Of a DNA stretch of 64,000 bases, positions 1 through 64,000 are shown piece by piece. Source of the DNA: Leucoraja ocellata (taxonomy: Eukaryota); assembly GCA_036785375.1 (NCBI GenBank), contig JAWMAR010000023.1, positions 7,316,001-7,380,000 on the forward strand. Reading direction: 5' to 3'. The translations under genes were made by a program, and so were the position numbers. Under the pieces are notes generated by a model. That model did no database searches. It was given only the letters and a program-made list of their open reading frames with translations, and was not told where the DNA came from. Position 1 is the stretch's first letter. Every line of letters begins with the position of its first letter.

Positions 1-12
1 TTGCTTTCGTAG

Positions 13-147
13 GCGAGTGTTGCCATGGACCATCAGTGCCAATCCAAAGCGAAAGATTGAGGATGTCCGACCGATATTTTGGGCTTCGAGGCAGAAGAGT
101 TATATCTACAGAACCCAGGACTGGGATGAATTTCCAAATGGAAGATG
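13..147 (+). CDS. MTHFR: MTHFR exon ([45 protein letters not shown])
   Basis: tttcgtag acceptor, GT donor at 148; 135 bp. Confidence 0.95.
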
Positions 148-2931
148 GTATAATTATAAATCATTACTACACTCTTTTGACTGAACGACTGCGCTAAAGT
201 GCAATACCAATATAGCTTATCATGCAAGGAAATTTACATTTGTAATTATTTGGCATTATACCAATCTTGGCTTTTGTCAGTGGTGCATGTGGAACATTCT
301 CACTGTGTCAAAGAGAACCGCCTGAGCTGCGGAGAGAGGTTGGGCAGGCTCGGACCTTATTCCTTGGAGCGCAGGGGGATTAGGGGTGGGAATAGATAGG
401 GTGAATGAACAGAATCCAGGGTAGGGGAATCAAGAACGAGTGGGCATGGATTTAAGGCGAGAGGAGAAAGAATTAATATGAATTTGAGGGGCAGCTTTTC
501 CGTACAGGTGATGGGTATATGGAGTGAGCTGCCAGAAGAAGTAGTTGAGGGAGATACATTACATCAGATTTTACATCAGTTCTCTGCAGCTCGGGCTGTT
601 GAGTCTCTCATTTTAATTTTTAAGAGGATGAGTATGGATTTCATTGTGGAATTTTCTCACAGACGTTAGGTTATTGAACAGCCCTGCCTCCAATGTGGAG
701 CACTTAATTTCCTGAGGAAACAACTGTACGGAAGATATTTACTGATGAAATCAACTCAATTGGTGGCTTTGCTTTAACTATGTTACTCAGTGTCATAGTG
801 GTATGCTTTTTATTATATTTCAGGGGGAACTCATCATCTCCTGCATTTGGCGAGTTGAATGATTACTATCTTTTCTATCTGACGAATAAATGTCCCAAGG
901 AGGACCTGCTGAAGATGTGGGGGGAAGAACTGGTAGACAAAAATAGCATCTTCGATGTCTTCACAGCATATGTCACTGGGCAGCCCAACAGCAATGGGAT
1001 AAAGGTAATATAACGATAAGGTCCAAATAAAAACAACCCAAGATTTATGAAAATAACAATTTTGTGACTAATTCCGAAGACAAGAGTTAAATTATAAATC
1101 CCGTAGGAGTTTCTGGAAACACTATTTTTAAACTAAATGTATAATTTAATGATCATGTCTTTATTATATCCAATAAACATCTTGCGGAAAGCTGGGTATA
1201 TGTGTTATTTTGTCGTTGATTGGGATAAGGTTTATTCTGCTAGCAGTTCACTAAATTTGACTAGAACATGACTTTATGTAGCAAATGCAAACGCACAAAA
1301 TCTTGAATTCTGGAACCCAGAGGCAATTATTTTCACTGATCATATTTTAAAAAGAGTGCAGTAACAATCATTCATGAGAGATGTACTTGGGTTCAGTTCT
1401 TTCCCTTTTATTCTTCCCTTCTCCCTCAATATCTATTCTCTCCCAGTAACATGGCAGCTGAGATTTCACATGTAGCTAGTTAACTTGTTCAATTAAAGTA
1501 AGCCTGGCAATCTTCCATCTTAGAGACTCAATGGTATAAAGGGTCAAGCCAGTCCAGTTCTTAAATATAAATAAAACTCTGTATTTCTGGTTTGTACTTC
1601 AGGTGACATGCATGCCCTGGAACAATGATGCTCTGGCACCAGAAACATCCTTGATGAAAGATGAACTGGAGAAGGTGAACCAAATGGGAATTCTCACCAT
1701 AAACTCCCAGCCCAACATTAATGCTAAACCTTCAACTGACCCCATGGTGGGCTGGGGGCCTGAGGGAGGCTATGTATTTCAGAAGGTAAGATTCCAATGA
1801 CACTAAAAATAAAGAGATCCATTTGAGATTTCAGGTCCTTGATTTAGAAATATGACCATGTGAAGATAGACCATGATAGACCATTGTTGCCTTTTTTTTA
1901 CGTTTTCTTTAATCTTGCTATTCCTATTTTAGGCATATCTTGAGTTTTTTACCTCCTCTGAAAATATATCTACTCTGCTCAAAGTTCTGAAGAAATATGA
2001 AATGCGTGTGAACTACCAGATTGTGAATGTGAAGGTAAGGAGTTATCATCACCAATACATGAACACCAAAGAAACAAAATGATAACAGTCCAATTCATGG
2101 GGTAACATTATGCAGATTTCCAGACATATTCAGATGTAGTATTCTATCCAACCTGACATAGCTAATTATGACTACAGCTGTTTTTTGTCAGATTTGTCAT
2201 CTTACCTTGTACCATTTGTGACCTTTTGTAGGGCGAGAATATAAATAATGCTTTCAATCTGCAACCGATTGCGGTTACATGGGGTGTCTTTCCAGGACGT
2301 GAGATAATTCAGCCCACAGTGGTCGATCCTATCAGCTTCATGTACTGGAAGGTAATGAAAATTGAACTTTGTGGAGAATTTAATAAAACAACTGGTTGCT
2401 TTGTAAAGAAGTGACAATATATACATTTCATGTCCTTTAGCTGCAATTGGCCTCAGCCCATTATCTGTACATGTGTAACAGTTCTCAATACAATGCTCTG
2501 GGATTCCTGACTGCTTTATTTTGAGTGGTTAACAAAACAGAAATATGGCATAACCTCCTTCCATTTGGATAATCAACAATTATTAATTAATATGTGATCC
2601 ATGTGTTTCTGTAGCTAGCTAAAAAGGAGAAATACTTTTGACTCGAGAGAAGGGAAAAGTTTGTTTGAGGTGGAGGAGAAGGAAGCAGATGATAGAATTG
2701 GTAACATTGCCATTTTGTTTTTAGGATGAAGCCTTTGCCCTGTGGATTGAACAATGGGGAAAATTGTATCCTACTGGCTCTCACTCTCAAAAGATAATTC
2801 AAGATATTCATGATCAGTATTACCTGGTCAATCTTGTGGATAATGACTTTCCACTTGAGAACTGTCTCTGGCAGGTTATTGATGACCTCTTTAAGTTAAA
2901 GGCATCAGAACAGACGCATGGTTCAGCTTGA
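13..2931 (+). CDS. MTHFR: Methylenetetrahydrofolate reductase, 3' part (C-terminal SAM-binding regulatory domain); join(13..147,824..1004,1603..1785,1933..2034,2232..2351,2725..2931); 5' exons lie outside the window
   Basis: All introns are GT-AG and the phases join cleanly. The translation has the hallmark MTHFR motifs [70 protein letters not shown] and WKDEAFALW. Confidence 0.97.
320..555 (+). mobile_element. CR1-type LINE 3' fragment in an MTHFR intron
   Basis: [15 protein letters not shown] and [10 protein letters not shown] remnants. Confidence 0.7.
824..1004 (+). CDS. MTHFR: MTHFR exon ([19 protein letters not shown]...NGIK)
   Basis: tttcag acceptor, gtaata donor; 181 bp. Confidence 0.95.
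1603..1785 (+). CDS. MTHFR: MTHFR exon (VTCMPWNND...GGYVFQK)
   Basis: ttcag acceptor, gtaaga donor; 183 bp. Confidence 0.95.
1933..2034 (+). CDS. MTHFR: MTHFR exon ([11 protein letters not shown]...YQIVNVK)
   Basis: ttttag acceptor, gtaagg donor; 102 bp. Confidence 0.95.
2232..2351 (+). CDS. MTHFR: MTHFR exon (GENINNA...[27 protein letters not shown])
   Basis: tttgtag acceptor, gtaatg donor; 120 bp. Confidence 0.95.
2725..2931 (+). CDS. MTHFR: MTHFR terminal coding exon ([15 protein letters not shown]...NLVDNDFP...GSA*)
   Basis: tttttag acceptor, in-frame TGA at 2929-2931. Confidence 0.95.
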
Positions 2932-5654
2932 GACATACCAGTGGAGTTAAGTTGTCTCAATGTCCAGGATAACTTGCAATCTCAAATAGGCATTAAATGT
3001 TGATGTGCCCATGGACTCAACATGAGAGGAACACCACATCTCAGCCTGCCGTGTGCAAATCAAGATGTCCCTGAACTGAGCAGAATGGATTTCTAATAGT
3101 ATTTGATGGTGTGTTGTGATTTGTGTTGCTTTGCACAGAACGAGCAGTATTTCTATAGGTTTCAGCGGAAGAACAGGATTGAATAAGTACTTGGTTCTGG
3201 CAAAGCTGTTAATAATGGAAGATCATTTATTTATTATGTCTCCATATCTCCATTGTTCAGCAAATGCCAAATGACCATTTTTCATTTGGATGTAATGGTA
3301 AGTACTCTGCAAGAGTTAGGAAATTGCACCTGAAGCTTGACTGCTTTTGCCAAACATCTAGACTGGAATCATTCAGTATCTGCTAGTCTAATCAGAGCAG
3401 GCAATTGTTGTCGCTTGTTTACATCCCCTTACCACTTTGTACACGTGTAACACTTGTTGTATTGTAGTAGTTGAGATCCTAACCAAAAATCTCATTCTAA
3501 GAGTAAGTAGTGTGGATTGGATAAATTACATTTCCACAGTGGAGTGGGGTGTCACAGGTAATAGGGTTCAGTGACCAACATCGCCTGGGCCCATGACTAA
3601 ACCAATTTTTGTTGTCTTACTACAAGCCCATATTGCAATGTTCAGTGATGAGATCGGAGGTTTATGGGGTAAAGTTGTTTAAGTCTAACCCACTGAATTG
3701 ATAGCTTACAATTTAGACCTGCCACCAGCTATTCTCTTGAATAATTCTGATCTCTTCTTGTTTTCATGTTTTTCATAATATTTGTTGGAAGACAGATGCT
3801 TTTCCTGGACTGTGCAATGAACATGTCTTGATATAATCTAGGTATTAAAATAACCCTGAACCCATGTTTAAGTTTAGTTTAGAAACTGGCTTAAACCGTC
3901 TTGTTTTCGATTCTACATTGTGGAAAGCCCTATTGTTGGCTGCTGAGCTGCAGTATATTTATATAACTAGGAATCAGTGATGTTACAGGGTCCTAGCATG
4001 AGTGTGGCAGTAAAGATGCCAAATGTCCCTCTATAGATTCCATCAATCCCATGTGCAGGATCTGTTGAAATAATCTGAGCAGCCTGGAAATGTGAGGAAT
4101 AGATAGTGCCATAGTATTTTTTAATGTTTGTCTGAGGGTGCAGTTGGAGGTGTGTTCGAATCACTAGCGAGGGATATAAAATCATGTATTTATTTGGGTA
4201 CTATTGTGGGAGTTTGCGACATGTAAATCACTGCTGTATTTCTTTAACTTCCAACAGTAACCACTTCAATAAAATGCATTGGCTACAAAGCTCTAACAAT
4301 AAAAGGGAAAAAAACTTGGATATAGATCTGGCACTAAATTCAGATTATGACAAAATTTCTCAACATCAACCTTGCAGTCCAACTCGAACGGCTGTCTGGT
4401 GTCTAAATTTGGACAGCTGTTGTAACAAGTTATAGCTGATGTAGGCATACTCCTAAAGCCATAACTTACTTAAAATGTGCCAAAATGCTTCCTCAATCCC
4501 CGAGTATATCCTGTCCTGCTGGCAGGACAGACCGAGTAGGAGTAGTAGCATAGTAGTATTCGGGTGGGAGAAAATAGCCCTGCCAGTCCTCAATATTGAC
4601 TAGCTCCTGTGAAGTCTCCTGGCATCTGGTTGAGCACAAAAAAAGAAACCTTCCCCTGATTATTGCCAACAGCTAATGAGACGTTTCTCCATACCTGTAT
4701 TACACAATGTTTGGAAGTATCAAAGATACAGAATGTACTCTGGACGGAGTGCGAAAGTGTTCACCACCAAGAATGCTTGGGAGCGCCAGCACTGATTAAA
4801 CTAAAGGACATGGCTGCCAAACTGAGTCTGAATCAACATGAGCTATAATTCAGCTTAATTTGGGGAAATTAAGGAATTTGCCAACACCATTTGCATTTAA
4901 ATGTCACTGCCAACATTTCTTAAACAGCCAAGAGAAAAGTAAATGTTTAAATTATGTCAGCTTGCTGATGTAACCCACTTATTAAATGTAACCATTGCTA
5001 AACGACTAATTTTGTAAGACATTTGTAAACGGTGAAATAATCACCTGACTGCATAAGCTTGGTGGTAGTTGGACATATCCTTAGTTTGAGTTGCCTCTGG
5101 CCTCTTGTGGGATGGGCACTGTGGGAAGTCCCCAACATTAGGAGATGCATAGTTGCCAAGGGTAAGTGAGCTTGTGGAATTCGTGGGAGATATTTTGGGT
5201 GAAAAATTCTGTGGAATATGAAGATCTCTGAAAAGAAGCATTGGTAATAATACTCTTTGACATCACTTCTACTGATTATTAAAATACTATGTTTTACTTT
5301 GAATTGCTGGCTTTTTCTTCATGGCTACTTTGACTACAGAAGGTGATCAAACACCTTGGCATATGCTATGGATAGGCTACAGTTGGGATAGGCTACAGTT
5401 CATCACCTTTCATCTGCATGCATGTGGCAAATTCAGTTGTCAAGGGGCAGCAATTTATATTAGACACCTGAATCTGCTTCAAGGAATCCACTGGTCCTGA
5501 GATATCTAATTCAAGGTTCTCTTCTCCAATGTCAGCTAAATGCTAGGATTTAACTTGTTTGGTGCCAGGCTATGCCCTCAAAGATCTAGTATCTGGTTTA
5601 GGCTAATGTTTTAATACACATCTTAAGTTGTTTTTAACTAAAGGAACAAAAAGA

Positions 5655-5755
5655 AAGTCTGAAGAAGGGTGTCGACCCGAAACGTCACCCGTTCCTTCGC
5701 TGCAGAGATGCTGCCTGTCCCGCTGAGTTACTCCAGCATTTTGTGTCTACCTTCA
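5655..5755 (+). mobile_element. Penelope-like pLTR-derived short element with a minimal hammerhead-like core (5659-5686)
   Basis: CTGAAGA-A-GGGT(gtcg)ACCC-GAAAC-GTC followed by the family tail agatgctgcctgtcccgctgagttactccagc. Confidence 0.7.
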
Positions 5756-6841
5756 AAAATAAAGACAATTCCCCCCCAAAAAATGGTCTTGTAGCACTTT
5801 AGTGCTGAGTTTTGTTCAGGTTTCATATTGTTACTGTTAGATGAAATTACCCTACAGGTTTACTCATCATATATTTGAGAAATTGTGTTTCAGCAGCTGA
5901 TAGCCCATGCAACAATATTTTGTTTCCTGTTCTTCCTGCAATCCTAGGATAGTGGTCTAGTAGCAATAATGTGTCAAGACTGAAACAGGTCTAATGTAGC
6001 CTGGATGAGCTTTGTGAACCTCTGCGTAATATACATCTAGTTCAGGCATCCTGAGTGTAACACTATTCAAAGTATAACTTGCATTATATTCTCAATGCCT
6101 CGATCTAACCTCTCATGATGCACTCACAACTGAACGATTGGACTTTTGTGTTCAATGTTGTGAGTTGCCATGTAACAAATGTAAATTTTAATCACTCCAT
6201 ATTTTCAATGCACTATTCATTATTTGAGTATTTTTTTACTCAAATGTTCAAGTTCTGAGACATTGTGCTACAGGGGGAACAAGGTCACTTGGTGCTGTTG
6301 AAACCAATACTTTCAGCTGATTGATGGGAGGGGATGGGGGAAGCAATTTGTAGTTTAATCCAATAAATAAGTTTGGTGAGTTCACAAACGGAATGGATGC
6401 CTCAGGAATGGATTATAGCAACACCAGCTATAGTGTAGGTTGTGCTGCAGCATGATCAGTCTACTCAACAGAAAACTCTGGGCATGGTCTATAATGTTAC
6501 AAAGACCTCAAAATATAAAATGCTGGAAACATTTAGAAAACATTCAGCAATAGCCAAGCAAAAAGGACAAGTTTTTCAGTTACATGCTAATTTTTCATCT
6601 GCAGAACCTGCCTTACCTGTTGACTATTGGCACTTTTTTTGGATATGGCCAAAGTTTCAGTTATACACAGCCATGAGCTCCCCACTTGTATTTCAATAAA
6701 AAATGAAACCACACAAACACACTGCTGCACCTCAAACAATCAAAACTGGGGCTTGGTAAAACAAATAGAAAGTTCCCCAATGCCAGATAAAATTTATTAT
6801 TCCATCAAAAGGATTTTGGAACACACATTCGAAAGTGCAGA

Positions 6842-6855
6842 AATAAAACTTTATT
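6842..6855. terminator. Back-to-back polyadenylation signals: AATAAA on + (6842-6847) and AATAAA on - (6855-6850)
   Basis: Sequence aAATAAAacTTTATTt lies between the convergent MTHFR and C1orf167-like stop codons. Other + strand AATAAA occur at 4268, 4298, 6362 and 6695, so the site actually used is unproven. Confidence 0.45.
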
Positions 6856-7359
6856 TTAGAACAGGTTTTATAAAGAAATATACCCAAAGTACAACTTATT
6901 GAAAGTAAGTCAAAAATGAATGCAGTTAGATAAAGTCCACAACAAAATCTGCAGGTGAGACTGGATAGAAAACACACCAAGTTATAATTGCAAGTGGATT
7001 ACATTTTGAGAAGTGTCCTAACTGTACGATGTCTCCTCACTACGGTCGTCAGTACCACGAACCAGGCGTTGGGCTAGATCTTGAGGCCACTAAACCCAAC
7101 TTTTATCTCTGAAGTTGTTTGTAATCTAATTACTGGCAGAGCACAAAGTTAGAATTGCCTTACAAATATGATTTCCCCTTATGAAAATGCACCATCTTCA
7201 ACCTGTCCAACGAGATTGGAAACTGAGTGAACCAGAACAGACTGACACTGGACATTTGGGTTTTGTTGGAACCTTGTGGCATCATTCTGTTCATCTTCAG
7301 AAGCAATGTCAGTGGGAAGCCCCGAGCCTTTGTTTTGGGGCAAGCTTAAGATTTACCCA

Positions 7360-7413
7360 CTATCTCGTATTTCTCTGTTTTTCAACAACCAATCTTATCC
7401 AGGTCGTGAAAAC
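7360..7413 (-). CDS. C1orf167: C1orf167-like terminal coding exon ([17 protein letters not shown])
   Basis: ttttattcttag acceptor; TAG at 7362-7360; completes an LLxxxFxxW repeat across the junction. Confidence 0.8.
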   Translation of the reverse strand, partial: VFTTWIRLVVEKQRNTR

Positions 7414-10400
7414 CTAAGAATAAAATAGACACATCAGATTTACAGTGAGTGGGTTCAGTGTGAGTGAGGATCAGATTTATGTTGCTGACGTGTATAATTC
7501 AAAATCATCAGAGACTGAAATGTTATATAACAATTTTGCACCCTATTAGTGAAATTTTATGCTGTAAAATTTGAGTGAATAGTATTGAGTGAAACAAAAT
7601 ACTAATTAGGAAAGTCATTATTTCTGTGCTACTGCTGCTGAAACATGCCTGCCTCAATTACATCCTCTGGCAGCTCATTCCCCATACCCACCACCCTCTG
7701 TGTGAAGAAGTTGCCTATCAGATTCCTAATGAATCTATCCCCTCTCACCGCAAACCCATGCCCTCTAGTTCGTGAAAATAATTGCCCCCTCAGAATTAGC
7801 AGAGATTTAAGATGACAATTTTAAACATTTTTTTTGTTTAGGCCACCTTTGGTTTGCCTGAACCAAAGGGTGGCACTCAGTCAGTTTAAAAGATTTAAAC
7901 ATGTGCCTCTACATTTACTGGAGAATACAGGTCTGTAGAGTAACAGGCTGAGAATCTTGATATAGAAACAAAGAAAAATAGATGCTGGAATAGGCCATTC
8001 GGCCCTTCAAGCCAGCACCGCCATTCAATATGATAATAGCTGATCATAAGTACCCCATTCCTGCTTTCCCCCCCATATCTCTTGATTCCTTTAGGCCAAA
8101 GAGCTAAATCTAACTCTCCTGAAAACATCCAGTGAATTGGCCTCCACTGCATCAATGTAAATTGTTTAGAGAAAGTGGAAATCAGTAACTGTTCCTACTG
8201 CTGATCACAGAGAGTTGGGGTGTGGGGAGCACATAATATGAGAGCCTTTTATGCTCCAGAATTTACTGCTGGGTAGGAGAAAGAAAAAGCAGCCAGGCAC
8301 CCTCAGCACACCTCTGATCCCGAGGTAAAGATTTTAGGGAGGAGGGTGGGGGTGGGGTGGGGGGGGGGGGGGAATGTTGTAATTCCTGGAAAAACAGGAA
8401 GACAACCAGACTGCTGATCCTCAGTATTTGGCTCAACCATGATGAAAGGTGACTGAGTGATACACCAAGGCATTTAACAAGAGAGAGGGAGTGACCAATA
8501 TTGTAATGGTGCTATATGTAACTTTGGTACCTACGTCCAACAGCAGGATCCTGTCGTCCTGAGCTGCAAACGCCTTTGACACCTGCATCTGTATGAACCG
8601 TCTCCGCCACAACTGCCATGCGTGCAGCTCCAGCTCCTGCTCGTACTGTGGGGGAGAGAGAAGCTTCCATCAGTGAAATACGCTATAAACAGAGCATAGA
8701 TCCAATAGCACCTGACTGTTTACTAGTAGAGGCTTCCAGATTATGAGCTGATTAAAGTGGAGTGAATTCCCTATTGCCATCATTCAGGCAGGGTGTGTGT
8801 CTCTTGTTTATGTCAATAGGAGGACAAGGATCAGCTGCAGGATGGATCCCATTATCTCAGTCCTGCCCATAAAGACAGCCGACAGATGGATGGCGAGGCT
8901 TCTTCAATGGGGAGATTCTCAGGGGAGGCTGCCTTCCCCTCATATATCTTTGCTGTAACGTATGATTCAACATATTACCAGCCAAAGCAGGTGAACAGAA
9001 TGGCCCAGAGACCACAACAGGTTTCTCATCCCCAGAAAAGAGGATGATAAATGACGCTGGAGCAGGCTATATTTGATTATTGCTGAAACTGACAAACACA
9101 GCCTAGCCGATGTCTGTGGATGAAACAATTAGTAGCCAAGGGGCTTTGAATGGAATGGCAGAGTATTCCCATTCAGTCAGGATAACACTTTTAACACTCA
9201 TATTTTATTTATTTGTACATTGTACAGTTTATTGTCACGTTATCGAGGTACAATGAAAAGCTTTTGTTGTGTGCTATCCAGTCAGGAGAAAGATAATATA
9301 TGATTACAATTGAGCAAATCGAATCCAGACCGGATAACCGGTTGAAGATTGTCAAACTCAAGAAATAATTATTTTTACAATAAATCTTTATCAAAATCAT
9401 TGCAAGTCAGAAGTGGGCAGCTGTGTTTAGTCCTCCCTGTCCTAGTCTGCTGCGGCCTCTTTATCATAATTTACATAGAAAGTGACATTAAAATTGCTAT
9501 GGAAATGTAAAGCTAGATTAAATTAGTCACAGCTTAAACTGATTAAATTTAAAAATAATTTCAAATGAGAACTGCTATGCTCACCAGTCCCCTGGTCACC
9601 AGCATGCTCACAGTGAAGCTCCTCCACTGCTCCCAGATCTCCTGCAGCTTCTCGACTCTTTTCTTCTCCAGAAGTTGCTGTAGGAGTGTTTTGTTCCACC
9701 AGTTTATCAACAGTCGTTTGCTGTGGGGGGAAAATAGAAACAGCTTGTAAACTCATTCAAATGGGGATGCAGCTGACAGAGCTGCTGCCTCGTGGTGCCA
9801 GAGACTAGAGATCGATCCTGACGTTGGGTGCTGTATGTGTGGAGTTTGCACGTTCTCTCTGTTTCCTCTGGGTGATCCCATTTGCTCCCACATCCCAAAG
9901 TTGTGTGGGTTTGTACATTATTTGGCCTCTATAAATTGCCTCTAGAGTGTAGGGTGTGGATGTGAAAGTAGGATAAGAGAACTAGTGCAAACAGGTGATT
10001 GATGGTCTGCATGAACTCGGTCGGCCTGGGTCCTTTGTTTATGTTGTCTCTTTCATTCAATTAAAATCCACAAAATGCTGGAGGAATTCAGTGGGTGAGG
10101 CAGCATCTGTGGAGTTCCTCCAGCACTTTGTATTTTGCTCAAGATTTCAGCATTTACAGTTTCTTATGTTTCTCTTGTAAACCCCTGTACATTCACAACT
10201 CATCAACCCAGCACACCCCTCCTATTTCGTATAGGAACATTCTGTGTCCTAAAAAAATGAGACAGCCAGAGAAAGTCTTTCAGTGACAAAGCAAGACCAA
10301 TCACCATAATTGATTCCTGTGGTGTTGCTCTGCACGAGATTCCTCCACATCCCACCGATCTGTCTGCTTCTGTGCCAGTACAAAAAGAATCCACCGTGAC

Positions 10401-13322
10401 ACAAATTTCCGTGACACATATCTGACACGATATCTGATTGCTTGCAGCTGTGAAAGAAGGGCAGATTTAAGCAGTGCCTCAGATAAAGATCACAAAGTAA
10501 CAGTCAATCCTCTGTCAATGCCTTCCCGCCTGCATTTCCATTGAACAGGGAGCACCGTTAGAAATTAGTGAACTGTTTAATTAAATTTCAATTCTACCCA
10601 TTTGTCTGACTTTTGCTCAGTCGCTCAGCACAGATCAGTCAAGCTTTTTGTCACCTAACCCCCCTCCTTCCACCCCCCTCACCTTCCCTCCCCTGGACTG
10701 CTATCTATTTCTCCCCCCCCCCCCCCCCCCCCCCCCTCTCAGCCATTTTCCTTCCTCTGACTTCCTAGTCTGCAACACTTGGAACCAGTCTCACACCTGA
10801 TACCTGGCCTTTGTTCCAGGCACCCACCACTCCCCATGTAAATAAATCTTGCCCTGCACATCTCCTTTAAACTTTAACCATCACATCTTAAAGCTGTGCC
10901 CTCTTGTCTTTGGCATTTCCACCCTGGGAAAAAGGTTGTGACTGTCTACACTATCTATGCCTCTCATAATTGTATATACTTCTATCAGATCTCTCAACAT
11001 CCGACGCTCCTGACAAAAAACTTTCAAGTTTCTCCAACCCATTCCAGCTAATACCCTTTAATCCAGGTATCTGGATCTGATTACTTTGTACCACCGTGAG
11101 ATCTTCTTTTACCTGTTTGGAATGCAATCAGCAACAAAAGACATTTTATTTTCTTTGATGATAGGCCATAGTAAAGCAAAATCTTTTGAACTGCGAAGGT
11201 AGACAAAAATGCTGGAGAAACTCAGCGGGTGTGACAGCATCTATGGAGCGAAGGAAATAGGCAACGTTTTGGGTTGAGACATTTGAACTACTGTAAGTTA
11301 GCACACAGCTCTCCATACCAACCTCCATATACCAGGATATCAATGCTTTGTGCAAGATTCGTTCACTCTGTCGTTGCACAAATGAGGCCATCTTATATTG
11401 CAAGTGCAACTGACTTCTCCAGGTCACAAATGTCGAGTTTAGCCGCAACAATAAAACTTGAGCCGATGCAGTCAATGCCCAATGCTTCTGCTGATGTACG
11501 TTTCCTTCCCAAGTGAGAAAGCACCTAGGGTTTGATGGGAAAGTAAACCGATTCAACTCAGTTTATCCAATGTGCAGAACAACGCACCAGTAATCTCTTT
11601 GTTCAATCTCCAATCAGTCGGCTCGAATTCGGCTCGAAGGGCCGAATGGCCTACTCCTGCACCTAATTTCTATGTTTCTATGTAATATGTGCTATGTTAG
11701 CAGCAGCAGCTGGGTCACAATAGTTCTTATCAAACTGAGGCTGCATCTCTTTACCAATATTTTAATTAATTTCAAAAATGAACTTTATTATAAAAAATAC
11801 ATACAAAACAAAAACCATGCAAAACTCTGAATACATTCTGAGTATGCTAATGCATACAATAATGCTAGTGTTATACCCAGTAGTGTTTGAACAACTCTAC
11901 ATCTTTGGCACTCATGTGGTCCCCTGGGGTGATATTCTGCCCCTTATTTGAGGGGTGTCCTCACTGGATTCAGCCCTTGAATACCCAGCAGCAGAAGGAC
12001 CCAGGATGTGGTTCTCCCCCACCAAGCCTTCACGTTAGCTGCACAAAGCTTCAGTGCATCCCTCAGCACATACTCCTGCTGGGGCCTGGAATGGGCCAGT
12101 CAGCAACATTCCCTAATGGGCATCTTGCTGAGCTGGAAACTAACACGTTTCGGGCAGACCACCGAATGAATTGGTCTTCCAGCTGCACTTGATGTCTGTC
12201 TCAGTAGGTGTCCCAGGGAACTGCCCGTAAATTAGAGAGCCCTCTGTCATGCAGCTGCTTGGGATGAACCCGGAGGAGGACTCTTGCATTTTTTGCCAGG
12301 CCCTCTTAGCAAATTCACACGGCAAAGAGGTGGGACGCTGCCCCCAGGGCAGCATCCATTGAGAGTGAGACCCCAATGGCACAGGAAGGTTTCCATATGG
12401 TTCTTCAGTTTACATTGTGAAATGTAAAGAATTCCACCTTGTGCTCCTCTTGCTCTGGAAGCAAGTGTTGCTGAAAACTGCAGTGCATTGGATTAAATTT
12501 AAACAGGCAGTTTCCAAACAGTTCAAAACAAATGAATTATTTTAATAGAATATAGAAAATATTCGGGTGGCGCCGTACGATGGCAGCCTCGTCCTTTTCT
12601 TCTTTTGTTGTTTTTAGTCTGTTGTTAAATGTATGTTTCAGTGTATCTTTAATTTTGTATTATGTGTGGGGTGGGGAGGGGGAAACTTTATAAAAACTCT
12701 TTCCTCGACGGAGATGCGACTTTTTCCGTATCGTATCTCCGTCCACACTGCGGCCTAACATCGTGGAGCTGACGGACCCATTGCTGGGGATCGACTTCGG
12801 GAGTTCCAACCGCAGAAGCCTGCGGACTTAACATCATGGAGCTCGCGGTCTCTTTGTCAGGGATCGACTTCAGGAGCTCCAACCACAGGAGCTTTGACCG
12901 CCCCGATCGCGGGAGCTTCAATCTCCCCGACATGGGAGCTTCAATCTCCCCGACTGCAGAAGTTTTGACTGTCCCGACCGCGGGAGAAAAGGAGGGAAGA
13001 TAATACATTATTGCCTTCCATCACAGTGTGCTGTGGCGGATGTTTATGTTAATTTTTATGTAGCTGTGTGTCTTGTTGCTGTTTTGGTATGACTGTATGG
13101 CAAATCAAATTTGTTGTATGTTTTTACTTGGCAAATAAATTTATTACAATTACAAAAAGTCAAGAAACATTATTAAGGCAATTATACGCACAAGTTTTAT
13201 TCTAATGATCTATGATGGGATGTACAGGGGGTTGATAGATTTTAGTTTTTTACCTGGCAGCAATGAAATAAAGAGCAGCAAAGGATGGGGAGCTGGGATT
13301 TGAACTATAATGAAATTAGTTT

Positions 13323-13386
<64 letters not shown>

Positions 13387-16300
13387 GTGTGGGGTATGAG
13401 AGCTCTGGATGAGTCATACCTGCGGAGTAATGTTTGCTGGGAGTGCATGACAGCCTCTCTTTGCTTCAGACACAATGTTGCCATCTGATGAAATGCAGCC
13501 TGCACTACCCGGTGCCGTGATGCAGACATCACCTTCCTCTGCCTCACACCCTCGTCCTTTCGTTCTGGAGAAGCAAGGGATTGATTGCTGCTCATTTATC
13601 AGCACTGATTAAAATGAACAAGACTACAATATGCCCACACCCCCAGATACTATTCCCTGGACGTGCTTGATGTAGAAGTGTTGGAGTTACAGTGATCCAC
13701 ATGGATGATATTTAGTGAGGAGGCAAAATTTGGATGACTAGTCTGCTAGCATACTCAAGTAGTAGTCTCGTCCCGGTCACTCTCCCTTCCCTCCTCACCC
13801 GTCAGCTTTTCAATGTACTTCGGTACACGTGACAATAATAAACTAAAATAAACTAAAACACAAAGTGCTGGAGGAACTCAGTAGGTAAGGCAGCATCTGT
13901 GGAGGGAATGGACAGACAACATTTGGGGTCGGTGCCCTTTCTTCAGACTGAGTGAGCCAGGAGAGTTGCTGATAGAAACATTTTCTGCATTGTTAAATTT
14001 CACTCTAATTTCAGTGCAATTCTCTGTGGTGATATCTCTGTGGCCATCATCTCAACTTTAATGACAGTTTATTACATTTCTGGCCAGTTTTCTATAAAAG
14101 AAAGACAAGCAACTCATGCAATGTGATCTTAAGAAGAATTTCTCACCTTTCACCAATCTGGCCCAGGCATGGAGCAGGTGCCTCAAGTGCCTCTCTCCAA
14201 TGTTACCAGCAAATTGCTGGGACAGCTGGGATAATCTGACAGCCTCCTTCCAACTATTGAACAACTGCAAACAAAACCACTCAGAAAGGGTTAAATCATG
14301 GTGCAGTCACAAGAGAACATAGTAGTATTAGGACTATCAAAAACTAATTTAACTGTCTGCCATGAGGCTACATACACATTGTGAACCTCAGGGAATCCCT
14401 TGTGGATAATTTTAGATGGGTAATATTAAATGTAACTCATCTCAAACTTGGTCGTGAGATACATCACAACACAAAATGACCTTGTTTTCATCTAAAACTC
14501 CTCCAAAGACAGCAGATCCTGAATGACAAATACTGTTGGAAAATAAGTGTGGAAATGTGGTAAGAGATTGGCTTGGCTGGACCCCAAGGATACGCCTTCC
14601 TGGCATCCAGTTCTTTAATGGCACATAGGAAATGTATGCACAGTGAGGCACCAGAGGCCCTGCTGCTTGTGAATAGGAACCAGCAAGAGTTAATACCTTC
14701 ATCAGCGTGGTAACAATTATAGTCTACAACCTGTGGGTTGTTGTACTGACTCAGCATTGATGAATAGATTAAGGACCTTGTTAATGCACATGGACAAATC
14801 AGAATTAACAAGCTCGGGCTCCAAAAGCACCAGCTGATACGTGGAAGTGGTCTACGAGGGAGTTCTACTCGAGCTCACACAGAGTAACAGAGAAAATAGG
14901 TGCAGGAGTAGTCCCTTCAAGTGAGCACTGCCATTCAAAATGACCATGGCTGATCATCCAGAATCTGTACCCCATTCCTGCTTTCTCCCCATATCCCTTG
15001 ATTCTGTTAGCCCTCTAAGCTATATCCAACTCTCTCTTGAATACTGCCAAATGAGATGAGTTTTCTCACCCTAGATGTTTTACTGGTGAATCCTGCACCA
15101 ATAACACCACAGATGATTAGGGATAACAGGGAGTTGTGTGTGGGAAATGGTGTCTCATTAATTTGACAGTTTGTTGAAGAGATCACCAAGGGGATTGAGG
15201 AGGACCTTGTCTACGTGGACTTTAGCTTGGCCTTTGACAAGGTAGGCTAGAACAGAAGGTTAGATAACATGAGATCCAGGGTGAGCTAGCTAACTGGATT
15301 CAAAGCTGGTTATGTGGAAGGAGTCAGGGGGTAATAGTTTTTCCAATTGGAGGCCTGTGACCAGTGGTGTGCCGCAGGGTTCTGTGCTGGGCCCACTGAT
15401 GTTTACCATCAATATAAATGATCTGGTGACAAGAGAGTTCATATTGTTCATGAATCTGCAGATGACACCACATTTGGTGGTATAGTGGACAGTAAGAAGG
15501 TTATTTCAGTTTGCTGAATTAACCAGGGAAGTGAGTCAAGGAATGGTAGATGGAACTTAACTTGGGACAAGGGTGAAATGTTGCATTTTGATAAGTCAAA
15601 ACAGGACAGGACTTACACAGGAAATAACGTGGTAGAGCAGAGTATAATTACAGCATAATTTTCCAAAGGTAATGACACAGATAGAAAGGGTGGTGAAGAA
15701 GACATTTGGCATGTTTGCTTTCATTTAAGGATATGAAGTACAGGAGCAAAAAATAAAGTGTAGGAGGAACTGAGTGGGTCAGGCAACATCTATGGAGGGA
15801 ATGGATAAGCGATGTTTCGGGTCGGGACCGTTCTCTAGACAGAAGTCTGAAAAAGGATCCCGACTCCAAACATCGCCTGTCAGTCTGAAGAAGGTCCTGA
15901 CCCGAAATCTTGTCTGTCCTGTGTACCCGAGGCTGTGTATCACTCAACACAGTTTCAGACATTACACTTTGAATGGCAATGAATAATGCTGCCATCTCAT
16001 GGCCCCTGCTAATTTTGTTTTGTAAGTTCTGCCCTCTTGTGGCCTCTGGATAATGCTAACTTGTATCTGTCTAACCAGCAGTCAGAGAACACAGAACAGC
16101 ATAGGAACAGGCCCTTTGACCACAATGTCCATGCCAAATAAGGTCAGCCTGGCCAAGATTCACCAGGAAGCAATTATGGTGTGATTATGTGTTTTAATCA
16201 GTCAACAATTTGTTTGAACAATCACTCAAAGGAGCATAGACACAAAATGCTGGAGTAACTCAGAGGGTCAGGCAGCATCTCTGGAGAAAAAGAATGGTGA

Positions 16301-19300
16301 AGTTTTGGTCGGAACCCTTCTTCCGCTAAGTTACTCCAGCATGTTGTGTCCATAATTAGTGTAAACCAGCATCTGCAGTTCCTTCCTGCACAGTAAGAGG
16401 AGCGTGCCCTGCATGTGGATGGAAAGAATTGGAAAGAAAGGGAGCATGCTCTGGTGTAATTGTCCAGGCACTGCAGTGGAGAAAAAAGAATCAGAATGGT
16501 TTGTCTCAAATCTGAGTGCTGAAACGTTAGGAAGGGGAATTGGGTTTGGAAGAAATCTGGCGTTAATAATTCACTGAGGCAATCCTCGGAAAATTAAAAG
16601 AACACCCAAACGTAAAGTAACCAAGGCAAGAGGCAAAAGTAAATACAAAAGTAAATAAAAACAAGAGGCAAAAATAAAACCAAATAAAAACTATTTCAAA
16701 TGAAACTGAAATATCTAGTTTTAGCACACAAGGTAATGGGGAAATCAAATGGTTTGAGAGAGCCATGGGTGCAAAGTTTTGTTTACTTGAAGGAAATATT
16801 GTTTGAGCAGAGATAGGATTGGGATGGAGCTGGAAACGGGGATTAGAGACAAAGCTGTTCAGGAAAAATCTAATTTCACCTACTATTTGAGTGAGGACAG
16901 TATCTCGATGTCTCAGAGCTTGGTGTAGTATTGCCCTCTGTCTCCAGCACTGGATGACTCTCTGTGCTGTTCTAAGTTTCCTGTGATTCTCTGAGGAACA
17001 CTGCAGCACCAAGTGATATCTCCATTTACTGAAAGACTCCAGCAGGACCCGCAGGTTCTGTGTGGTTTGAAATGCCCACGATTTCTGCCACATCTTCTTT
17101 TTCTGAAGTGTGGCGGAGTGCCAAACCCGTATATACCTGTGCCAAGGAAACAATGAATCAGTAACAGTTCACGGGGATAGAGGAATTAAGAACAAAATCA
17201 GAAACGGATCTTTCAGCCCATTGAATTAAATGCTGCCAGATTCCAGACAGCAACCTTTGCATCCTTTAATATATCAATCTTTCAATCTTGAATTATCAAT
17301 TGATCTTGCACCTAATGCCATCTGTGAAAGTTTCAAGTGTTTATGTAGAAATATTTCTTATCTTCACTCATGACATGCCTGACTCCAATGAGTTGTTTTT
17401 GTGCCTTTGTCCCAAATTCTCCACGAGCAAAAAGTTTATTTTTCTCCAACCATCAGTTTTTAATTAATATTTCAAAATCTTCAATTAAGACTTGGTCTTT
17501 TAAATTTCAGGATATATAACATTTGTTTGCGTAATGCAGGCGAGCTAATTGAATGGAACGCAAAGAATCACTAACTCACACAAATGACACTAACTCACAG
17601 TAATAACTATGTCAGACCTGCTCTGCACCAGCTTGTCTGCCATTATCTTCACATTTCCCTGTCTCGCTGCTTTCTGCGTCCAGGTGCGTAGAATCAAACG
17701 CTTTACTCTCAGTGCGTGGATGGAAAGGAAACGAGCCTGGAGACCTTGGACCTGCTTTCTTTCTGGAAGAGGCAGCACAATTTGCAGAATAGGAATCACA
17801 AGAGGAACTGGCAATTAGTTTTACTGAACAGATTGCACACATCACTAGCACAATAGAAATATAAGCAAGAACTTGTCCCAGAAATTAAGGGTGGAATATA
17901 CTGATGCAGCACAGCTCACCAAGAACCACTTTGGTTATGGGTCCACTGCTTGGACTTACTGGATGTGTAAACAACACCTAACATGCTTGTGGTGCAGAAT
18001 ATTGTGTAGTTATATCCAAATGATCACTCTACTTTCACACTACCGCTAGTAATTAATTTATTCAGGCAAAGCCAGAGGTGGAAACAAGTCCATCTGGGCA
18101 ATACTGGTCTCCTTGCCCAACATCAGTTGATAGAAAATGTTCTTATTCTGCTGGAGATCTTAATGCATCAACTGCCCTGATGTATATAACTGTTCTGTCT
18201 CATGGGCAGCACATTGGTGCAGCTGGTAGAGCTGCTTCCTCACAGGGCCAGAGACCCAGGTTCAATCCCGAACTTGGCGTGGAGTTTGCTTGTTCTTCTT
18301 GTGACTGCATGGATTTCCTCCAGTTTCCTCTCACATCCCAAAGACGTATGGGTTTGTAGGTTCATTGTAAATTGCCCTAGTGTGTAAGGAGTGGATGCAA
18401 AAGTGGGATAACATAGAACTAGTGTGAACGGGAAATTGATGGTCAAGGGGCTTGTTTCCATGCTGCATCTTTCAATCAATTAAAACTTCCTGCGCTGTCA
18501 CTCACTCTCTGTATACTTGTGCCAACAGGACATTGCCTTTTGGATTTTCTGGTGCAACATCTTTCTGCACCTTCTGTCAGTTTCCTGTTTTTGTAATAAA
18601 CGTATTTTCCAAAGAGTCAGCACGACTTGACACTGTTGGCCAAAAGAAAACTCAGCAACCAATTCCCGATATGTCTTGCGGGTCTGCCTCCATCTGCTCC
18701 AACTCTGAAATACTCTGCAGGAGAAAAGTAACACATAAATTATTGATTGTTTGAAAGATAGAGCTTGGAAAAAAAGATCTTTGGCCCACGAAGTCTACGC
18801 CAAGCATCCATCACCCATTCACGCCATTTTTCTTATCCCACTTTCACATCCACTGCGTTACAGAACACAAACTACATCTGCTGCGCCATTAACTTATTCT
18901 AGACATGGCAAAAGTAAGACACCGTGATGAGCCTTATTTCCTCTGGTTGCCAAATAGGAAAGAAGAGACACAAAAAGGGAGATGAGGCAAATTTGGTGTT
19001 GTTGTCTAGTGGCCCTCACTACTGTTGTGGCATGATTACATTTATAGAGAAAACATAAAAAAACTGCAGATGCTGGAATTTGGAGCAGAAAACAAACTGC
19101 TTGAGGAACTCAGCAGGTCAGGCAGTATCTGTATTTTGGGTCTAGACCTATCCTCAGGACTGAAAGAGTGGAGAGGAGGTAGCAAGTTTAAGGTGCTGAA
19201 TGGGTTGGATGAGGAATATGGGAGGTGGATTGGGCAGATGTGAACCGGGGGGACGAGATGATGGGATGAGTGGGTGGGAAAGAAACTGGTTGAGGGGGGC

Positions 19301-22300
19301 AAATGTTGTGGGACAGAAGGGTAAATGTGGATGTATCTGGGTGGAGAGATGGACTGGAGGAGGAACAGATTACCTAAAATTAGAGAATTGATTGATCAGA
19401 TGTTCATGCCACAAGACTGAAATCTGAGGTGTTGTGCTCTAGTTTGCATTGTAGACTAACGAGTGGTTAAATGTAACACTCTTGTGAATGAATAGCCTAT
19501 CTAGGCATGCATACGTCAGAGGCAGACACTGCTTGCAACCCAGTGAGAGCTAGCACCTCCAGAGGAGGGCTGAATCCATGTGAAGAGGGAATTTCAATCT
19601 CCCTGACTGTTGAAAGCTTCTGGAGAGAGGGGGGAAGAAAAATACAATGACAATAAAAAACAATGAAGCAGCTGGCAGACAGTGGAATAACAGGACCAAC
19701 ACAGACGTACCCTGTCAGCAGGGACTGTCGGCGAAACCGATCCACCTGGCACACCTGCCACAACCGCGCAGCCCAGAGCATCAGATGCTCTTTAACCAGA
19801 CGCTCCTCCAGTTTACACTGAAGCCACTTTCCTGCTTTATCCAAGTCAGTTCTGTTTGCTGGTCTTGCATCACTTTGAAAAATGCTCTACAAATGAATGC
19901 CACAAATAATCGGTTTGAACTTCATCACATTCAAATTTACTTCTTATTTTAGAGCTCTCTGGCTGGATATAAACCCAAACTATTAGATTAGATTAGACTT
20001 TATTAAATTTTATATAAAAGAAAAATAGAGCACAGTTAGAAAGGATAATATTTTTAAACAGGTAAATTAAGGTAAAAGCCTGAGCTGCATGGAGGTGGTG
20101 GTAAGTTTTATACATAGGAAGCTTGGAGGTCCAGGTGTTGCTTGGCCAATCTGTCAGGGTCTCATGCATGTATTCTCCATCTACCTGTTCAGGTGTGCTG
20201 CAGTCAGACTCCTCCGTACCCTGTGGAATTGTGCTGTTCTGCAGAGGCAGGTACTTGCTAAATCCTTGCAGACACGGACCCTCAGGCCAGAGTTTCAGAA
20301 TACCCTGTAATCGGTTCCAAGTTGGGATCCTGTAAAAATCACCACATTAAAAAAAAAAAAATCATTAATTCAGTGCCAAAATATGATCATAACCTTCAGA
20401 TAACCATCACACTGTTTGTCTGAATTCCAATACCTTCTCCGATAATGTTCCAGAATGTATCTGTTTTCTGTCAGCAAAGATTAAGGTAACCCAAAGTAAT
20501 CTTAACCATGTTACCCACAGCACACCACTTACTCCAGTGCTCAGATCGTACTTAGCCAGCTGAAGTCTGTGAAGCTCCTCTCTCCAGTCCTGAAATCGTG
20601 GCTGATGTGTCTGCTCAGAGCAAACAATTGCTGGTGAATGTAGTTCTCGATGAGTTGCCTGGACACTGACCAGTTGAACTGAGGTTGCATATTCTGCCTT
20701 TTGGTTGCAGTCGTTATCTTTCTCATTACTCTGACAACTAAGAACTAAGCAGGGAAATAAACAAACACCAGGTCAATTGAAAGAATGAAGGCACTGATTT
20801 TCCATTTGTGTAAGATCACTTCTTTCCTCGTGAGAGGGGGGAGATTAGGAGAGGAATGGCAAAAGCTGGAACAAGTGGTATGGGGAGTGATAGGGAGCAA
20901 AAAGGAGAACCACTCTCTGAATTCCACTGTAAGATATCAGGTTTCTGCCCCAGTGCAGTGGACAATCTATCAAAAAGCTTCAGGGTACTCAACTAAATTA
21001 TTAAAATTACTTCTTTAAAAATAAAGGCTCGGATGAACTACTGCAGTACCTGGCAAAAAGCAGCAGAGGGTACCAGTCAGCCAGACATGTTGAAAAGACA
21101 GGTTCAAAATGCTGGAGTAACTCAGCAGGATAGGTGGCACCTCAGTTGAGAAGGAATGGATGACTTTTCGGGTCAAGAACATTCTTCAGACTGTCTTGTC
21201 TGAAGAAGGGTCTTGACCCAAAACATCACCCATTCCTTCTCTCCAGAAATACTGTCTGACCCACTGAGTTACTATAGCATTTTGTGTCTATCTTCGGTGT
21301 AAACCAGCAGCTGCAGTGCCTTCCTACATATGTTGAAAAGACAGTTGGACTCAGCAACTTCTATTTGATTTCCAATCATCCATCAGATTCTCTGCGTGTC
21401 CAGCAAGACCACAGACCCTGAGACAGATGTGGCTGAATTTGTTTGTTGGCATCATATAATTTTGATAAAGACAAACTAAGAGTATAACATACAGGTTCAA
21501 TCCATTCTTAATACACTATTTATTTATCCATTGAATTATATAAGATTTACACCACAACAGCAGGCAATTAAACCCAAGGTTTATTTTGTGTTTCACTCTT
21601 TCTCCAAACTCCATCAATTTCCATCTCTCTCATGTACTCAACAGACATTCCCTTAAATTCCTTTCCTCCCAGCTGCACCACACTGATGTTCCACATCTCA
21701 ATCTTTCACCAGATATAGTAGTTTCCCTTGAATTCCTTAATTATTGGTGAAAAATTTATACCACCCCTACTTTAGCATCCTCCAACAAAGTGGACCATCA
21801 TTTGTATATTCTCCTCATGAAGCCATTTCATAATCTAAAATAGACACTAAAAGTTGGAGTAAGTCAGCGGAACAGGCAGCATCACTGGAGAGAAGGAATG
21901 GGTGATGTTTTGGGTCAGACAGAAGAAGGGTCTCGACCCGAAACATCACCCATTCCTTCTCTCCAGAGATGCTGCCTAACCTGCTGAGTTACTCCAGCTT
22001 TTTGTGTTTATCTTCGGTACAAACCAGCATCTGCAGTTCCTTCTTACACATAATCTAAAATGATGGCTACCAAGTCATCTGCAAAAAAGAGCTTGGGCCA
22101 TTTCAATCTTTCCTTTATATATAATGGAAATGTTCAGTAAATGTATAGTTTATAAAGATGAAAAGAAAAACCTGCCCAATACATACCAGTTAACCATTAT
22201 CACTAAAACAAATTACCTGGTCATTGAACCAGTGAAAGAAACTGGCCCTTTGGCCCACCGAGTCCACGCTGACCATTGATCAACTTAAGACACACATGTA

Positions 22301-25300
22301 TTTCTGACTGTTGTATGAAATTTGGCTGCCATGTATCCTATATATGGCTACATTTACAAAATAGCAAAATGGCTGTCAAGTGCTTTGAAGGAATACACTT
22401 TTTTGAAACTTTTCTCTTAAGCTCTAACTGAAATTGACTGAGCAAGTCAATATATTTGATACATCAAAAGAGTATAACATTCTCATGCTCAAACCTGCAG
22501 TTTGTTGCTGTGTCTGTACATGACACCATTGGAATAGATGCAGCAAAGCCATTTTCTTTCCCCATTTTACATTCAATAATGTGTGCCAATGCAGGAGGCA
22601 ACTCTCCACATTGCCAGAATGAATCCTGACACGTTGGAAGATAATATTGTGTGCAAGAAACCATGTCTGTGCCTCAAAACAATCACTAGGAAAAGAAACG
22701 CATAAAACATAGGTCAGAGCTGTGGAAATATACAAATAGCAATTTCATTAGTAAATGATGATGAAAAATGATTTAGCTCTTTGGTGCTGCAGGGTATTGC
22801 ATGATCAGGTAATTATTGTAAACATTGACAGCCTTGCTTCAAACTGTGCATCACAATTCATAGCAAGGGCCAATCACTCACAGCAAGAGGAACCACTAAA
22901 TGCCGATGGCTACTTCTACAGGACTTCGCAAGCTCTCAGTTAAGCATTTTTGTTGCAAGGGACAATGTTCAAAGAAGGTACACAAAAATGCTGGAGAAAC
23001 TAAGCGGGTGCAGCAGCATCTATGGAGCAAAGGAAATAGGCAACGTTTCGGGCTGAAACCCTTCTTCAGACAATGTTCAAAGAAGGTTTGGAATCTTTTT
23101 CTTTATAGTCAACCCTCCCACATTCCTGGGAGCACTGAGTTTGATTCCTTCTGTGATGGTTCCCTTCTGACAGTTCCCTCAATGCCCTTCTTCAGGTGAG
23201 CCTGGACTGAGCATTGAAATACCAACCTTGCCTACGTTTGTCCTAAATGAGAGTCACACGAGTGGACCTTCCATAGGCAATGAACCAGAGCAGCTGCGGC
23301 CAGTTGTAGAATTCCTTATGTCAACCAGCTTTGATGGGTTTGTCTGTGCTGAACGGTGTTGAAATGGTAAGTAAAGACAAGCTGTTTCCACAGGCAGATT
23401 TGTAATGACTACATACGATTCAGAGACCACAAAGGTTATAACTACAAAAGGAGTAGCCTTGATCTGGGATGTTGTGTCAGCAAAGGAGGTGGAAACAGAA
23501 TCAATAACTATCCCATGGGATTTGGTTAAATATTTGATAGGTACTGTGTGGAAAAAGAGGAGCAAAGTGGAGAGGAAAATATGCAAGGAATAAAACTAGG
23601 ACTTATGTGAATACAATAAATAATTATTGTGTTATACCTCACTGCATTGATGTATAAAAATAAATGGGGATCATCTCATCTTGTTCCGCTCTCCCTTTCT
23701 AAGTTCGAACATTTGGAGTTGCAGCTGTCCACAGCAGTCTCCAATGAGCAGTGGAAAATTACTTGTGGTTTCTTGCTGTGAAGATGCCACGCATTACCTT
23801 TGCACACAGCTGTCTCTTCCCCACCACAAGGCATAACTTTCTTTGACATGCTGTTAGTTTCCAGTTGAAGCTATCCATCAGTGGCAGGGATGAGGAAAAA
23901 CTGCACTCTCAAAACGAAACAACTCTTTAAAACTTCATCACGTATCATTCCGCATAAAGGATACTAATCTCACCTGCTTGTGCCCTCCTGTCTCACTTGC
24001 CATGGATATTCAGTGACAGCTCTCTCAGTCTCAAGGTGGAAAGTGCATAATGCCTTTCTGGAAAAAGGAGAATATTGAAGAATTATAACGTCAAACTGAC
24101 ATCCCGGAAATCACTGACTCTTCAAAACTAGCAGGTTATGAATCTGTGCCAATTTATAAATATTCATAATTTTAACATCCCAGTATGTGGCAGCTACCAC
24201 ATTTGTGGTCATCTGTGGTTTTAGTGGGTCACCTGAGTACATGTTGGATGACGACACAAGAGACTATGAATCTTGAGCAAAACACAAAGTGCTGGAGGAA
24301 CCCAGCGGGTCAGGCTGCATCTGGGGAGAGAATGGACAAGTGACTTTTCGGGTCGGGTCCTTTCTTCAGACTATATCCTGGGTTCTACCTCTGATTTACT
24401 CTGGAAAAGGACAGTTCGGTCAATTAAATTCAAGTACCGGTGTTGGATTTTGGAGGATCAGAGGGGCCTCAGCTGACGAGTTCCAAGGCAGAGGTTAATG
24501 TCTTTGTCTCGCGGGGGTAGGATGGACCTCAGGAAATGGTGGGTTGGTGGCGGATGGGGGTTGGGGTCAGGAGGATGAAAGACAAATTAGGAAAATACAG
24601 TGATCCTTATCCAACCTTGCTCTGTGAAAAGCAACTTATCACTGGAATGGCTTACAACTGTCGCTGGTCAAATTCATCAGCAAAAGCCTGAAAGGGAACA
24701 ATATTATCCCTTGTAAAAATTGCATTGAGTGCACAAGGATAACTTATGTCAGAAAAGATCTTTTCAACATTTTTTTAAAGATCCAAAACATCCTGGGACA
24801 TGGTACTTGTTATTGCATTTCATTCCAGAAAAAAAATCAATTGCTGAACACTCATAAAAAAAAAGCAACAAAATGTGATTGAATTTCTCGGCAAAGAACT
24901 CAGATCCCTGTCGGGGGTCCCACTTTAAAGCAGTTTATCTTCAGCTCAGAATTGATTACTGCCACAGTTACTCTAAGTGAGAGAGAAGGCCGATCCTCTA
25001 TCAAGCTGCACCAGCTGGCTCTACGCTATATACATAATTCATTTCCTCTGGCTATATTCACACTTCAGCTTCAAACCTACATCATCTCTTTACACTATAT
25101 ATATGTATTTTTAACTTGAAAATCTTGCAGTTTGATGATTTCACACCAGCTGCAAAGGTCAAATGCAAAATACATCCCAGGTGAGAATAGAGAATATCAC
25201 AATATCCCTATGGGTGCGTGGTCTGTCTGATGTGGGACTGAGCTCCACAGCAAGCAGGTACCAGGTTTGGTTCCAAACTCTGCCGCAATAGCATCTCTAA

Positions 25301-28300
25301 GAATAAAGAACTCCTGACAAACTGCTGTAATACCACCGTCCACTCTTACCTGCCATGAAAACTTGCCAAACGCAGGAACTGTACATCCTCATGTTGTAAA
25401 TGCTTGCGTTGTTTCCGCATATGTCTGTAAATTTTCGTCCCAAGTGGCTGCAGTGTGGCCGACATCCTCAGGTGAACAGAACAAGAATTGCTGACTGCAT
25501 TCGGAGCTTTGGCCATCAGCTGGCATTGGCCAGCGTTTGCTGCGTCTCTCCACTGTGCAAGACAAAGGGGATATAAGGATAATCACAATATAACCGCCTT
25601 CATAAAGTTTTTTGAAAAAAATAATATGCCCCAAAGACATTATTTCACAAGGGGAAGTCAAGAAAATAAATCTCACCTTTAAAACATTTTGTGGTTTCTG
25701 TACCTTTTTAAAAAATATGTTAGGCTACATTGCTAGTAAATGGGAATACTACATGCTCAGCATATACATAGTGGGCTGAAGGGCCTGTTTCTGCACTGTA
25801 TGATCTCAGGTGTAAGTTTTATTCCTTGTTTACAAGTTATCCTTGCCTTGAGTGGCAGGCAGAATGAAATCACCAAGGTTTCAACTGCTAAAAACAAGCA
25901 AATGACTGAATCGTCAGTAAAAACATGTGTATTTAAGTAATGTTTCCCAACCGTCAAAATATCCAGTAATGCTTGTAGATCATAGTTCTTCACTTTTTCT
26001 CACCATCAGACTTAACTATTCACATCAAAACTGCACCACTTTCTTCACGATCAACCACATTATCTCATAATGAAAGGTTCCGCTTTATATACAGAACTTA
26101 AGATACAATGCATTAACCTTCATAATGTACGTGTGACTAGCAAAGCATGGGGTGCTGGATGTTCACGTGGTTTTGGAATCCATCCACTTGTCTTTAGAAT
26201 TACCAGACTTTCTTTCATTACAATGAAGCTCATTCATATGATTTTGCAGAATGTATTTCTTACCGCTCAAATATATTCCAGCAAATTCCATTCTCTTCCT
26301 CAAATGTCAGCAATTTTGTAGGAAGCAAGTGTGCGTGTGTGAGCCGCAGAGGATGATCTATAAGATATTTGCGACAACAAAGACCTTTCTCTCAAAATGT
26401 AGAAATGAGGAACTGCAGCTTCCACCCATCCATGTTCTCCAGAGATGTTGCATGACCCGCTGAGATTCTCCCAACATTTTGTTGGAGTGGATACTCCGCC
26501 CACTCATGACTCCATGCTGTATTTTTTAATCATCCCTCTGACAGCTACAAATATCTATTTGTGTCCAGCCTTGCTCTCAACGTCAGCAAAACCTATGAAC
26601 TTCTTGTTGATTTTAAAAGAGGAAGGCCGAACATCCATAAACCAGTCTTCAACAACGTTTCGGTGATGGAGAGAATCAACAAGTTCCTGGGCATGTCTAT
26701 CTCTGAAGATCTGTCCTGGATCTAGCATATTGATGATATAATTTTAAAAAACCCATCAATGCCTCTACTTCCTTAGAAAATTGTGGACATTTGGTATGCC
26801 ACCAAATTATTGAACTTCCACATGTGTATGGTGGAGAGCATATTGACTGGTGGTATCACGGCCTGGCTCAGCAACTTAAACACCCAGGAACAAAGGAGAT
26901 TATAAAAAGTGAACACTGCCTGTTCCATCATTCCTCCCCACCATTGAAGGAATCTATAAAAGGTGCTGCCTCAAAAAGTCAGCCAACATCATCAATGGCT
27001 CACACCATCCTGGCTACAGACTTATTTCATTCCTGCCATTGGGAAGAAGGTATAGCAACTTTAACGTCCAGGTTCAGGAACAACTTCTTCCCAACAACCA
27101 TCAGGCAATTGAGCACTACGAACTTCAACTAAACTAAGAACTGCCTTGGTTTTACTGGGGACTTCGGGCTTTGTTTTTGTTTTGCACTGCATTGTTTTTT
27201 TTAATTTATTGATCTTCATTTTCTTGTTTGTTTATTGTATAATCTATTGAGTAATGTGTTTATAAACCTATTTTGCTGCTGCAAGGAAAAAAATAATTGT
27301 TCCTTTATTTGCATAAAAATAAAATGCTCTTGACTCTTGAATGGCAGAGTGTGAGTATAAATTAGAATCCCCATCCAAAAACTAGCATCTCACTCATCTA
27401 CACTTAGACATTTTATCAAAGGGAGAGGCGTGACCCACTAACAAAGATAATTAAAGTTAAGCTTACAATATTTGTGAGGGACTGCCCATGTTCCCACTTG
27501 CTAACTCTCCATGATTCTGATAACACTCACTTGGTTAAAGCAATGAGCCAAGACTTGTCTGTATTGCCTTCTCTCCAAAAATTCCTTCTGCATTTGGGTG
27601 AACTGTACTGCCCAGTACAATGCATGTAGTCCTTTCCTCAGCAACTGATGTTTCTGTAGTGATAAAGCTGAAGCATAATGCTGTTGCGTAGCATTGCGCC
27701 AAGCACAAAGGCACCGTGAAAGAAGCCTTTTGTGACATGGTTTTAAGTAGCTAAAAGATACAAATGTCAAAATCATTTACACACACACACATAGCTCCAT
27801 GCTCAAGGTGAATAATGTATCCCTGCTTTGCCACCAATATTCATTCAAACTTTTAAATGAAACTGAATCGCCTTTTCTTGCCTGCTGAAGCCAGTTTTCT
27901 TCCTCCTTCTGAAAGTGCGATCTCTCGGTGAAATTCAGGTTGGTATTGGTTTATTATTGTCACTTGTACAAGATACATTAAAAATACATTGTTTGCCGGC
28001 TATCCAATTGAATCATATTATCTATTAACACAATCAAGCCATACATAAGTACAAGACGTAGTGCGGTACGATACTGAGAACTATATTCTGCATTCTGTAT
28101 CTTTTCCTTTGTTCTATTCATTGCACTAGAGTTTGATGTTAGTGCAGAATATAATTTCACAGCAATACCAAGAGGTTCCCATATCTTTCTGAGGTCCTGA
28201 ACTAATTTCCACTCAACTGGACAATGGAAGATAAACTGAATCATTAAAGGTCAGATTTTTGCAAAACTGTACATCCAGCAGGCTAGTACATTATCAAGTT

Positions 28301-31300
28301 GGTGTACAACCAGTCAACATGTGACCTCAAAGTGTCAAGCATCTCTAAAGGCAGAAATAGTGTATTGGCCTGTGACTACTCCAGCATTTTGTGTCTATCT
28401 TTGGTGTAAACCAGTATTTGCAGTTCCTTCCTACACCATTCTTCAGAAACTGTTTCTAATGAATAAAAAGCGTTGACTGAAATGTTAATTTGTTTCGCTC
28501 TCCAGAGAAGCTGCCCAACCTCCTAGTATATTCAGCATTTTTTTGTCTTCCTTCAGGTTTCCAGCATCTCCAGTATTTTCCATTTGCAAAAACCTTAAAC
28601 TGCAGTCAATATTTGATGGTTTAATTGCAACAGTGCCTATTGTGAAAGGTGTTTAGTAGTTAATGATTTCTTTCCCCATTCCCTCTTTACACTATTTTTT
28701 GAACAACAAAATGCAATGCCTCCACTTTTGCATGCAATTCGGATTTACGAGTAAAAAATAGTAATTTGACATTCACAGTTTATTGTTAAACTGACTCTGT
28801 CGGGATTATATAGGTGTTTCTTAAAATTCCTCATGATTTTGATGAGTGTATAAAAAAAATATTTTCAAACTGTTTGCCACTTCTAAATTGATTTAAATGA
28901 TTTTTCAGAACATACATCATAAATCTTCTGCAATATTGAACCCCAAACAAATTTTAATCTAATTGTGAAGTCTGTCAGGTTTAACTGCAGTCAAATTTTT
29001 CTGATCTTTCCATTACACTCTCCTTAAGCACATAAATCTACCACATTGCGTGATTTATTCTACATCAGACTACTCCTAACCCGCTGAGCCCCATCTGTAC
29101 TCATCTCCATAGAAACGCAAAAGTACAAGAGACGTCCCACTGACCCTGTGTTGTTACAGCGGGAAGCAGACACAGACTAACAGCAGTTGCTGCAAATGCT
29201 TCACTTAAAAGAAACACTTAAGCAAGTCCAACTGAGATGGCAATGAGATGCTGACTAAATCATCTTTCAAATGGTTTTCAGTGTTCACACAAATGCTTCA
29301 TTTCCGTAGGTTGTGTGCAACATCTTTCAAAGCCATGAACTCAAAAGAGACATTTTGCTGTGTGTGATTTTGGTTTTGGTAATATAGAGCTGTTACTTGC
29401 CAACTGATATATATTTTTAAAGATACAGCATGGAAACAGGTCCTTTGGCCCACCAACTGATTCACACTCATTCTATGTTATCCCACTTTCTCATTCATTC
29501 CTCACACACTGTGGGCAATTTACAGAGGCTGATTAACCTACAAGCCCGCTGTCTTTTCGGATATGGGAGGAAACCAGAGAGCCCGGAGGAAACACACACA
29601 GTCACATGGAAAACCTGCAAATTCCACACAGACAGCACCCAAGGTCAGGATTGAACCCATTCTCTAACACTGTGAGGCAGCTCTACCAGCTGCGTAACTG
29701 TGCTGGCCGTGTGAATCTGTGTTCATCCACTTTTATTACTGGAAACAGGTTCTCCACATTTATTCTATCAAAATCTTTCATGCGTTTGAAAACTTCTATT
29801 AATTCTCTTCTTAAGCTTTCATGGAACAACTTATGTTTCTTCACTTTAGTGAAATCATTCATCCCTGATATAATTCTTACAAATTTCAAGTGTAGGACCC
29901 CAACACTTAATTTAATATATTGCACGGAGAACTGGACATGATATTCCAGCTGCTACATAATGGTTCAGTATTGTAAGAGTGTCAGGAGATAAGTAAAACA
30001 AATTGGGTCTGAAAGAAAATTGTGTTATATTACACCCTTGTAACTACTTATTAGTACCAAATGCTGAATATAAATATAATATATCACCACATTAGTACTA
30101 TTCCAATCCCTCATGCATTGCATGAAATTAAGACATGATAATTAAACTTGAAGAGAAAGTTTCCATTATCTTTAAAGCACAAATTTGCCATCTGTGACTC
30201 ATTCGGAAATTTCTAAATGTTGCCACAGGATCTTACATTAATTAGATCTTTGCAATCTCCATTTTGACAACATAAAATCTTTTTTTAAATGCATTGGCAG
30301 CTCAGCAGGTAATGCTGCTGCCTCACACCTCTAGAGACCCAGGTTCAATACTGACCTCGGAGGCTGTATGTGTGGAAAGGAACAAAGGAGGATGCAGCCT
30401 GGGGGGACCGCCATGAGGGAGGAGGACGGGGGAGGGGAGGGGGGAGAGAACAAAGGGGCACCTGGCACGGAGGTACTTTGTAACTTTGTAAGTGCCCTCT
30501 ATGTGGCGACTATTTGCTTACCTTGGGGATGCATGCAAAGAATTTCACTGTGACTTGTCTCTGAAATTCTAAAGGCATGCCTGTAATTTATTTGGTTGCT
30601 GCAAAATTGATCCTTCGTGTAATTTAATGTCAATAGAATTAAAGACTTGATGGGATGGACCTTTTTTCAGACTGTTCCAGTCTGCTGAGTTACTCCAGCA
30701 CTTTGTGTCTTTTCAGTTTAAAGTTAGGCGCCAATGCAGCTGGTCTGCATCAGTGGGCCCTTATTCACTGGCTACCGCATGGTCCCGTTTACATGGCTGT
30801 TGTTGCAGCTCACGTTGTAGCCTCTGGAGACATCACTTTCTTCAGGCCACCGCCACCAACAGGACACGCTCAGTCACCATGGGGCTCCCTCCCCTCTCAC
30901 CAGCTGCTGCTTCTCCATGTCAGCCATCACTTTGTCTGCTCCCCGCTCCACCGCCACCTCCTCCTCCTCCTCCTTCTACCCCACAGTCGCCGACATCTGA
31001 GGAGGTGGTGGTGATGGGAGGAGAGGCCGACTGGACAAAGTGACAGCTAACAGGAAGAAGTGACAGCTGTTGAGAGGGGAGGGAGCGCCACAGTGACTGA
31101 GTGCGTCCTGTTAGTGGCAGAGGCCCGAAGAAAGTGCTGCCCCAGAGGCTATAACGCGAGCCGCAACAGCAACGGCATCAACCCGACGATGCAGCAGCTG
31201 CTGAAGAACGGCTCTCTGGGAGAGGCGCTGACAGAATCAGTAGGCCCGTCGCTATAACCGAAATCCATTAAAAAGGCGGTCCGTTAAAATGAGGGTTTAT

Positions 31301-34300
31301 TGTACTGCAAACTTTAATTACACCCAAGATTAAAAGCCTTCAGCAAAACTAAACACCATTGCACTTTTTCTTCACTGAATCCAGAATGAGGTATCAGAGC
31401 AGTGATGTTTGGTCAAGGGAAAGGGGCATTGGAGCCTGATCATGGATGGTTAGAGTGATGTAGAGTCAGAACCCTGCTATAGATGAGAAGTAGAAAATTA
31501 CAGCCTGGTGATGCATGGTCGACAGGTAGGAAAACAATACATGTATGTGTTCAATGGTGTAGAATAGGACTCATCAGAACCTAGTGTGTGGATGACTTTG
31601 GGGTGGGAATTACCTGATCAGTTTGGATGTTGTGAAAAGGAGGAAATGGCGCAAAGAATGAAATGTACTTGAGGGAGTTAATCAATAGACATTCCAGTCC
31701 ATCATTCCAATGGGAAGACCAATTGTTCAACATGGTCCGAGCGAACCTAAAAAAAGTTGCATGAGAGATGACGTAATCTGCACACTTCAACAGAGAAATT
31801 GGATTGGAACAGATGGTGAACCTCCTCTGCATCCTCTTAAATGCCTTTACATCCTGGTAGTATCTGGTCATGTTCCTGGAATGATGCTAAATTACCCAGA
31901 AATGATCATGATGATATTTCACACCAAAAAAAGAAATCAAATGTCAATTGCATAATAGTAAAAAAAAAATAGCACTATTATATAACTATGTTTCTTGACA
32001 AATCAGTGACATGGATCTAAAAGAAATGGAGCACAGAACTGTGGAAAGGTATTAGTTAAACCTGACTTAAATACAGTAATTAACAAAGACAGTTCCTGTG
32101 CTCTTATTGTTAATTTAGCTGCACACAGATCTGTAATAATCCTTTACCATTAACTAAAAATGTTGATGAGAATTAAACAATCAGCAAATGTGTTCCAAAA
32201 AGTGTCAGTCTTGAATTAAGTGTTTGTTCTGCACGCTGCCAGATTTCTCCTGATATTAGTCGGTGGAATTCACATTTTAAATGTTAATTGTGAGTGCCAC
32301 GCTTCACCAATTTTTGTACTAAGAAATATTTCCAAACTTTGCTGCTGAATAATTAATGCTCTAGCTTAAAGGTTATCTCAATTATCTTACACACCTGCAT
32401 TAGCAGCAAATGTGTCTATCATATCAGTTCCTTTCAAAGTATTCCTTAAAGTTCTATATTCTACAGAATGCATAAGATGTATATAATCTATTTTTTCCTA
32501 ACTGTTCCTTTGTTGTATGGTTTCTAGACTGTTGGTGCAAATAAAACTGAAATTCTGTTTCCAAACCCTCTATTGTCTTGACTGTTTTGGTGGGGACTGA
32601 AAACTGCCTGTACTTGTATCAAGCAGTCTTAAATATCTTTCACTTATTCCCCACACAATGCTTTACCTTTTCACGGGTATCTTTGTCCTATCATCCAAAG
32701 AAAATCCTCGATATTTAGTTCTCTGTCAAAAACAAAACCCAAGTCAATAGGCATTCCAGTCCATCGTTCCAACGGGAATATAGCCAAAGTTCAACAACTT
32801 AAGACAAAATCACATTTATGCATATTACATCATGATCGCAGATTTGCATCGATTTTGCAGCAGGCATATTTTATCAGTTATGCGGGGTTAGATGGGCGAC
32901 AAGTTCACTCCCTATCTACATGTTTTACAAAATCTTTGTGTACGTTTTTATCATCCCAAGGTGAAATATTTTGTGCAAAACATAGACTCAAATTCAAGTG
33001 CATTGTGGAGATGAATTTATGTTTATGGACTGGTAGAGTTTTCACAAATTAAAAACTGAAGTGGCCGCTCCCATTATATATTTTTGAATCTAATTTTACA
33101 AAGTCAATTGTCATACATGCAAGGAATTCCAGCAAAGTATTAATGTTAATACACATTAACATTACCAAGCCCACTGTATTTATTCAACAATCAAGGATCC
33201 TACCACCCATCCACACTACAACCTAAATTTCACCCAATGACATAGAAAAAAATGAGGACTGAAGAGTGTTTTATTGTCATATGTCCCAGATAAGACAATG
33301 AAATTCTTACTTGCTGCAGCACAACAGAACAAGTAAACTTAGTACAGAACGGGATTAAAAAAAACGTTCAGTGTGTATACATACACATTCAACATACTCA
33401 ATAAATAAACAAATATAGTGCAATAATTCAGTGCAAATAAACAAATATAGTGTAGAATTCATGAGATGAATCTATAATTCATCTCATGAATTCTAATTAA
33501 CTCTAAATTGCATGGTCTTAAAAGTCATTTAAATATCTGGGCAGGATTTAGGGGGGGAGGCCCTGTTTGCCTTGTTCTGCAAACTTACTCTACTTAGAAA
33601 GAATTGTGCAGTTATTCAGTGCTGTCACAATGTATGGGCCTAAACACTGACAAAACACTCCCAATTCAGATTGTACATCCTGTTTAAGTCAGTAAAGATA
33701 GAGAATTGTGTTAATCCTGAACACTAAAGATTACAATGAATACTACAGACTTTTTTTAAAAAGTACACAGTTAGTTTACTAAAAATGGAACCAGGATTGC
33801 ATGTTGTAGAAAATAGGATTTCTCTTGGAACAGAACGGTTAATGAGAGATTTAATCATAGTATTGAAAATGACAAAGCATAAGGAGTAAATAAGAAGAAA
33901 TTGTTTCCAGTGGCAGAATAATCTGTAAATAGACCACATTTCAGGGGACTGACAATTGAATAATAGGTCGGGCAGTGCGAGAATTTTCTATTAAATTCAG
34001 TCACTATGAAAATCAGGAATGCACTATCTGAATGGGAAGTTAAAGCAGATTCAGCTTCTGCTTTATGGAATAACCTTCAAAATTCAGTTGGATAAATACA
34101 TGAAGGAGAAACATTTGCAGCAGGGTAAAGGACCAGTGTAAATTGGGCCGAAGGATCTGTTTCCACACTGTATACTCTTTGACTCTATGTAACTCTTTCA
34201 GGAAGTCAACACAAAAACTACAGGCTGAATAAACCTTATCTGAACTGCAATATTTATGATTCTGAAGTTGAAGTCTAATTCGCAGTGTTCCTCCAAACTT

Positions 34301-36417
34301 CACAATGTGTGCTGTCTGACTTAATGATCAAGCACATTCATCTATGATGCAATGGATTAGACTTAATAAGTCTCTCCACATCCATAACTTTTTTTTCTGA
34401 CATGACAAATGTCGAACGGCACAGCGCACACAATAAATCAAACAGCATAACCAATAAACAGAAAGATTCTCCCATTTGAAGCAACTAAATGAGAAGTCAC
34501 CATAACCCAAGCTCAGAAACTCTCATCAAAATCAAGAGCTCTCATCAAATCACATCACCTCATACTTTCAGTCAAGAGATAATTGATTTGGGAAGTCATA
34601 TTTTTGTTGTACAATTATTATCATCTTACCTGTAACATCTGGCTGTCCATCGATGGGAATGTTTGCAGGAGCTGCTTTGTTGTGACATTACATTTTAAAG
34701 ATACCATTAGGATTGGTTCATGTTCCCAGCTGAAAGAAGTTGTATTATCTGCCACTGTCATGTTAAAGTTTTCTCCATCGTTATTTCCCTCTCCTCGCCA
34801 AGGAGTGGAATTCTCTGAATAATCTGAATTTGGATTCATTTCCACTGCTCCGTTTTCATCCGCTATTGTCTCCAGATCAAGTATTTCTTCCCCCTGTACC
34901 TTGCTGTAGAAATTTCCCCAAGTTGAATTGTTCTCACACGGTGCCAGGGAGAGATCTCCATAAACTGGGCTTTGGCCAGACTCCTGTTTCCGCAAATCAT
35001 TCTTAGTTCTGTGGTGTTTGTTGTAAATATTACTAATGATGCCAGGATAACGGGGTTTAACTCGATCTTTCAGGCTGGAGTTCATAGACTTTTCTGATAA
35101 CATTTTCTCATTTTCCACATCATTTGAAAACATGTCTTCAGTACCTGATTTTTTTCCTTCATCTGGCATTCTCCGATTAGTCTCCATTTCAATCACAGAG
35201 TCAGACAAGTCTATTGACTTTGTTGGAATATAACATAAAATACCTGCACATGTTTGACGCAAAGCACAAGGGTGATGCAAGTCTTTTATGTCCTTTTGGG
35301 AAAATGTTAGTGTGCCAGTCATTTCCTGGATCTTCCTATCAGAGGCGATAACATGGGAGGTTTTGTGACAGTCACCTACAGAAACCTCTGATTCAGAAAT
35401 TATCATACCACTGGCAGCAATCTCATGTCTGCCATAAATGCATGTTAGCCCAGGAGGGCACAACCAACTCTTGGTATTTGAACAAAGTTCAGGCACATGC
35501 AACACAGGATGTGAACATTTATCATTCAGAAGACAATCGTTATATAAAACCGAACAATCGCAGTCCGGTGTCTTTGATATATCTTGGCTTTTTGTTTTAT
35601 TTGGATACATTTTTACTGAAGATTCCTCTCTTTCATTACCAAGAGGAAAATGTAAATAGTCTAAAGGGTAGTGGGCCAAATTAGTGTGTGCAGCTTTGCT
35701 TGAAATGTGTCTTGCATTATAGTCACTATCACTGAGCCTGATCATTGAGCGATGCAGACTTGCAGATGTTCGGGATGATTTTAAAACAGAGCGTTGTGCA
35801 TTGGGTTGCCCATTTATCAATGATTGGCTGACGTTATTTGGAGAATCAAAACTCATTGAATCATAATGATTCTCAAAGATGTGTGAGAGATTTGTGCCAC
35901 AAACATCTTGACTACTTAACCTTGTTGGAGGCAAATTCTCATCCCCGTGAAAGTATTTCTTCTGCTTCCTGTGGGTTTCTTTCTTAATCTCAGCAGATCC
36001 CTTACTCCGATTAATGTTTATATTTCTCTCAGAATCCTGTGAATATGATCCCCACTCTGTTGGTAAAACCTTGGATTCTACGAGCGACATAGAGTCTGTA
36101 TTGCCTCTGTCCCTCATGGAGTTTCCAAGGTTAGGCTTCTGTCTGAAGAGTTCTACATTGGATTGCTGTCCACAGTGTGAAACTGTTGCTGGTAGTGGAA
36201 ACACCACTGGCTGCCCATAGCTCTGAGAAGCGCAGGTCAAGTTGGTTTGTACCAATCGCTGGTTGCGTATGTCCTTGTTGAAGGCCATAGTTTTTGCATT
36301 GTGCCTTGTATTGCTCTCGAACCAGGCTTGCGTTGTATTCTGTCTGAAATTGCCAGAACAAACCAAGCTTGGATGTGGGCCATAATATAATCCATCATTC
36401 TCTGTACAAATTTTCAT
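7360..36417 (-). CDS. C1orf167: C1orf167-like uncharacterised protein with Sfi1-like Trp repeats, about 1523 aa; complement(join(7360..7413,8535..8645,9585..9720,10305..10447,11323..11524,13420..13564,14147..14264,16884..17136,17618..17762,18506..18714,19711..19886,20185..20329,20552..20744,22495..22685,23974..24057,25350..25552,27531..27750,32667..32722,34630..36417))
   Basis: Nineteen GT-AG-bounded exons whose phases chain into one 4572-nt open frame. It lies between AGTRAP and MTHFR, convergent with MTHFR, as human C1orf167 does. It has recurrent LLxxxFxxW motifs. The N-terminal motifs RLVQTNL and [13 protein letters not shown] resemble human C1orf167 as I recall it. Confidence 0.82.
8535..8645 (-). 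CDS. C1orf167: C1orf167-like exon ([17 protein letters not shown]...ILLLD)
   Basis: ctcccccacag acceptor, gtaggt donor; phase 0->0. Confidence 0.85.
9585..9720 (-). CDS. C1orf167: C1orf167-like exon ([10 protein letters not shown]...IWEQWRSF...RGL)
   Basis: cccccacag acceptor, gtgagc donor; phase 2->0. Confidence 0.85.
9765..10050 (+). mobile_element. tRNA-derived V-domain SINE (HE1-like)
   Basis: tRNA-like head plus the V-domain gtgtggagtttgcacgttctc...cccacatcccaaag. Confidence 0.75.
10305..10447 (-). CDS. C1orf167: C1orf167-like exon (LQAIRYRV...FVSRWILF...HHRNQL)
   Basis: ctttcacag acceptor, gtgatt donor; phase 0->2. Confidence 0.8.
10713..10736. repeat. Poly-C tract (other poly-G/G-rich runs at about 8341-8372, 57340-57390 and 63627-63646)
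   Basis: Directly visible. Confidence 0.9.
11323..11524 (-). CDS. C1orf167: C1orf167-like exon (CFLTWEG...FVTWRS...LISWYME)
   Basis: aaccctag acceptor, GAG|gttggt donor; phase 2->0. Confidence 0.82.
11770..12390 (-). mobile_element. L1/Tx1-type LINE 3' fragment
   Basis: The - strand CEFAKRAW peptide is a zinc-knuckle-region remnant; AATAAA-like terminus at about 11785. Confidence 0.55.
12565..13150 (+). mobile_element. CpG-rich non-autonomous repeat with internal tandem subrepeats
   Basis: About 23-24-nt units (gggagcttcaatctccccgac) repeated about 4 times at 12885-12985; LINE-like 3' tail. Confidence 0.55.
13327..13390. repeat. Compound (GT)n(AT)n microsatellite
   Basis: Directly visible, about 30 nt from the 13420 donor. 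Confidence 0.95.
13420..13564 (-). CDS. C1orf167: C1orf167-like exon ([10 protein letters not shown]...SQQTLLR)
   Basis: cttctccag acceptor, AG|gtatga donor; phase 1->2. Confidence 0.85.
14147..14264 (-). CDS. C1orf167: C1orf167-like exon (LFNSWKEAV...[10 protein letters not shown])
   Basis: ttgtttgcag acceptor, G|gtgaga donor; phase 0->1. Confidence 0.85.
15100..15750 (+). mobile_element. CR1-type LINE RT fragment
   Basis: Degenerate VDFSxAFDKV and [13 protein letters not shown] coding sequence, ADDT remnant. Confidence 0.7.
16884..17136 (-). CDS. C1orf167: C1orf167-like exon (YIRVWHSA...FSKWRY...IQCWRQR...VLTQI)
   Basis: ttggcacag acceptor, gtaggt donor; phase 2->0. Confidence 0.82.
17618..17762 (-). 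CDS. C1orf167: C1orf167-like exon (RKQVQGLQ...LILRTWTQK...LVQS)
   Basis: ctcttccag acceptor, AG|gtctga donor; phase 1->2. Confidence 0.8.
18203..18485 (+). mobile_element. tRNA-derived V-domain SINE
   Basis: A/B-box-like head (ggtgcagctggtag...ggttcaatccc), V-domain and shared 3' tail. Confidence 0.75.
18506..18714 (-). CDS. C1orf167: C1orf167-like exon ([10 protein letters not shown]...[10 protein letters not shown])
   Basis: ctcctgcag acceptor, gtgagt donor; phase 2->1. Confidence 0.85.
19050..19450 (-). mobile_element. Degraded Penelope-like 3' fragment
   Basis: Same layout as 63545-63968 (EN remnant, linker, pLTR arm). Confidence 0.55.
19711..19886 (-). CDS. C1orf167: C1orf167-like exon (SIFQSD...[10 protein letters not shown]...QSLLT)
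   Basis: catttgtag acceptor, gtacgt donor; phase 0->2. Confidence 0.8.
20185..20329 (-). CDS. C1orf167: C1orf167-like exon ([14 protein letters not shown]...CSTPEQ)
   Basis: tttttacag acceptor, CAG|gtagat donor; phase 2->0. Confidence 0.7.
20552..20744 (-). CDS. C1orf167: C1orf167-like exon (LSCQSNEKD...[15 protein letters not shown])
   Basis: ttccctgcttag acceptor, gtacga donor (chosen because it fits the phase of the next exon); phase 1->2. Confidence 0.65.
21102..21329. mobile_element. Palindromic Penelope-derived element with 15-bp flanking direct repeat
   Basis: Two inverted family arms; ATGTTGAAAAGACAG at 21087-21101 and 21330-21344. Confidence 0.75.
21842..22048. mobile_element. Palindromic Penelope-derived element with 13-bp flanking direct repeat
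   Basis: Inverted arms; CATAATCTAAAAT at 21829-21841 and 22049-22061. Confidence 0.75.
22495..22685 (-). CDS. C1orf167: C1orf167-like exon (DCFEAQTW...CLLHWHTLL...QQTA)
   Basis: ttttcctag acceptor, CAG|gtttga donor; phase 2->1. Confidence 0.65.
22980..23068 (-). mobile_element. Single-arm Penelope-derived element with 19-bp flanking direct repeat
   Basis: GACAATGTTCAAAGAAGGT at 22961-22979 and 23069-23087; - strand core CTGAAGA-A-GGGT(ttca)GCCC-GAAAC. Confidence 0.75.
23974..24057 (-). CDS. C1orf167: C1orf167-like exon ([27 protein letters not shown])
   Basis: ctttttccag acceptor, AG|gtgaga donor; symmetric phase 2->2, so skippable. Confidence 0.65.
25350..25552 (-). CDS. C1orf167: C1orf167-like exon (WRDAANAG...RLASFHG)
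   Basis: ttgcacag acceptor, AG|gtaaga donor; phase 0->2. Confidence 0.8.
26570..27340 (+). mobile_element. Rex1/Babar-type LINE 3' fragment
   Basis: Homologous to 41120-42200; [14 protein letters not shown] remnant; ttgactcttga tail. Confidence 0.7.
27531..27750 (-). CDS. C1orf167: C1orf167-like exon ([20 protein letters not shown]...HCFNQ)
   Basis: cttttag acceptor, gtgagt donor; phase 2->0. Confidence 0.85.
29421..29705 (-). mobile_element. tRNA-derived V-domain SINE
   Basis: Reverse complement of the same family. Confidence 0.75.
30720..31303. mobile_element. Tc1/mariner (pogo/Tigger-like) element remnant
   Basis: The right end read on - is TA-CAATAAACCCTCATTTTAACGGACC, a pogo-type TIR. 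GC-rich interior; no matching left TIR found. Confidence 0.45.
32667..32722 (-). CDS. C1orf167: C1orf167-like exon ([18 protein letters not shown])
   Basis: tttttgacag acceptor, AG|gtaaag donor; phase 0->2, exactly bridging its neighbours. Confidence 0.7.
33453..33495. repeat. Perfect 19-bp inverted repeat with a 5-nt loop
   Basis: TAGAATTCATGAGATGAAT-ctata-ATTCATCTCATGAATTCTA. Confidence 0.95.
34630..36417 (-). CDS. C1orf167: C1orf167-like large first coding exon (596 codons, Ser/Asn-rich, probably disordered)
   Basis: 598-aa ORF truncated by a CAG|gtaaga donor; ttttctag acceptor at 36447-36448, with the frame open up to it. Confidence 0.85.
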
Positions 36418-37409
36418 CTTCAGATTCTCCTGAATTTTTCTGGAAACTAGAAAACACCAAAAGGCTTAAAAATGCTGAATCACAAGGGTGAGAAAGAACA
36501 ACTGAAAGTGTTGAGTATGAAAGCACTTTATTTTAAGCAAGATTTAATAAAAAGGACAATCATCAAATACTGAGCCTGTGGGTAAGAGTTCTGGAAGATG
36601 CTTAATGTGCTTTTTGTTTAGAGACACAAGAAACTGCGATGCTGAAATCTTGAGCAAACCATTAAGTTTTAACTTGAGTTAACGTGAACTCAGCTGGCCA
36701 TGCAGCAACTGTGAAGGGAATGAACAGATGTTTCAGGTTGGGACCCTTCTTGAGTTTGGGGACCACAACTTGTAATGTTGCCGGTCCATTCCCTCCACAG
36801 ATGCTGTCTGACCTGCTGAGTTCCTCTAGTACTTTGTGTTATTTGTTTACATACTTTTCACTCAAATGGATTAGAAACAGGACTCTATTCAAATTCAGAG
36901 AAACAGTGGAGTAATAACAGCAAGACACCGAAGAACTCATATACAAATTACGGGTGAATTTCTGGGAAATAATTTTTCATAATTCAGTAATGTATACAAA
37001 ATTAATCAAACACAGTTCATGAATAATGTGCTCACTACAAACAAGGCAATGATTGAAGCTCTAATCCTAATTCTACTGAGTCCTTTGGTCAAGATTCCCA
37101 CTAATGTATACTCAAATTGTGAAATGTGCTGGAGCACAAGTTTCAATGATCAAGGAGATGCACGGAACTGCAGACCACTGTTGGAATCTTGAGCGAAACA
37201 CAAGTGTTCTGGAAGAACTCAGCAGGTGTGTGGGGGAGTGAATAGGCAATGTTTCAGGTCGGGACCATTCATTTTTTCTGTTCTTCATCTGGTGAATCTT
37301 GAAGCATAAATGTCCTCAAGAAACTCAAATAAAAAAATTAGTCACAAGCATTTTGTCTTCAACTCAAATGACAAACTTTCAGCCAGGGGCATATTGTCAG
37401 CAGCAGGAC

Positions 37410-37790
37410 CCGAGGGCAGAGGTTGGGCAGGCTAAAATTGGAACTTGAGGGGTAATCGTATTGAGCTGTGTAAAATAATAATAAGTATAGATAGTCTTTT
37501 TCCCAGGGTAGGGGAATCAAGAACTAGGGAGGCAGAGATTTAAGGTGAGAAGCAAAATATTTAATAGGAACCTCTGGAGCAACCTTTTCATAAAGGGTGG
37601 TGCATATACTTGAGGCAAGTACAATAACAATATTTAAAAGACAGTTGTAGTTACATAGATAAAAAAAGATTTAGAAGGATATGGGTCAAGAGTGGGTAAA
37701 TCGGACCAGCTTGGATGGGGCACCTTGGTTGGCATGGACAAATTGGAACGATTGGCCTGTTTGCGTGCTGCATAACTCTATGACTCTAAA
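37410..37790 (+). mobile_element. CR1-type LINE 3' fragment
   Basis: Similar to 320-555 and to the family tail ctctatgactcta. Confidence 0.65.
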
Positions 37791-38815
37791 TGTCATCCCA
37801 CTCCTCAGCAACTGTGAGTTTCATTTATTTACTTCCTCAGATTCCAATAGAGTTTGAAGGCACTGGAAAATTAAAAAACTTGATGAAGAAATGACATCAG
37901 CACTGGGGTCCCAATACACAATCAGAGATTTCTTACTCTAGGCTAAACAGCTTTACATGGTTTGCAATTTGCTATATAAAAAAACGATAACATTGAAGAA
38001 CAATGTTATTTTCATGAATTAATAAGGTCTTGTTCCTCCAACTAACTGTGTATTGTGTCCACAGTGCATGTCACAAACATTGTAAAACTGGGCTTCACAT
38101 TCTTCCCACTGCAAATAATCAAATTACTGTCGATAAATGGGTTGGGGGATCACGATAATTGGTTAAAAATAATCTAAGAAAGCCACACAAAGTAGATAAT
38201 TGGAAAATCTCTATCATGCCTAATAATTTAGGCTACAATATATTGTAGAACAGTTACGTACAGTACATTGTGGCTCAGGTGTTTCTTCACCACCATTGGC
38301 TGGAGATCGTTTTGTTTGAAAGAAACACAAATAATTATTTGCAATGGAACATTAAAACAAAAGTCTTGAGTTGCTCTTACTGAACAGCACAACTCCTTTC
38401 TCAATTATTATATGCCTTCACCTAAAGTTTTAAGCGGATGACACAGACATTCAGTCAATTGGGACAAAGGTTCATGCACTCTAAGCACAAGACAATGTTT
38501 GGCCTGTCCCTCATTAATGACCTAGTGACCACAGCTTACTTTATCTACCAATCAGACAAATGTTACTAAATATATTAATCACATTAAGCACACAGTGCAT
38601 CTCAATTTTTTTCTTCAACCATTCACCCTTCCAATCATGCTCGCCATCTCAAAATAAAGAACTGCTCAGTCATATAACTGTCCCTGTGTAGCTCAAGAAT
38701 GGGCTAAGTGTAAGACATCATTCATCGCTTGCATTCCGATATCCTCCTCGGCCCCCTTCATTCATTGCCTCTCTCATTGAATTCTCTACCTGTCAATCCC
38801 TGCCATCTTCCTCTC

Positions 38816-38955
38816 TGCCAATCCTTCCTCCAAGACTACCCCAATCTCTTCTTCAAAACCAATCCAATCTCTTCTCCAAAACCAATCCTAATCTCTTCTT
38901 CAAACCCAATCTCTTCTCCGATCCCAATCTATTCCCCAAAACCAATCCTAATTCA
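38816..38955. repeat. Degenerate minisatellite of about 18-23-nt CCAATCTCTTCTYCAAAA units
   Basis: Eight CCAAT pentamers within 130 bp. Confidence 0.8.
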
Positions 38956-38959
38956 AGCC

Positions 38960-39240
38960 CTTCCTCTCAGACCCACCTCGCCCTTCAGCAGCCGTTGGAC
39001 TGGCCACGTGAGTGAGCCACGCGCGCGGTTGGCGGGTGGGGTTTTCCGCAGATCCCCTCACACAGGAGTCGAAAGGCGGGAAGTCGGCCGGCTGTCCGGC
39101 GCAAGGATCATAGAGGTCCGCTCCGCTCCACTTTGTGTCTAACCATGGGATGTCTCGCCGGTCGGTGGCTCGACAGAAGAATTGCTTGGTACAACCGAAG
39201 GGCCGACAACTTCGGCAGCTTTGGGAGACAGGAGTGGGAT
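38960..39240 (-). promoter_or_regulatory. CpG-rich island: probable C1orf167-like promoter and first exon
   Basis: Locally dense CpG in an otherwise CpG-poor window. Contains an E-box CACGTG (39005-39010), a GCGGGAA E2F/ETS-like site (about 39076-39082) and a MYB-type CAACGG on - (about 38992-38997). A GAG|gtgggt donor ends a putative exon at 38977. Confidence 0.6.
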
Positions 39241-40179
39241 TAGGTAATGTAGTCTTTTTAATCATTGTGCCTTCTGCTCACAATGTCGTGTTCACTGGGT
39301 AATGCCAGAACAATAAAACAGTTTGAACTTCATGATTCATGATACTGCATTCAACGATATAAATATAATTTATTCTGTTATGAGTAACATGAAATAGCTC
39401 TTAAAAGCTGGCAAATTGATATGGGATGTCTCAGATTTGTCACAGGCCCAGTGGTTTCCACATATCTGCTCCAATAAACAGCTTTGCTGTGGAGAAATGC
39501 CATCAAGGAGAGAGCAGATAGACTCAACTCACTGTCCCCTCACAACCTCAAGCCACACTGTAAATGATCAGGGAAGGAATTAATGCAGAACTGGACATCA
39601 AAACAAGTAACCAAATTATCTCAATTGTGTCCCTGGGGCCTTTTCTCCCAATAATGTTGTTAATGATAGATTATAATACAAACTGTCCTCAGTCAGTACA
39701 GAATGGGAAAGTTCTAATTCAATTATTGAGGCCACACTGGTTTACAACTCCAAAGTGAATATCCTTAATTTTTCTCCAGCCTGTGAGACCCCCTCTCCTA
39801 CAACTCTCAAAGGGCTGCAAAAGAACAGGCATTATTAATGATGAAATTAACGATGTACCACACACAATCTGAATGGCATCTACCAGTTCAGCCATCAAAG
39901 TTGATCTACTACTGAAAATCTTTGATGTCAACTTTGTATATCTGTACACTTATTTCTGAAATAACTAACCTCATAATCTGTGCGTTTCTTTAATTTGGGA
40001 CAATGCCTCAAATTTCAAAAAGTTCCCATCTTTGGTAATGAATATCTGCATAGCCATAACCCTCCTTAACACTGTAACCTTTTGTAGTCATAGAAATTGA
40101 ATTATTTTATTCTAGCCTAATAAACAACTTCAGTTTTAATCACTTTAATAACTCACAAGCTGCTAGTCCAATTACATGG

Positions 40180-42200
40180 ATTACACTATTGCGCGCTCTG
40201 GAGTGCGAGTTACCAACTGGTGGCAGGGGAATCTCCAACCTTGCAGAAGATCGCACTTACAGTGAATACAATGCCAGAAAATACCGTGGAGACCACCATT
40301 GTGGTCAGAAACACGGCCTGCATGTAAGGCTGATGTGGAAGGGACTATTACCCCTTCCTCTCACTACCATCCTACATGTTAATGTACAGTTCCAAAAAAA
40401 TAAGGTTGAGAATTTAAGGCCCAGGCTGCTTTATCAAAGAGAGATGAGGTAATGCTGGGTGCTCTGTTTCGCAGAGATTTGGCTCACCTCCACTCAGCCC
40501 TCCAGCCTGAAGGTGTCTCATGATTAATAACACCAGACATCGTATGCCAATGCATTTCTTATCATAGCTGGGGACTAACAAGGCCAGTACCAGTGGATGA
40601 TAAGCACCCTCGACCGTTGCTATTCCACTATAAAAGATTCCTACTGCTCCATCCCTTGCCGATACTTTGGGAAATCCAATCACCATATCTCAGTGGTTCT
40701 CCACTGTGCACTGGACCACTTGGATAATAAAAACACATGCATCATGCCGTTGTTCATCGACTACAGCCTGGCATTCAACACCATCACCCCCTCTAAACCT
40801 GTTATCCAAGCTCAGGGAACTGGAATTCTGTGTATCCCTTTGCAACTGGATCCTCAACTTCCTCATCAACAGACGCCAATCGATTTGAATTGGCAACAAC
40901 ATTGCCTCCTTGATAGCCATCAGCACTGGGGCACCTCAAGGCTGTGTGTCATTCCCCTGGTTCATATACCCATGACTGTGTAGCTGGAAACAGTTCCAAC
41001 TCCATCTTTTCGCCAACAACACTACTTGCTGGACAAATTATGGGGAATGATGTCATAGTGTAGGAGGTAGATTGATCATTTGATTGAAATCGATCGTCTG
41101 ATTGAATGGTATTAGAACAACAACATTTGCTCTCAATGTCATTAAGTCCAAGGAGCTGTTAGAGTTTAGAACAGGAAGGACGAAAATAAACAAACCTGTC
41201 TTTATCAATGGGTCAGTGGGGGAGGAGTCAACAAGTCCATGTTCCTGAGTGTGCATACCTCTGAAGATCGGTCCTAGACCCAATACATTGATGCAATCGC
41301 GAAGAAAGGCCATCAACGCCTCTACGTCTTTGGAAGATTGAGGAGATTTAGTATGTTGACAAATTCTCTCTTGAACTTCTACAGGTAAATGGAGGAGAGC
41401 GTATAGACTGGTTGCACACAGCCTGGTTCGGTAACTCGAACACCCAGGGACGAAAGAGATTACAAAAAGTGGTGGACACTGCCCCTGACATCCCCCCCAT
41501 CAAAGGGTTCCAAATGTGCGCTGCCTCAACAAGGCAGCCAGCATCATCAAGAACCCACACCATCCTGGCCACAATCTCATTTCATTCCTGCCAACAGGAA
41601 GGTATAGTTGTCTGAAAACCGTTATCTCCATCGGCACAATGGCATAGCGGTAGAGCTACTGCCTTATAGTGCCAGAGGCCTGGGTTCGATCCTGCCTATG
41701 GGTACTTGTATGTATGGGGTTTGTACGTTCTCTCCGTGACCTGCATGGGTTTTCTCCGATATCTTTGGTTTCCTCCCATACTCCAAAGACGTACAGGTTT
41801 GTAGATTAATTGGTTTGGTATAAATGTAAAATTTTCCCTTGTGTGTGTAGGATCTATTAGTGTGCAAGGATCGTTGGTCAGTGTGGACTCGATGGGCCAG
41901 TTACCGTGCTGTGTCTTTAAATTAAAAAAAAACCCAACTAAACTCCAAGTTCAGGAACCATTTCTTCCCAACTGCCAATTGGCTGTTGAACACTTATAGT
42001 TATATGAACTGTTATAGTTGCAACTGGGGACTTTTGGCTTTTGTTTTGTTCTGCATTAATATTAGATTTTATTATTCATTAACCTTGTTTTGTTTTATGT
42101 TATCTATTGAGTACTGTGTTCACATACTTTTTATGCTGCTGTAGGAAATAATTTCATTATTCCATTGTGGTACATATGGCAATTAAACATTCTTGACTTT
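40180..42200 (+). mobile_element. Degraded Rex1/Babar-type LINE (RT remnant)
   Basis: Peptide remnant LHCALDHLDNKNT..LFIDYSLAFNTITP, frameshifted; typical 3' tail. Confidence 0.75.
41632..41930 (+). mobile_element. tRNA-derived V-domain SINE inserted into a Rex/Babar LINE
   Basis: Head tggcatagcggtag...gggttcgatcc, V-domain and A-rich tail; the LINE sequence resumes at about 41940. Confidence 0.8.
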
Positions 42201-45200
42201 TCTGAATGACGGCAATTGCACAGCTCCAAAGATTTAAAATTGCCCATCTAAACATCCCCTTCTTCCTTTAAAATGTTAATTATCACTTACCTCTTTGAGC
42301 AACCTTTTGTTCATCTGTCCTGTAGCTCAGTGTTAACATTCTTTAGTACTCAATGGTGCATGATAGTACATTAAATTATATAAATACAATTTATTATTGT
42401 TATAACAAGAAATAGCTATTAAAAGCAGTAAAATAAACTGACATAGAATGTCTTAGATTTGTCACATGTCCAGTGGCTTCAACATATCTGTTGTCTTTAA
42501 TTCTGGTGCACAGAAATATTACTGGGAGAGAGAAAACTGTTTTAAAAAGGCTTTATGTACAGACTGGATGGAAAAAGACGTGGGTGAGGAAAAATGTAGC
42601 TCTTTACAAAGCAATGCGGCAACTCAATAAAAGGCTTCAGTCAGAAATAGATGCAATAAATTCTGTAACTATTACCAGTGTGCAAACTGATTTCTTAAAA
42701 CAAAAATCCCTGGAGTCCCTAAATCTCTAATTGGAAAAGTTTGCTGCTTGGCTGCCTTTTCATAGAGCTGCATCTGGCTTTCTGGTGGCAGGTTGATGTG
42801 TGCAGAATTAATACTAGAATACGGTTCCATCCTCCTCCTACTGAAACTTTTCAGATAATTACAAGTTCCACATCCAAATAAATGTTTAGGGTGGTTGATG
42901 GGCTGCAATCCTGGATGTCATTAAGCTGCAAAAGTGTTATTGAATCTACATTCGTCTTGGCAATTGAGGATGTTCCATCACTTTCCTAACCGTGCCTTGC
43001 TGATGGTGAAAAGGCTTATAGATTTCGGACTCTGCAAGGTATTCAGCATGACCTGTGCTCTTAGCCATTGTATGTGCCGGTCAATGATGATGCCCAAGAT
43101 GCTAATATTGGGGTACTCGGCAAAGCTGATACTATCAAATGTCAAGGATAGGTGGCTGAATGTGTTAGGAGCAGGAATCTGCTATTGAACTTCTTGAGCT
43201 CTGCCATTTAATTCAAATCTCAAAGCTGTCCACAGTAACCTTTCACATCTTTGCTTATCAATAATCCATCTAGCTGTACCAGGAGACTAATCTAAAGGCT
43301 TGTCCTCAGGGCATTTTGAAATCTATCCTGAAAGGGAAAAAATGCCTAGCTTTACAATAGAAATACTTTATATTTAAACAGTGATAATTTCCTGTTGAAC
43401 CTCTTCATTTGCTTAATAGATATGAATGGAAATGAACATTGTGCAATTATTAGCACATATCCCCACGTCTGATCTCATGGTGGAAGATAGGTTATTGAAT
43501 GCAATCAACCTGGTGTGCACAATCAAATAGAACAAGTTGTCCTACAACTTTAGGCTGTGCACGCCATACACAAGAAGAAGTACTCGCCAAGCAGCCACCC
43601 ATAGATACAGTATCCAAATATTGTCATTTTTGCCCCTTGATTACCAGCAACTTCAGTTTTACCATGGGACCCTTTATTGCTTCATCAAATGCTGCCTTGA
43701 TGTCAAGAAAGCTCACATACATGAACATTCATTCTAATATCATCAGTGTTATGCATTTTTTTTTAAATGGTCCACATCCATACCTTGTTATGGTTTAGGT
43801 TTCCTAAAATTCAGGAATTCGTAATGTTGAAGAAAACTTAATACAACCAGTCCATATGGTTTAGATGTTAAAACATGTGTTCTGCATTGTATTTAATAAC
43901 CTTGATTCAGAGATTCATTCACTGCAGTCTGATGAGTTTAATCAAGTTTATTGGCAATAATAATGTATTTAACAATAAGTATGCAAAAAAAAGGTAGTCA
44001 ATTCAGAATAAATGGCACAAAATAGAACTGAATTACACATTGGGATTTGGAATTAAATGTTCAGCCAGAAATACCAAGGCCAATACTGATACCTGGTTTC
44101 TTGGTTGCACAGCAATAAGATTACTTATTGAGAACAGCAACCAACTGAATGTGGGAATGGAAGAATGGCTATTATGGAAATTATAATTCACCGTATGCCA
44201 TTTTCAACAAACAATACAGCGGATCCTTGATATTTGCATGCACTGGTGCTCGCCAGTTACATGTATAAATAAGCAATTATACAAAATAAGAAGTTTCAGC
44301 TTTTTAAAGTCAATTACTTTAATATTTTACACTACATATTTATGTTCAAAATGTAAACATAATCCAAGCCCCATCTTCTCGTGGACAGGAAATGTCTTGG
44401 AGGGAATGAGTCCCTCTCCTTTACTGCAGTATTATTACTGATTCCACACCTTCATGAAATGGGAGAGTTATATGATTTCTACCAATGTTACTGTGTGGAA
44501 TCCAGACCTTCAATTATAAAATGGCAAGTTGCTACTTTCTTGGAGAGAGAAGTCACTTGGTATCACAACTATATGATTCCTGAAACCCCTCGGGCTAAAT
44601 CCTGGGACCATAATATTTAGTATTATTCAGTATTCCGATTCAAATCAGTATTACACTCTACCCAATCTTGGGAGAGATTATATTTATCAAGGCAAAATTA
44701 CAGAAGTTACAAAACTTATTGTTCAATGTTAGTACAATTTTTAAACAACCATGTTTCAGAAACTGATTTATATCACTCTTGCAGCGATTTGCAGGTAGAT
44801 AAATCCCCATCAGCTGATTCCGACAAAGGGTCTTTATACATTTTTTTTTAATAGACATCTAACAGTTATACATATAACAGTTCATACAGCGCTATTGGCT
44901 GCAGTACACCAATCTAGTTTTTAAACTTAGAGGTGCTGGCGCGGTGTACCATCACAAAATGCTAAACACTGGTCTCAGATCCGAAATGTTGACTATTTCT
45001 CTTTGCACAGATGCTGCCTAATGTACTGTTTTTTCCAGCATTTTCTGTTGTTAATGCTATTAATTGAATGTTGTGTAACTGAATCAATTACATTCAAGGG
45101 TGCAATTGGCCACATTTAAACCTGCTAATAAAGGAACTTCAATATTAAACAGCAAAAGCTGCTCACCTCCTGAATATTTTTCATATACCACAACCTCCTC

Positions 45201-45234
45201 CCACTACTTTCCAACCAGGATCCATTACGCACAA

Positions 45235-45460
45235 GATAGACACAAAATGCTGGAGTAACTCAGCAGTTCAGGCAGCATCTCCATAGAAAATGGACAAGTG
45301 ACGTTTCGGGTCGGGATCTTTCTTCAGACTGAAGATGGGTCCCAACCTGAAATTACAACTGTCCATTTTCTCCTGAGATTCTACCCGACCTACGTTATGT
45401 TGATGCTATGTTACTCCAGCATTTTGTGTCTATGTTTGGTACGAACCAGGCTCTGTAGCT
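45235..45460. mobile_element. Palindromic Penelope-derived element in the probable AGTRAP 3' UTR
   Basis: Arms atagacacaaaatgctggagtaac ... gttactccagcattttgtgtctat are reverse complements. Confidence 0.7.
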
Positions 45461-46008
45461 CATTGTTATTACATTCCATTACACTGAAGATCCATTATCC
45501 GCAAAGAAAGGTATGTTAGTAAACTTAGAAAAATTACATAGTCGACAGCAGTCATGTCTGCTATTCCAAAGCCTTTTCATAAAGGAATGAGGCAAATCAT
45601 CTTCAACCCTTTAGTCATTAATGCCAAGTATAACTACAGCAAGCACTGGCTCTAAACCTCAGAGAGACTTACAAGAGCTTTAATTTAATCAAATCTGTAA
45701 TGCCCTGAAAGTAAGTTATTCAATTGTGACCTAATAGCCACATTTGAATTCACCAGGATAAGAATTTTTCTTATGATGTTCCAATCTGCAATCTTCAACT
45801 CCAGATGGTATTGTCACAGACAAGATTGCTTTTTTTGTGGATGGTCATTATTGTAATGTTACCATCTGGATGACATAAACAGAGGTCCAGGCACCGAACA
45901 CTGACAATTTGACCAAAGCACACACGCAACATTCAGAATCAGGTGGTTACTGAATCTAAGGCACAAGATATTTATACAAGTTTTCTTTTGGTAGCATATT
46001 AAACTAAG

Positions 46009-46127
46009 TTAATAGCCTGGGACAGTAATCTTTGCCTCTGAGGAAGTAGAAGGTGGGCGGTGAGGCTCCTGCTCACCAATGGTCTGGTATGAAGTTCGAT
46101 CTCGACTACGAGTTAAATCGGGAAAAC
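46009..46127 (-). CDS. AGTRAP: AGTRAP canonical terminal exon (GFPDLTRSRDRTSYQTIGEQ...VPGY*)
   Basis: ccatgcag acceptor, phase 1; family-typical YQTI motif and terminal GY; TAA at 46011-46009. Confidence 0.9.
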
Positions 46128-49100
46128 CTGCATGGAACAATTCAGAAAAAAGTCATTTTTCACGTGTCTCACCCACCCCTGCTCCCAGCAGAATAAAATG
46201 AAAATACCAAATATCCAGAACTTCAACAAAGCTGGTGTCAGCCATCGATTCACAAAATTAACAAAGCTTGGAACTCTGCATCTCTCCAGGGGTGAATAGT
46301 AAAGCCATTTGTAACCTAAACAAATTAAATAGAAATTTTGGCAAGAAAATACGTTATTTATTCAAGTCCATTCCTGCTTCCAGTTTTCTTTATTCATTTT
46401 TCCTTCTGCAGACACTATAGCTGATCTCAAATGTTATTTTTTCTTCAATTGCAGGCTCCAGTAATACATTCTACAATCTCAGCTCTAAAATATATATTTT
46501 TATTATTTTGTCCAAAATCTCTTATCTATAGTCACTCATAGGGTTTTTTTAACCTTCGGTTTTTAATCATTTTAAACAGCTTTATAAATACCAGTAACAG
46601 ATTACAAACCATTCTCAAGGCCCCTCACAGAAATGTAATCATATATTAACTGATAACAAGTCAATAGAATTATCACGAAGAGCGAGTCAAGCTAACAAAG
46701 GTGCAGGCAGAGCATTAAGAATAGAATGCTTGACTCTAGGACTAAAAGTGGAAACCAGTGCTACCAAGGTGGTGAAAGGAGGAGTACCCACAATAGCTAG
46801 AGGTCCATCAGATCATAAACAGAAGCATGAGGCAGCCAATGGCACCTGACGCCTGATCTTCCATTCAGTAACTTATTTGCAATAATTCATATCTCTTCAT
46901 TTCCTTGTTATTCCAAAACTATCAGTTTTCATCTTCAATAGATTCAGCAATGGAGCCTCTGTGGGACTCTTAAGTTTATTATAGAAACATAGAAATTAGG
47001 TGCAGGAGTAGGCCATTCGGCCCTTCGAGCCTGCACCGCCATTTAATATGATCATGGCTGATCATCCAACTCAGTATCCCGTACCTGCCTTCTCTCCATA
47101 CCCTCTGATCCCCTTGGCCACAAGGGCCACATCTAACTCCCTCTTAAATATAGCGATTATTATCTCGTGTACCAAGGTACAGTGAAAAGCTTTGATTTGC
47201 ATGCTATCATCAGATAATACTATATATAAATATACGATCGTCAAACACAAGTACAATAGATAGAACAAACTGGAAAATAAAGTGTGGAATATAGCTCTTG
47301 GCATTGTAGCTTAGCAGTTCCACAGAAAATGTCCTATGTCCGCAATGGGGACGCTTAATGAAGATTATTTTAACTAATTTTTTGCCCATTCCCTTTCCTA
47401 CCCATTTATTTTAATCTTCTGTATTCGAGGTATCATAATTTGCATAATTGAAGGAAGCTATTATCCCATTGCTTCCACACTAGTCTGAAGATGACTATTT
47501 AGGCCATTTAATGCCATTATGATAATCATATATAATTTATGTATTCAACTTTACTCTCATTGGATTTCTATTACTACATGGCTTTCAAAAGTTCAAATTA
47601 GCAAAAGGTAGGATGCAACCAAATAGTCTGGTCAGCGGGCATTCATGAAAGCTGACAGAGGTCTGTCTCTCTGTCTCTCTCTCCCTCACTCTCTCTCTCA
47701 CATAAAATCCCATTCAATATGAATGTTAACAAATACATAAACTCAAAATGTACACAAATGAAAAGCACAGTATGTAATATTCAGGTTCTTTTACACATGC
47801 AAGTTAATAATAAATAGCAAAAGTAGCAGTAACATTTCAGCAGCCTGGGAAGAATCACGTAATTATTGTAAGATCACCAATCAAAGCAGATGGACTGCAG
47901 CAAAGGGAGGAAGATTGTACACACACTGCTGGATAGGCAGGGGTAGATGGTTCAGCTGGAGCGACCACAGTAAGCACGGGATTCAACGCTATCACACGTA
48001 AACCTGCTGTCAATGGAGCTGTCCAGGTCTAAGATGGAGAGAATGGAGGGAGAGAGAGCAGAAAATAAAGCTTTGAAAACAACATTTTTGTGAGGTTGGA
48101 CAGCAGGCAACAAAGACAACAGATGCAACACAAACATAAAAGATGCAACACAAAGCACAATTATATGAAAACTAAATCTCTGCTCATGGAATAATTCCAT
48201 TAATTACTTTCCTGAATACTTCACCCAAGGTTTAAAAGTATTTAAGAGCCCGAGGCAGTGAATAAAGCCAGTATCTACCAAAACCAAAACCTGGGAACAT
48301 TTTTGATTATATATTCATGGATCCCACTCTTAATCTCATACAGAATAGTGAAAGGCTTGGGTAGAGTGGGTGTGGAGAGGATGTTTCCACTAATGGGAGA
48401 GCCTAGGACTAGCCATAGCTTTAGAATTAAAGGAAGGAGATGAGGAGAAATGTATTTTGTCAGAGGGTCGTGAATCTGTGGAATTCCTTGCCACAGAAGG
48501 CTTTAGAGACCAGTAGATATTCTTATGGCAGAGATAGATAGATTTTTGATTAGTACAGGTGTCAGAGGATATGGTGAGAAGGCAGGAGAATGGGGTTAGG
48601 AAGGAGAGATAGATCAGCCATGATTGTGTGACAAAGTAGATTTGATGGGCCGAATGGCCTAATTCTACTCCTACCACTTATGACGGATGAAGTTATTAAC
48701 CCTGGGTACTTTATCACATGGCCCCATAACAACCCACCTGGACTCATAGGATCAAGATGTTTGGTACATGTTTGCTTGACCTTCAAAGGGAGCCACAATT
48801 CATAGTATGCTGGTGTATCAGTGCTATCACCAGAATTTGACTGATCCACCTGCAATGCATTATTAGAGGAATTAGCTGTGGGGAGCTGCTCCTGCAGTGC
48901 AGGGGATGAGAGACACACTGAACTGGAACATTTGAATAGGATTTTTGGATGGGGAAGGGAGGGTGGCAAGTCATGTAGTTAGTAAACAATACAGGGTGCA
49001 TTTAGGTGGCAAGGAAGACAATGAAGCATTCATCTTCGACTTTATGGTATTCAAATAATTCCTTTAATGCTTCCAAGAGCCATCAGCTCCCACCTGTCCC

Positions 49101-52100
49101 TTGTTCCCTGGAACATAGTGACAACGACATTTGGTTTGAAATCTTACCAATGTTTAGATTGCAATCGCCCCCTCGCTCCTTGTACATCTGATACACAAAG
49201 AGACAAGAAACTGGTTTCAGAAGCAGGCTCAAAATCGCCATGCCAACACTGAAACGGAATTGGTCCCTAGTGCTGTCAATCTGGACATCAGCTGCACGCT
49301 CATAGTTGACTGCAATGTGGATGATGTCCAGGAGGATTGTTATTACCATCCCAATCAGGTACTGAAAGACAAAGAGACAAAGTCAGTTTCAACCGACAAG
49401 TTCAGTTTCTTAACTTAACATGGCAAGAGGGGGGTAGAAGAGAATAAAAGGCAGATTGCCGACCAAACTCATTGCATTGTACATTCATGACTACACTCCT
49501 GGCTCCATGTAGCGGGAGGAATCCTTACCCCACACGCTCAGAATTTCAGAGTATGCAATAGTGCAGGACTATTCCAGGAAATAAAAGAAATGCTGGTTCC
49601 AAGAATTAATTTTTAAAATATAGATATTCATGGCTTGAAGAGAGGGAGTGGGGGAACAGATGCCTAACAGAGAAGGGAAAGGGGAAGAGTGAATCCCAAT
49701 AAGTTCATCCCTTTGGGCTTTGATACATTGTTTTAGTACAGTCACTGATTTTGTAGCCGAACAATGCAGGCAATGTGCAGACCACAATTTCAAAATAATT
49801 AGTGCTAGACACCGAACACTGAAATTGTCTCTCAGCACATTTGACGTTCATTAGGTGTTCAACAGTGCAATTTTCAGTTCGTTGGCTCAGTATTTGGAAA
49901 GCAACCACCGCTGCAAGCCTTGAACCTATGATCTTCAGTGGTTGAAGCACTATCAGCTAAGCCATGGTAACTATTCAGGTGATAAAACAGATTGTGATAT
50001 AGTAACATGTAGTGAGTTTGGCTGCATTGTACCCGTTGGTATAAAGGAGGCAGCAACTGTAATAACAAGGCAGGCATGTTTTTAAAATTTACTCTGGGTC
50101 ACTTTTGTTAAAGGGCATTTTGCTTCACTGAATTTACTTATTACTTAAATTATCTCTGCAATTCTACTGAAGCATGCTTAAAACGTTACAAGGCAACTGC
50201 ACAGTAGGTTATGAAACAGAACAAATGTTACATAGGTAGCATATGTAAAATATGAGGTGAACCACATGCCAGGAAAATTCTAGGTTATTTTAAACATGAC
50301 TGATCACCCTAACCAGCGAAGATAGTGATGATATGTTTATTGAACTTTCAAGCAGTGTGTGACTTGTCCTTGGTCTACATTGATCTCAAAACATAATTCT
50401 TGAATAGTGTGTCTGATAATTGTACAGAAAGCTAGTAGACATAAGCTCACCTGTGATGCCCCCACATTTAATTAGTCAGCAACAATCATATATGTAAAGA
50501 AGATACTTGGATAAGGAAAAATAAGTGCTCAGGATCCATGAATTGTGTTCCTACAAAGGTTAGTGGATTAGGAGGTGGAAATGGGTTCAGTTCAGTTGTA
50601 AGGACATATATTACCACAACATGGAAAACAATACTAATGTTAGGGCAGAACTACTCACCATGGCAAGAGCATCAACAGAGTCTCTCTGAGCAATGGCCCA
50701 AACCCCAATGGCCAGAACAGCATAATTACTCCAGATGTATGGTTGTGGAAGCCAGAAAGACAAACAGCCCCTGTCAAAAAGCAAATCACCTTAAGCTTCT
50801 CTTTCTGTGGGGAATTTTTCTGTTTCTTCAAATGATGCATAGTAGTCTCAACCATGTATAGAGCCAATGGCTTTATACATTTTGAAAACTTCCAAAATAT
50901 TGCAAATTTCTAATGATTATATAGTTGCACAACACCTGATTTCTCCTCCACTTTCTCTTTGATATCGAGGTTAAATATTTTTCCCAGGAGTATTTTGTTC
51001 TAATATGGTAGGAACAAAATTTATTCAGAATACCAAACAAGTAGCTCTGAACCCTTCTGTAAATATACTTCTGCGTGTGGCAATGATCAGTGGGTAAAGA
51101 AAATTATGTGTTTTGCAATAGTAACGGAAGAGTGCAAGAGCAGCTGAAATAGATCAATTGAATCTCAAGGAGGAAGTGGACCTCAACATGGCAACATCAC
51201 AATATGCTGAATTTCAGTTGAATAACACCTTATCCATTCATTTCCAAAACAAACCATCAAATAATTGAATCAAACACACACACTTATCCCTTGCACACAC
51301 ATTCCCTTTCTGGTACAATTCATCCCAGCTGCCAAGGGTCATTAATACCCAAGGCAGGAGACACTCCACACTTTTAGTCCACGCCTGTACAAATAATCAA
51401 AGATGCACTTGGATAATAATTGCTGATTTTAAGTTCTTGGGATAAATCAGTTATCCTTTTCAATATCCTCGGAGTTACAGCAACCAGTCAAAGGCCAAAA
51501 ATTGCTTCAAATTCACAAACCAGTTTAATGCCTCACTCTAACTTTGACAACTCAGTACAAATTGAGTTTGACCTGTAATAATCTATAACCTAGATGGCTG
51601 AGTCAGATTATTACCAATTTTGAAGACTGCAACTTTAATATTGAATGGTTTGCTTGAAATGAATAATAACAATGACTGAGAATTTTAGAAATCTCAGTTA
51701 AATAAACTACTGCCGAATCATTTCTGGTATTTTGTGATTCTTGACTCTTCCCTATTGAAAACATCACGACCTTTCCCTGCATCAATTAGTCAGAGCCAAG
51801 ATCACAGAAGCATGTGAAATTTTAAACACCATTACGAATTAGGAAACTAGACTGAAGCAACCAAATGCAACAAGATTTGACTTGCCTCTCTCCAACCTCC
51901 GCATTTCTACATACCCTTTGCCATAATAGTACAATTTTTGTTAGATGGGACAGCTTTTAAAAATGATCCTACTTAAACAATAAATGGCTTTGCTCTCGAG
52001 TTCAGCTTTAAAAGTATTTTTGTCCAAAATTCATAATGTGTGGTTATTGTTTTATAAAATTGAGCTCTACTATCTGAAACCAGATCACTGACACAAACCT

Positions 52101-55100
52101 AAAAGTTACAGCATAACTGCACAATCACATTCACAGAGCTACTGGCTAACTTTCAGCATTAAAACTATACAATATTTTAAAGAACCATTACAATATTAAC
52201 TTTTCTGTACTTAGTTGCTGAAGGAAGTTAACAAAAAAGGTCAAAGTGATAATTTTATATCTCAGTAAGTTGGGTTTCCCCACACGGGTTAGCATTTCAG
52301 CTAAACCATTACTGCTCAAGTTCTGAGACTAAAAAGGAATGAATTCCCAAAATATTACAGAGAAACCAAGTGATACAGATTCCTATAAACAATGGTTGTT
52401 ACCTCTACTTGTTTCTGAATAAAGTGACTTTTTTGCGAGTGAGTGGCATTAAAGGGCCAGTCCCACTTGGCGATTTTTTTCGGCGTCTGCCGGCGTCATA
52501 TCAGGGTCACCAAAAGATTTGAACATTCCAAAATCCAGCAACGACAAAAAATGTTGCGACACTTGAAAAAACACCGCGCGTCAAACATCATCATGCCTCA
52601 AATTTTTCGGTGACCTGATACCTCAGTCAATGATGCCGCAGTCACTAAAAAATCGGCAAGTGGAACAAGCCCTTAACTGTCCCACCTTCTAATCATCAGT
52701 GAATATTAAATTGCCCAATCAGTTTTGAAAAGTACTGCTTTAATATGGTTCTTGGCTGCAAGCGGAGTCATCTTTTTGATAATCCTGCCACCTAAACACT
52801 GCCCACCACCCTATCAGCCGCTGAAAAACGTACCAATCAATATCACATCTGGGCTTAGATTACTGATGCTCTACTGGACTTCCATCCTTCTCCACAAATT
52901 TCTGCTCCTCCTAAACTCTGAAGCCCACATCTTATTTGGCCTCAAGTTCTATTCACATCAGTCCTACACTCATGACAGGCACCCAATCCTGACAAACATA
53001 TTAATACAAACTATTAATTCCTTTTGCGGGCTCTCCCCTCATCATCTATGACCTTGACCATCCCAATGATATCCTCTTTCCTAACCATTATTACACCAGT
53101 TCCAGCCATTTGCAAATCTACCAGCATCCACCATTGGCAGACTTAGACATTCTGATTCTCACTCTCTAGGAATGTTCCTAATGCTCATCTATTCGGCCTT
53201 GCTTTCAGTTATTCCTCCATTACAACTCTGTGAAACAACAGTGTAATGCTTATTCTTGTTAAAGGTGCCATTGGTGCTGCTGATGACACAAAAGTGGGTG
53301 GGATTGTGAATTGTGAGTGGAAGACCGAGGTGGTTCAATTGAGTGAGGGGAAAATGCAGTACATGACAAGTTCAGTGCATTGCACATAAATGTGAATTTA
53401 TCCACTTTGGAAGGAAGAGGAGGAAGTCAGGTTGTTATTAACACAGGAAGAGACCAGGAGGTGTTAATATACAAAGTAATCTGATAGCTTTTGTACACCA
53501 GCAATACCATACTGTTTGCTACCTACAAAACTACATCTAGATATGTGCAGCAACAGTGAAGGTTGCAAAAGTATGTTGGCCTTCATTAAAAAAAAAATTT
53601 AAATCCAGGAATAAGTGAATAATTTATTATAATTATATGGGGTCCTGGCAAGATTAAACCTGAAGTCCCGTTGAGAGTTCAGTCTCCTCACCCAAGAATG
53701 GATACAACTGTGATAGGGGGAATACAACAACAGGGGGAATACAACAACTGATTTCTGAGATTGTAGGACTGTCATACAAGGAAAGATTGAATCAACAAAG
53801 CCTCGAATTAATAAAAATGAAAGGAGATTTCATTGAAATGTACAAATGTCTGCCAAGGTTCAATAGGCTCTGGAGAAACAAGAAACTGTAGTTACTGGAA
53901 TCTTAAGTAAAACACAATGTGATGGATGAACTTTGTTAGGCGGCATCTGGAAGGAATGGAGAGGTGTCATTTTAGGTCAGGACCCTTCTTCAAACTGGAG
54001 AATGAAATCAGGTTTCAAGGTGGTTTAATTGAGCAAGTCTAAAGAATGGTCCTGATCCAAGATGTCGCCTGCCCATTCCCTCCCCAGATACTGGCTGAAC
54101 CACTCAGATGATCCAGCCCTTTGTGTTTTGTCAACATGCTCTAGTTCTTTTCATCTAGCTGAGAGTGCAGTGGAAGGACTAAGAACTGGGATCACAGTCT
54201 CATGATGAGTTAAGACACTTAGGAACAAAAGGAGAAGGAATTTCTTCAGTCAGATGATGGTTAAACTGGGGAATTTGTAATCACAGAGGGCTGTGAGGGG
54301 CAAGTTGCTGAATATATTGAATTAAAGATACAAAAGGCATCAAGTGGTGTGGGAGAGAAAATGCTACTGTTACACAAGTTTAGCAATTATCATTGTGAAA
54401 TAACATGACAGGCTCGAAGGGACTATTGACTAATCCCTGCTCTGACTTTTCTCAGTTTCAGAAATGCAGCAGGTGGTTATTTGTTAGCATTATACAATTA
54501 TTTTAAATGGAAGGCAGTGATTTAAGAATAGATTAACAAACTTTCATTACTCACCAGGTTGTAAGGAGCCAGTGCACAGTGATGATCATCTGTGGGGGTC
54601 AAAACCAGGTCATTATGGTATATCTGAACAATCTCTGCAGTTCCAGTGACATTAACAGATCCTAACCCAAGCATATGATCCTCAATGTCTCATATATATA
54701 TATATATATAATATATATATATATGCGTGTGCGTACACACACACACACAAAAAAAAATGTAAACATGTTACGAACACAGTACAGGAACAGGTCCTTTGGC
54801 CCATAATGTCTGTGAAGAACATGATGCCAAGTTAAACTAATCAGCCTGCAAGTGATTCATATCCCCCCCATTAACCTTATGGCTATTTAAAAAATCCTCA
54901 AATGCCATTATCGTATCTGTCTTCTTTGAAATCAATTCCCACAGGCTACAGAGGACCAAGACAAAACAGGAAATACTGTTCCTCAAGCTTGCATTGGAAC
55001 GGTGCAGGAGGGCACAGAAAAATCAGAATAGGTGCGGCATGGTTAATGACGTTGTACGGAACTGCAAGGTTAAGGTAGTCCTGGGGACTGAACGGGTCTG

Positions 55101-56399
55101 CTTCCTCAAGGCCATTACCCAATCTTCTCCAATTAGCAGAGACCACATGCAGTACACTAGATTGGAGTGAATTACTGATTCGCCCATTCAGATAGTTTGA
55201 GTGGAGACACAAGAAACTTTCAGGGGAAAATGCCGTGAGAAGGGGGAGGGTTGATGGAGATGGGAGAACAAACTATGGAGTCACAAAGGGCATGGCCCAT
55301 TCAAAAAGAGAGGAAAGAGTGACCAAATTTGTGAATGATATCCTTTGAATACAGAGGCTAATGAGATGAAAGGCAGGAACTGGGGTGATTCTAGCATTGT
55401 TGATACTCAGAGGAGACAAGAGATGTGGAAAATATACGATTGAAACATCAAATTACAAAGAGATTACACAAAATTTACACAGTTTTACAATTACACAAGA
55501 GAAAGTAGATGAGACAGGCACAATAACAAAATGTAAAATACATTTGGACAGATACATGGATAGGAAAGGTTTGGAGGGATATGAATCAAACATGGGTAAA
55601 AGGGGCTCGCTTAGATGGGACAACTTGGTCAATGCGGATAAGTTGGGCCAATGGGCCTGTTTTCGTGCTGTATGACTATGTCAAAATGCAAACGAGAACT
55701 ATCGGGTGTGACTCGGAGAAACCGAGTTGAAGGAAAAAATATCTCAAGGATCTGTGTGGAAAGTCACATCACCACAGCAAATACCACAGATAAACCGGGA
55801 AAATGAAATTGGGTGGGGTGAGACTCAATGAGATTCGAAAGCACTTAGATATAAAAATGTATAACAGTTCCATCACAGCAGTTAAAATAAATATCACGTG
55901 GAATTGGTTTATTTAAACAAACTCCTAACTACCCTACATGGTTCAAACTTACATAAATACAAGGTCGTTCAACACTTTGCACCAAGTTACGTTCACCCAT
56001 TAACCTTATATCTGCTGATCTGTGCTGGCTGCTTTTGAAGCAGTGTCAAGAATGGAACTACAAACGTCACTTTTGTTTTCCTCCATAATTTCTTCCTTCA
56101 TTTCTCTGCCGTCCCCTCCAGTCATTTCACCCTCCCGTATATCGTGCGCATTTCTGAGCAAGTATTTGGTCAGGAACTGTTAACACCACTTTTTGGGGGG
56201 TTGGATACTTGTCTCAAGTTGATTGGGGCGTTGTATTGTAATTGTGCTGTTGTTTTGCCTGTTTTTTTTTTAACGCTTTCAGATCGGCACCACTAACCCT
56301 GTCTTCGAATGTCTCTGAAAACCCGAGGTTACTCCACAATCCCAGTCCCGTTGTTAATTTCCGAGTGTTTACCTTCAGATTAATCACCGGCAGTCCCAT
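46009..56399 (-). CDS. AGTRAP: Type-1 angiotensin II receptor-associated protein, 168 aa; complement(join(46009..46127,49148..49361,50659..50770,54555..54589,56373..56399))
   Basis: Translation MGLPVINLK-MIITVHWLLTTWGC...LAIGVWAIAQRDSVDA...RFSVGMAILSLLLKPVSC..VYQMYKERGG..GFP..SYQTI..GY* matches the AGTRAP family. GT-AG introns with consistent phases. Confidence 0.95.
46980..47152 (-). mobile_element. Young CR1-type LINE 3' end
   Basis: atagaaacatagaaa...ggccattcggcccttcgagcctg; related copies at about 7960-8150, 11620-11680, 14890-15050 and 48330-48680. Confidence 0.75.
47952..48028 (-). CDS. AGTRAP: Candidate alternative AGTRAP terminal exon (DLDSSIDSRFTCDSVESRAYCGRSS*)
   Basis: About 30-nt polypyrimidine tract plus TAG acceptor, in frame with exon 4 (phase 1). 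Confidence 0.45.
49148..49361 (-). CDS. AGTRAP: AGTRAP exon 4 (YLIGMVITILLDII...ERGGDCNLNI)
   Basis: ctttcag acceptor, G|gtaaga donor; phase 0->1. Confidence 0.95.
50659..50770 (-). CDS. AGTRAP: AGTRAP exon 3 (GCLSFWLP...VWAIAQRDSVDALAM)
   Basis: ttttgacag acceptor, gtgagt donor. Confidence 0.95.
52453..52673. mobile_element. PIF/Harbinger-type MITE (221 bp)
   Basis: About 26-bp TIRs AGGGCCAGTCCCACTTGGCGATTTTT / AAAAATCGGCAAGTGGAACAAGCCCT, with TAA on both flanks. Confidence 0.8.
53270..54450 (+). mobile_element. Old CR1-type LINE fragment interrupted by a Penelope-derived palindrome (about 53870-54130)
   Basis: ADDTKVGG remnant at about 53278 and CR1 3' region. Confidence 0.6.
54555..54589 (-). 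CDS. AGTRAP: AGTRAP exon 2 (MIITVHWLLTTW)
   Basis: cccacag acceptor, gtgagt donor; 35 bp. Confidence 0.93.
54690..54758. repeat. Compound (AT)n/(CA)n/An microsatellite
   Basis: Directly visible. Confidence 0.9.
56373..56399 (-). CDS. AGTRAP: AGTRAP coding exon 1 (MGLPVINLK)
   Basis: ATG at 56399, AAG|gtaaac donor; 27 bp. Confidence 0.92.
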
Positions 56400-56780
56400 C
56401 GTTGCTTCTTCTCCCGGAATTAAACTTCAAATACAATCACGTGTCCCACAACCACATGACTCCAGGCCACTTTCTGCAGGGAACTTGCCGGCTCCCGGGT
56501 CCTCCTGCCCGTCCCCACTTGTATTTCACCACTCGTAAGGGAAATTGGGACACCAAGAATATTAATACTATTGTTTCAGTGCACTGTCGAAGCGGCCGAT
56601 TTAATCTTTACTAACAGTCAAACGAAAATAATCCAAGGTTCAAAGATTCTGTCTTCGACGTTTGTGGCATTTTGCTCCAGTAATTAACCGTTCAACCTCG
56701 AGTTGACCAACCCCGCAGCCTGGTGTGTGTTTTTGTGAAGATCAGCTGCTCCGCGCATGAAATCAGATTAATATTCATCC
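56400..56780 (-). promoter_or_regulatory. AGTRAP 5' UTR / proximal promoter (moderately CpG-enriched)
   Basis: Raised CpG density immediately upstream of the AGTRAP ATG. Confidence 0.55.
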
Positions 56781-57074
56781 GGAACATTTGGCCCACAATC
56801 AAGTGATCGCTGAGCAGCTAGCTATTATTGCATCGAGTGAAACTGTACATTTCACCAAGTGCTTTAAAAGGAAACTGCTGGCTGGAGGAACTCAGCATCT
56901 GTGGAGGCTGGTCCTGATACAGAGTCTCCACCTGAAACGTTTGCTGCTTGGTCTGCTCAGTTCCTCGAGCATTTTAGAGTGTGCCGAGAGGCACCCTGGA
57001 TTCTGCAATTTTAGGTGACACCCACCTACTACCCCCCAGTATGCACCTCCCCCATTACCCCAGCACGCCCTTCT

Positions 57075-57300
57075 GAGGTTAATTACCGGGATGGCGATAT
57101 GTTGATAGAATGGAGCGACTGAGCTTGTATACACTGGAGCTTAGAAGGATAAGAGGGTATCTTATTGAAACATACAAGATTATTAAGGGATTGGACACGC
57201 TAGAGGCAGGAAACATGTTCTGAATGTTATGGAGTCCAGAACCAGGGACCACAGTTTAAGAATAAGGGGTAGGCCATTTGGAACTGAGATGAGGAAACAC
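57075..57300 (+). mobile_element. Young CR1-type LINE fragment
   Basis: Near-consensus CR1 ORF2 3' sequence (LYTLELRRIRGYLIETYKIIKG). Confidence 0.75.
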
Positions 57301-57394
57301 TGAGGGGGGAGAGGGTGGTGGGAAGAACGAACGTTGGAGGGGAGGGGAGGTGGAGGAGGGAGGGAGGGAGGGGGGGGGGGGGGGGGGGGGTTGG

Positions 57395-57722
57395 AGCGCT
57401 GGAGTGCCCCTTCTCTCCCTCCCGGAGTGGCCGTCCTGCCTTGCAAGTGCATTGTGATGTCACTCAGATTTCTTTTTTTCCGAAATGGGTGAGTTTGAAG
57501 AAGTCGGGCTTATTTTCTAAATTTCAATGATTAATAACTTTAGAAATGTAGGTGGAAATGCGACGGGAAGATGTTTATCGCCACCAGGGGAAAAATGTGA
57601 GTAGGATGTGTGAAAATGGGAAGGCTGTGGCCTAGCGTTTGGAAGAAGATAGGAATTAACCAGATTGACACAGAGACACATCTTGTGCACAAACAAGATG
57701 AAGACTTTTAGTTATATAGAGA
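57395..57722 (-). mobile_element. Possible Helitron/Helentron-type non-autonomous element, 5' portion
   Basis: The - strand begins A|TCTCTATATAACTAAAAG, with a subterminal hairpin CATCTTGT/ACAAGATG (57679-57700). No 3' CTAG end was found. Confidence 0.4.
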
Positions 57723-57909
57723 TGCCATCCAAACGTGCTAGGCATGGACAGTGTTACTTGAAGGATTGTGAATAGAGTTATTATCAATTATCAGTGAACA
57801 TGCCCAGCTGGCTTCAGACCACAGATGCTATCAATATCTGAAGACTATTTGATCATAAGCACAGTCAAACTTGCCTAGTATTTGGTTTGGTTTATTTATT
57901 GCCAAACGG

Positions 57910-58150
57910 ACCTCAGGTGCTGCCTAAGTGGAGTTTACCGGATGACCATGTGGGTTTCCTCCAGGTACTCCGGTTTCTTCCCACATCCCAAAGACATGCA
58001 TGTTTGTAGGTTGATTGGCCTCTGTAAATAGCCCCTAGTGTGTAGGGAGTCGGTGTGAAAGTGGGATAACATAGAACTAGTGTGAATGGGCGATCGATGG
58101 TCAGCCTGTAATGAGTGGGCCTGTTTACACGCTGTATCTTTCACTTAATC
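57910..58150 (+). mobile_element. 5'-truncated V-domain SINE
   Basis: gggtttcctccaggtactccggtttcttcccacatcccaaag plus the family tail. Confidence 0.7.
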
Positions 58151-58604
58151 AGTATCTGAAAACTATTTGATATCAAAATTATCAAAAAGTGTGTTATTTT
58201 TCAAAATATAGTAATCTTCAGATATGAATGTTATTGATAAAACCAGTAATTGTAGTCCAGATCTACTTCACCTGGAAATATGACAATAGGCTTTTTATGA
58301 ACTATTTTTATGAACTATTTTAGCCCATGTGGACAAGGCCACAGAGCCCTATGCAGGGAATGCCTGTTTGTTCAGCATGGATTTCATGACTTACAATACA
58401 ATTACAAAGGCAATTTGCTCTAAATTGAGCTCTACGATGAACTGAGCCGAGGTTTTTCATTTCATACTATTTATTAGCTGTCCAATAGTTTGGTTCATGT
58501 GGTTCAAGTTAAAATTAAATAGAAAACAAAAGAAGTGAAAAAATTGGTGATACCATCCTTTCATCATGCATTACATCACTAAATTCACATGCATTATGTA
58601 TAAC

Positions 58605-58812
58605 TGTCAAAAGTGTAACTATAAATAATGTAACTATAATAATGTAACTTTAACATTGGCAAGCAACATAACTAAAATAACATGATGTACAGTGTAACTA
58701 TAAAATATCTAAATAATGTAACTATGTTTGAAGAATAATGTGGCTTTAAAAATGACAAGCAATGTAATCATAATAGTGTGACAAATAGTTTTAAGACGTG
58801 CAATGTAATCCA
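58605..58812. repeat. Degenerate AT-rich tandem array of (A/G)TGTAAC/T motifs
   Basis: About 7 copies of tgtaac/tgtaat with irregular spacing. Confidence 0.65.
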
Positions 58813-59039
58813 AACAATACTTTTTAATTAATTCATGGGAAAGTAGAATTGTTACCAAGACCATTATTTATTACCCATCCTTAATTGCTCTTGAGAAAGA
58901 GATGGTGATATATGTTCAAACCAGCATTGTTGTGCCAGGCAAGATAACTACAAGTGTGAAGCAATGTAAGGAAACCAATATGCCAAACAGCATAATTATA
59001 ACGAAAATGTGCTGTTCTTCTCTCAATTAAGTTAATTGT

Positions 59040-59522
59040 AAATCACAAAGTGCTGGAGCAACTCAGCGGGTTAGGCAGAGACTGGGAGGAATGGACAGAC
59101 GATATTTTGGGTCAGGACCTTTCTTCAATCTGAGAACTTTATTTTTAAAGGTAGACAAAAGTGCTGGAGAAACTCAGCGGGTGCGGCAGCATTATGGAGA
59201 GAAGGAAATAGGCAACGTTTCGTGCCAAAACCCTTCTTCAGGCCTAAAACGTTGCCTATTTCCTTCGCTCCATAGATGCTGCCGCACCCGCTGAATTTCT
59301 CCAGCACTTTTGTCTACCTTCGATTTTCCAGCTGCAGTTCCTTCTTAAGCACTTTATCATTAAAAGTGGCTTTATGCGAGTTACATTCCTATAGTCTGTG
59401 GAAGGGCCGCAAACCAAAATGTTGCCCGTACATTCCTCCACAGATGCTGCCTGATCTACTGAGTTCCTCCAGCACTTTGTTTTTTACTCAAGATTCCAGC
59501 ATTTGCAGTTTTTTGTGTCTCT
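59040..59522. mobile_element. Nested palindromic Penelope-derived elements
   Basis: Outer inverted arms (about 59040-59130 and 59400-59520) surround a younger palindromic copy (about 59150-59350). Confidence 0.7.
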
Positions 59523-62477
59523 GCCTAGTTACTCACAGGTGGAGATTCTCACATCACATTCTCCTGTTTCCAGTGATATCTTTATTACGCTGTTTTAATA
59601 CAACTGGAAGAAAACAGAAGAATGTGGCTGCAAAAAAAGTGGATGCATGGAGTCAAAAATCCACTAGTATGTCTATGCAGCAAATTCAAGATGTATTTTT
59701 GGGGTAGGTCGTTCTGAGAGGTCACCAGGAGTCAACACTGACTTGATGGCACCTTACAAGACAGGAGACTGGCTGAAATGAACTGCTATTAATGGAGGAT
59801 GTATCATCTCTGGCATGAGCCTTACAGACCGTTTCTTCAAGATTATCCAATGTCACAGTAGACAATCAGCATATTTGTCTGAGTTACAGGATATGAGTCA
59901 CTTGCACACTGAAATAGAAAAATACAGATACTTTTCCACAGTGTCTAAAGCTGACGTGGCGAGTCTCCATTCTGTATCAATCTGCTGATTGCTTTCACTA
60001 TTTGTAAACGTTATCCTTTTCTTGATTATTACACAAATTAGAAAGGTAGTAAGACATTTGTGAAATAATTTTTGAATCGAGCGACAGAAAATAAAGATAG
60101 ACTCAAAATGTTGGAATAACTAAGCGAGTCAGGCAGCATCTCTGGATAAAATGGACAGGTGATATTTTGTGTTGGAACCCTTTTTCAGACAGGACAGAAA
60201 TTGTAAAATAATTGTAAAAATGTCTAGTAACATAAATTAATGCAGTGGTCTGAAAATAGGAAAGGCCAGCTGTTCCTCAAGTGATCGCACCTCATTGGCG
60301 GTGGTATTAAATATTACACAGAGTCTGCATCAATACTCGATGATGTTACTTGGCATGCTTCAATTCAACGACAACAAAAAACAAAGAGACAAGCAACTAT
60401 TTTTTTTCTTATATTGTTGCATTTTAGCCTGTGCTGAGCTTATGGTTGGTTTCAGGTTCTAACTGTTCTTAAGTATTTGCGAAACTTCCATGATCATTGA
60501 ATGAATCATTGCTATGGAATGGAAGTCATTTGGCCACTGGTTTGGGAAGGCAGCAGCATTCCTCCCCAGAATGAGAACGGCAAACCTGCTGATTATTATC
60601 ATCTATATGAAGTCTGGCCATAAACGATTTATGTTGTACATGCAGTCCTATTAACATCACACCACCTTGGTCTAAGTCGGCTTTGGGAGATGAATGTGTC
60701 CCAGTGTTTCTGATTAGTAGGCAACCCAAATGTCACATGAGAATGGGGCAAATATAGCATTCCATAGTCAACTTGTCAATCTGAAATGTCGACTGTCCAT
60801 TCCCTCCACAGATACTGCCTGATCCACTGAGATATTCAAGCACCTTGTGTTTTGCTCAGATCCCAGTGTTTGCAATTCCTTGTGTCTCTCGTTTACTTAA
60901 TTGTAAAGTCTAGACTCACACAGAACCAATAGTCAGTCGGGAAAGATGCCAGCAGATACAGCATCCAAGGAGGCTTAAATTAAAATGGGTAGGATTAGGC
61001 TGCTAGATTCATGTGGATTAACTGTACACAACGCAACAAATAGAGTAGATTGCAGGCTTGAACTGGAGCAGAGCTACATTTTGCTTTAAAAGCCTGATTC
61101 TATTGCAGGAGCAATGAAAGTTCTCTGGTGGGTATTTGTTTAACTGGCATTAAAAAGTGGCAGAGTAATCCAGGGCACACTTCGTATCTCAAGATATTAA
61201 AGGGGCAAGAATATCATAATGAGGAGGTTTATGTGTATGGTGATTGTATGATTAGGGAGATAGACAGTTTCTTGGTAAAGAGCAACACATGATGGGGGGC
61301 GGGGGGGGGCAGGAGAATCTGCCAGATGATGGCCTGGTGGGGGGTAGCCTTAGGTGGAAGTTGATTGAGTGTACAGTAGAGAGGCTTCTCGGAAATAAAT
61401 GTTGACAGCATAATGTTATGCATCATTAGTGGAGTCAGGGTACTGCAGTTTGTTCTAGCTACCTTTTCTCAAAATGACATTACGATCAATTTATAAACAT
61501 TGCATACAAATGTTAATTTGAACATTAATCGTAATAGCCAGGAGCAGACTATCAAAACAACAACAAGTAATGGTGTATGAAGGTTTACTAAATTATAGTG
61601 ATGAATTATTGAGTAGTGGAGCAATAGTGGAGGATAGTGGATTAAAGTGATATGTACTGAGTACGTGGGAATGGTGGATTAGTATGAAGACATGGGTGTT
61701 AATGGGGCAATGGAAGCAATGGAGGCAGTAGTCAGTAATGGGTATTAGTGGGGGCATAGAATTGAAATGATGGTATTTAGATTTGGGTGCTGGATTGCAT
61801 TAATGGAAAGCTAGGTAATATGTATAGGTGGAGGTGTTAGCTTGAGTATGAATGTTGTATTGTTGTGATAGGGTTCTGGATACTGGCTATGAGTGGAAAT
61901 GTTAATGTGGCATAAAGGATATTGAATATGATTGGGGGTTTTGGATAGTGATGCTTAACTAATGGGTAAAAAGTGTGAAATGAAAGCGGAATTGTGCTAA
62001 TGGAATTCTCAGGATGAATGGAAAAATTAAATTGGACCAGCGAGGAAAATAGGATTATAGTTATGGGACACAGATTATGAGTTAAGTATATTTGATTGGA
62101 GTGGTGAGATATTGGTTACAACTGCAGTACATCTTGGATGTTGATTGAACTTATGGAGTTTCTGGTTCATTGTAGGAGAATAGAATTGTCACATTGAATT
62201 ATTGGGTATGAGTGGGTACAATGTATTGCAAAGATAGCGTGTTGGATGGTACTGACTGATGTTGGGGAAACAGGAGAATGCTGATTGTAATGTTGGGTAT
62301 GAGTTTGACAGTGGAATGGATGGGCTAGATGTGGAATGACATGGGAGTGTATATTCCAGGCAGCTCTTGGTCTATCAGGCATATGTTGGAATCATCAAGA
62401 TTTTAGCCACTTTTTACTTTGAGATCATTTTTTGACTGGTTGCATGGACCAATTAAGCTGGATTCCGTCTCGTCTTT

Positions 62478-62590
62478 TCAGACCGTAATGAATGATCCGT
62501 GATCAACGTTGATTGAATCAGGTTCCACACAACGCCCTCGCCTTCGAGTAACTCTCCGGTTTCGGTGAAACTTGGCATAGCAGCGGAGAC
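62478..62590 (-). CDS. DRAXIN: Draxin terminal coding exon ([37 protein letters not shown]); upstream exons lie outside the window
   Basis: ttcaccag acceptor, phase 1. The peptide is nearly identical to the draxin C-terminal Cys-rich region. Position upstream of AGTRAP is syntenic. Missed by the ORF track. Confidence 0.95.
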
Positions 62591-62859
62591 CTGGTGAACA
62601 GCGAAGAATTATAAAGGGATTCAGGCTTTGCAGCTTACTAGGACATGGTTTGATTATTAGCTTTAACTACAGCAACAAGATCCATTCCCTTTCCTTATTT
62701 ACCATGCTGAAAAATATAGTTAACAGTTTACAGTAGATGTTTATATCTTACCACAGCACCAAGAGGAGAATAGAATTTTAGTGAATGACTGTGAACATGA
62801 ATGGGAGACGTTGAGCTGATTTCAGGGGCAGTATAAGATTGTGTTCACGGGATACTGGG

Positions 62860-63440
62860 TTTCTTTCAAACTGCTAAGAAAATTTAGCATGTGACCAATG
62901 CCACTTGCCAATGTCTGCAGATGCATCATAGAACGCGTCCTATCGTGTTTCGTCAGGTCTTGGTTTGGCAACTGCTCTCCCCAAGAATGCAAGAAATGTC
63001 AGTGTTGTGGCCACTAGTCTAGTTCAACGTGCAGACCGCCTTCTCCCCTTCCCTTCGTCGTCCCCCCGGTCCCACCATGACTCCAATCTACACTTTACCT
63101 CAGGAAAGCAGCCAACATAATAAAGGACCATTTAACCCCAATCATTCCCTCTTCCACCCTCTCCCATTGGACAGAAGATACAAAAGCTTGAAATCAGATA
63201 CAAAAACTTCTTCCCGCTGTTACCAGACTATTGAATGGACTACTAAGTGTATTCCCAATATATCATGATGCGGCCCTTGCACTGTCTTTTAATTCTGCAT
63301 ATTCTTTATCAGCTGTAATACTTTGCACTCTATTTCCTTTCTCTTTCTACACTACGTGTTGTGCTCATTTATGGTTTTATTGTACTCAAGAATGATATGG
63401 TTTGCCTGGATAGCAAACAAAACAAAGTTTATTACAATTA
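62860..63440 (+). mobile_element. Rex1/Babar-type LINE 3' fragment in a DRAXIN intron
   Basis: HSLFHPLPLDRRYKSLK remnant and family 3' tail. Confidence 0.6.
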
Positions 63441-63544
63441 TGTCAGCACGTGCCAATCATAAACCCACACTAATACCATTCCTGTCACTTCAATGACCAC
63501 TGAATGGGTTAATGAGGAGGCAACACTCACAGGTCTGAAAAGGA

Positions 63545-63968
63545 CAGAGCTAGAGTAACTCAGCAGATCTCTGGAGAACATGGATAGGTGACATTTTGGG
63601 TCAGGACTCTTCTTCAGACTAATTGTAGGGGGGGGGGGGGTGGGGGAGCTGGGAGAGAGGATAGGTAGGACAAAGTGTGGCAGATAATGGGTGGACAGAG
63701 GCAAGTTTTTTTTGATAGGTAGATGGTTGGAACAAAGGTCAGAGATTAAAAGAGAAGATGTAAGACAGACTGACTGAGGAGTTGCAAATTGTGAAGCCAG
63801 AAGTAGGAATGTAGGAAGGAGTGGAGGGAAGAAATAGGTGCAAGTCCAGATGAGGTACAGTGGAGGGGAAGGCGAGAACGGGGTGGGTGGGGGCTGTTAA
63901 AATATGAGCTAAAATTGGAGCATTCTGTGTTCATATCATTGGGTTGTAGACTACCCAACATATGAGAG
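63545..63968 (-). mobile_element. Penelope-like retroelement 3' fragment (GIY-YIG endonuclease C-terminus plus pLTR)
   Basis: The - strand peptide LGSLQPNDMNTECSNF resembles the vertebrate Penelope EN C-terminus. It is followed by a pyrimidine-rich linker and the same pLTR arm as the short elements. Confidence 0.7.
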
Positions 63969-64000
63969 TCTTGGTTTAATATCCATTGTTTAAAGTCTAA

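What the first reader, a model, noticed from the sequence alone, without database searches (positions are those of the whole stretch)
5655..63968. Dense family of Penelope-derived mini-elements carrying minimal hammerhead-ribozyme-like cores
Seen: about 20 copies of one about-100-bp arm, e.g. at 5655, 10065, 11195, 13855, 15745, 16235, 21102, 21842, 22980, 24280, 28375, 36620-36840, 37160, 45235, 53870, 59040, 60095, 60780 and 63545. The best-preserved copies read CTGAAGA-A-[4-bp stem + tetraloop]-GAAAC-GT(C/T), at 5659-5686 (+) and about 23041-23069 (-). At 63545-63968 and 19050-19450 the same arm is attached to a Penelope GIY-YIG C-terminal remnant, which ties the family to a Penelope-like element (PLE). 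Established: CUGANGA...GAAA is the hammerhead catalytic core, and PLE terminal repeats are known to carry minimal type-I hammerheads with a vestigial palindromic stem III thought to need dimerisation. Inference: this genome is littered with non-coding, ribozyme-bearing PLE derivatives (retrozyme-like), about one per 3 kb here. Caveats: stem I pairing is weak by eye, there is an extra A after the core, and most copies are mutated.
Basis: partly seen in the sequence, partly recalled or inferred. Interest (0 to 1): 0.7.

Follow-up and report, generated by a model that had tools for sequence, protein, structure and literature searches.

The report
Penelope retroelement tips carrying minimal hammerheads
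These roughly 100-base repeats are the end pieces of a very abundant Penelope-type jumping gene in a shark- or ray-like genome and carry a small, mostly decayed hammerhead RNA motif already known from such elements; the one unusual feature is that many start at the same base just ahead of the motif, likely because copying ran off the front end of the element's RNA.

Summary
The family is real: 35-37 arms in the window, all 19 listed sites hit, about 1.7 million genome-wide (so this window is ordinary), 62,033 with an exact 28-nt core. Each arm is the pLTR/ORF-start segment of a Neptune-type Penelope-like element (PLE) of a cartilaginous fish. The motif is the published PLE minimal hammerhead: the 'extra A' and short helix I are known features, and helix I covaries in distant relatives (42 of 45 cells paired). 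Only 2 of 35 window copies are intact; copies decay neutrally. They are not retrozymes: no tandem units, and 5' ends avoid the scissile bond. Young arms are separate insertions with target-site duplications (38 of 53), end at +94 or +130 (the PLE tail), and start sharply at the G two bases before the core, with an excess extra G (49% vs 30%). Inverted pairs use one end each (17 of 20). Best reading: run-off cDNA of the RNA's 5' end, primed at internal start sites. Cleavage and the RNA start are untested. This scan has noted the same family and boundary before on other DNA, including this genome.

The parts
5657..5754 (+). Solo arm, subtype A: starts at G(-2)/A(-3), intact minimal hammerhead 5659-5686 (predicted scissile bond 5686/5687), ends at about +96 without tail
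   Evidence: no exact TSD found
22974..23071 (-). Solo arm, subtype B: starts at G(-2), intact core 23069-23042, ends about +96, flanked by an exact 17-18-bp target-site duplication
63546..63966 (-). 5'-truncated PLE end: GIY-YIG C-terminal remnant (63966-63907), pyrimidine-rich spacer, decayed arm (63617-63546)
19040..19450 (-). Older 5'-truncated PLE end: ORF 3' remnant (19450-19364), spacer, internally deleted arm with tail
21104..21330 (.). Head-to-head inverted pair (21189- / 21200+); one arm ends near +85, the other near +129
21825..22050 (.). Head-to-head inverted pair (21918- / 21922+), joined inside stem II; ends near +104 and +130
45233..45450 (.). Head-to-head inverted pair joined at the quasi-palindrome just 5' of the core; 45327-45300 keeps both core boxes but only 2 of 4 stem II pairs
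59041..59520 (.). Cluster of four arms: inverted pair 59241-/59240+ (ends +95/+130) plus arms at 59127 (-) and 59396 (+)
36686..36840 (.). Decayed head-to-head pair
53910..54128 (.). Decayed head-to-head pair, 47 nt apart
15749..16390 (.). Two compound insertions: arm with re-copied 5' ends (15749-15923) and an arm paired with a short inverted 3' piece with tail (16238-16390)
10068..10175 (.). Arm 3' half without core (10114-10068) with a short inverted piece
11195..11284 (-). Arm lacking the first core box
13856..13950 (-). Solo arm, older subtype, core decayed
24280..24372 (-). Solo arm, older subtype; boxes kept, stem II 2 of 4, CG palindrome lost
26423..30710 (+). Four partial, coreless arms (26423-26483, 28327-28396, 28466-28544, 30678-30710)
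37160..37272 (-). Decayed arm with tail
44975..45048 (+). Decayed partial arm
56914..56976 (+). Internally deleted arm
60094..60852 (.). Two separate arms: 60188-60099 (-), starting at -2, core decayed; 60777-60852 (+), coreless

Best explanation
The arms are separately inserted copies of the first 95-130 bases after the terminal-repeat boundary of a Neptune-type Penelope-like retrotransposon, and they likely arise when the element's enzyme primes at its internal start sites near the front of its RNA and runs off the RNA's 5' end, carrying along a minimal hammerhead motif that is predicted to cut poorly if at all. Shown here: in long copies the order is endonuclease stop, 90-310 nt pyrimidine-rich spacer, arm, 30-35-nt tail, ORF start 164 nt after the core; young short arms have 9-16-bp target duplications, end at about +94 or +130 and begin mostly at G(-2). 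Inferred: G(-2) is the physical 5' end of the template (probably a capped transcription start inside an initiator-like TCAGT), so arms are the PLE analogue of retroviral strong-stop DNA; head-to-head pairs form when both nicked target strands prime, one at each start site, and the two cDNAs are joined at their 3' ends. The hammerhead is under selection in active master elements but is cargo in these dead copies.
For: Layout: 67 of 86 endonuclease C-terminus hits have an arm 90-431 nt downstream; arm-tail-ORF junction in L188-L210; GIY-YIG above the Pfam cut-off; RT in the same frame. Insertions: TSD >=7 bp in 38 of 53 independent young solos versus 41 of 1040 swapped-flank controls; TSD >=12 bp in 14 of 20 inverted units. 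3' ends: 35 near +94, 17 near +130, 1 other of 53 solos; 17 of 20 inverted units have one of each (p about 1e-5 on the 18 classifiable), matching the two in vitro start sites and two-strand extension of the anole PLE (PMC11167929). 5' ends: of 65 young exact-core copies 38 run >=50 nt upstream, 27 start between -8 and +1, none between -9 and -49. Whole-genome counts for subtype B give estimated starts of 3.0k, 7.0k, 2.5k and <=1.5k at -1, -2, -3, -4. Both arms of several inverted units end at -2 with filler between them (L230, L232, L290, L320), and several ORF-bearing long copies also begin within about 6 nt of the core (L188/L192, L189, L208). G precedes G(-2) in 2113 of 4322 (48.9% vs 30.4%); an extra G marks capped full-length L1 insertions (PMC11702581). 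Structure: core in 25 of 68 distant relatives (strict descriptor; 0 in 680 shuffles, 2 on the opposite strand); helix I, not part of the descriptor, pairs in 42 of 45 cells against 22.9 permuted; 0 of 11 core positions versus about 21 of 57 downstream positions differ between four subfamily consensuses (p 0.014).
Against: No RNA start was seen: poly(A) and single-cell reads show no pile-up of starts or ends on the element, 78-96% of laid reads run on into unlike sequence; these libraries are swamped by passenger copies and come from other organism labels, so they neither confirm nor refute. A canonical initiator would start at A(-3), yet the mode is G(-2) and A(-3) starts show no extra G (about 26 of the first 100 listed, counted by eye, 28 expected). 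Part of the G excess is re-copying of the arm's own GAAGAAGG or target microhomology (8 of 19 non-empty fillers look re-copied, in a set partly selected for G). TCAG is not conserved ahead of the core in distant relatives. In D. virilis Penelope the start lies 46 nt before an intron whose end abuts helix I, a different layout. The young set was selected for an intact core, contains duplicated loci, and cannot show starts inside the core; old copies show extra starts near +21 to +23 and +41. Cleavage was not tested; Rfam does not recognise the motif.
Confidence: 0.62

Rival explanations
1. Ordinary 5' truncation with a hotspot: arms are primed at the 3' copy of the terminal segment on long RNA, and reverse transcription stops at -2 because of an obstacle there (splice-acceptor complex or branch, bound protein, RNA fold) or because twin cDNAs anneal at the TCAG-T-CTGA quasi-palindrome.
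For: The spacer is a long pyrimidine tract ending in YAG, like a 3' splice site; the D. virilis intron ends at helix I; some inverted junctions sit on the quasi-palindrome (L219, window 45327/45329); 38 of 65 young copies do read through into the spacer, so long templates are used.
Against: Solo arms with no partner have the same boundary, so annealing alone cannot explain it; the boundary keeps the G of the AG instead of starting after it; 0 of 88 ORF-end/core pairs show a spliced-out spacer and no such joint is among the best-supported RNA joints (142 weaker joints not shown); long ORF-bearing copies start at the same place; excess extra G.
Confidence: 0.22
2. A non-autonomous, SINE- or retrozyme-like mini-element with its own short master copies, amplified in trans by PLE protein.
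For: Fixed 5' and 3' ends, own TSDs and no ORF; a pLTR alone was sufficient for integration in trans in a rotifer (PMC3846280); vertebrate retrozymes derive from pLTRs (bioRxiv 2026.07.22.740005). Short pLTR-started transcripts from truncated copies could serve as templates, which the best explanation does not exclude.
Against: Short arms come in the same sequence subtypes as ORF-linked ends; no tandem units; hammerhead minimal, not canonical; 5' ends avoid the scissile bond (hazard 0.004 per nt at +24..+33 versus 0.058 at -6..+3 among 218 solos).
Confidence: 0.09
3. Self-priming or fold-back, possibly on an antisense template, makes the inverted units, and solos are by-products (model proposed for rotifer PLEs).
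For: Head-to-head units are common (132 of 387 arms); some fillers are short palindromes (L232, L290); proposed in PMC3846280.
Against: Units with both arms complete to -2, the strict one-short/one-long 3' end rule (17 of 20) and intact TSDs fit two priming events better; the anole enzyme extends both strands from sense RNA in vitro.
Confidence: 0.05
4. The templates are hammerhead-cleaved RNAs and the dispersed copies are active ribozymes acting on host transcripts.
For: 62,033 exact cores genome-wide; arms are abundant in RNA reads on both strands.
Against: Copies retain the sequence 5' of the cut site; no RNA ends at the cut site; 2 of 35 window and 25 of 352 sampled copies intact; the predicted lowest-energy fold buries the core, 6-10 kcal/mol below the hammerhead conformer; published monomers do not cleave and the anole motif needs its protein.
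Confidence: 0.02

Closest known systems
Minimal type-I hammerheads (min-HHR) in pLTRs of metazoan PLEs, including fish Xena, Poseidon and Neptune (Cervera and De la Pena 2014, PMC4209133)
   Same: Core boxes, one extra nucleotide after position 9, G10.1-C11.1, palindromic 15.2-16.2, short helix I, location in the terminal repeat, mostly single dispersed copies tied to truncated PLEs.
   Different: Stem II is 4 bp (7-8 in Schistosoma); copy number is far higher (62,033 exact cores, about 1.7 million arms, versus about 4,000-9,000 motifs reported for coelacanth and Xenopus with a different search); chondrichthyans are not named in the text I read (supplement not seen).
EN+ PLEs of the Neptune type (PMC8557442; PMC3846280)
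   Same: RT followed by a cysteine-rich linker and C-terminal GIY-YIG with invariant CCHH; partial tandems; inverted 5'-truncated copy; 30-40-bp tail at one end only; 8-16-bp TSDs.
   Different: A large share of insertions is reduced to the 95-130-nt terminal segment with a single-base 5' mode; solo pLTRs here carry their own TSDs, whereas several rotifer solos did not; an extra roughly 930-nt proline-rich stretch lies between the N-terminal domain and RT.
Poseidon element PAc of the green anole (Frangieh et al. 2024, PMC11167929)
   Same: Hammerhead at the pLTR-ORF junction; two internal RT start sites about 30-40 nt apart defining the tail; uncleaved RNA as template; both strands extended.
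   Different: In PAc the ORF starts within stem II; here the ATG lies 164 nt after the core, beyond the tail. The passages read do not describe a fixed 5' boundary of short insertions.
Metazoan non-LTR retrozymes (PMC7229834; bioRxiv 2026.07.22.740005)
   Same: Non-coding, type-I hammerhead, PLE-related, dispersed monomers occur.
   Different: Retrozymes are tandem 150-450-bp units with canonical hammerheads that yield circular RNA; these arms are solo or head-to-head, minimal, and do not start at the cut site.

Membership tests
PLE minimal hammerhead (min-HHR) | CUGANGA and GAAA...UH core boxes | tested here: met
   Exact in 4 window copies, all subfamily consensuses except a CpG-decayed position in one, 62,033 genome-wide
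PLE minimal hammerhead (min-HHR) | Extra nucleotide between 9 and 10.1; G10.1-C11.1; palindromic 15.2-16.2 | tested here: met
   A, G-C and CG in the family and in 15-16 of 16 distinct relatives; features listed in PMC4209133
PLE minimal hammerhead (min-HHR) | Helix II and short helix I supported by covariation | tested here: met
   Within the genome only one-sided changes (U-A to U-G) in both stems; across relatives helix I 42 of 45 cells paired with double changes, permuted mean 22.9, related sequences included; one C3-G8 to U3-A8 case (L404)
PLE minimal hammerhead (min-HHR) | Located in the PLE terminal repeat | tested here: met
PLE minimal hammerhead (min-HHR) | Self-cleavage as dimer or with protein help | not testable with these tools
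   RNA reads show no ends at the site but are uninformative
Rfam hammerhead families | Match to a curated covariance model | tested here: not met
   No hammerhead hit at E<=5
Neptune-type EN+ PLE | RT plus C-terminal GIY-YIG in one frame | tested here: met
   L126, L128 frames; PF01541 23.4 bits, cut-off 22.6; no fully intact ORF was recovered
Neptune-type EN+ PLE | CX2-5CXXC linker and CCHH motif | tested here: met
   (C84, C87, H109, H125 invariant); the linker is shared with Nematis
Neptune-type EN+ PLE | Phylogenetic placement in Neptune rather than Nematis | not tested
   No reference set of clades available; no tree built
Neptune-type EN+ PLE | pLTR partial tandem, inverted truncated copy, tail at one end, TSD | tested here: met
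Non-LTR retrozyme | Tandem units, at least two consecutive with complete hammerheads | tested here: not met
   No such array in the window; 2 of 130 close same-strand pairs in 784 kb have both cores
Non-LTR retrozyme | Canonical type-I hammerhead (6-bp helix I, loop-loop contacts) | tested here: not met
   Helix I is 2 bp
Non-LTR retrozyme | Abundant circular RNA | not testable with these tools
   Only poly(A)/oligo-dT and single-cell libraries were laid

The most novel reading that the evidence does not exclude
Penelope-like elements make a strong-stop-like product: the RNA begins at the first base of hammerhead helix I, the enzyme dimer primes both target strands at the two start sites only about 95 and 130 nt downstream, and the run-off cDNAs are inserted on their own, so that more than a million ribozyme-bearing stubs in this genome record, base by base, the template's capped 5' end and the fixed asymmetry of the two subunits.
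Probability: 0.45. Interest if true: 0.6.

Novelty: new member of a known kind. Interest (0 to 1): 0.33.

Why it matters
As a ribozyme finding it is ordinary: PLE minimal hammerheads are published and most copies here are broken. Its value is as a record of how PLEs insert, which is still poorly understood: the fixed 5' base, the two 3' ends, the one-of-each rule in inverted pairs and 14-bp-type target duplications give predictions that the existing in vitro PLE system can test directly. The sheer number (about 5% of the genome by arm length; 62,033 exact cores) also makes it a place to ask whether passenger hammerheads ever cut host RNA.

Tried and rejected
Rfam: no hammerhead hit; miRNA hits are just the inverted pairs. 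RNA: no RNA holder listed for the stretch; raw reads from organisms A and C laid on L195 and on window 4500-23500 showed passenger coverage only, no start or end pile-up on arms, and near-zero depth on unique window sequence, so nothing can be said on transcription of this locus. Cleaved-RNA template: rejected, no start peak at +29. Spliced-out spacer: 0 of 88. Deletion remnants: rejected by TSDs. Per-copy core conservation: non-CpG core 0.95 vs flank 0.92 (p 0.01), but confounded by A-richness, selection of copies with intact 5' ends and residual subfamily structure, so not used as evidence. Capped start at A(-3): no G excess. Protein-level confirmation of the two window remnants was not significant; DNA-level was. 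Exact TSDs were found for only 1 of 10 tested window solos at >=9 bp, as expected for older copies. An intact full-length ORF was not found in the loci fetched. No tree of short versus ORF-linked arms was built. Lunse et al. 2017 (dimer cleavage) was not held; only its title was seen in a reference list. Literature searches for a description of this family or of a strong-stop product found nothing relevant; Repbase and Dfam could not be searched.
Full report
Numbering: +1 is the C of CTGAAGA (hammerhead C3); -1, -2, -3 are the T, G and A before it; the predicted scissile bond lies between +28 and +29.

1. Observation. A profile built from the window finds 37 arms at E<=0.01, none in five shuffles or the reversed window; 35 remain in pooled searches. 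Four exact cores occur (5659, 23069, 45327, 59241) against 0.01 expected. Seven of 35 arms keep both boxes and two (5659, 23069) also keep stem II and the CG palindrome. The ORF remnants at 63966-63907 and 19450-19364 are confirmed by a DNA profile (E 7.5e-9, 1.3e-5), not by a protein profile. Rfam gives no hammerhead hit. The window is not special: 352 arms in 72 arbitrarily chosen 10-kb stretches extrapolate to about 1.7 million (1.4-2.0) in 3.44 Gb, and an exact 28-nt core occurs 62,033 times, control 0. Duplicated assembly segments may inflate absolute counts.

2. Parent element. [quoted passage not shown] Closest named proteins are from rays and sharks. The linker points to Neptune or Nematis (PMC8557442 passages); no tree was built. 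67 of 86 endonuclease C-termini have an arm 90-431 nt downstream. In partial tandems the arm is followed by a 30-35-nt tail and then the ORF, whose ATG is 164 nt after the core. The arm is therefore the pLTR/ORF junction, as in the anole element PAc (PMC11167929, parts 1-2 of 4 read).

3. The hammerhead. It fits the published PLE minimal hammerhead point by point (PMC4209133, parts 1-2 of 4 read); the extra A is a listed hallmark. Within this genome helix I is 2 bp (U-A or U-G, G-C) and stem II varies on one side only. Stronger evidence comes from 80 metagenome loci with 40-55% protein identity: of 68 with enough downstream DNA, 25 carry the strict motif, mostly 88-138 nt after the match end, against 0 in 680 shuffles and 2 on the opposite strand; helix I, which the descriptor ignored, pairs in 42 of 45 cells over 15 distinct contexts, permuted mean 22.9 (the contexts are not fully independent). 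Four subfamily consensuses differ at 0 of 11 core and about 21 of 57 downstream positions. Individual copies decay without protection: G12 in a CpG is kept in 72%, like other CpGs. The lowest-energy fold of three young copies pairs the purine-rich core with the downstream pyrimidine tract, 6-10 kcal/mol below the hammerhead conformer, tertiary contacts ignored. Published monomers do not cleave, dimers do so weakly, and the anole motif needs its protein and is dispensable for insertion in vitro. So the motif is selected in master elements and is inert cargo in nearly all copies here (inference).

4. How the arms were made. In 344 of 387 sampled arms that could be aligned, 5' ends pile up at -6..+3 (solo hazard 0.058 per nt) and avoid the cut site (0.004 at +24..+33); upstream it is 0.006-0.014 beyond -10 (old subtypes may lack a matching spacer reference). 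Young copies are cleaner. I fetched 60 stretches around the first listed exact cores on contig C1 (65 cores, some duplicated loci): 38 run at least 50 nt upstream, 27 start between -8 and +1 with mode -2, none between -9 and -49. Whole-genome counts for subtype B (1667, 4322, 2608, 1299), corrected for chance matches, give about 3.0k, 7.0k, 2.5k and at most 1.5k starts at -1 to -4. Adding 60 loci selected for short starts and removing duplicates gave 73 copies: 38 of 53 solos have a TSD of 7 bp or more, most often 14 (control 41 of 1040), and 14 of 20 inverted units have 12 bp or more. The window copy at 23071-22974 has an exact 17-18-bp TSD. Solos end near +94 (35) or +130 (17); inverted units have one of each in 17 of 20. 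This matches the two start sites and two-strand extension seen in vitro and the known one-sided tail. Several inverted units have both arms ending at -2 with filler between them, and some ORF-bearing copies begin within about 6 nt of the core, which suggests a physical template end. G precedes G(-2) in 48.9% against 30.4% expected; an extra G marks capped full-length L1 insertions (PMC11702581 passages). Against this: fillers often re-copy the arm's own start (8 of 19), A(-3) starts show no G excess, the initiator-like TCAGT (consensus recalled, not from a call; a similar TCACT is noted in a rotifer pLTR) is not conserved in distant relatives, the D. virilis start lies elsewhere (PMC2377424 passages and section 15), and RNA reads show no start.

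5. Mechanism. Shown: identity, layout, TSDs, end positions. Inferred, about 60%: RNA starts at the first base of helix I; the start sites occur both near its 5' end and at its 3' end; priming at the 5' copy gives 95-130-nt run-off cDNA, priming at the 3' copy gives ordinary truncated long copies; priming on both strands gives head-to-head units. Main rival, about 20%: a stop at a splice-acceptor-like or palindromic site on long RNA; no spliced genomic form was found (0 of 88).

6. Comparison. Member of the PLE minimal-hammerhead kind on every feature testable here; works like the terminal segment of an EN+ PLE; fails the retrozyme tests of tandem units and canonical helix I (PMC7229834 passages; bioRxiv 2026.07.22.740005 parts 1-3 of 5). 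Inverted pLTRs, tails and TSDs are described (PMC3846280 passages; PMC6765202 passages). Four searches found no paper on this family or on a strong-stop product; supplements, figures, Repbase and Dfam were not seen and may list it. Earlier notes of this scan report the same family and the same 5' boundary in this and other genomes; I consulted them after reaching this reading and they are not independent support.

7. Verdict. Real, well explained, new member of a known kind; interest 0.33, carried by the insertion-mechanism signal rather than by the ribozyme.

Noticed in passing
window 54930-55143 (-): A third, very old GIY-YIG C-terminal remnant (DNA profile E 0.0016; tblastn E 0.011) with no arm at the usual distance.
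   Followed up: partly
window 5500-5900 and L002 (G000:C882): The 5657 locus, flanks included, has a near-identical inverted copy on another contig; many paired loci also occur within C1 (L218/L239, L216/L240). Segmental duplication or retained haplotypes would inflate counts.
   Followed up: no
L131:1740-2510 and 4970-7450: An array of more than 20 arm fragments in alternating orientation beside an RT-bearing copy.
   Followed up: no
L166-L168, between N-terminal domain and RT: About 930 nt of extra, proline-rich coding-like sequence relative to the 889-aa relative P0013; linker or retained intron not resolved.
   Followed up: no
L404 (428 nt after the match): Distant relative with the U3-A8 core variant reported for Schistosoma.
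   Followed up: partly
P0005 C-terminus: An annotated shark protein ends in a frame that reads through what looks like the same hammerhead, suggesting gene models built on PLE ends.
   Followed up: no
L233, L252; window 59041-59520: Young arms inserted into or beside older arms; possible preference for existing copies, not tested.
   Followed up: no
window 7986-8126, 11631-11683, 14885-15015: Another abundant repeat family, heavily covered by RNA reads, unrelated to the arm.
   Followed up: no
arm +30 to +52: A second pyrimidine tract ending in AG inside the arm resembles a 3' splice site and is also the partner strand of the alternative hairpin that buries the core.
   Followed up: partly
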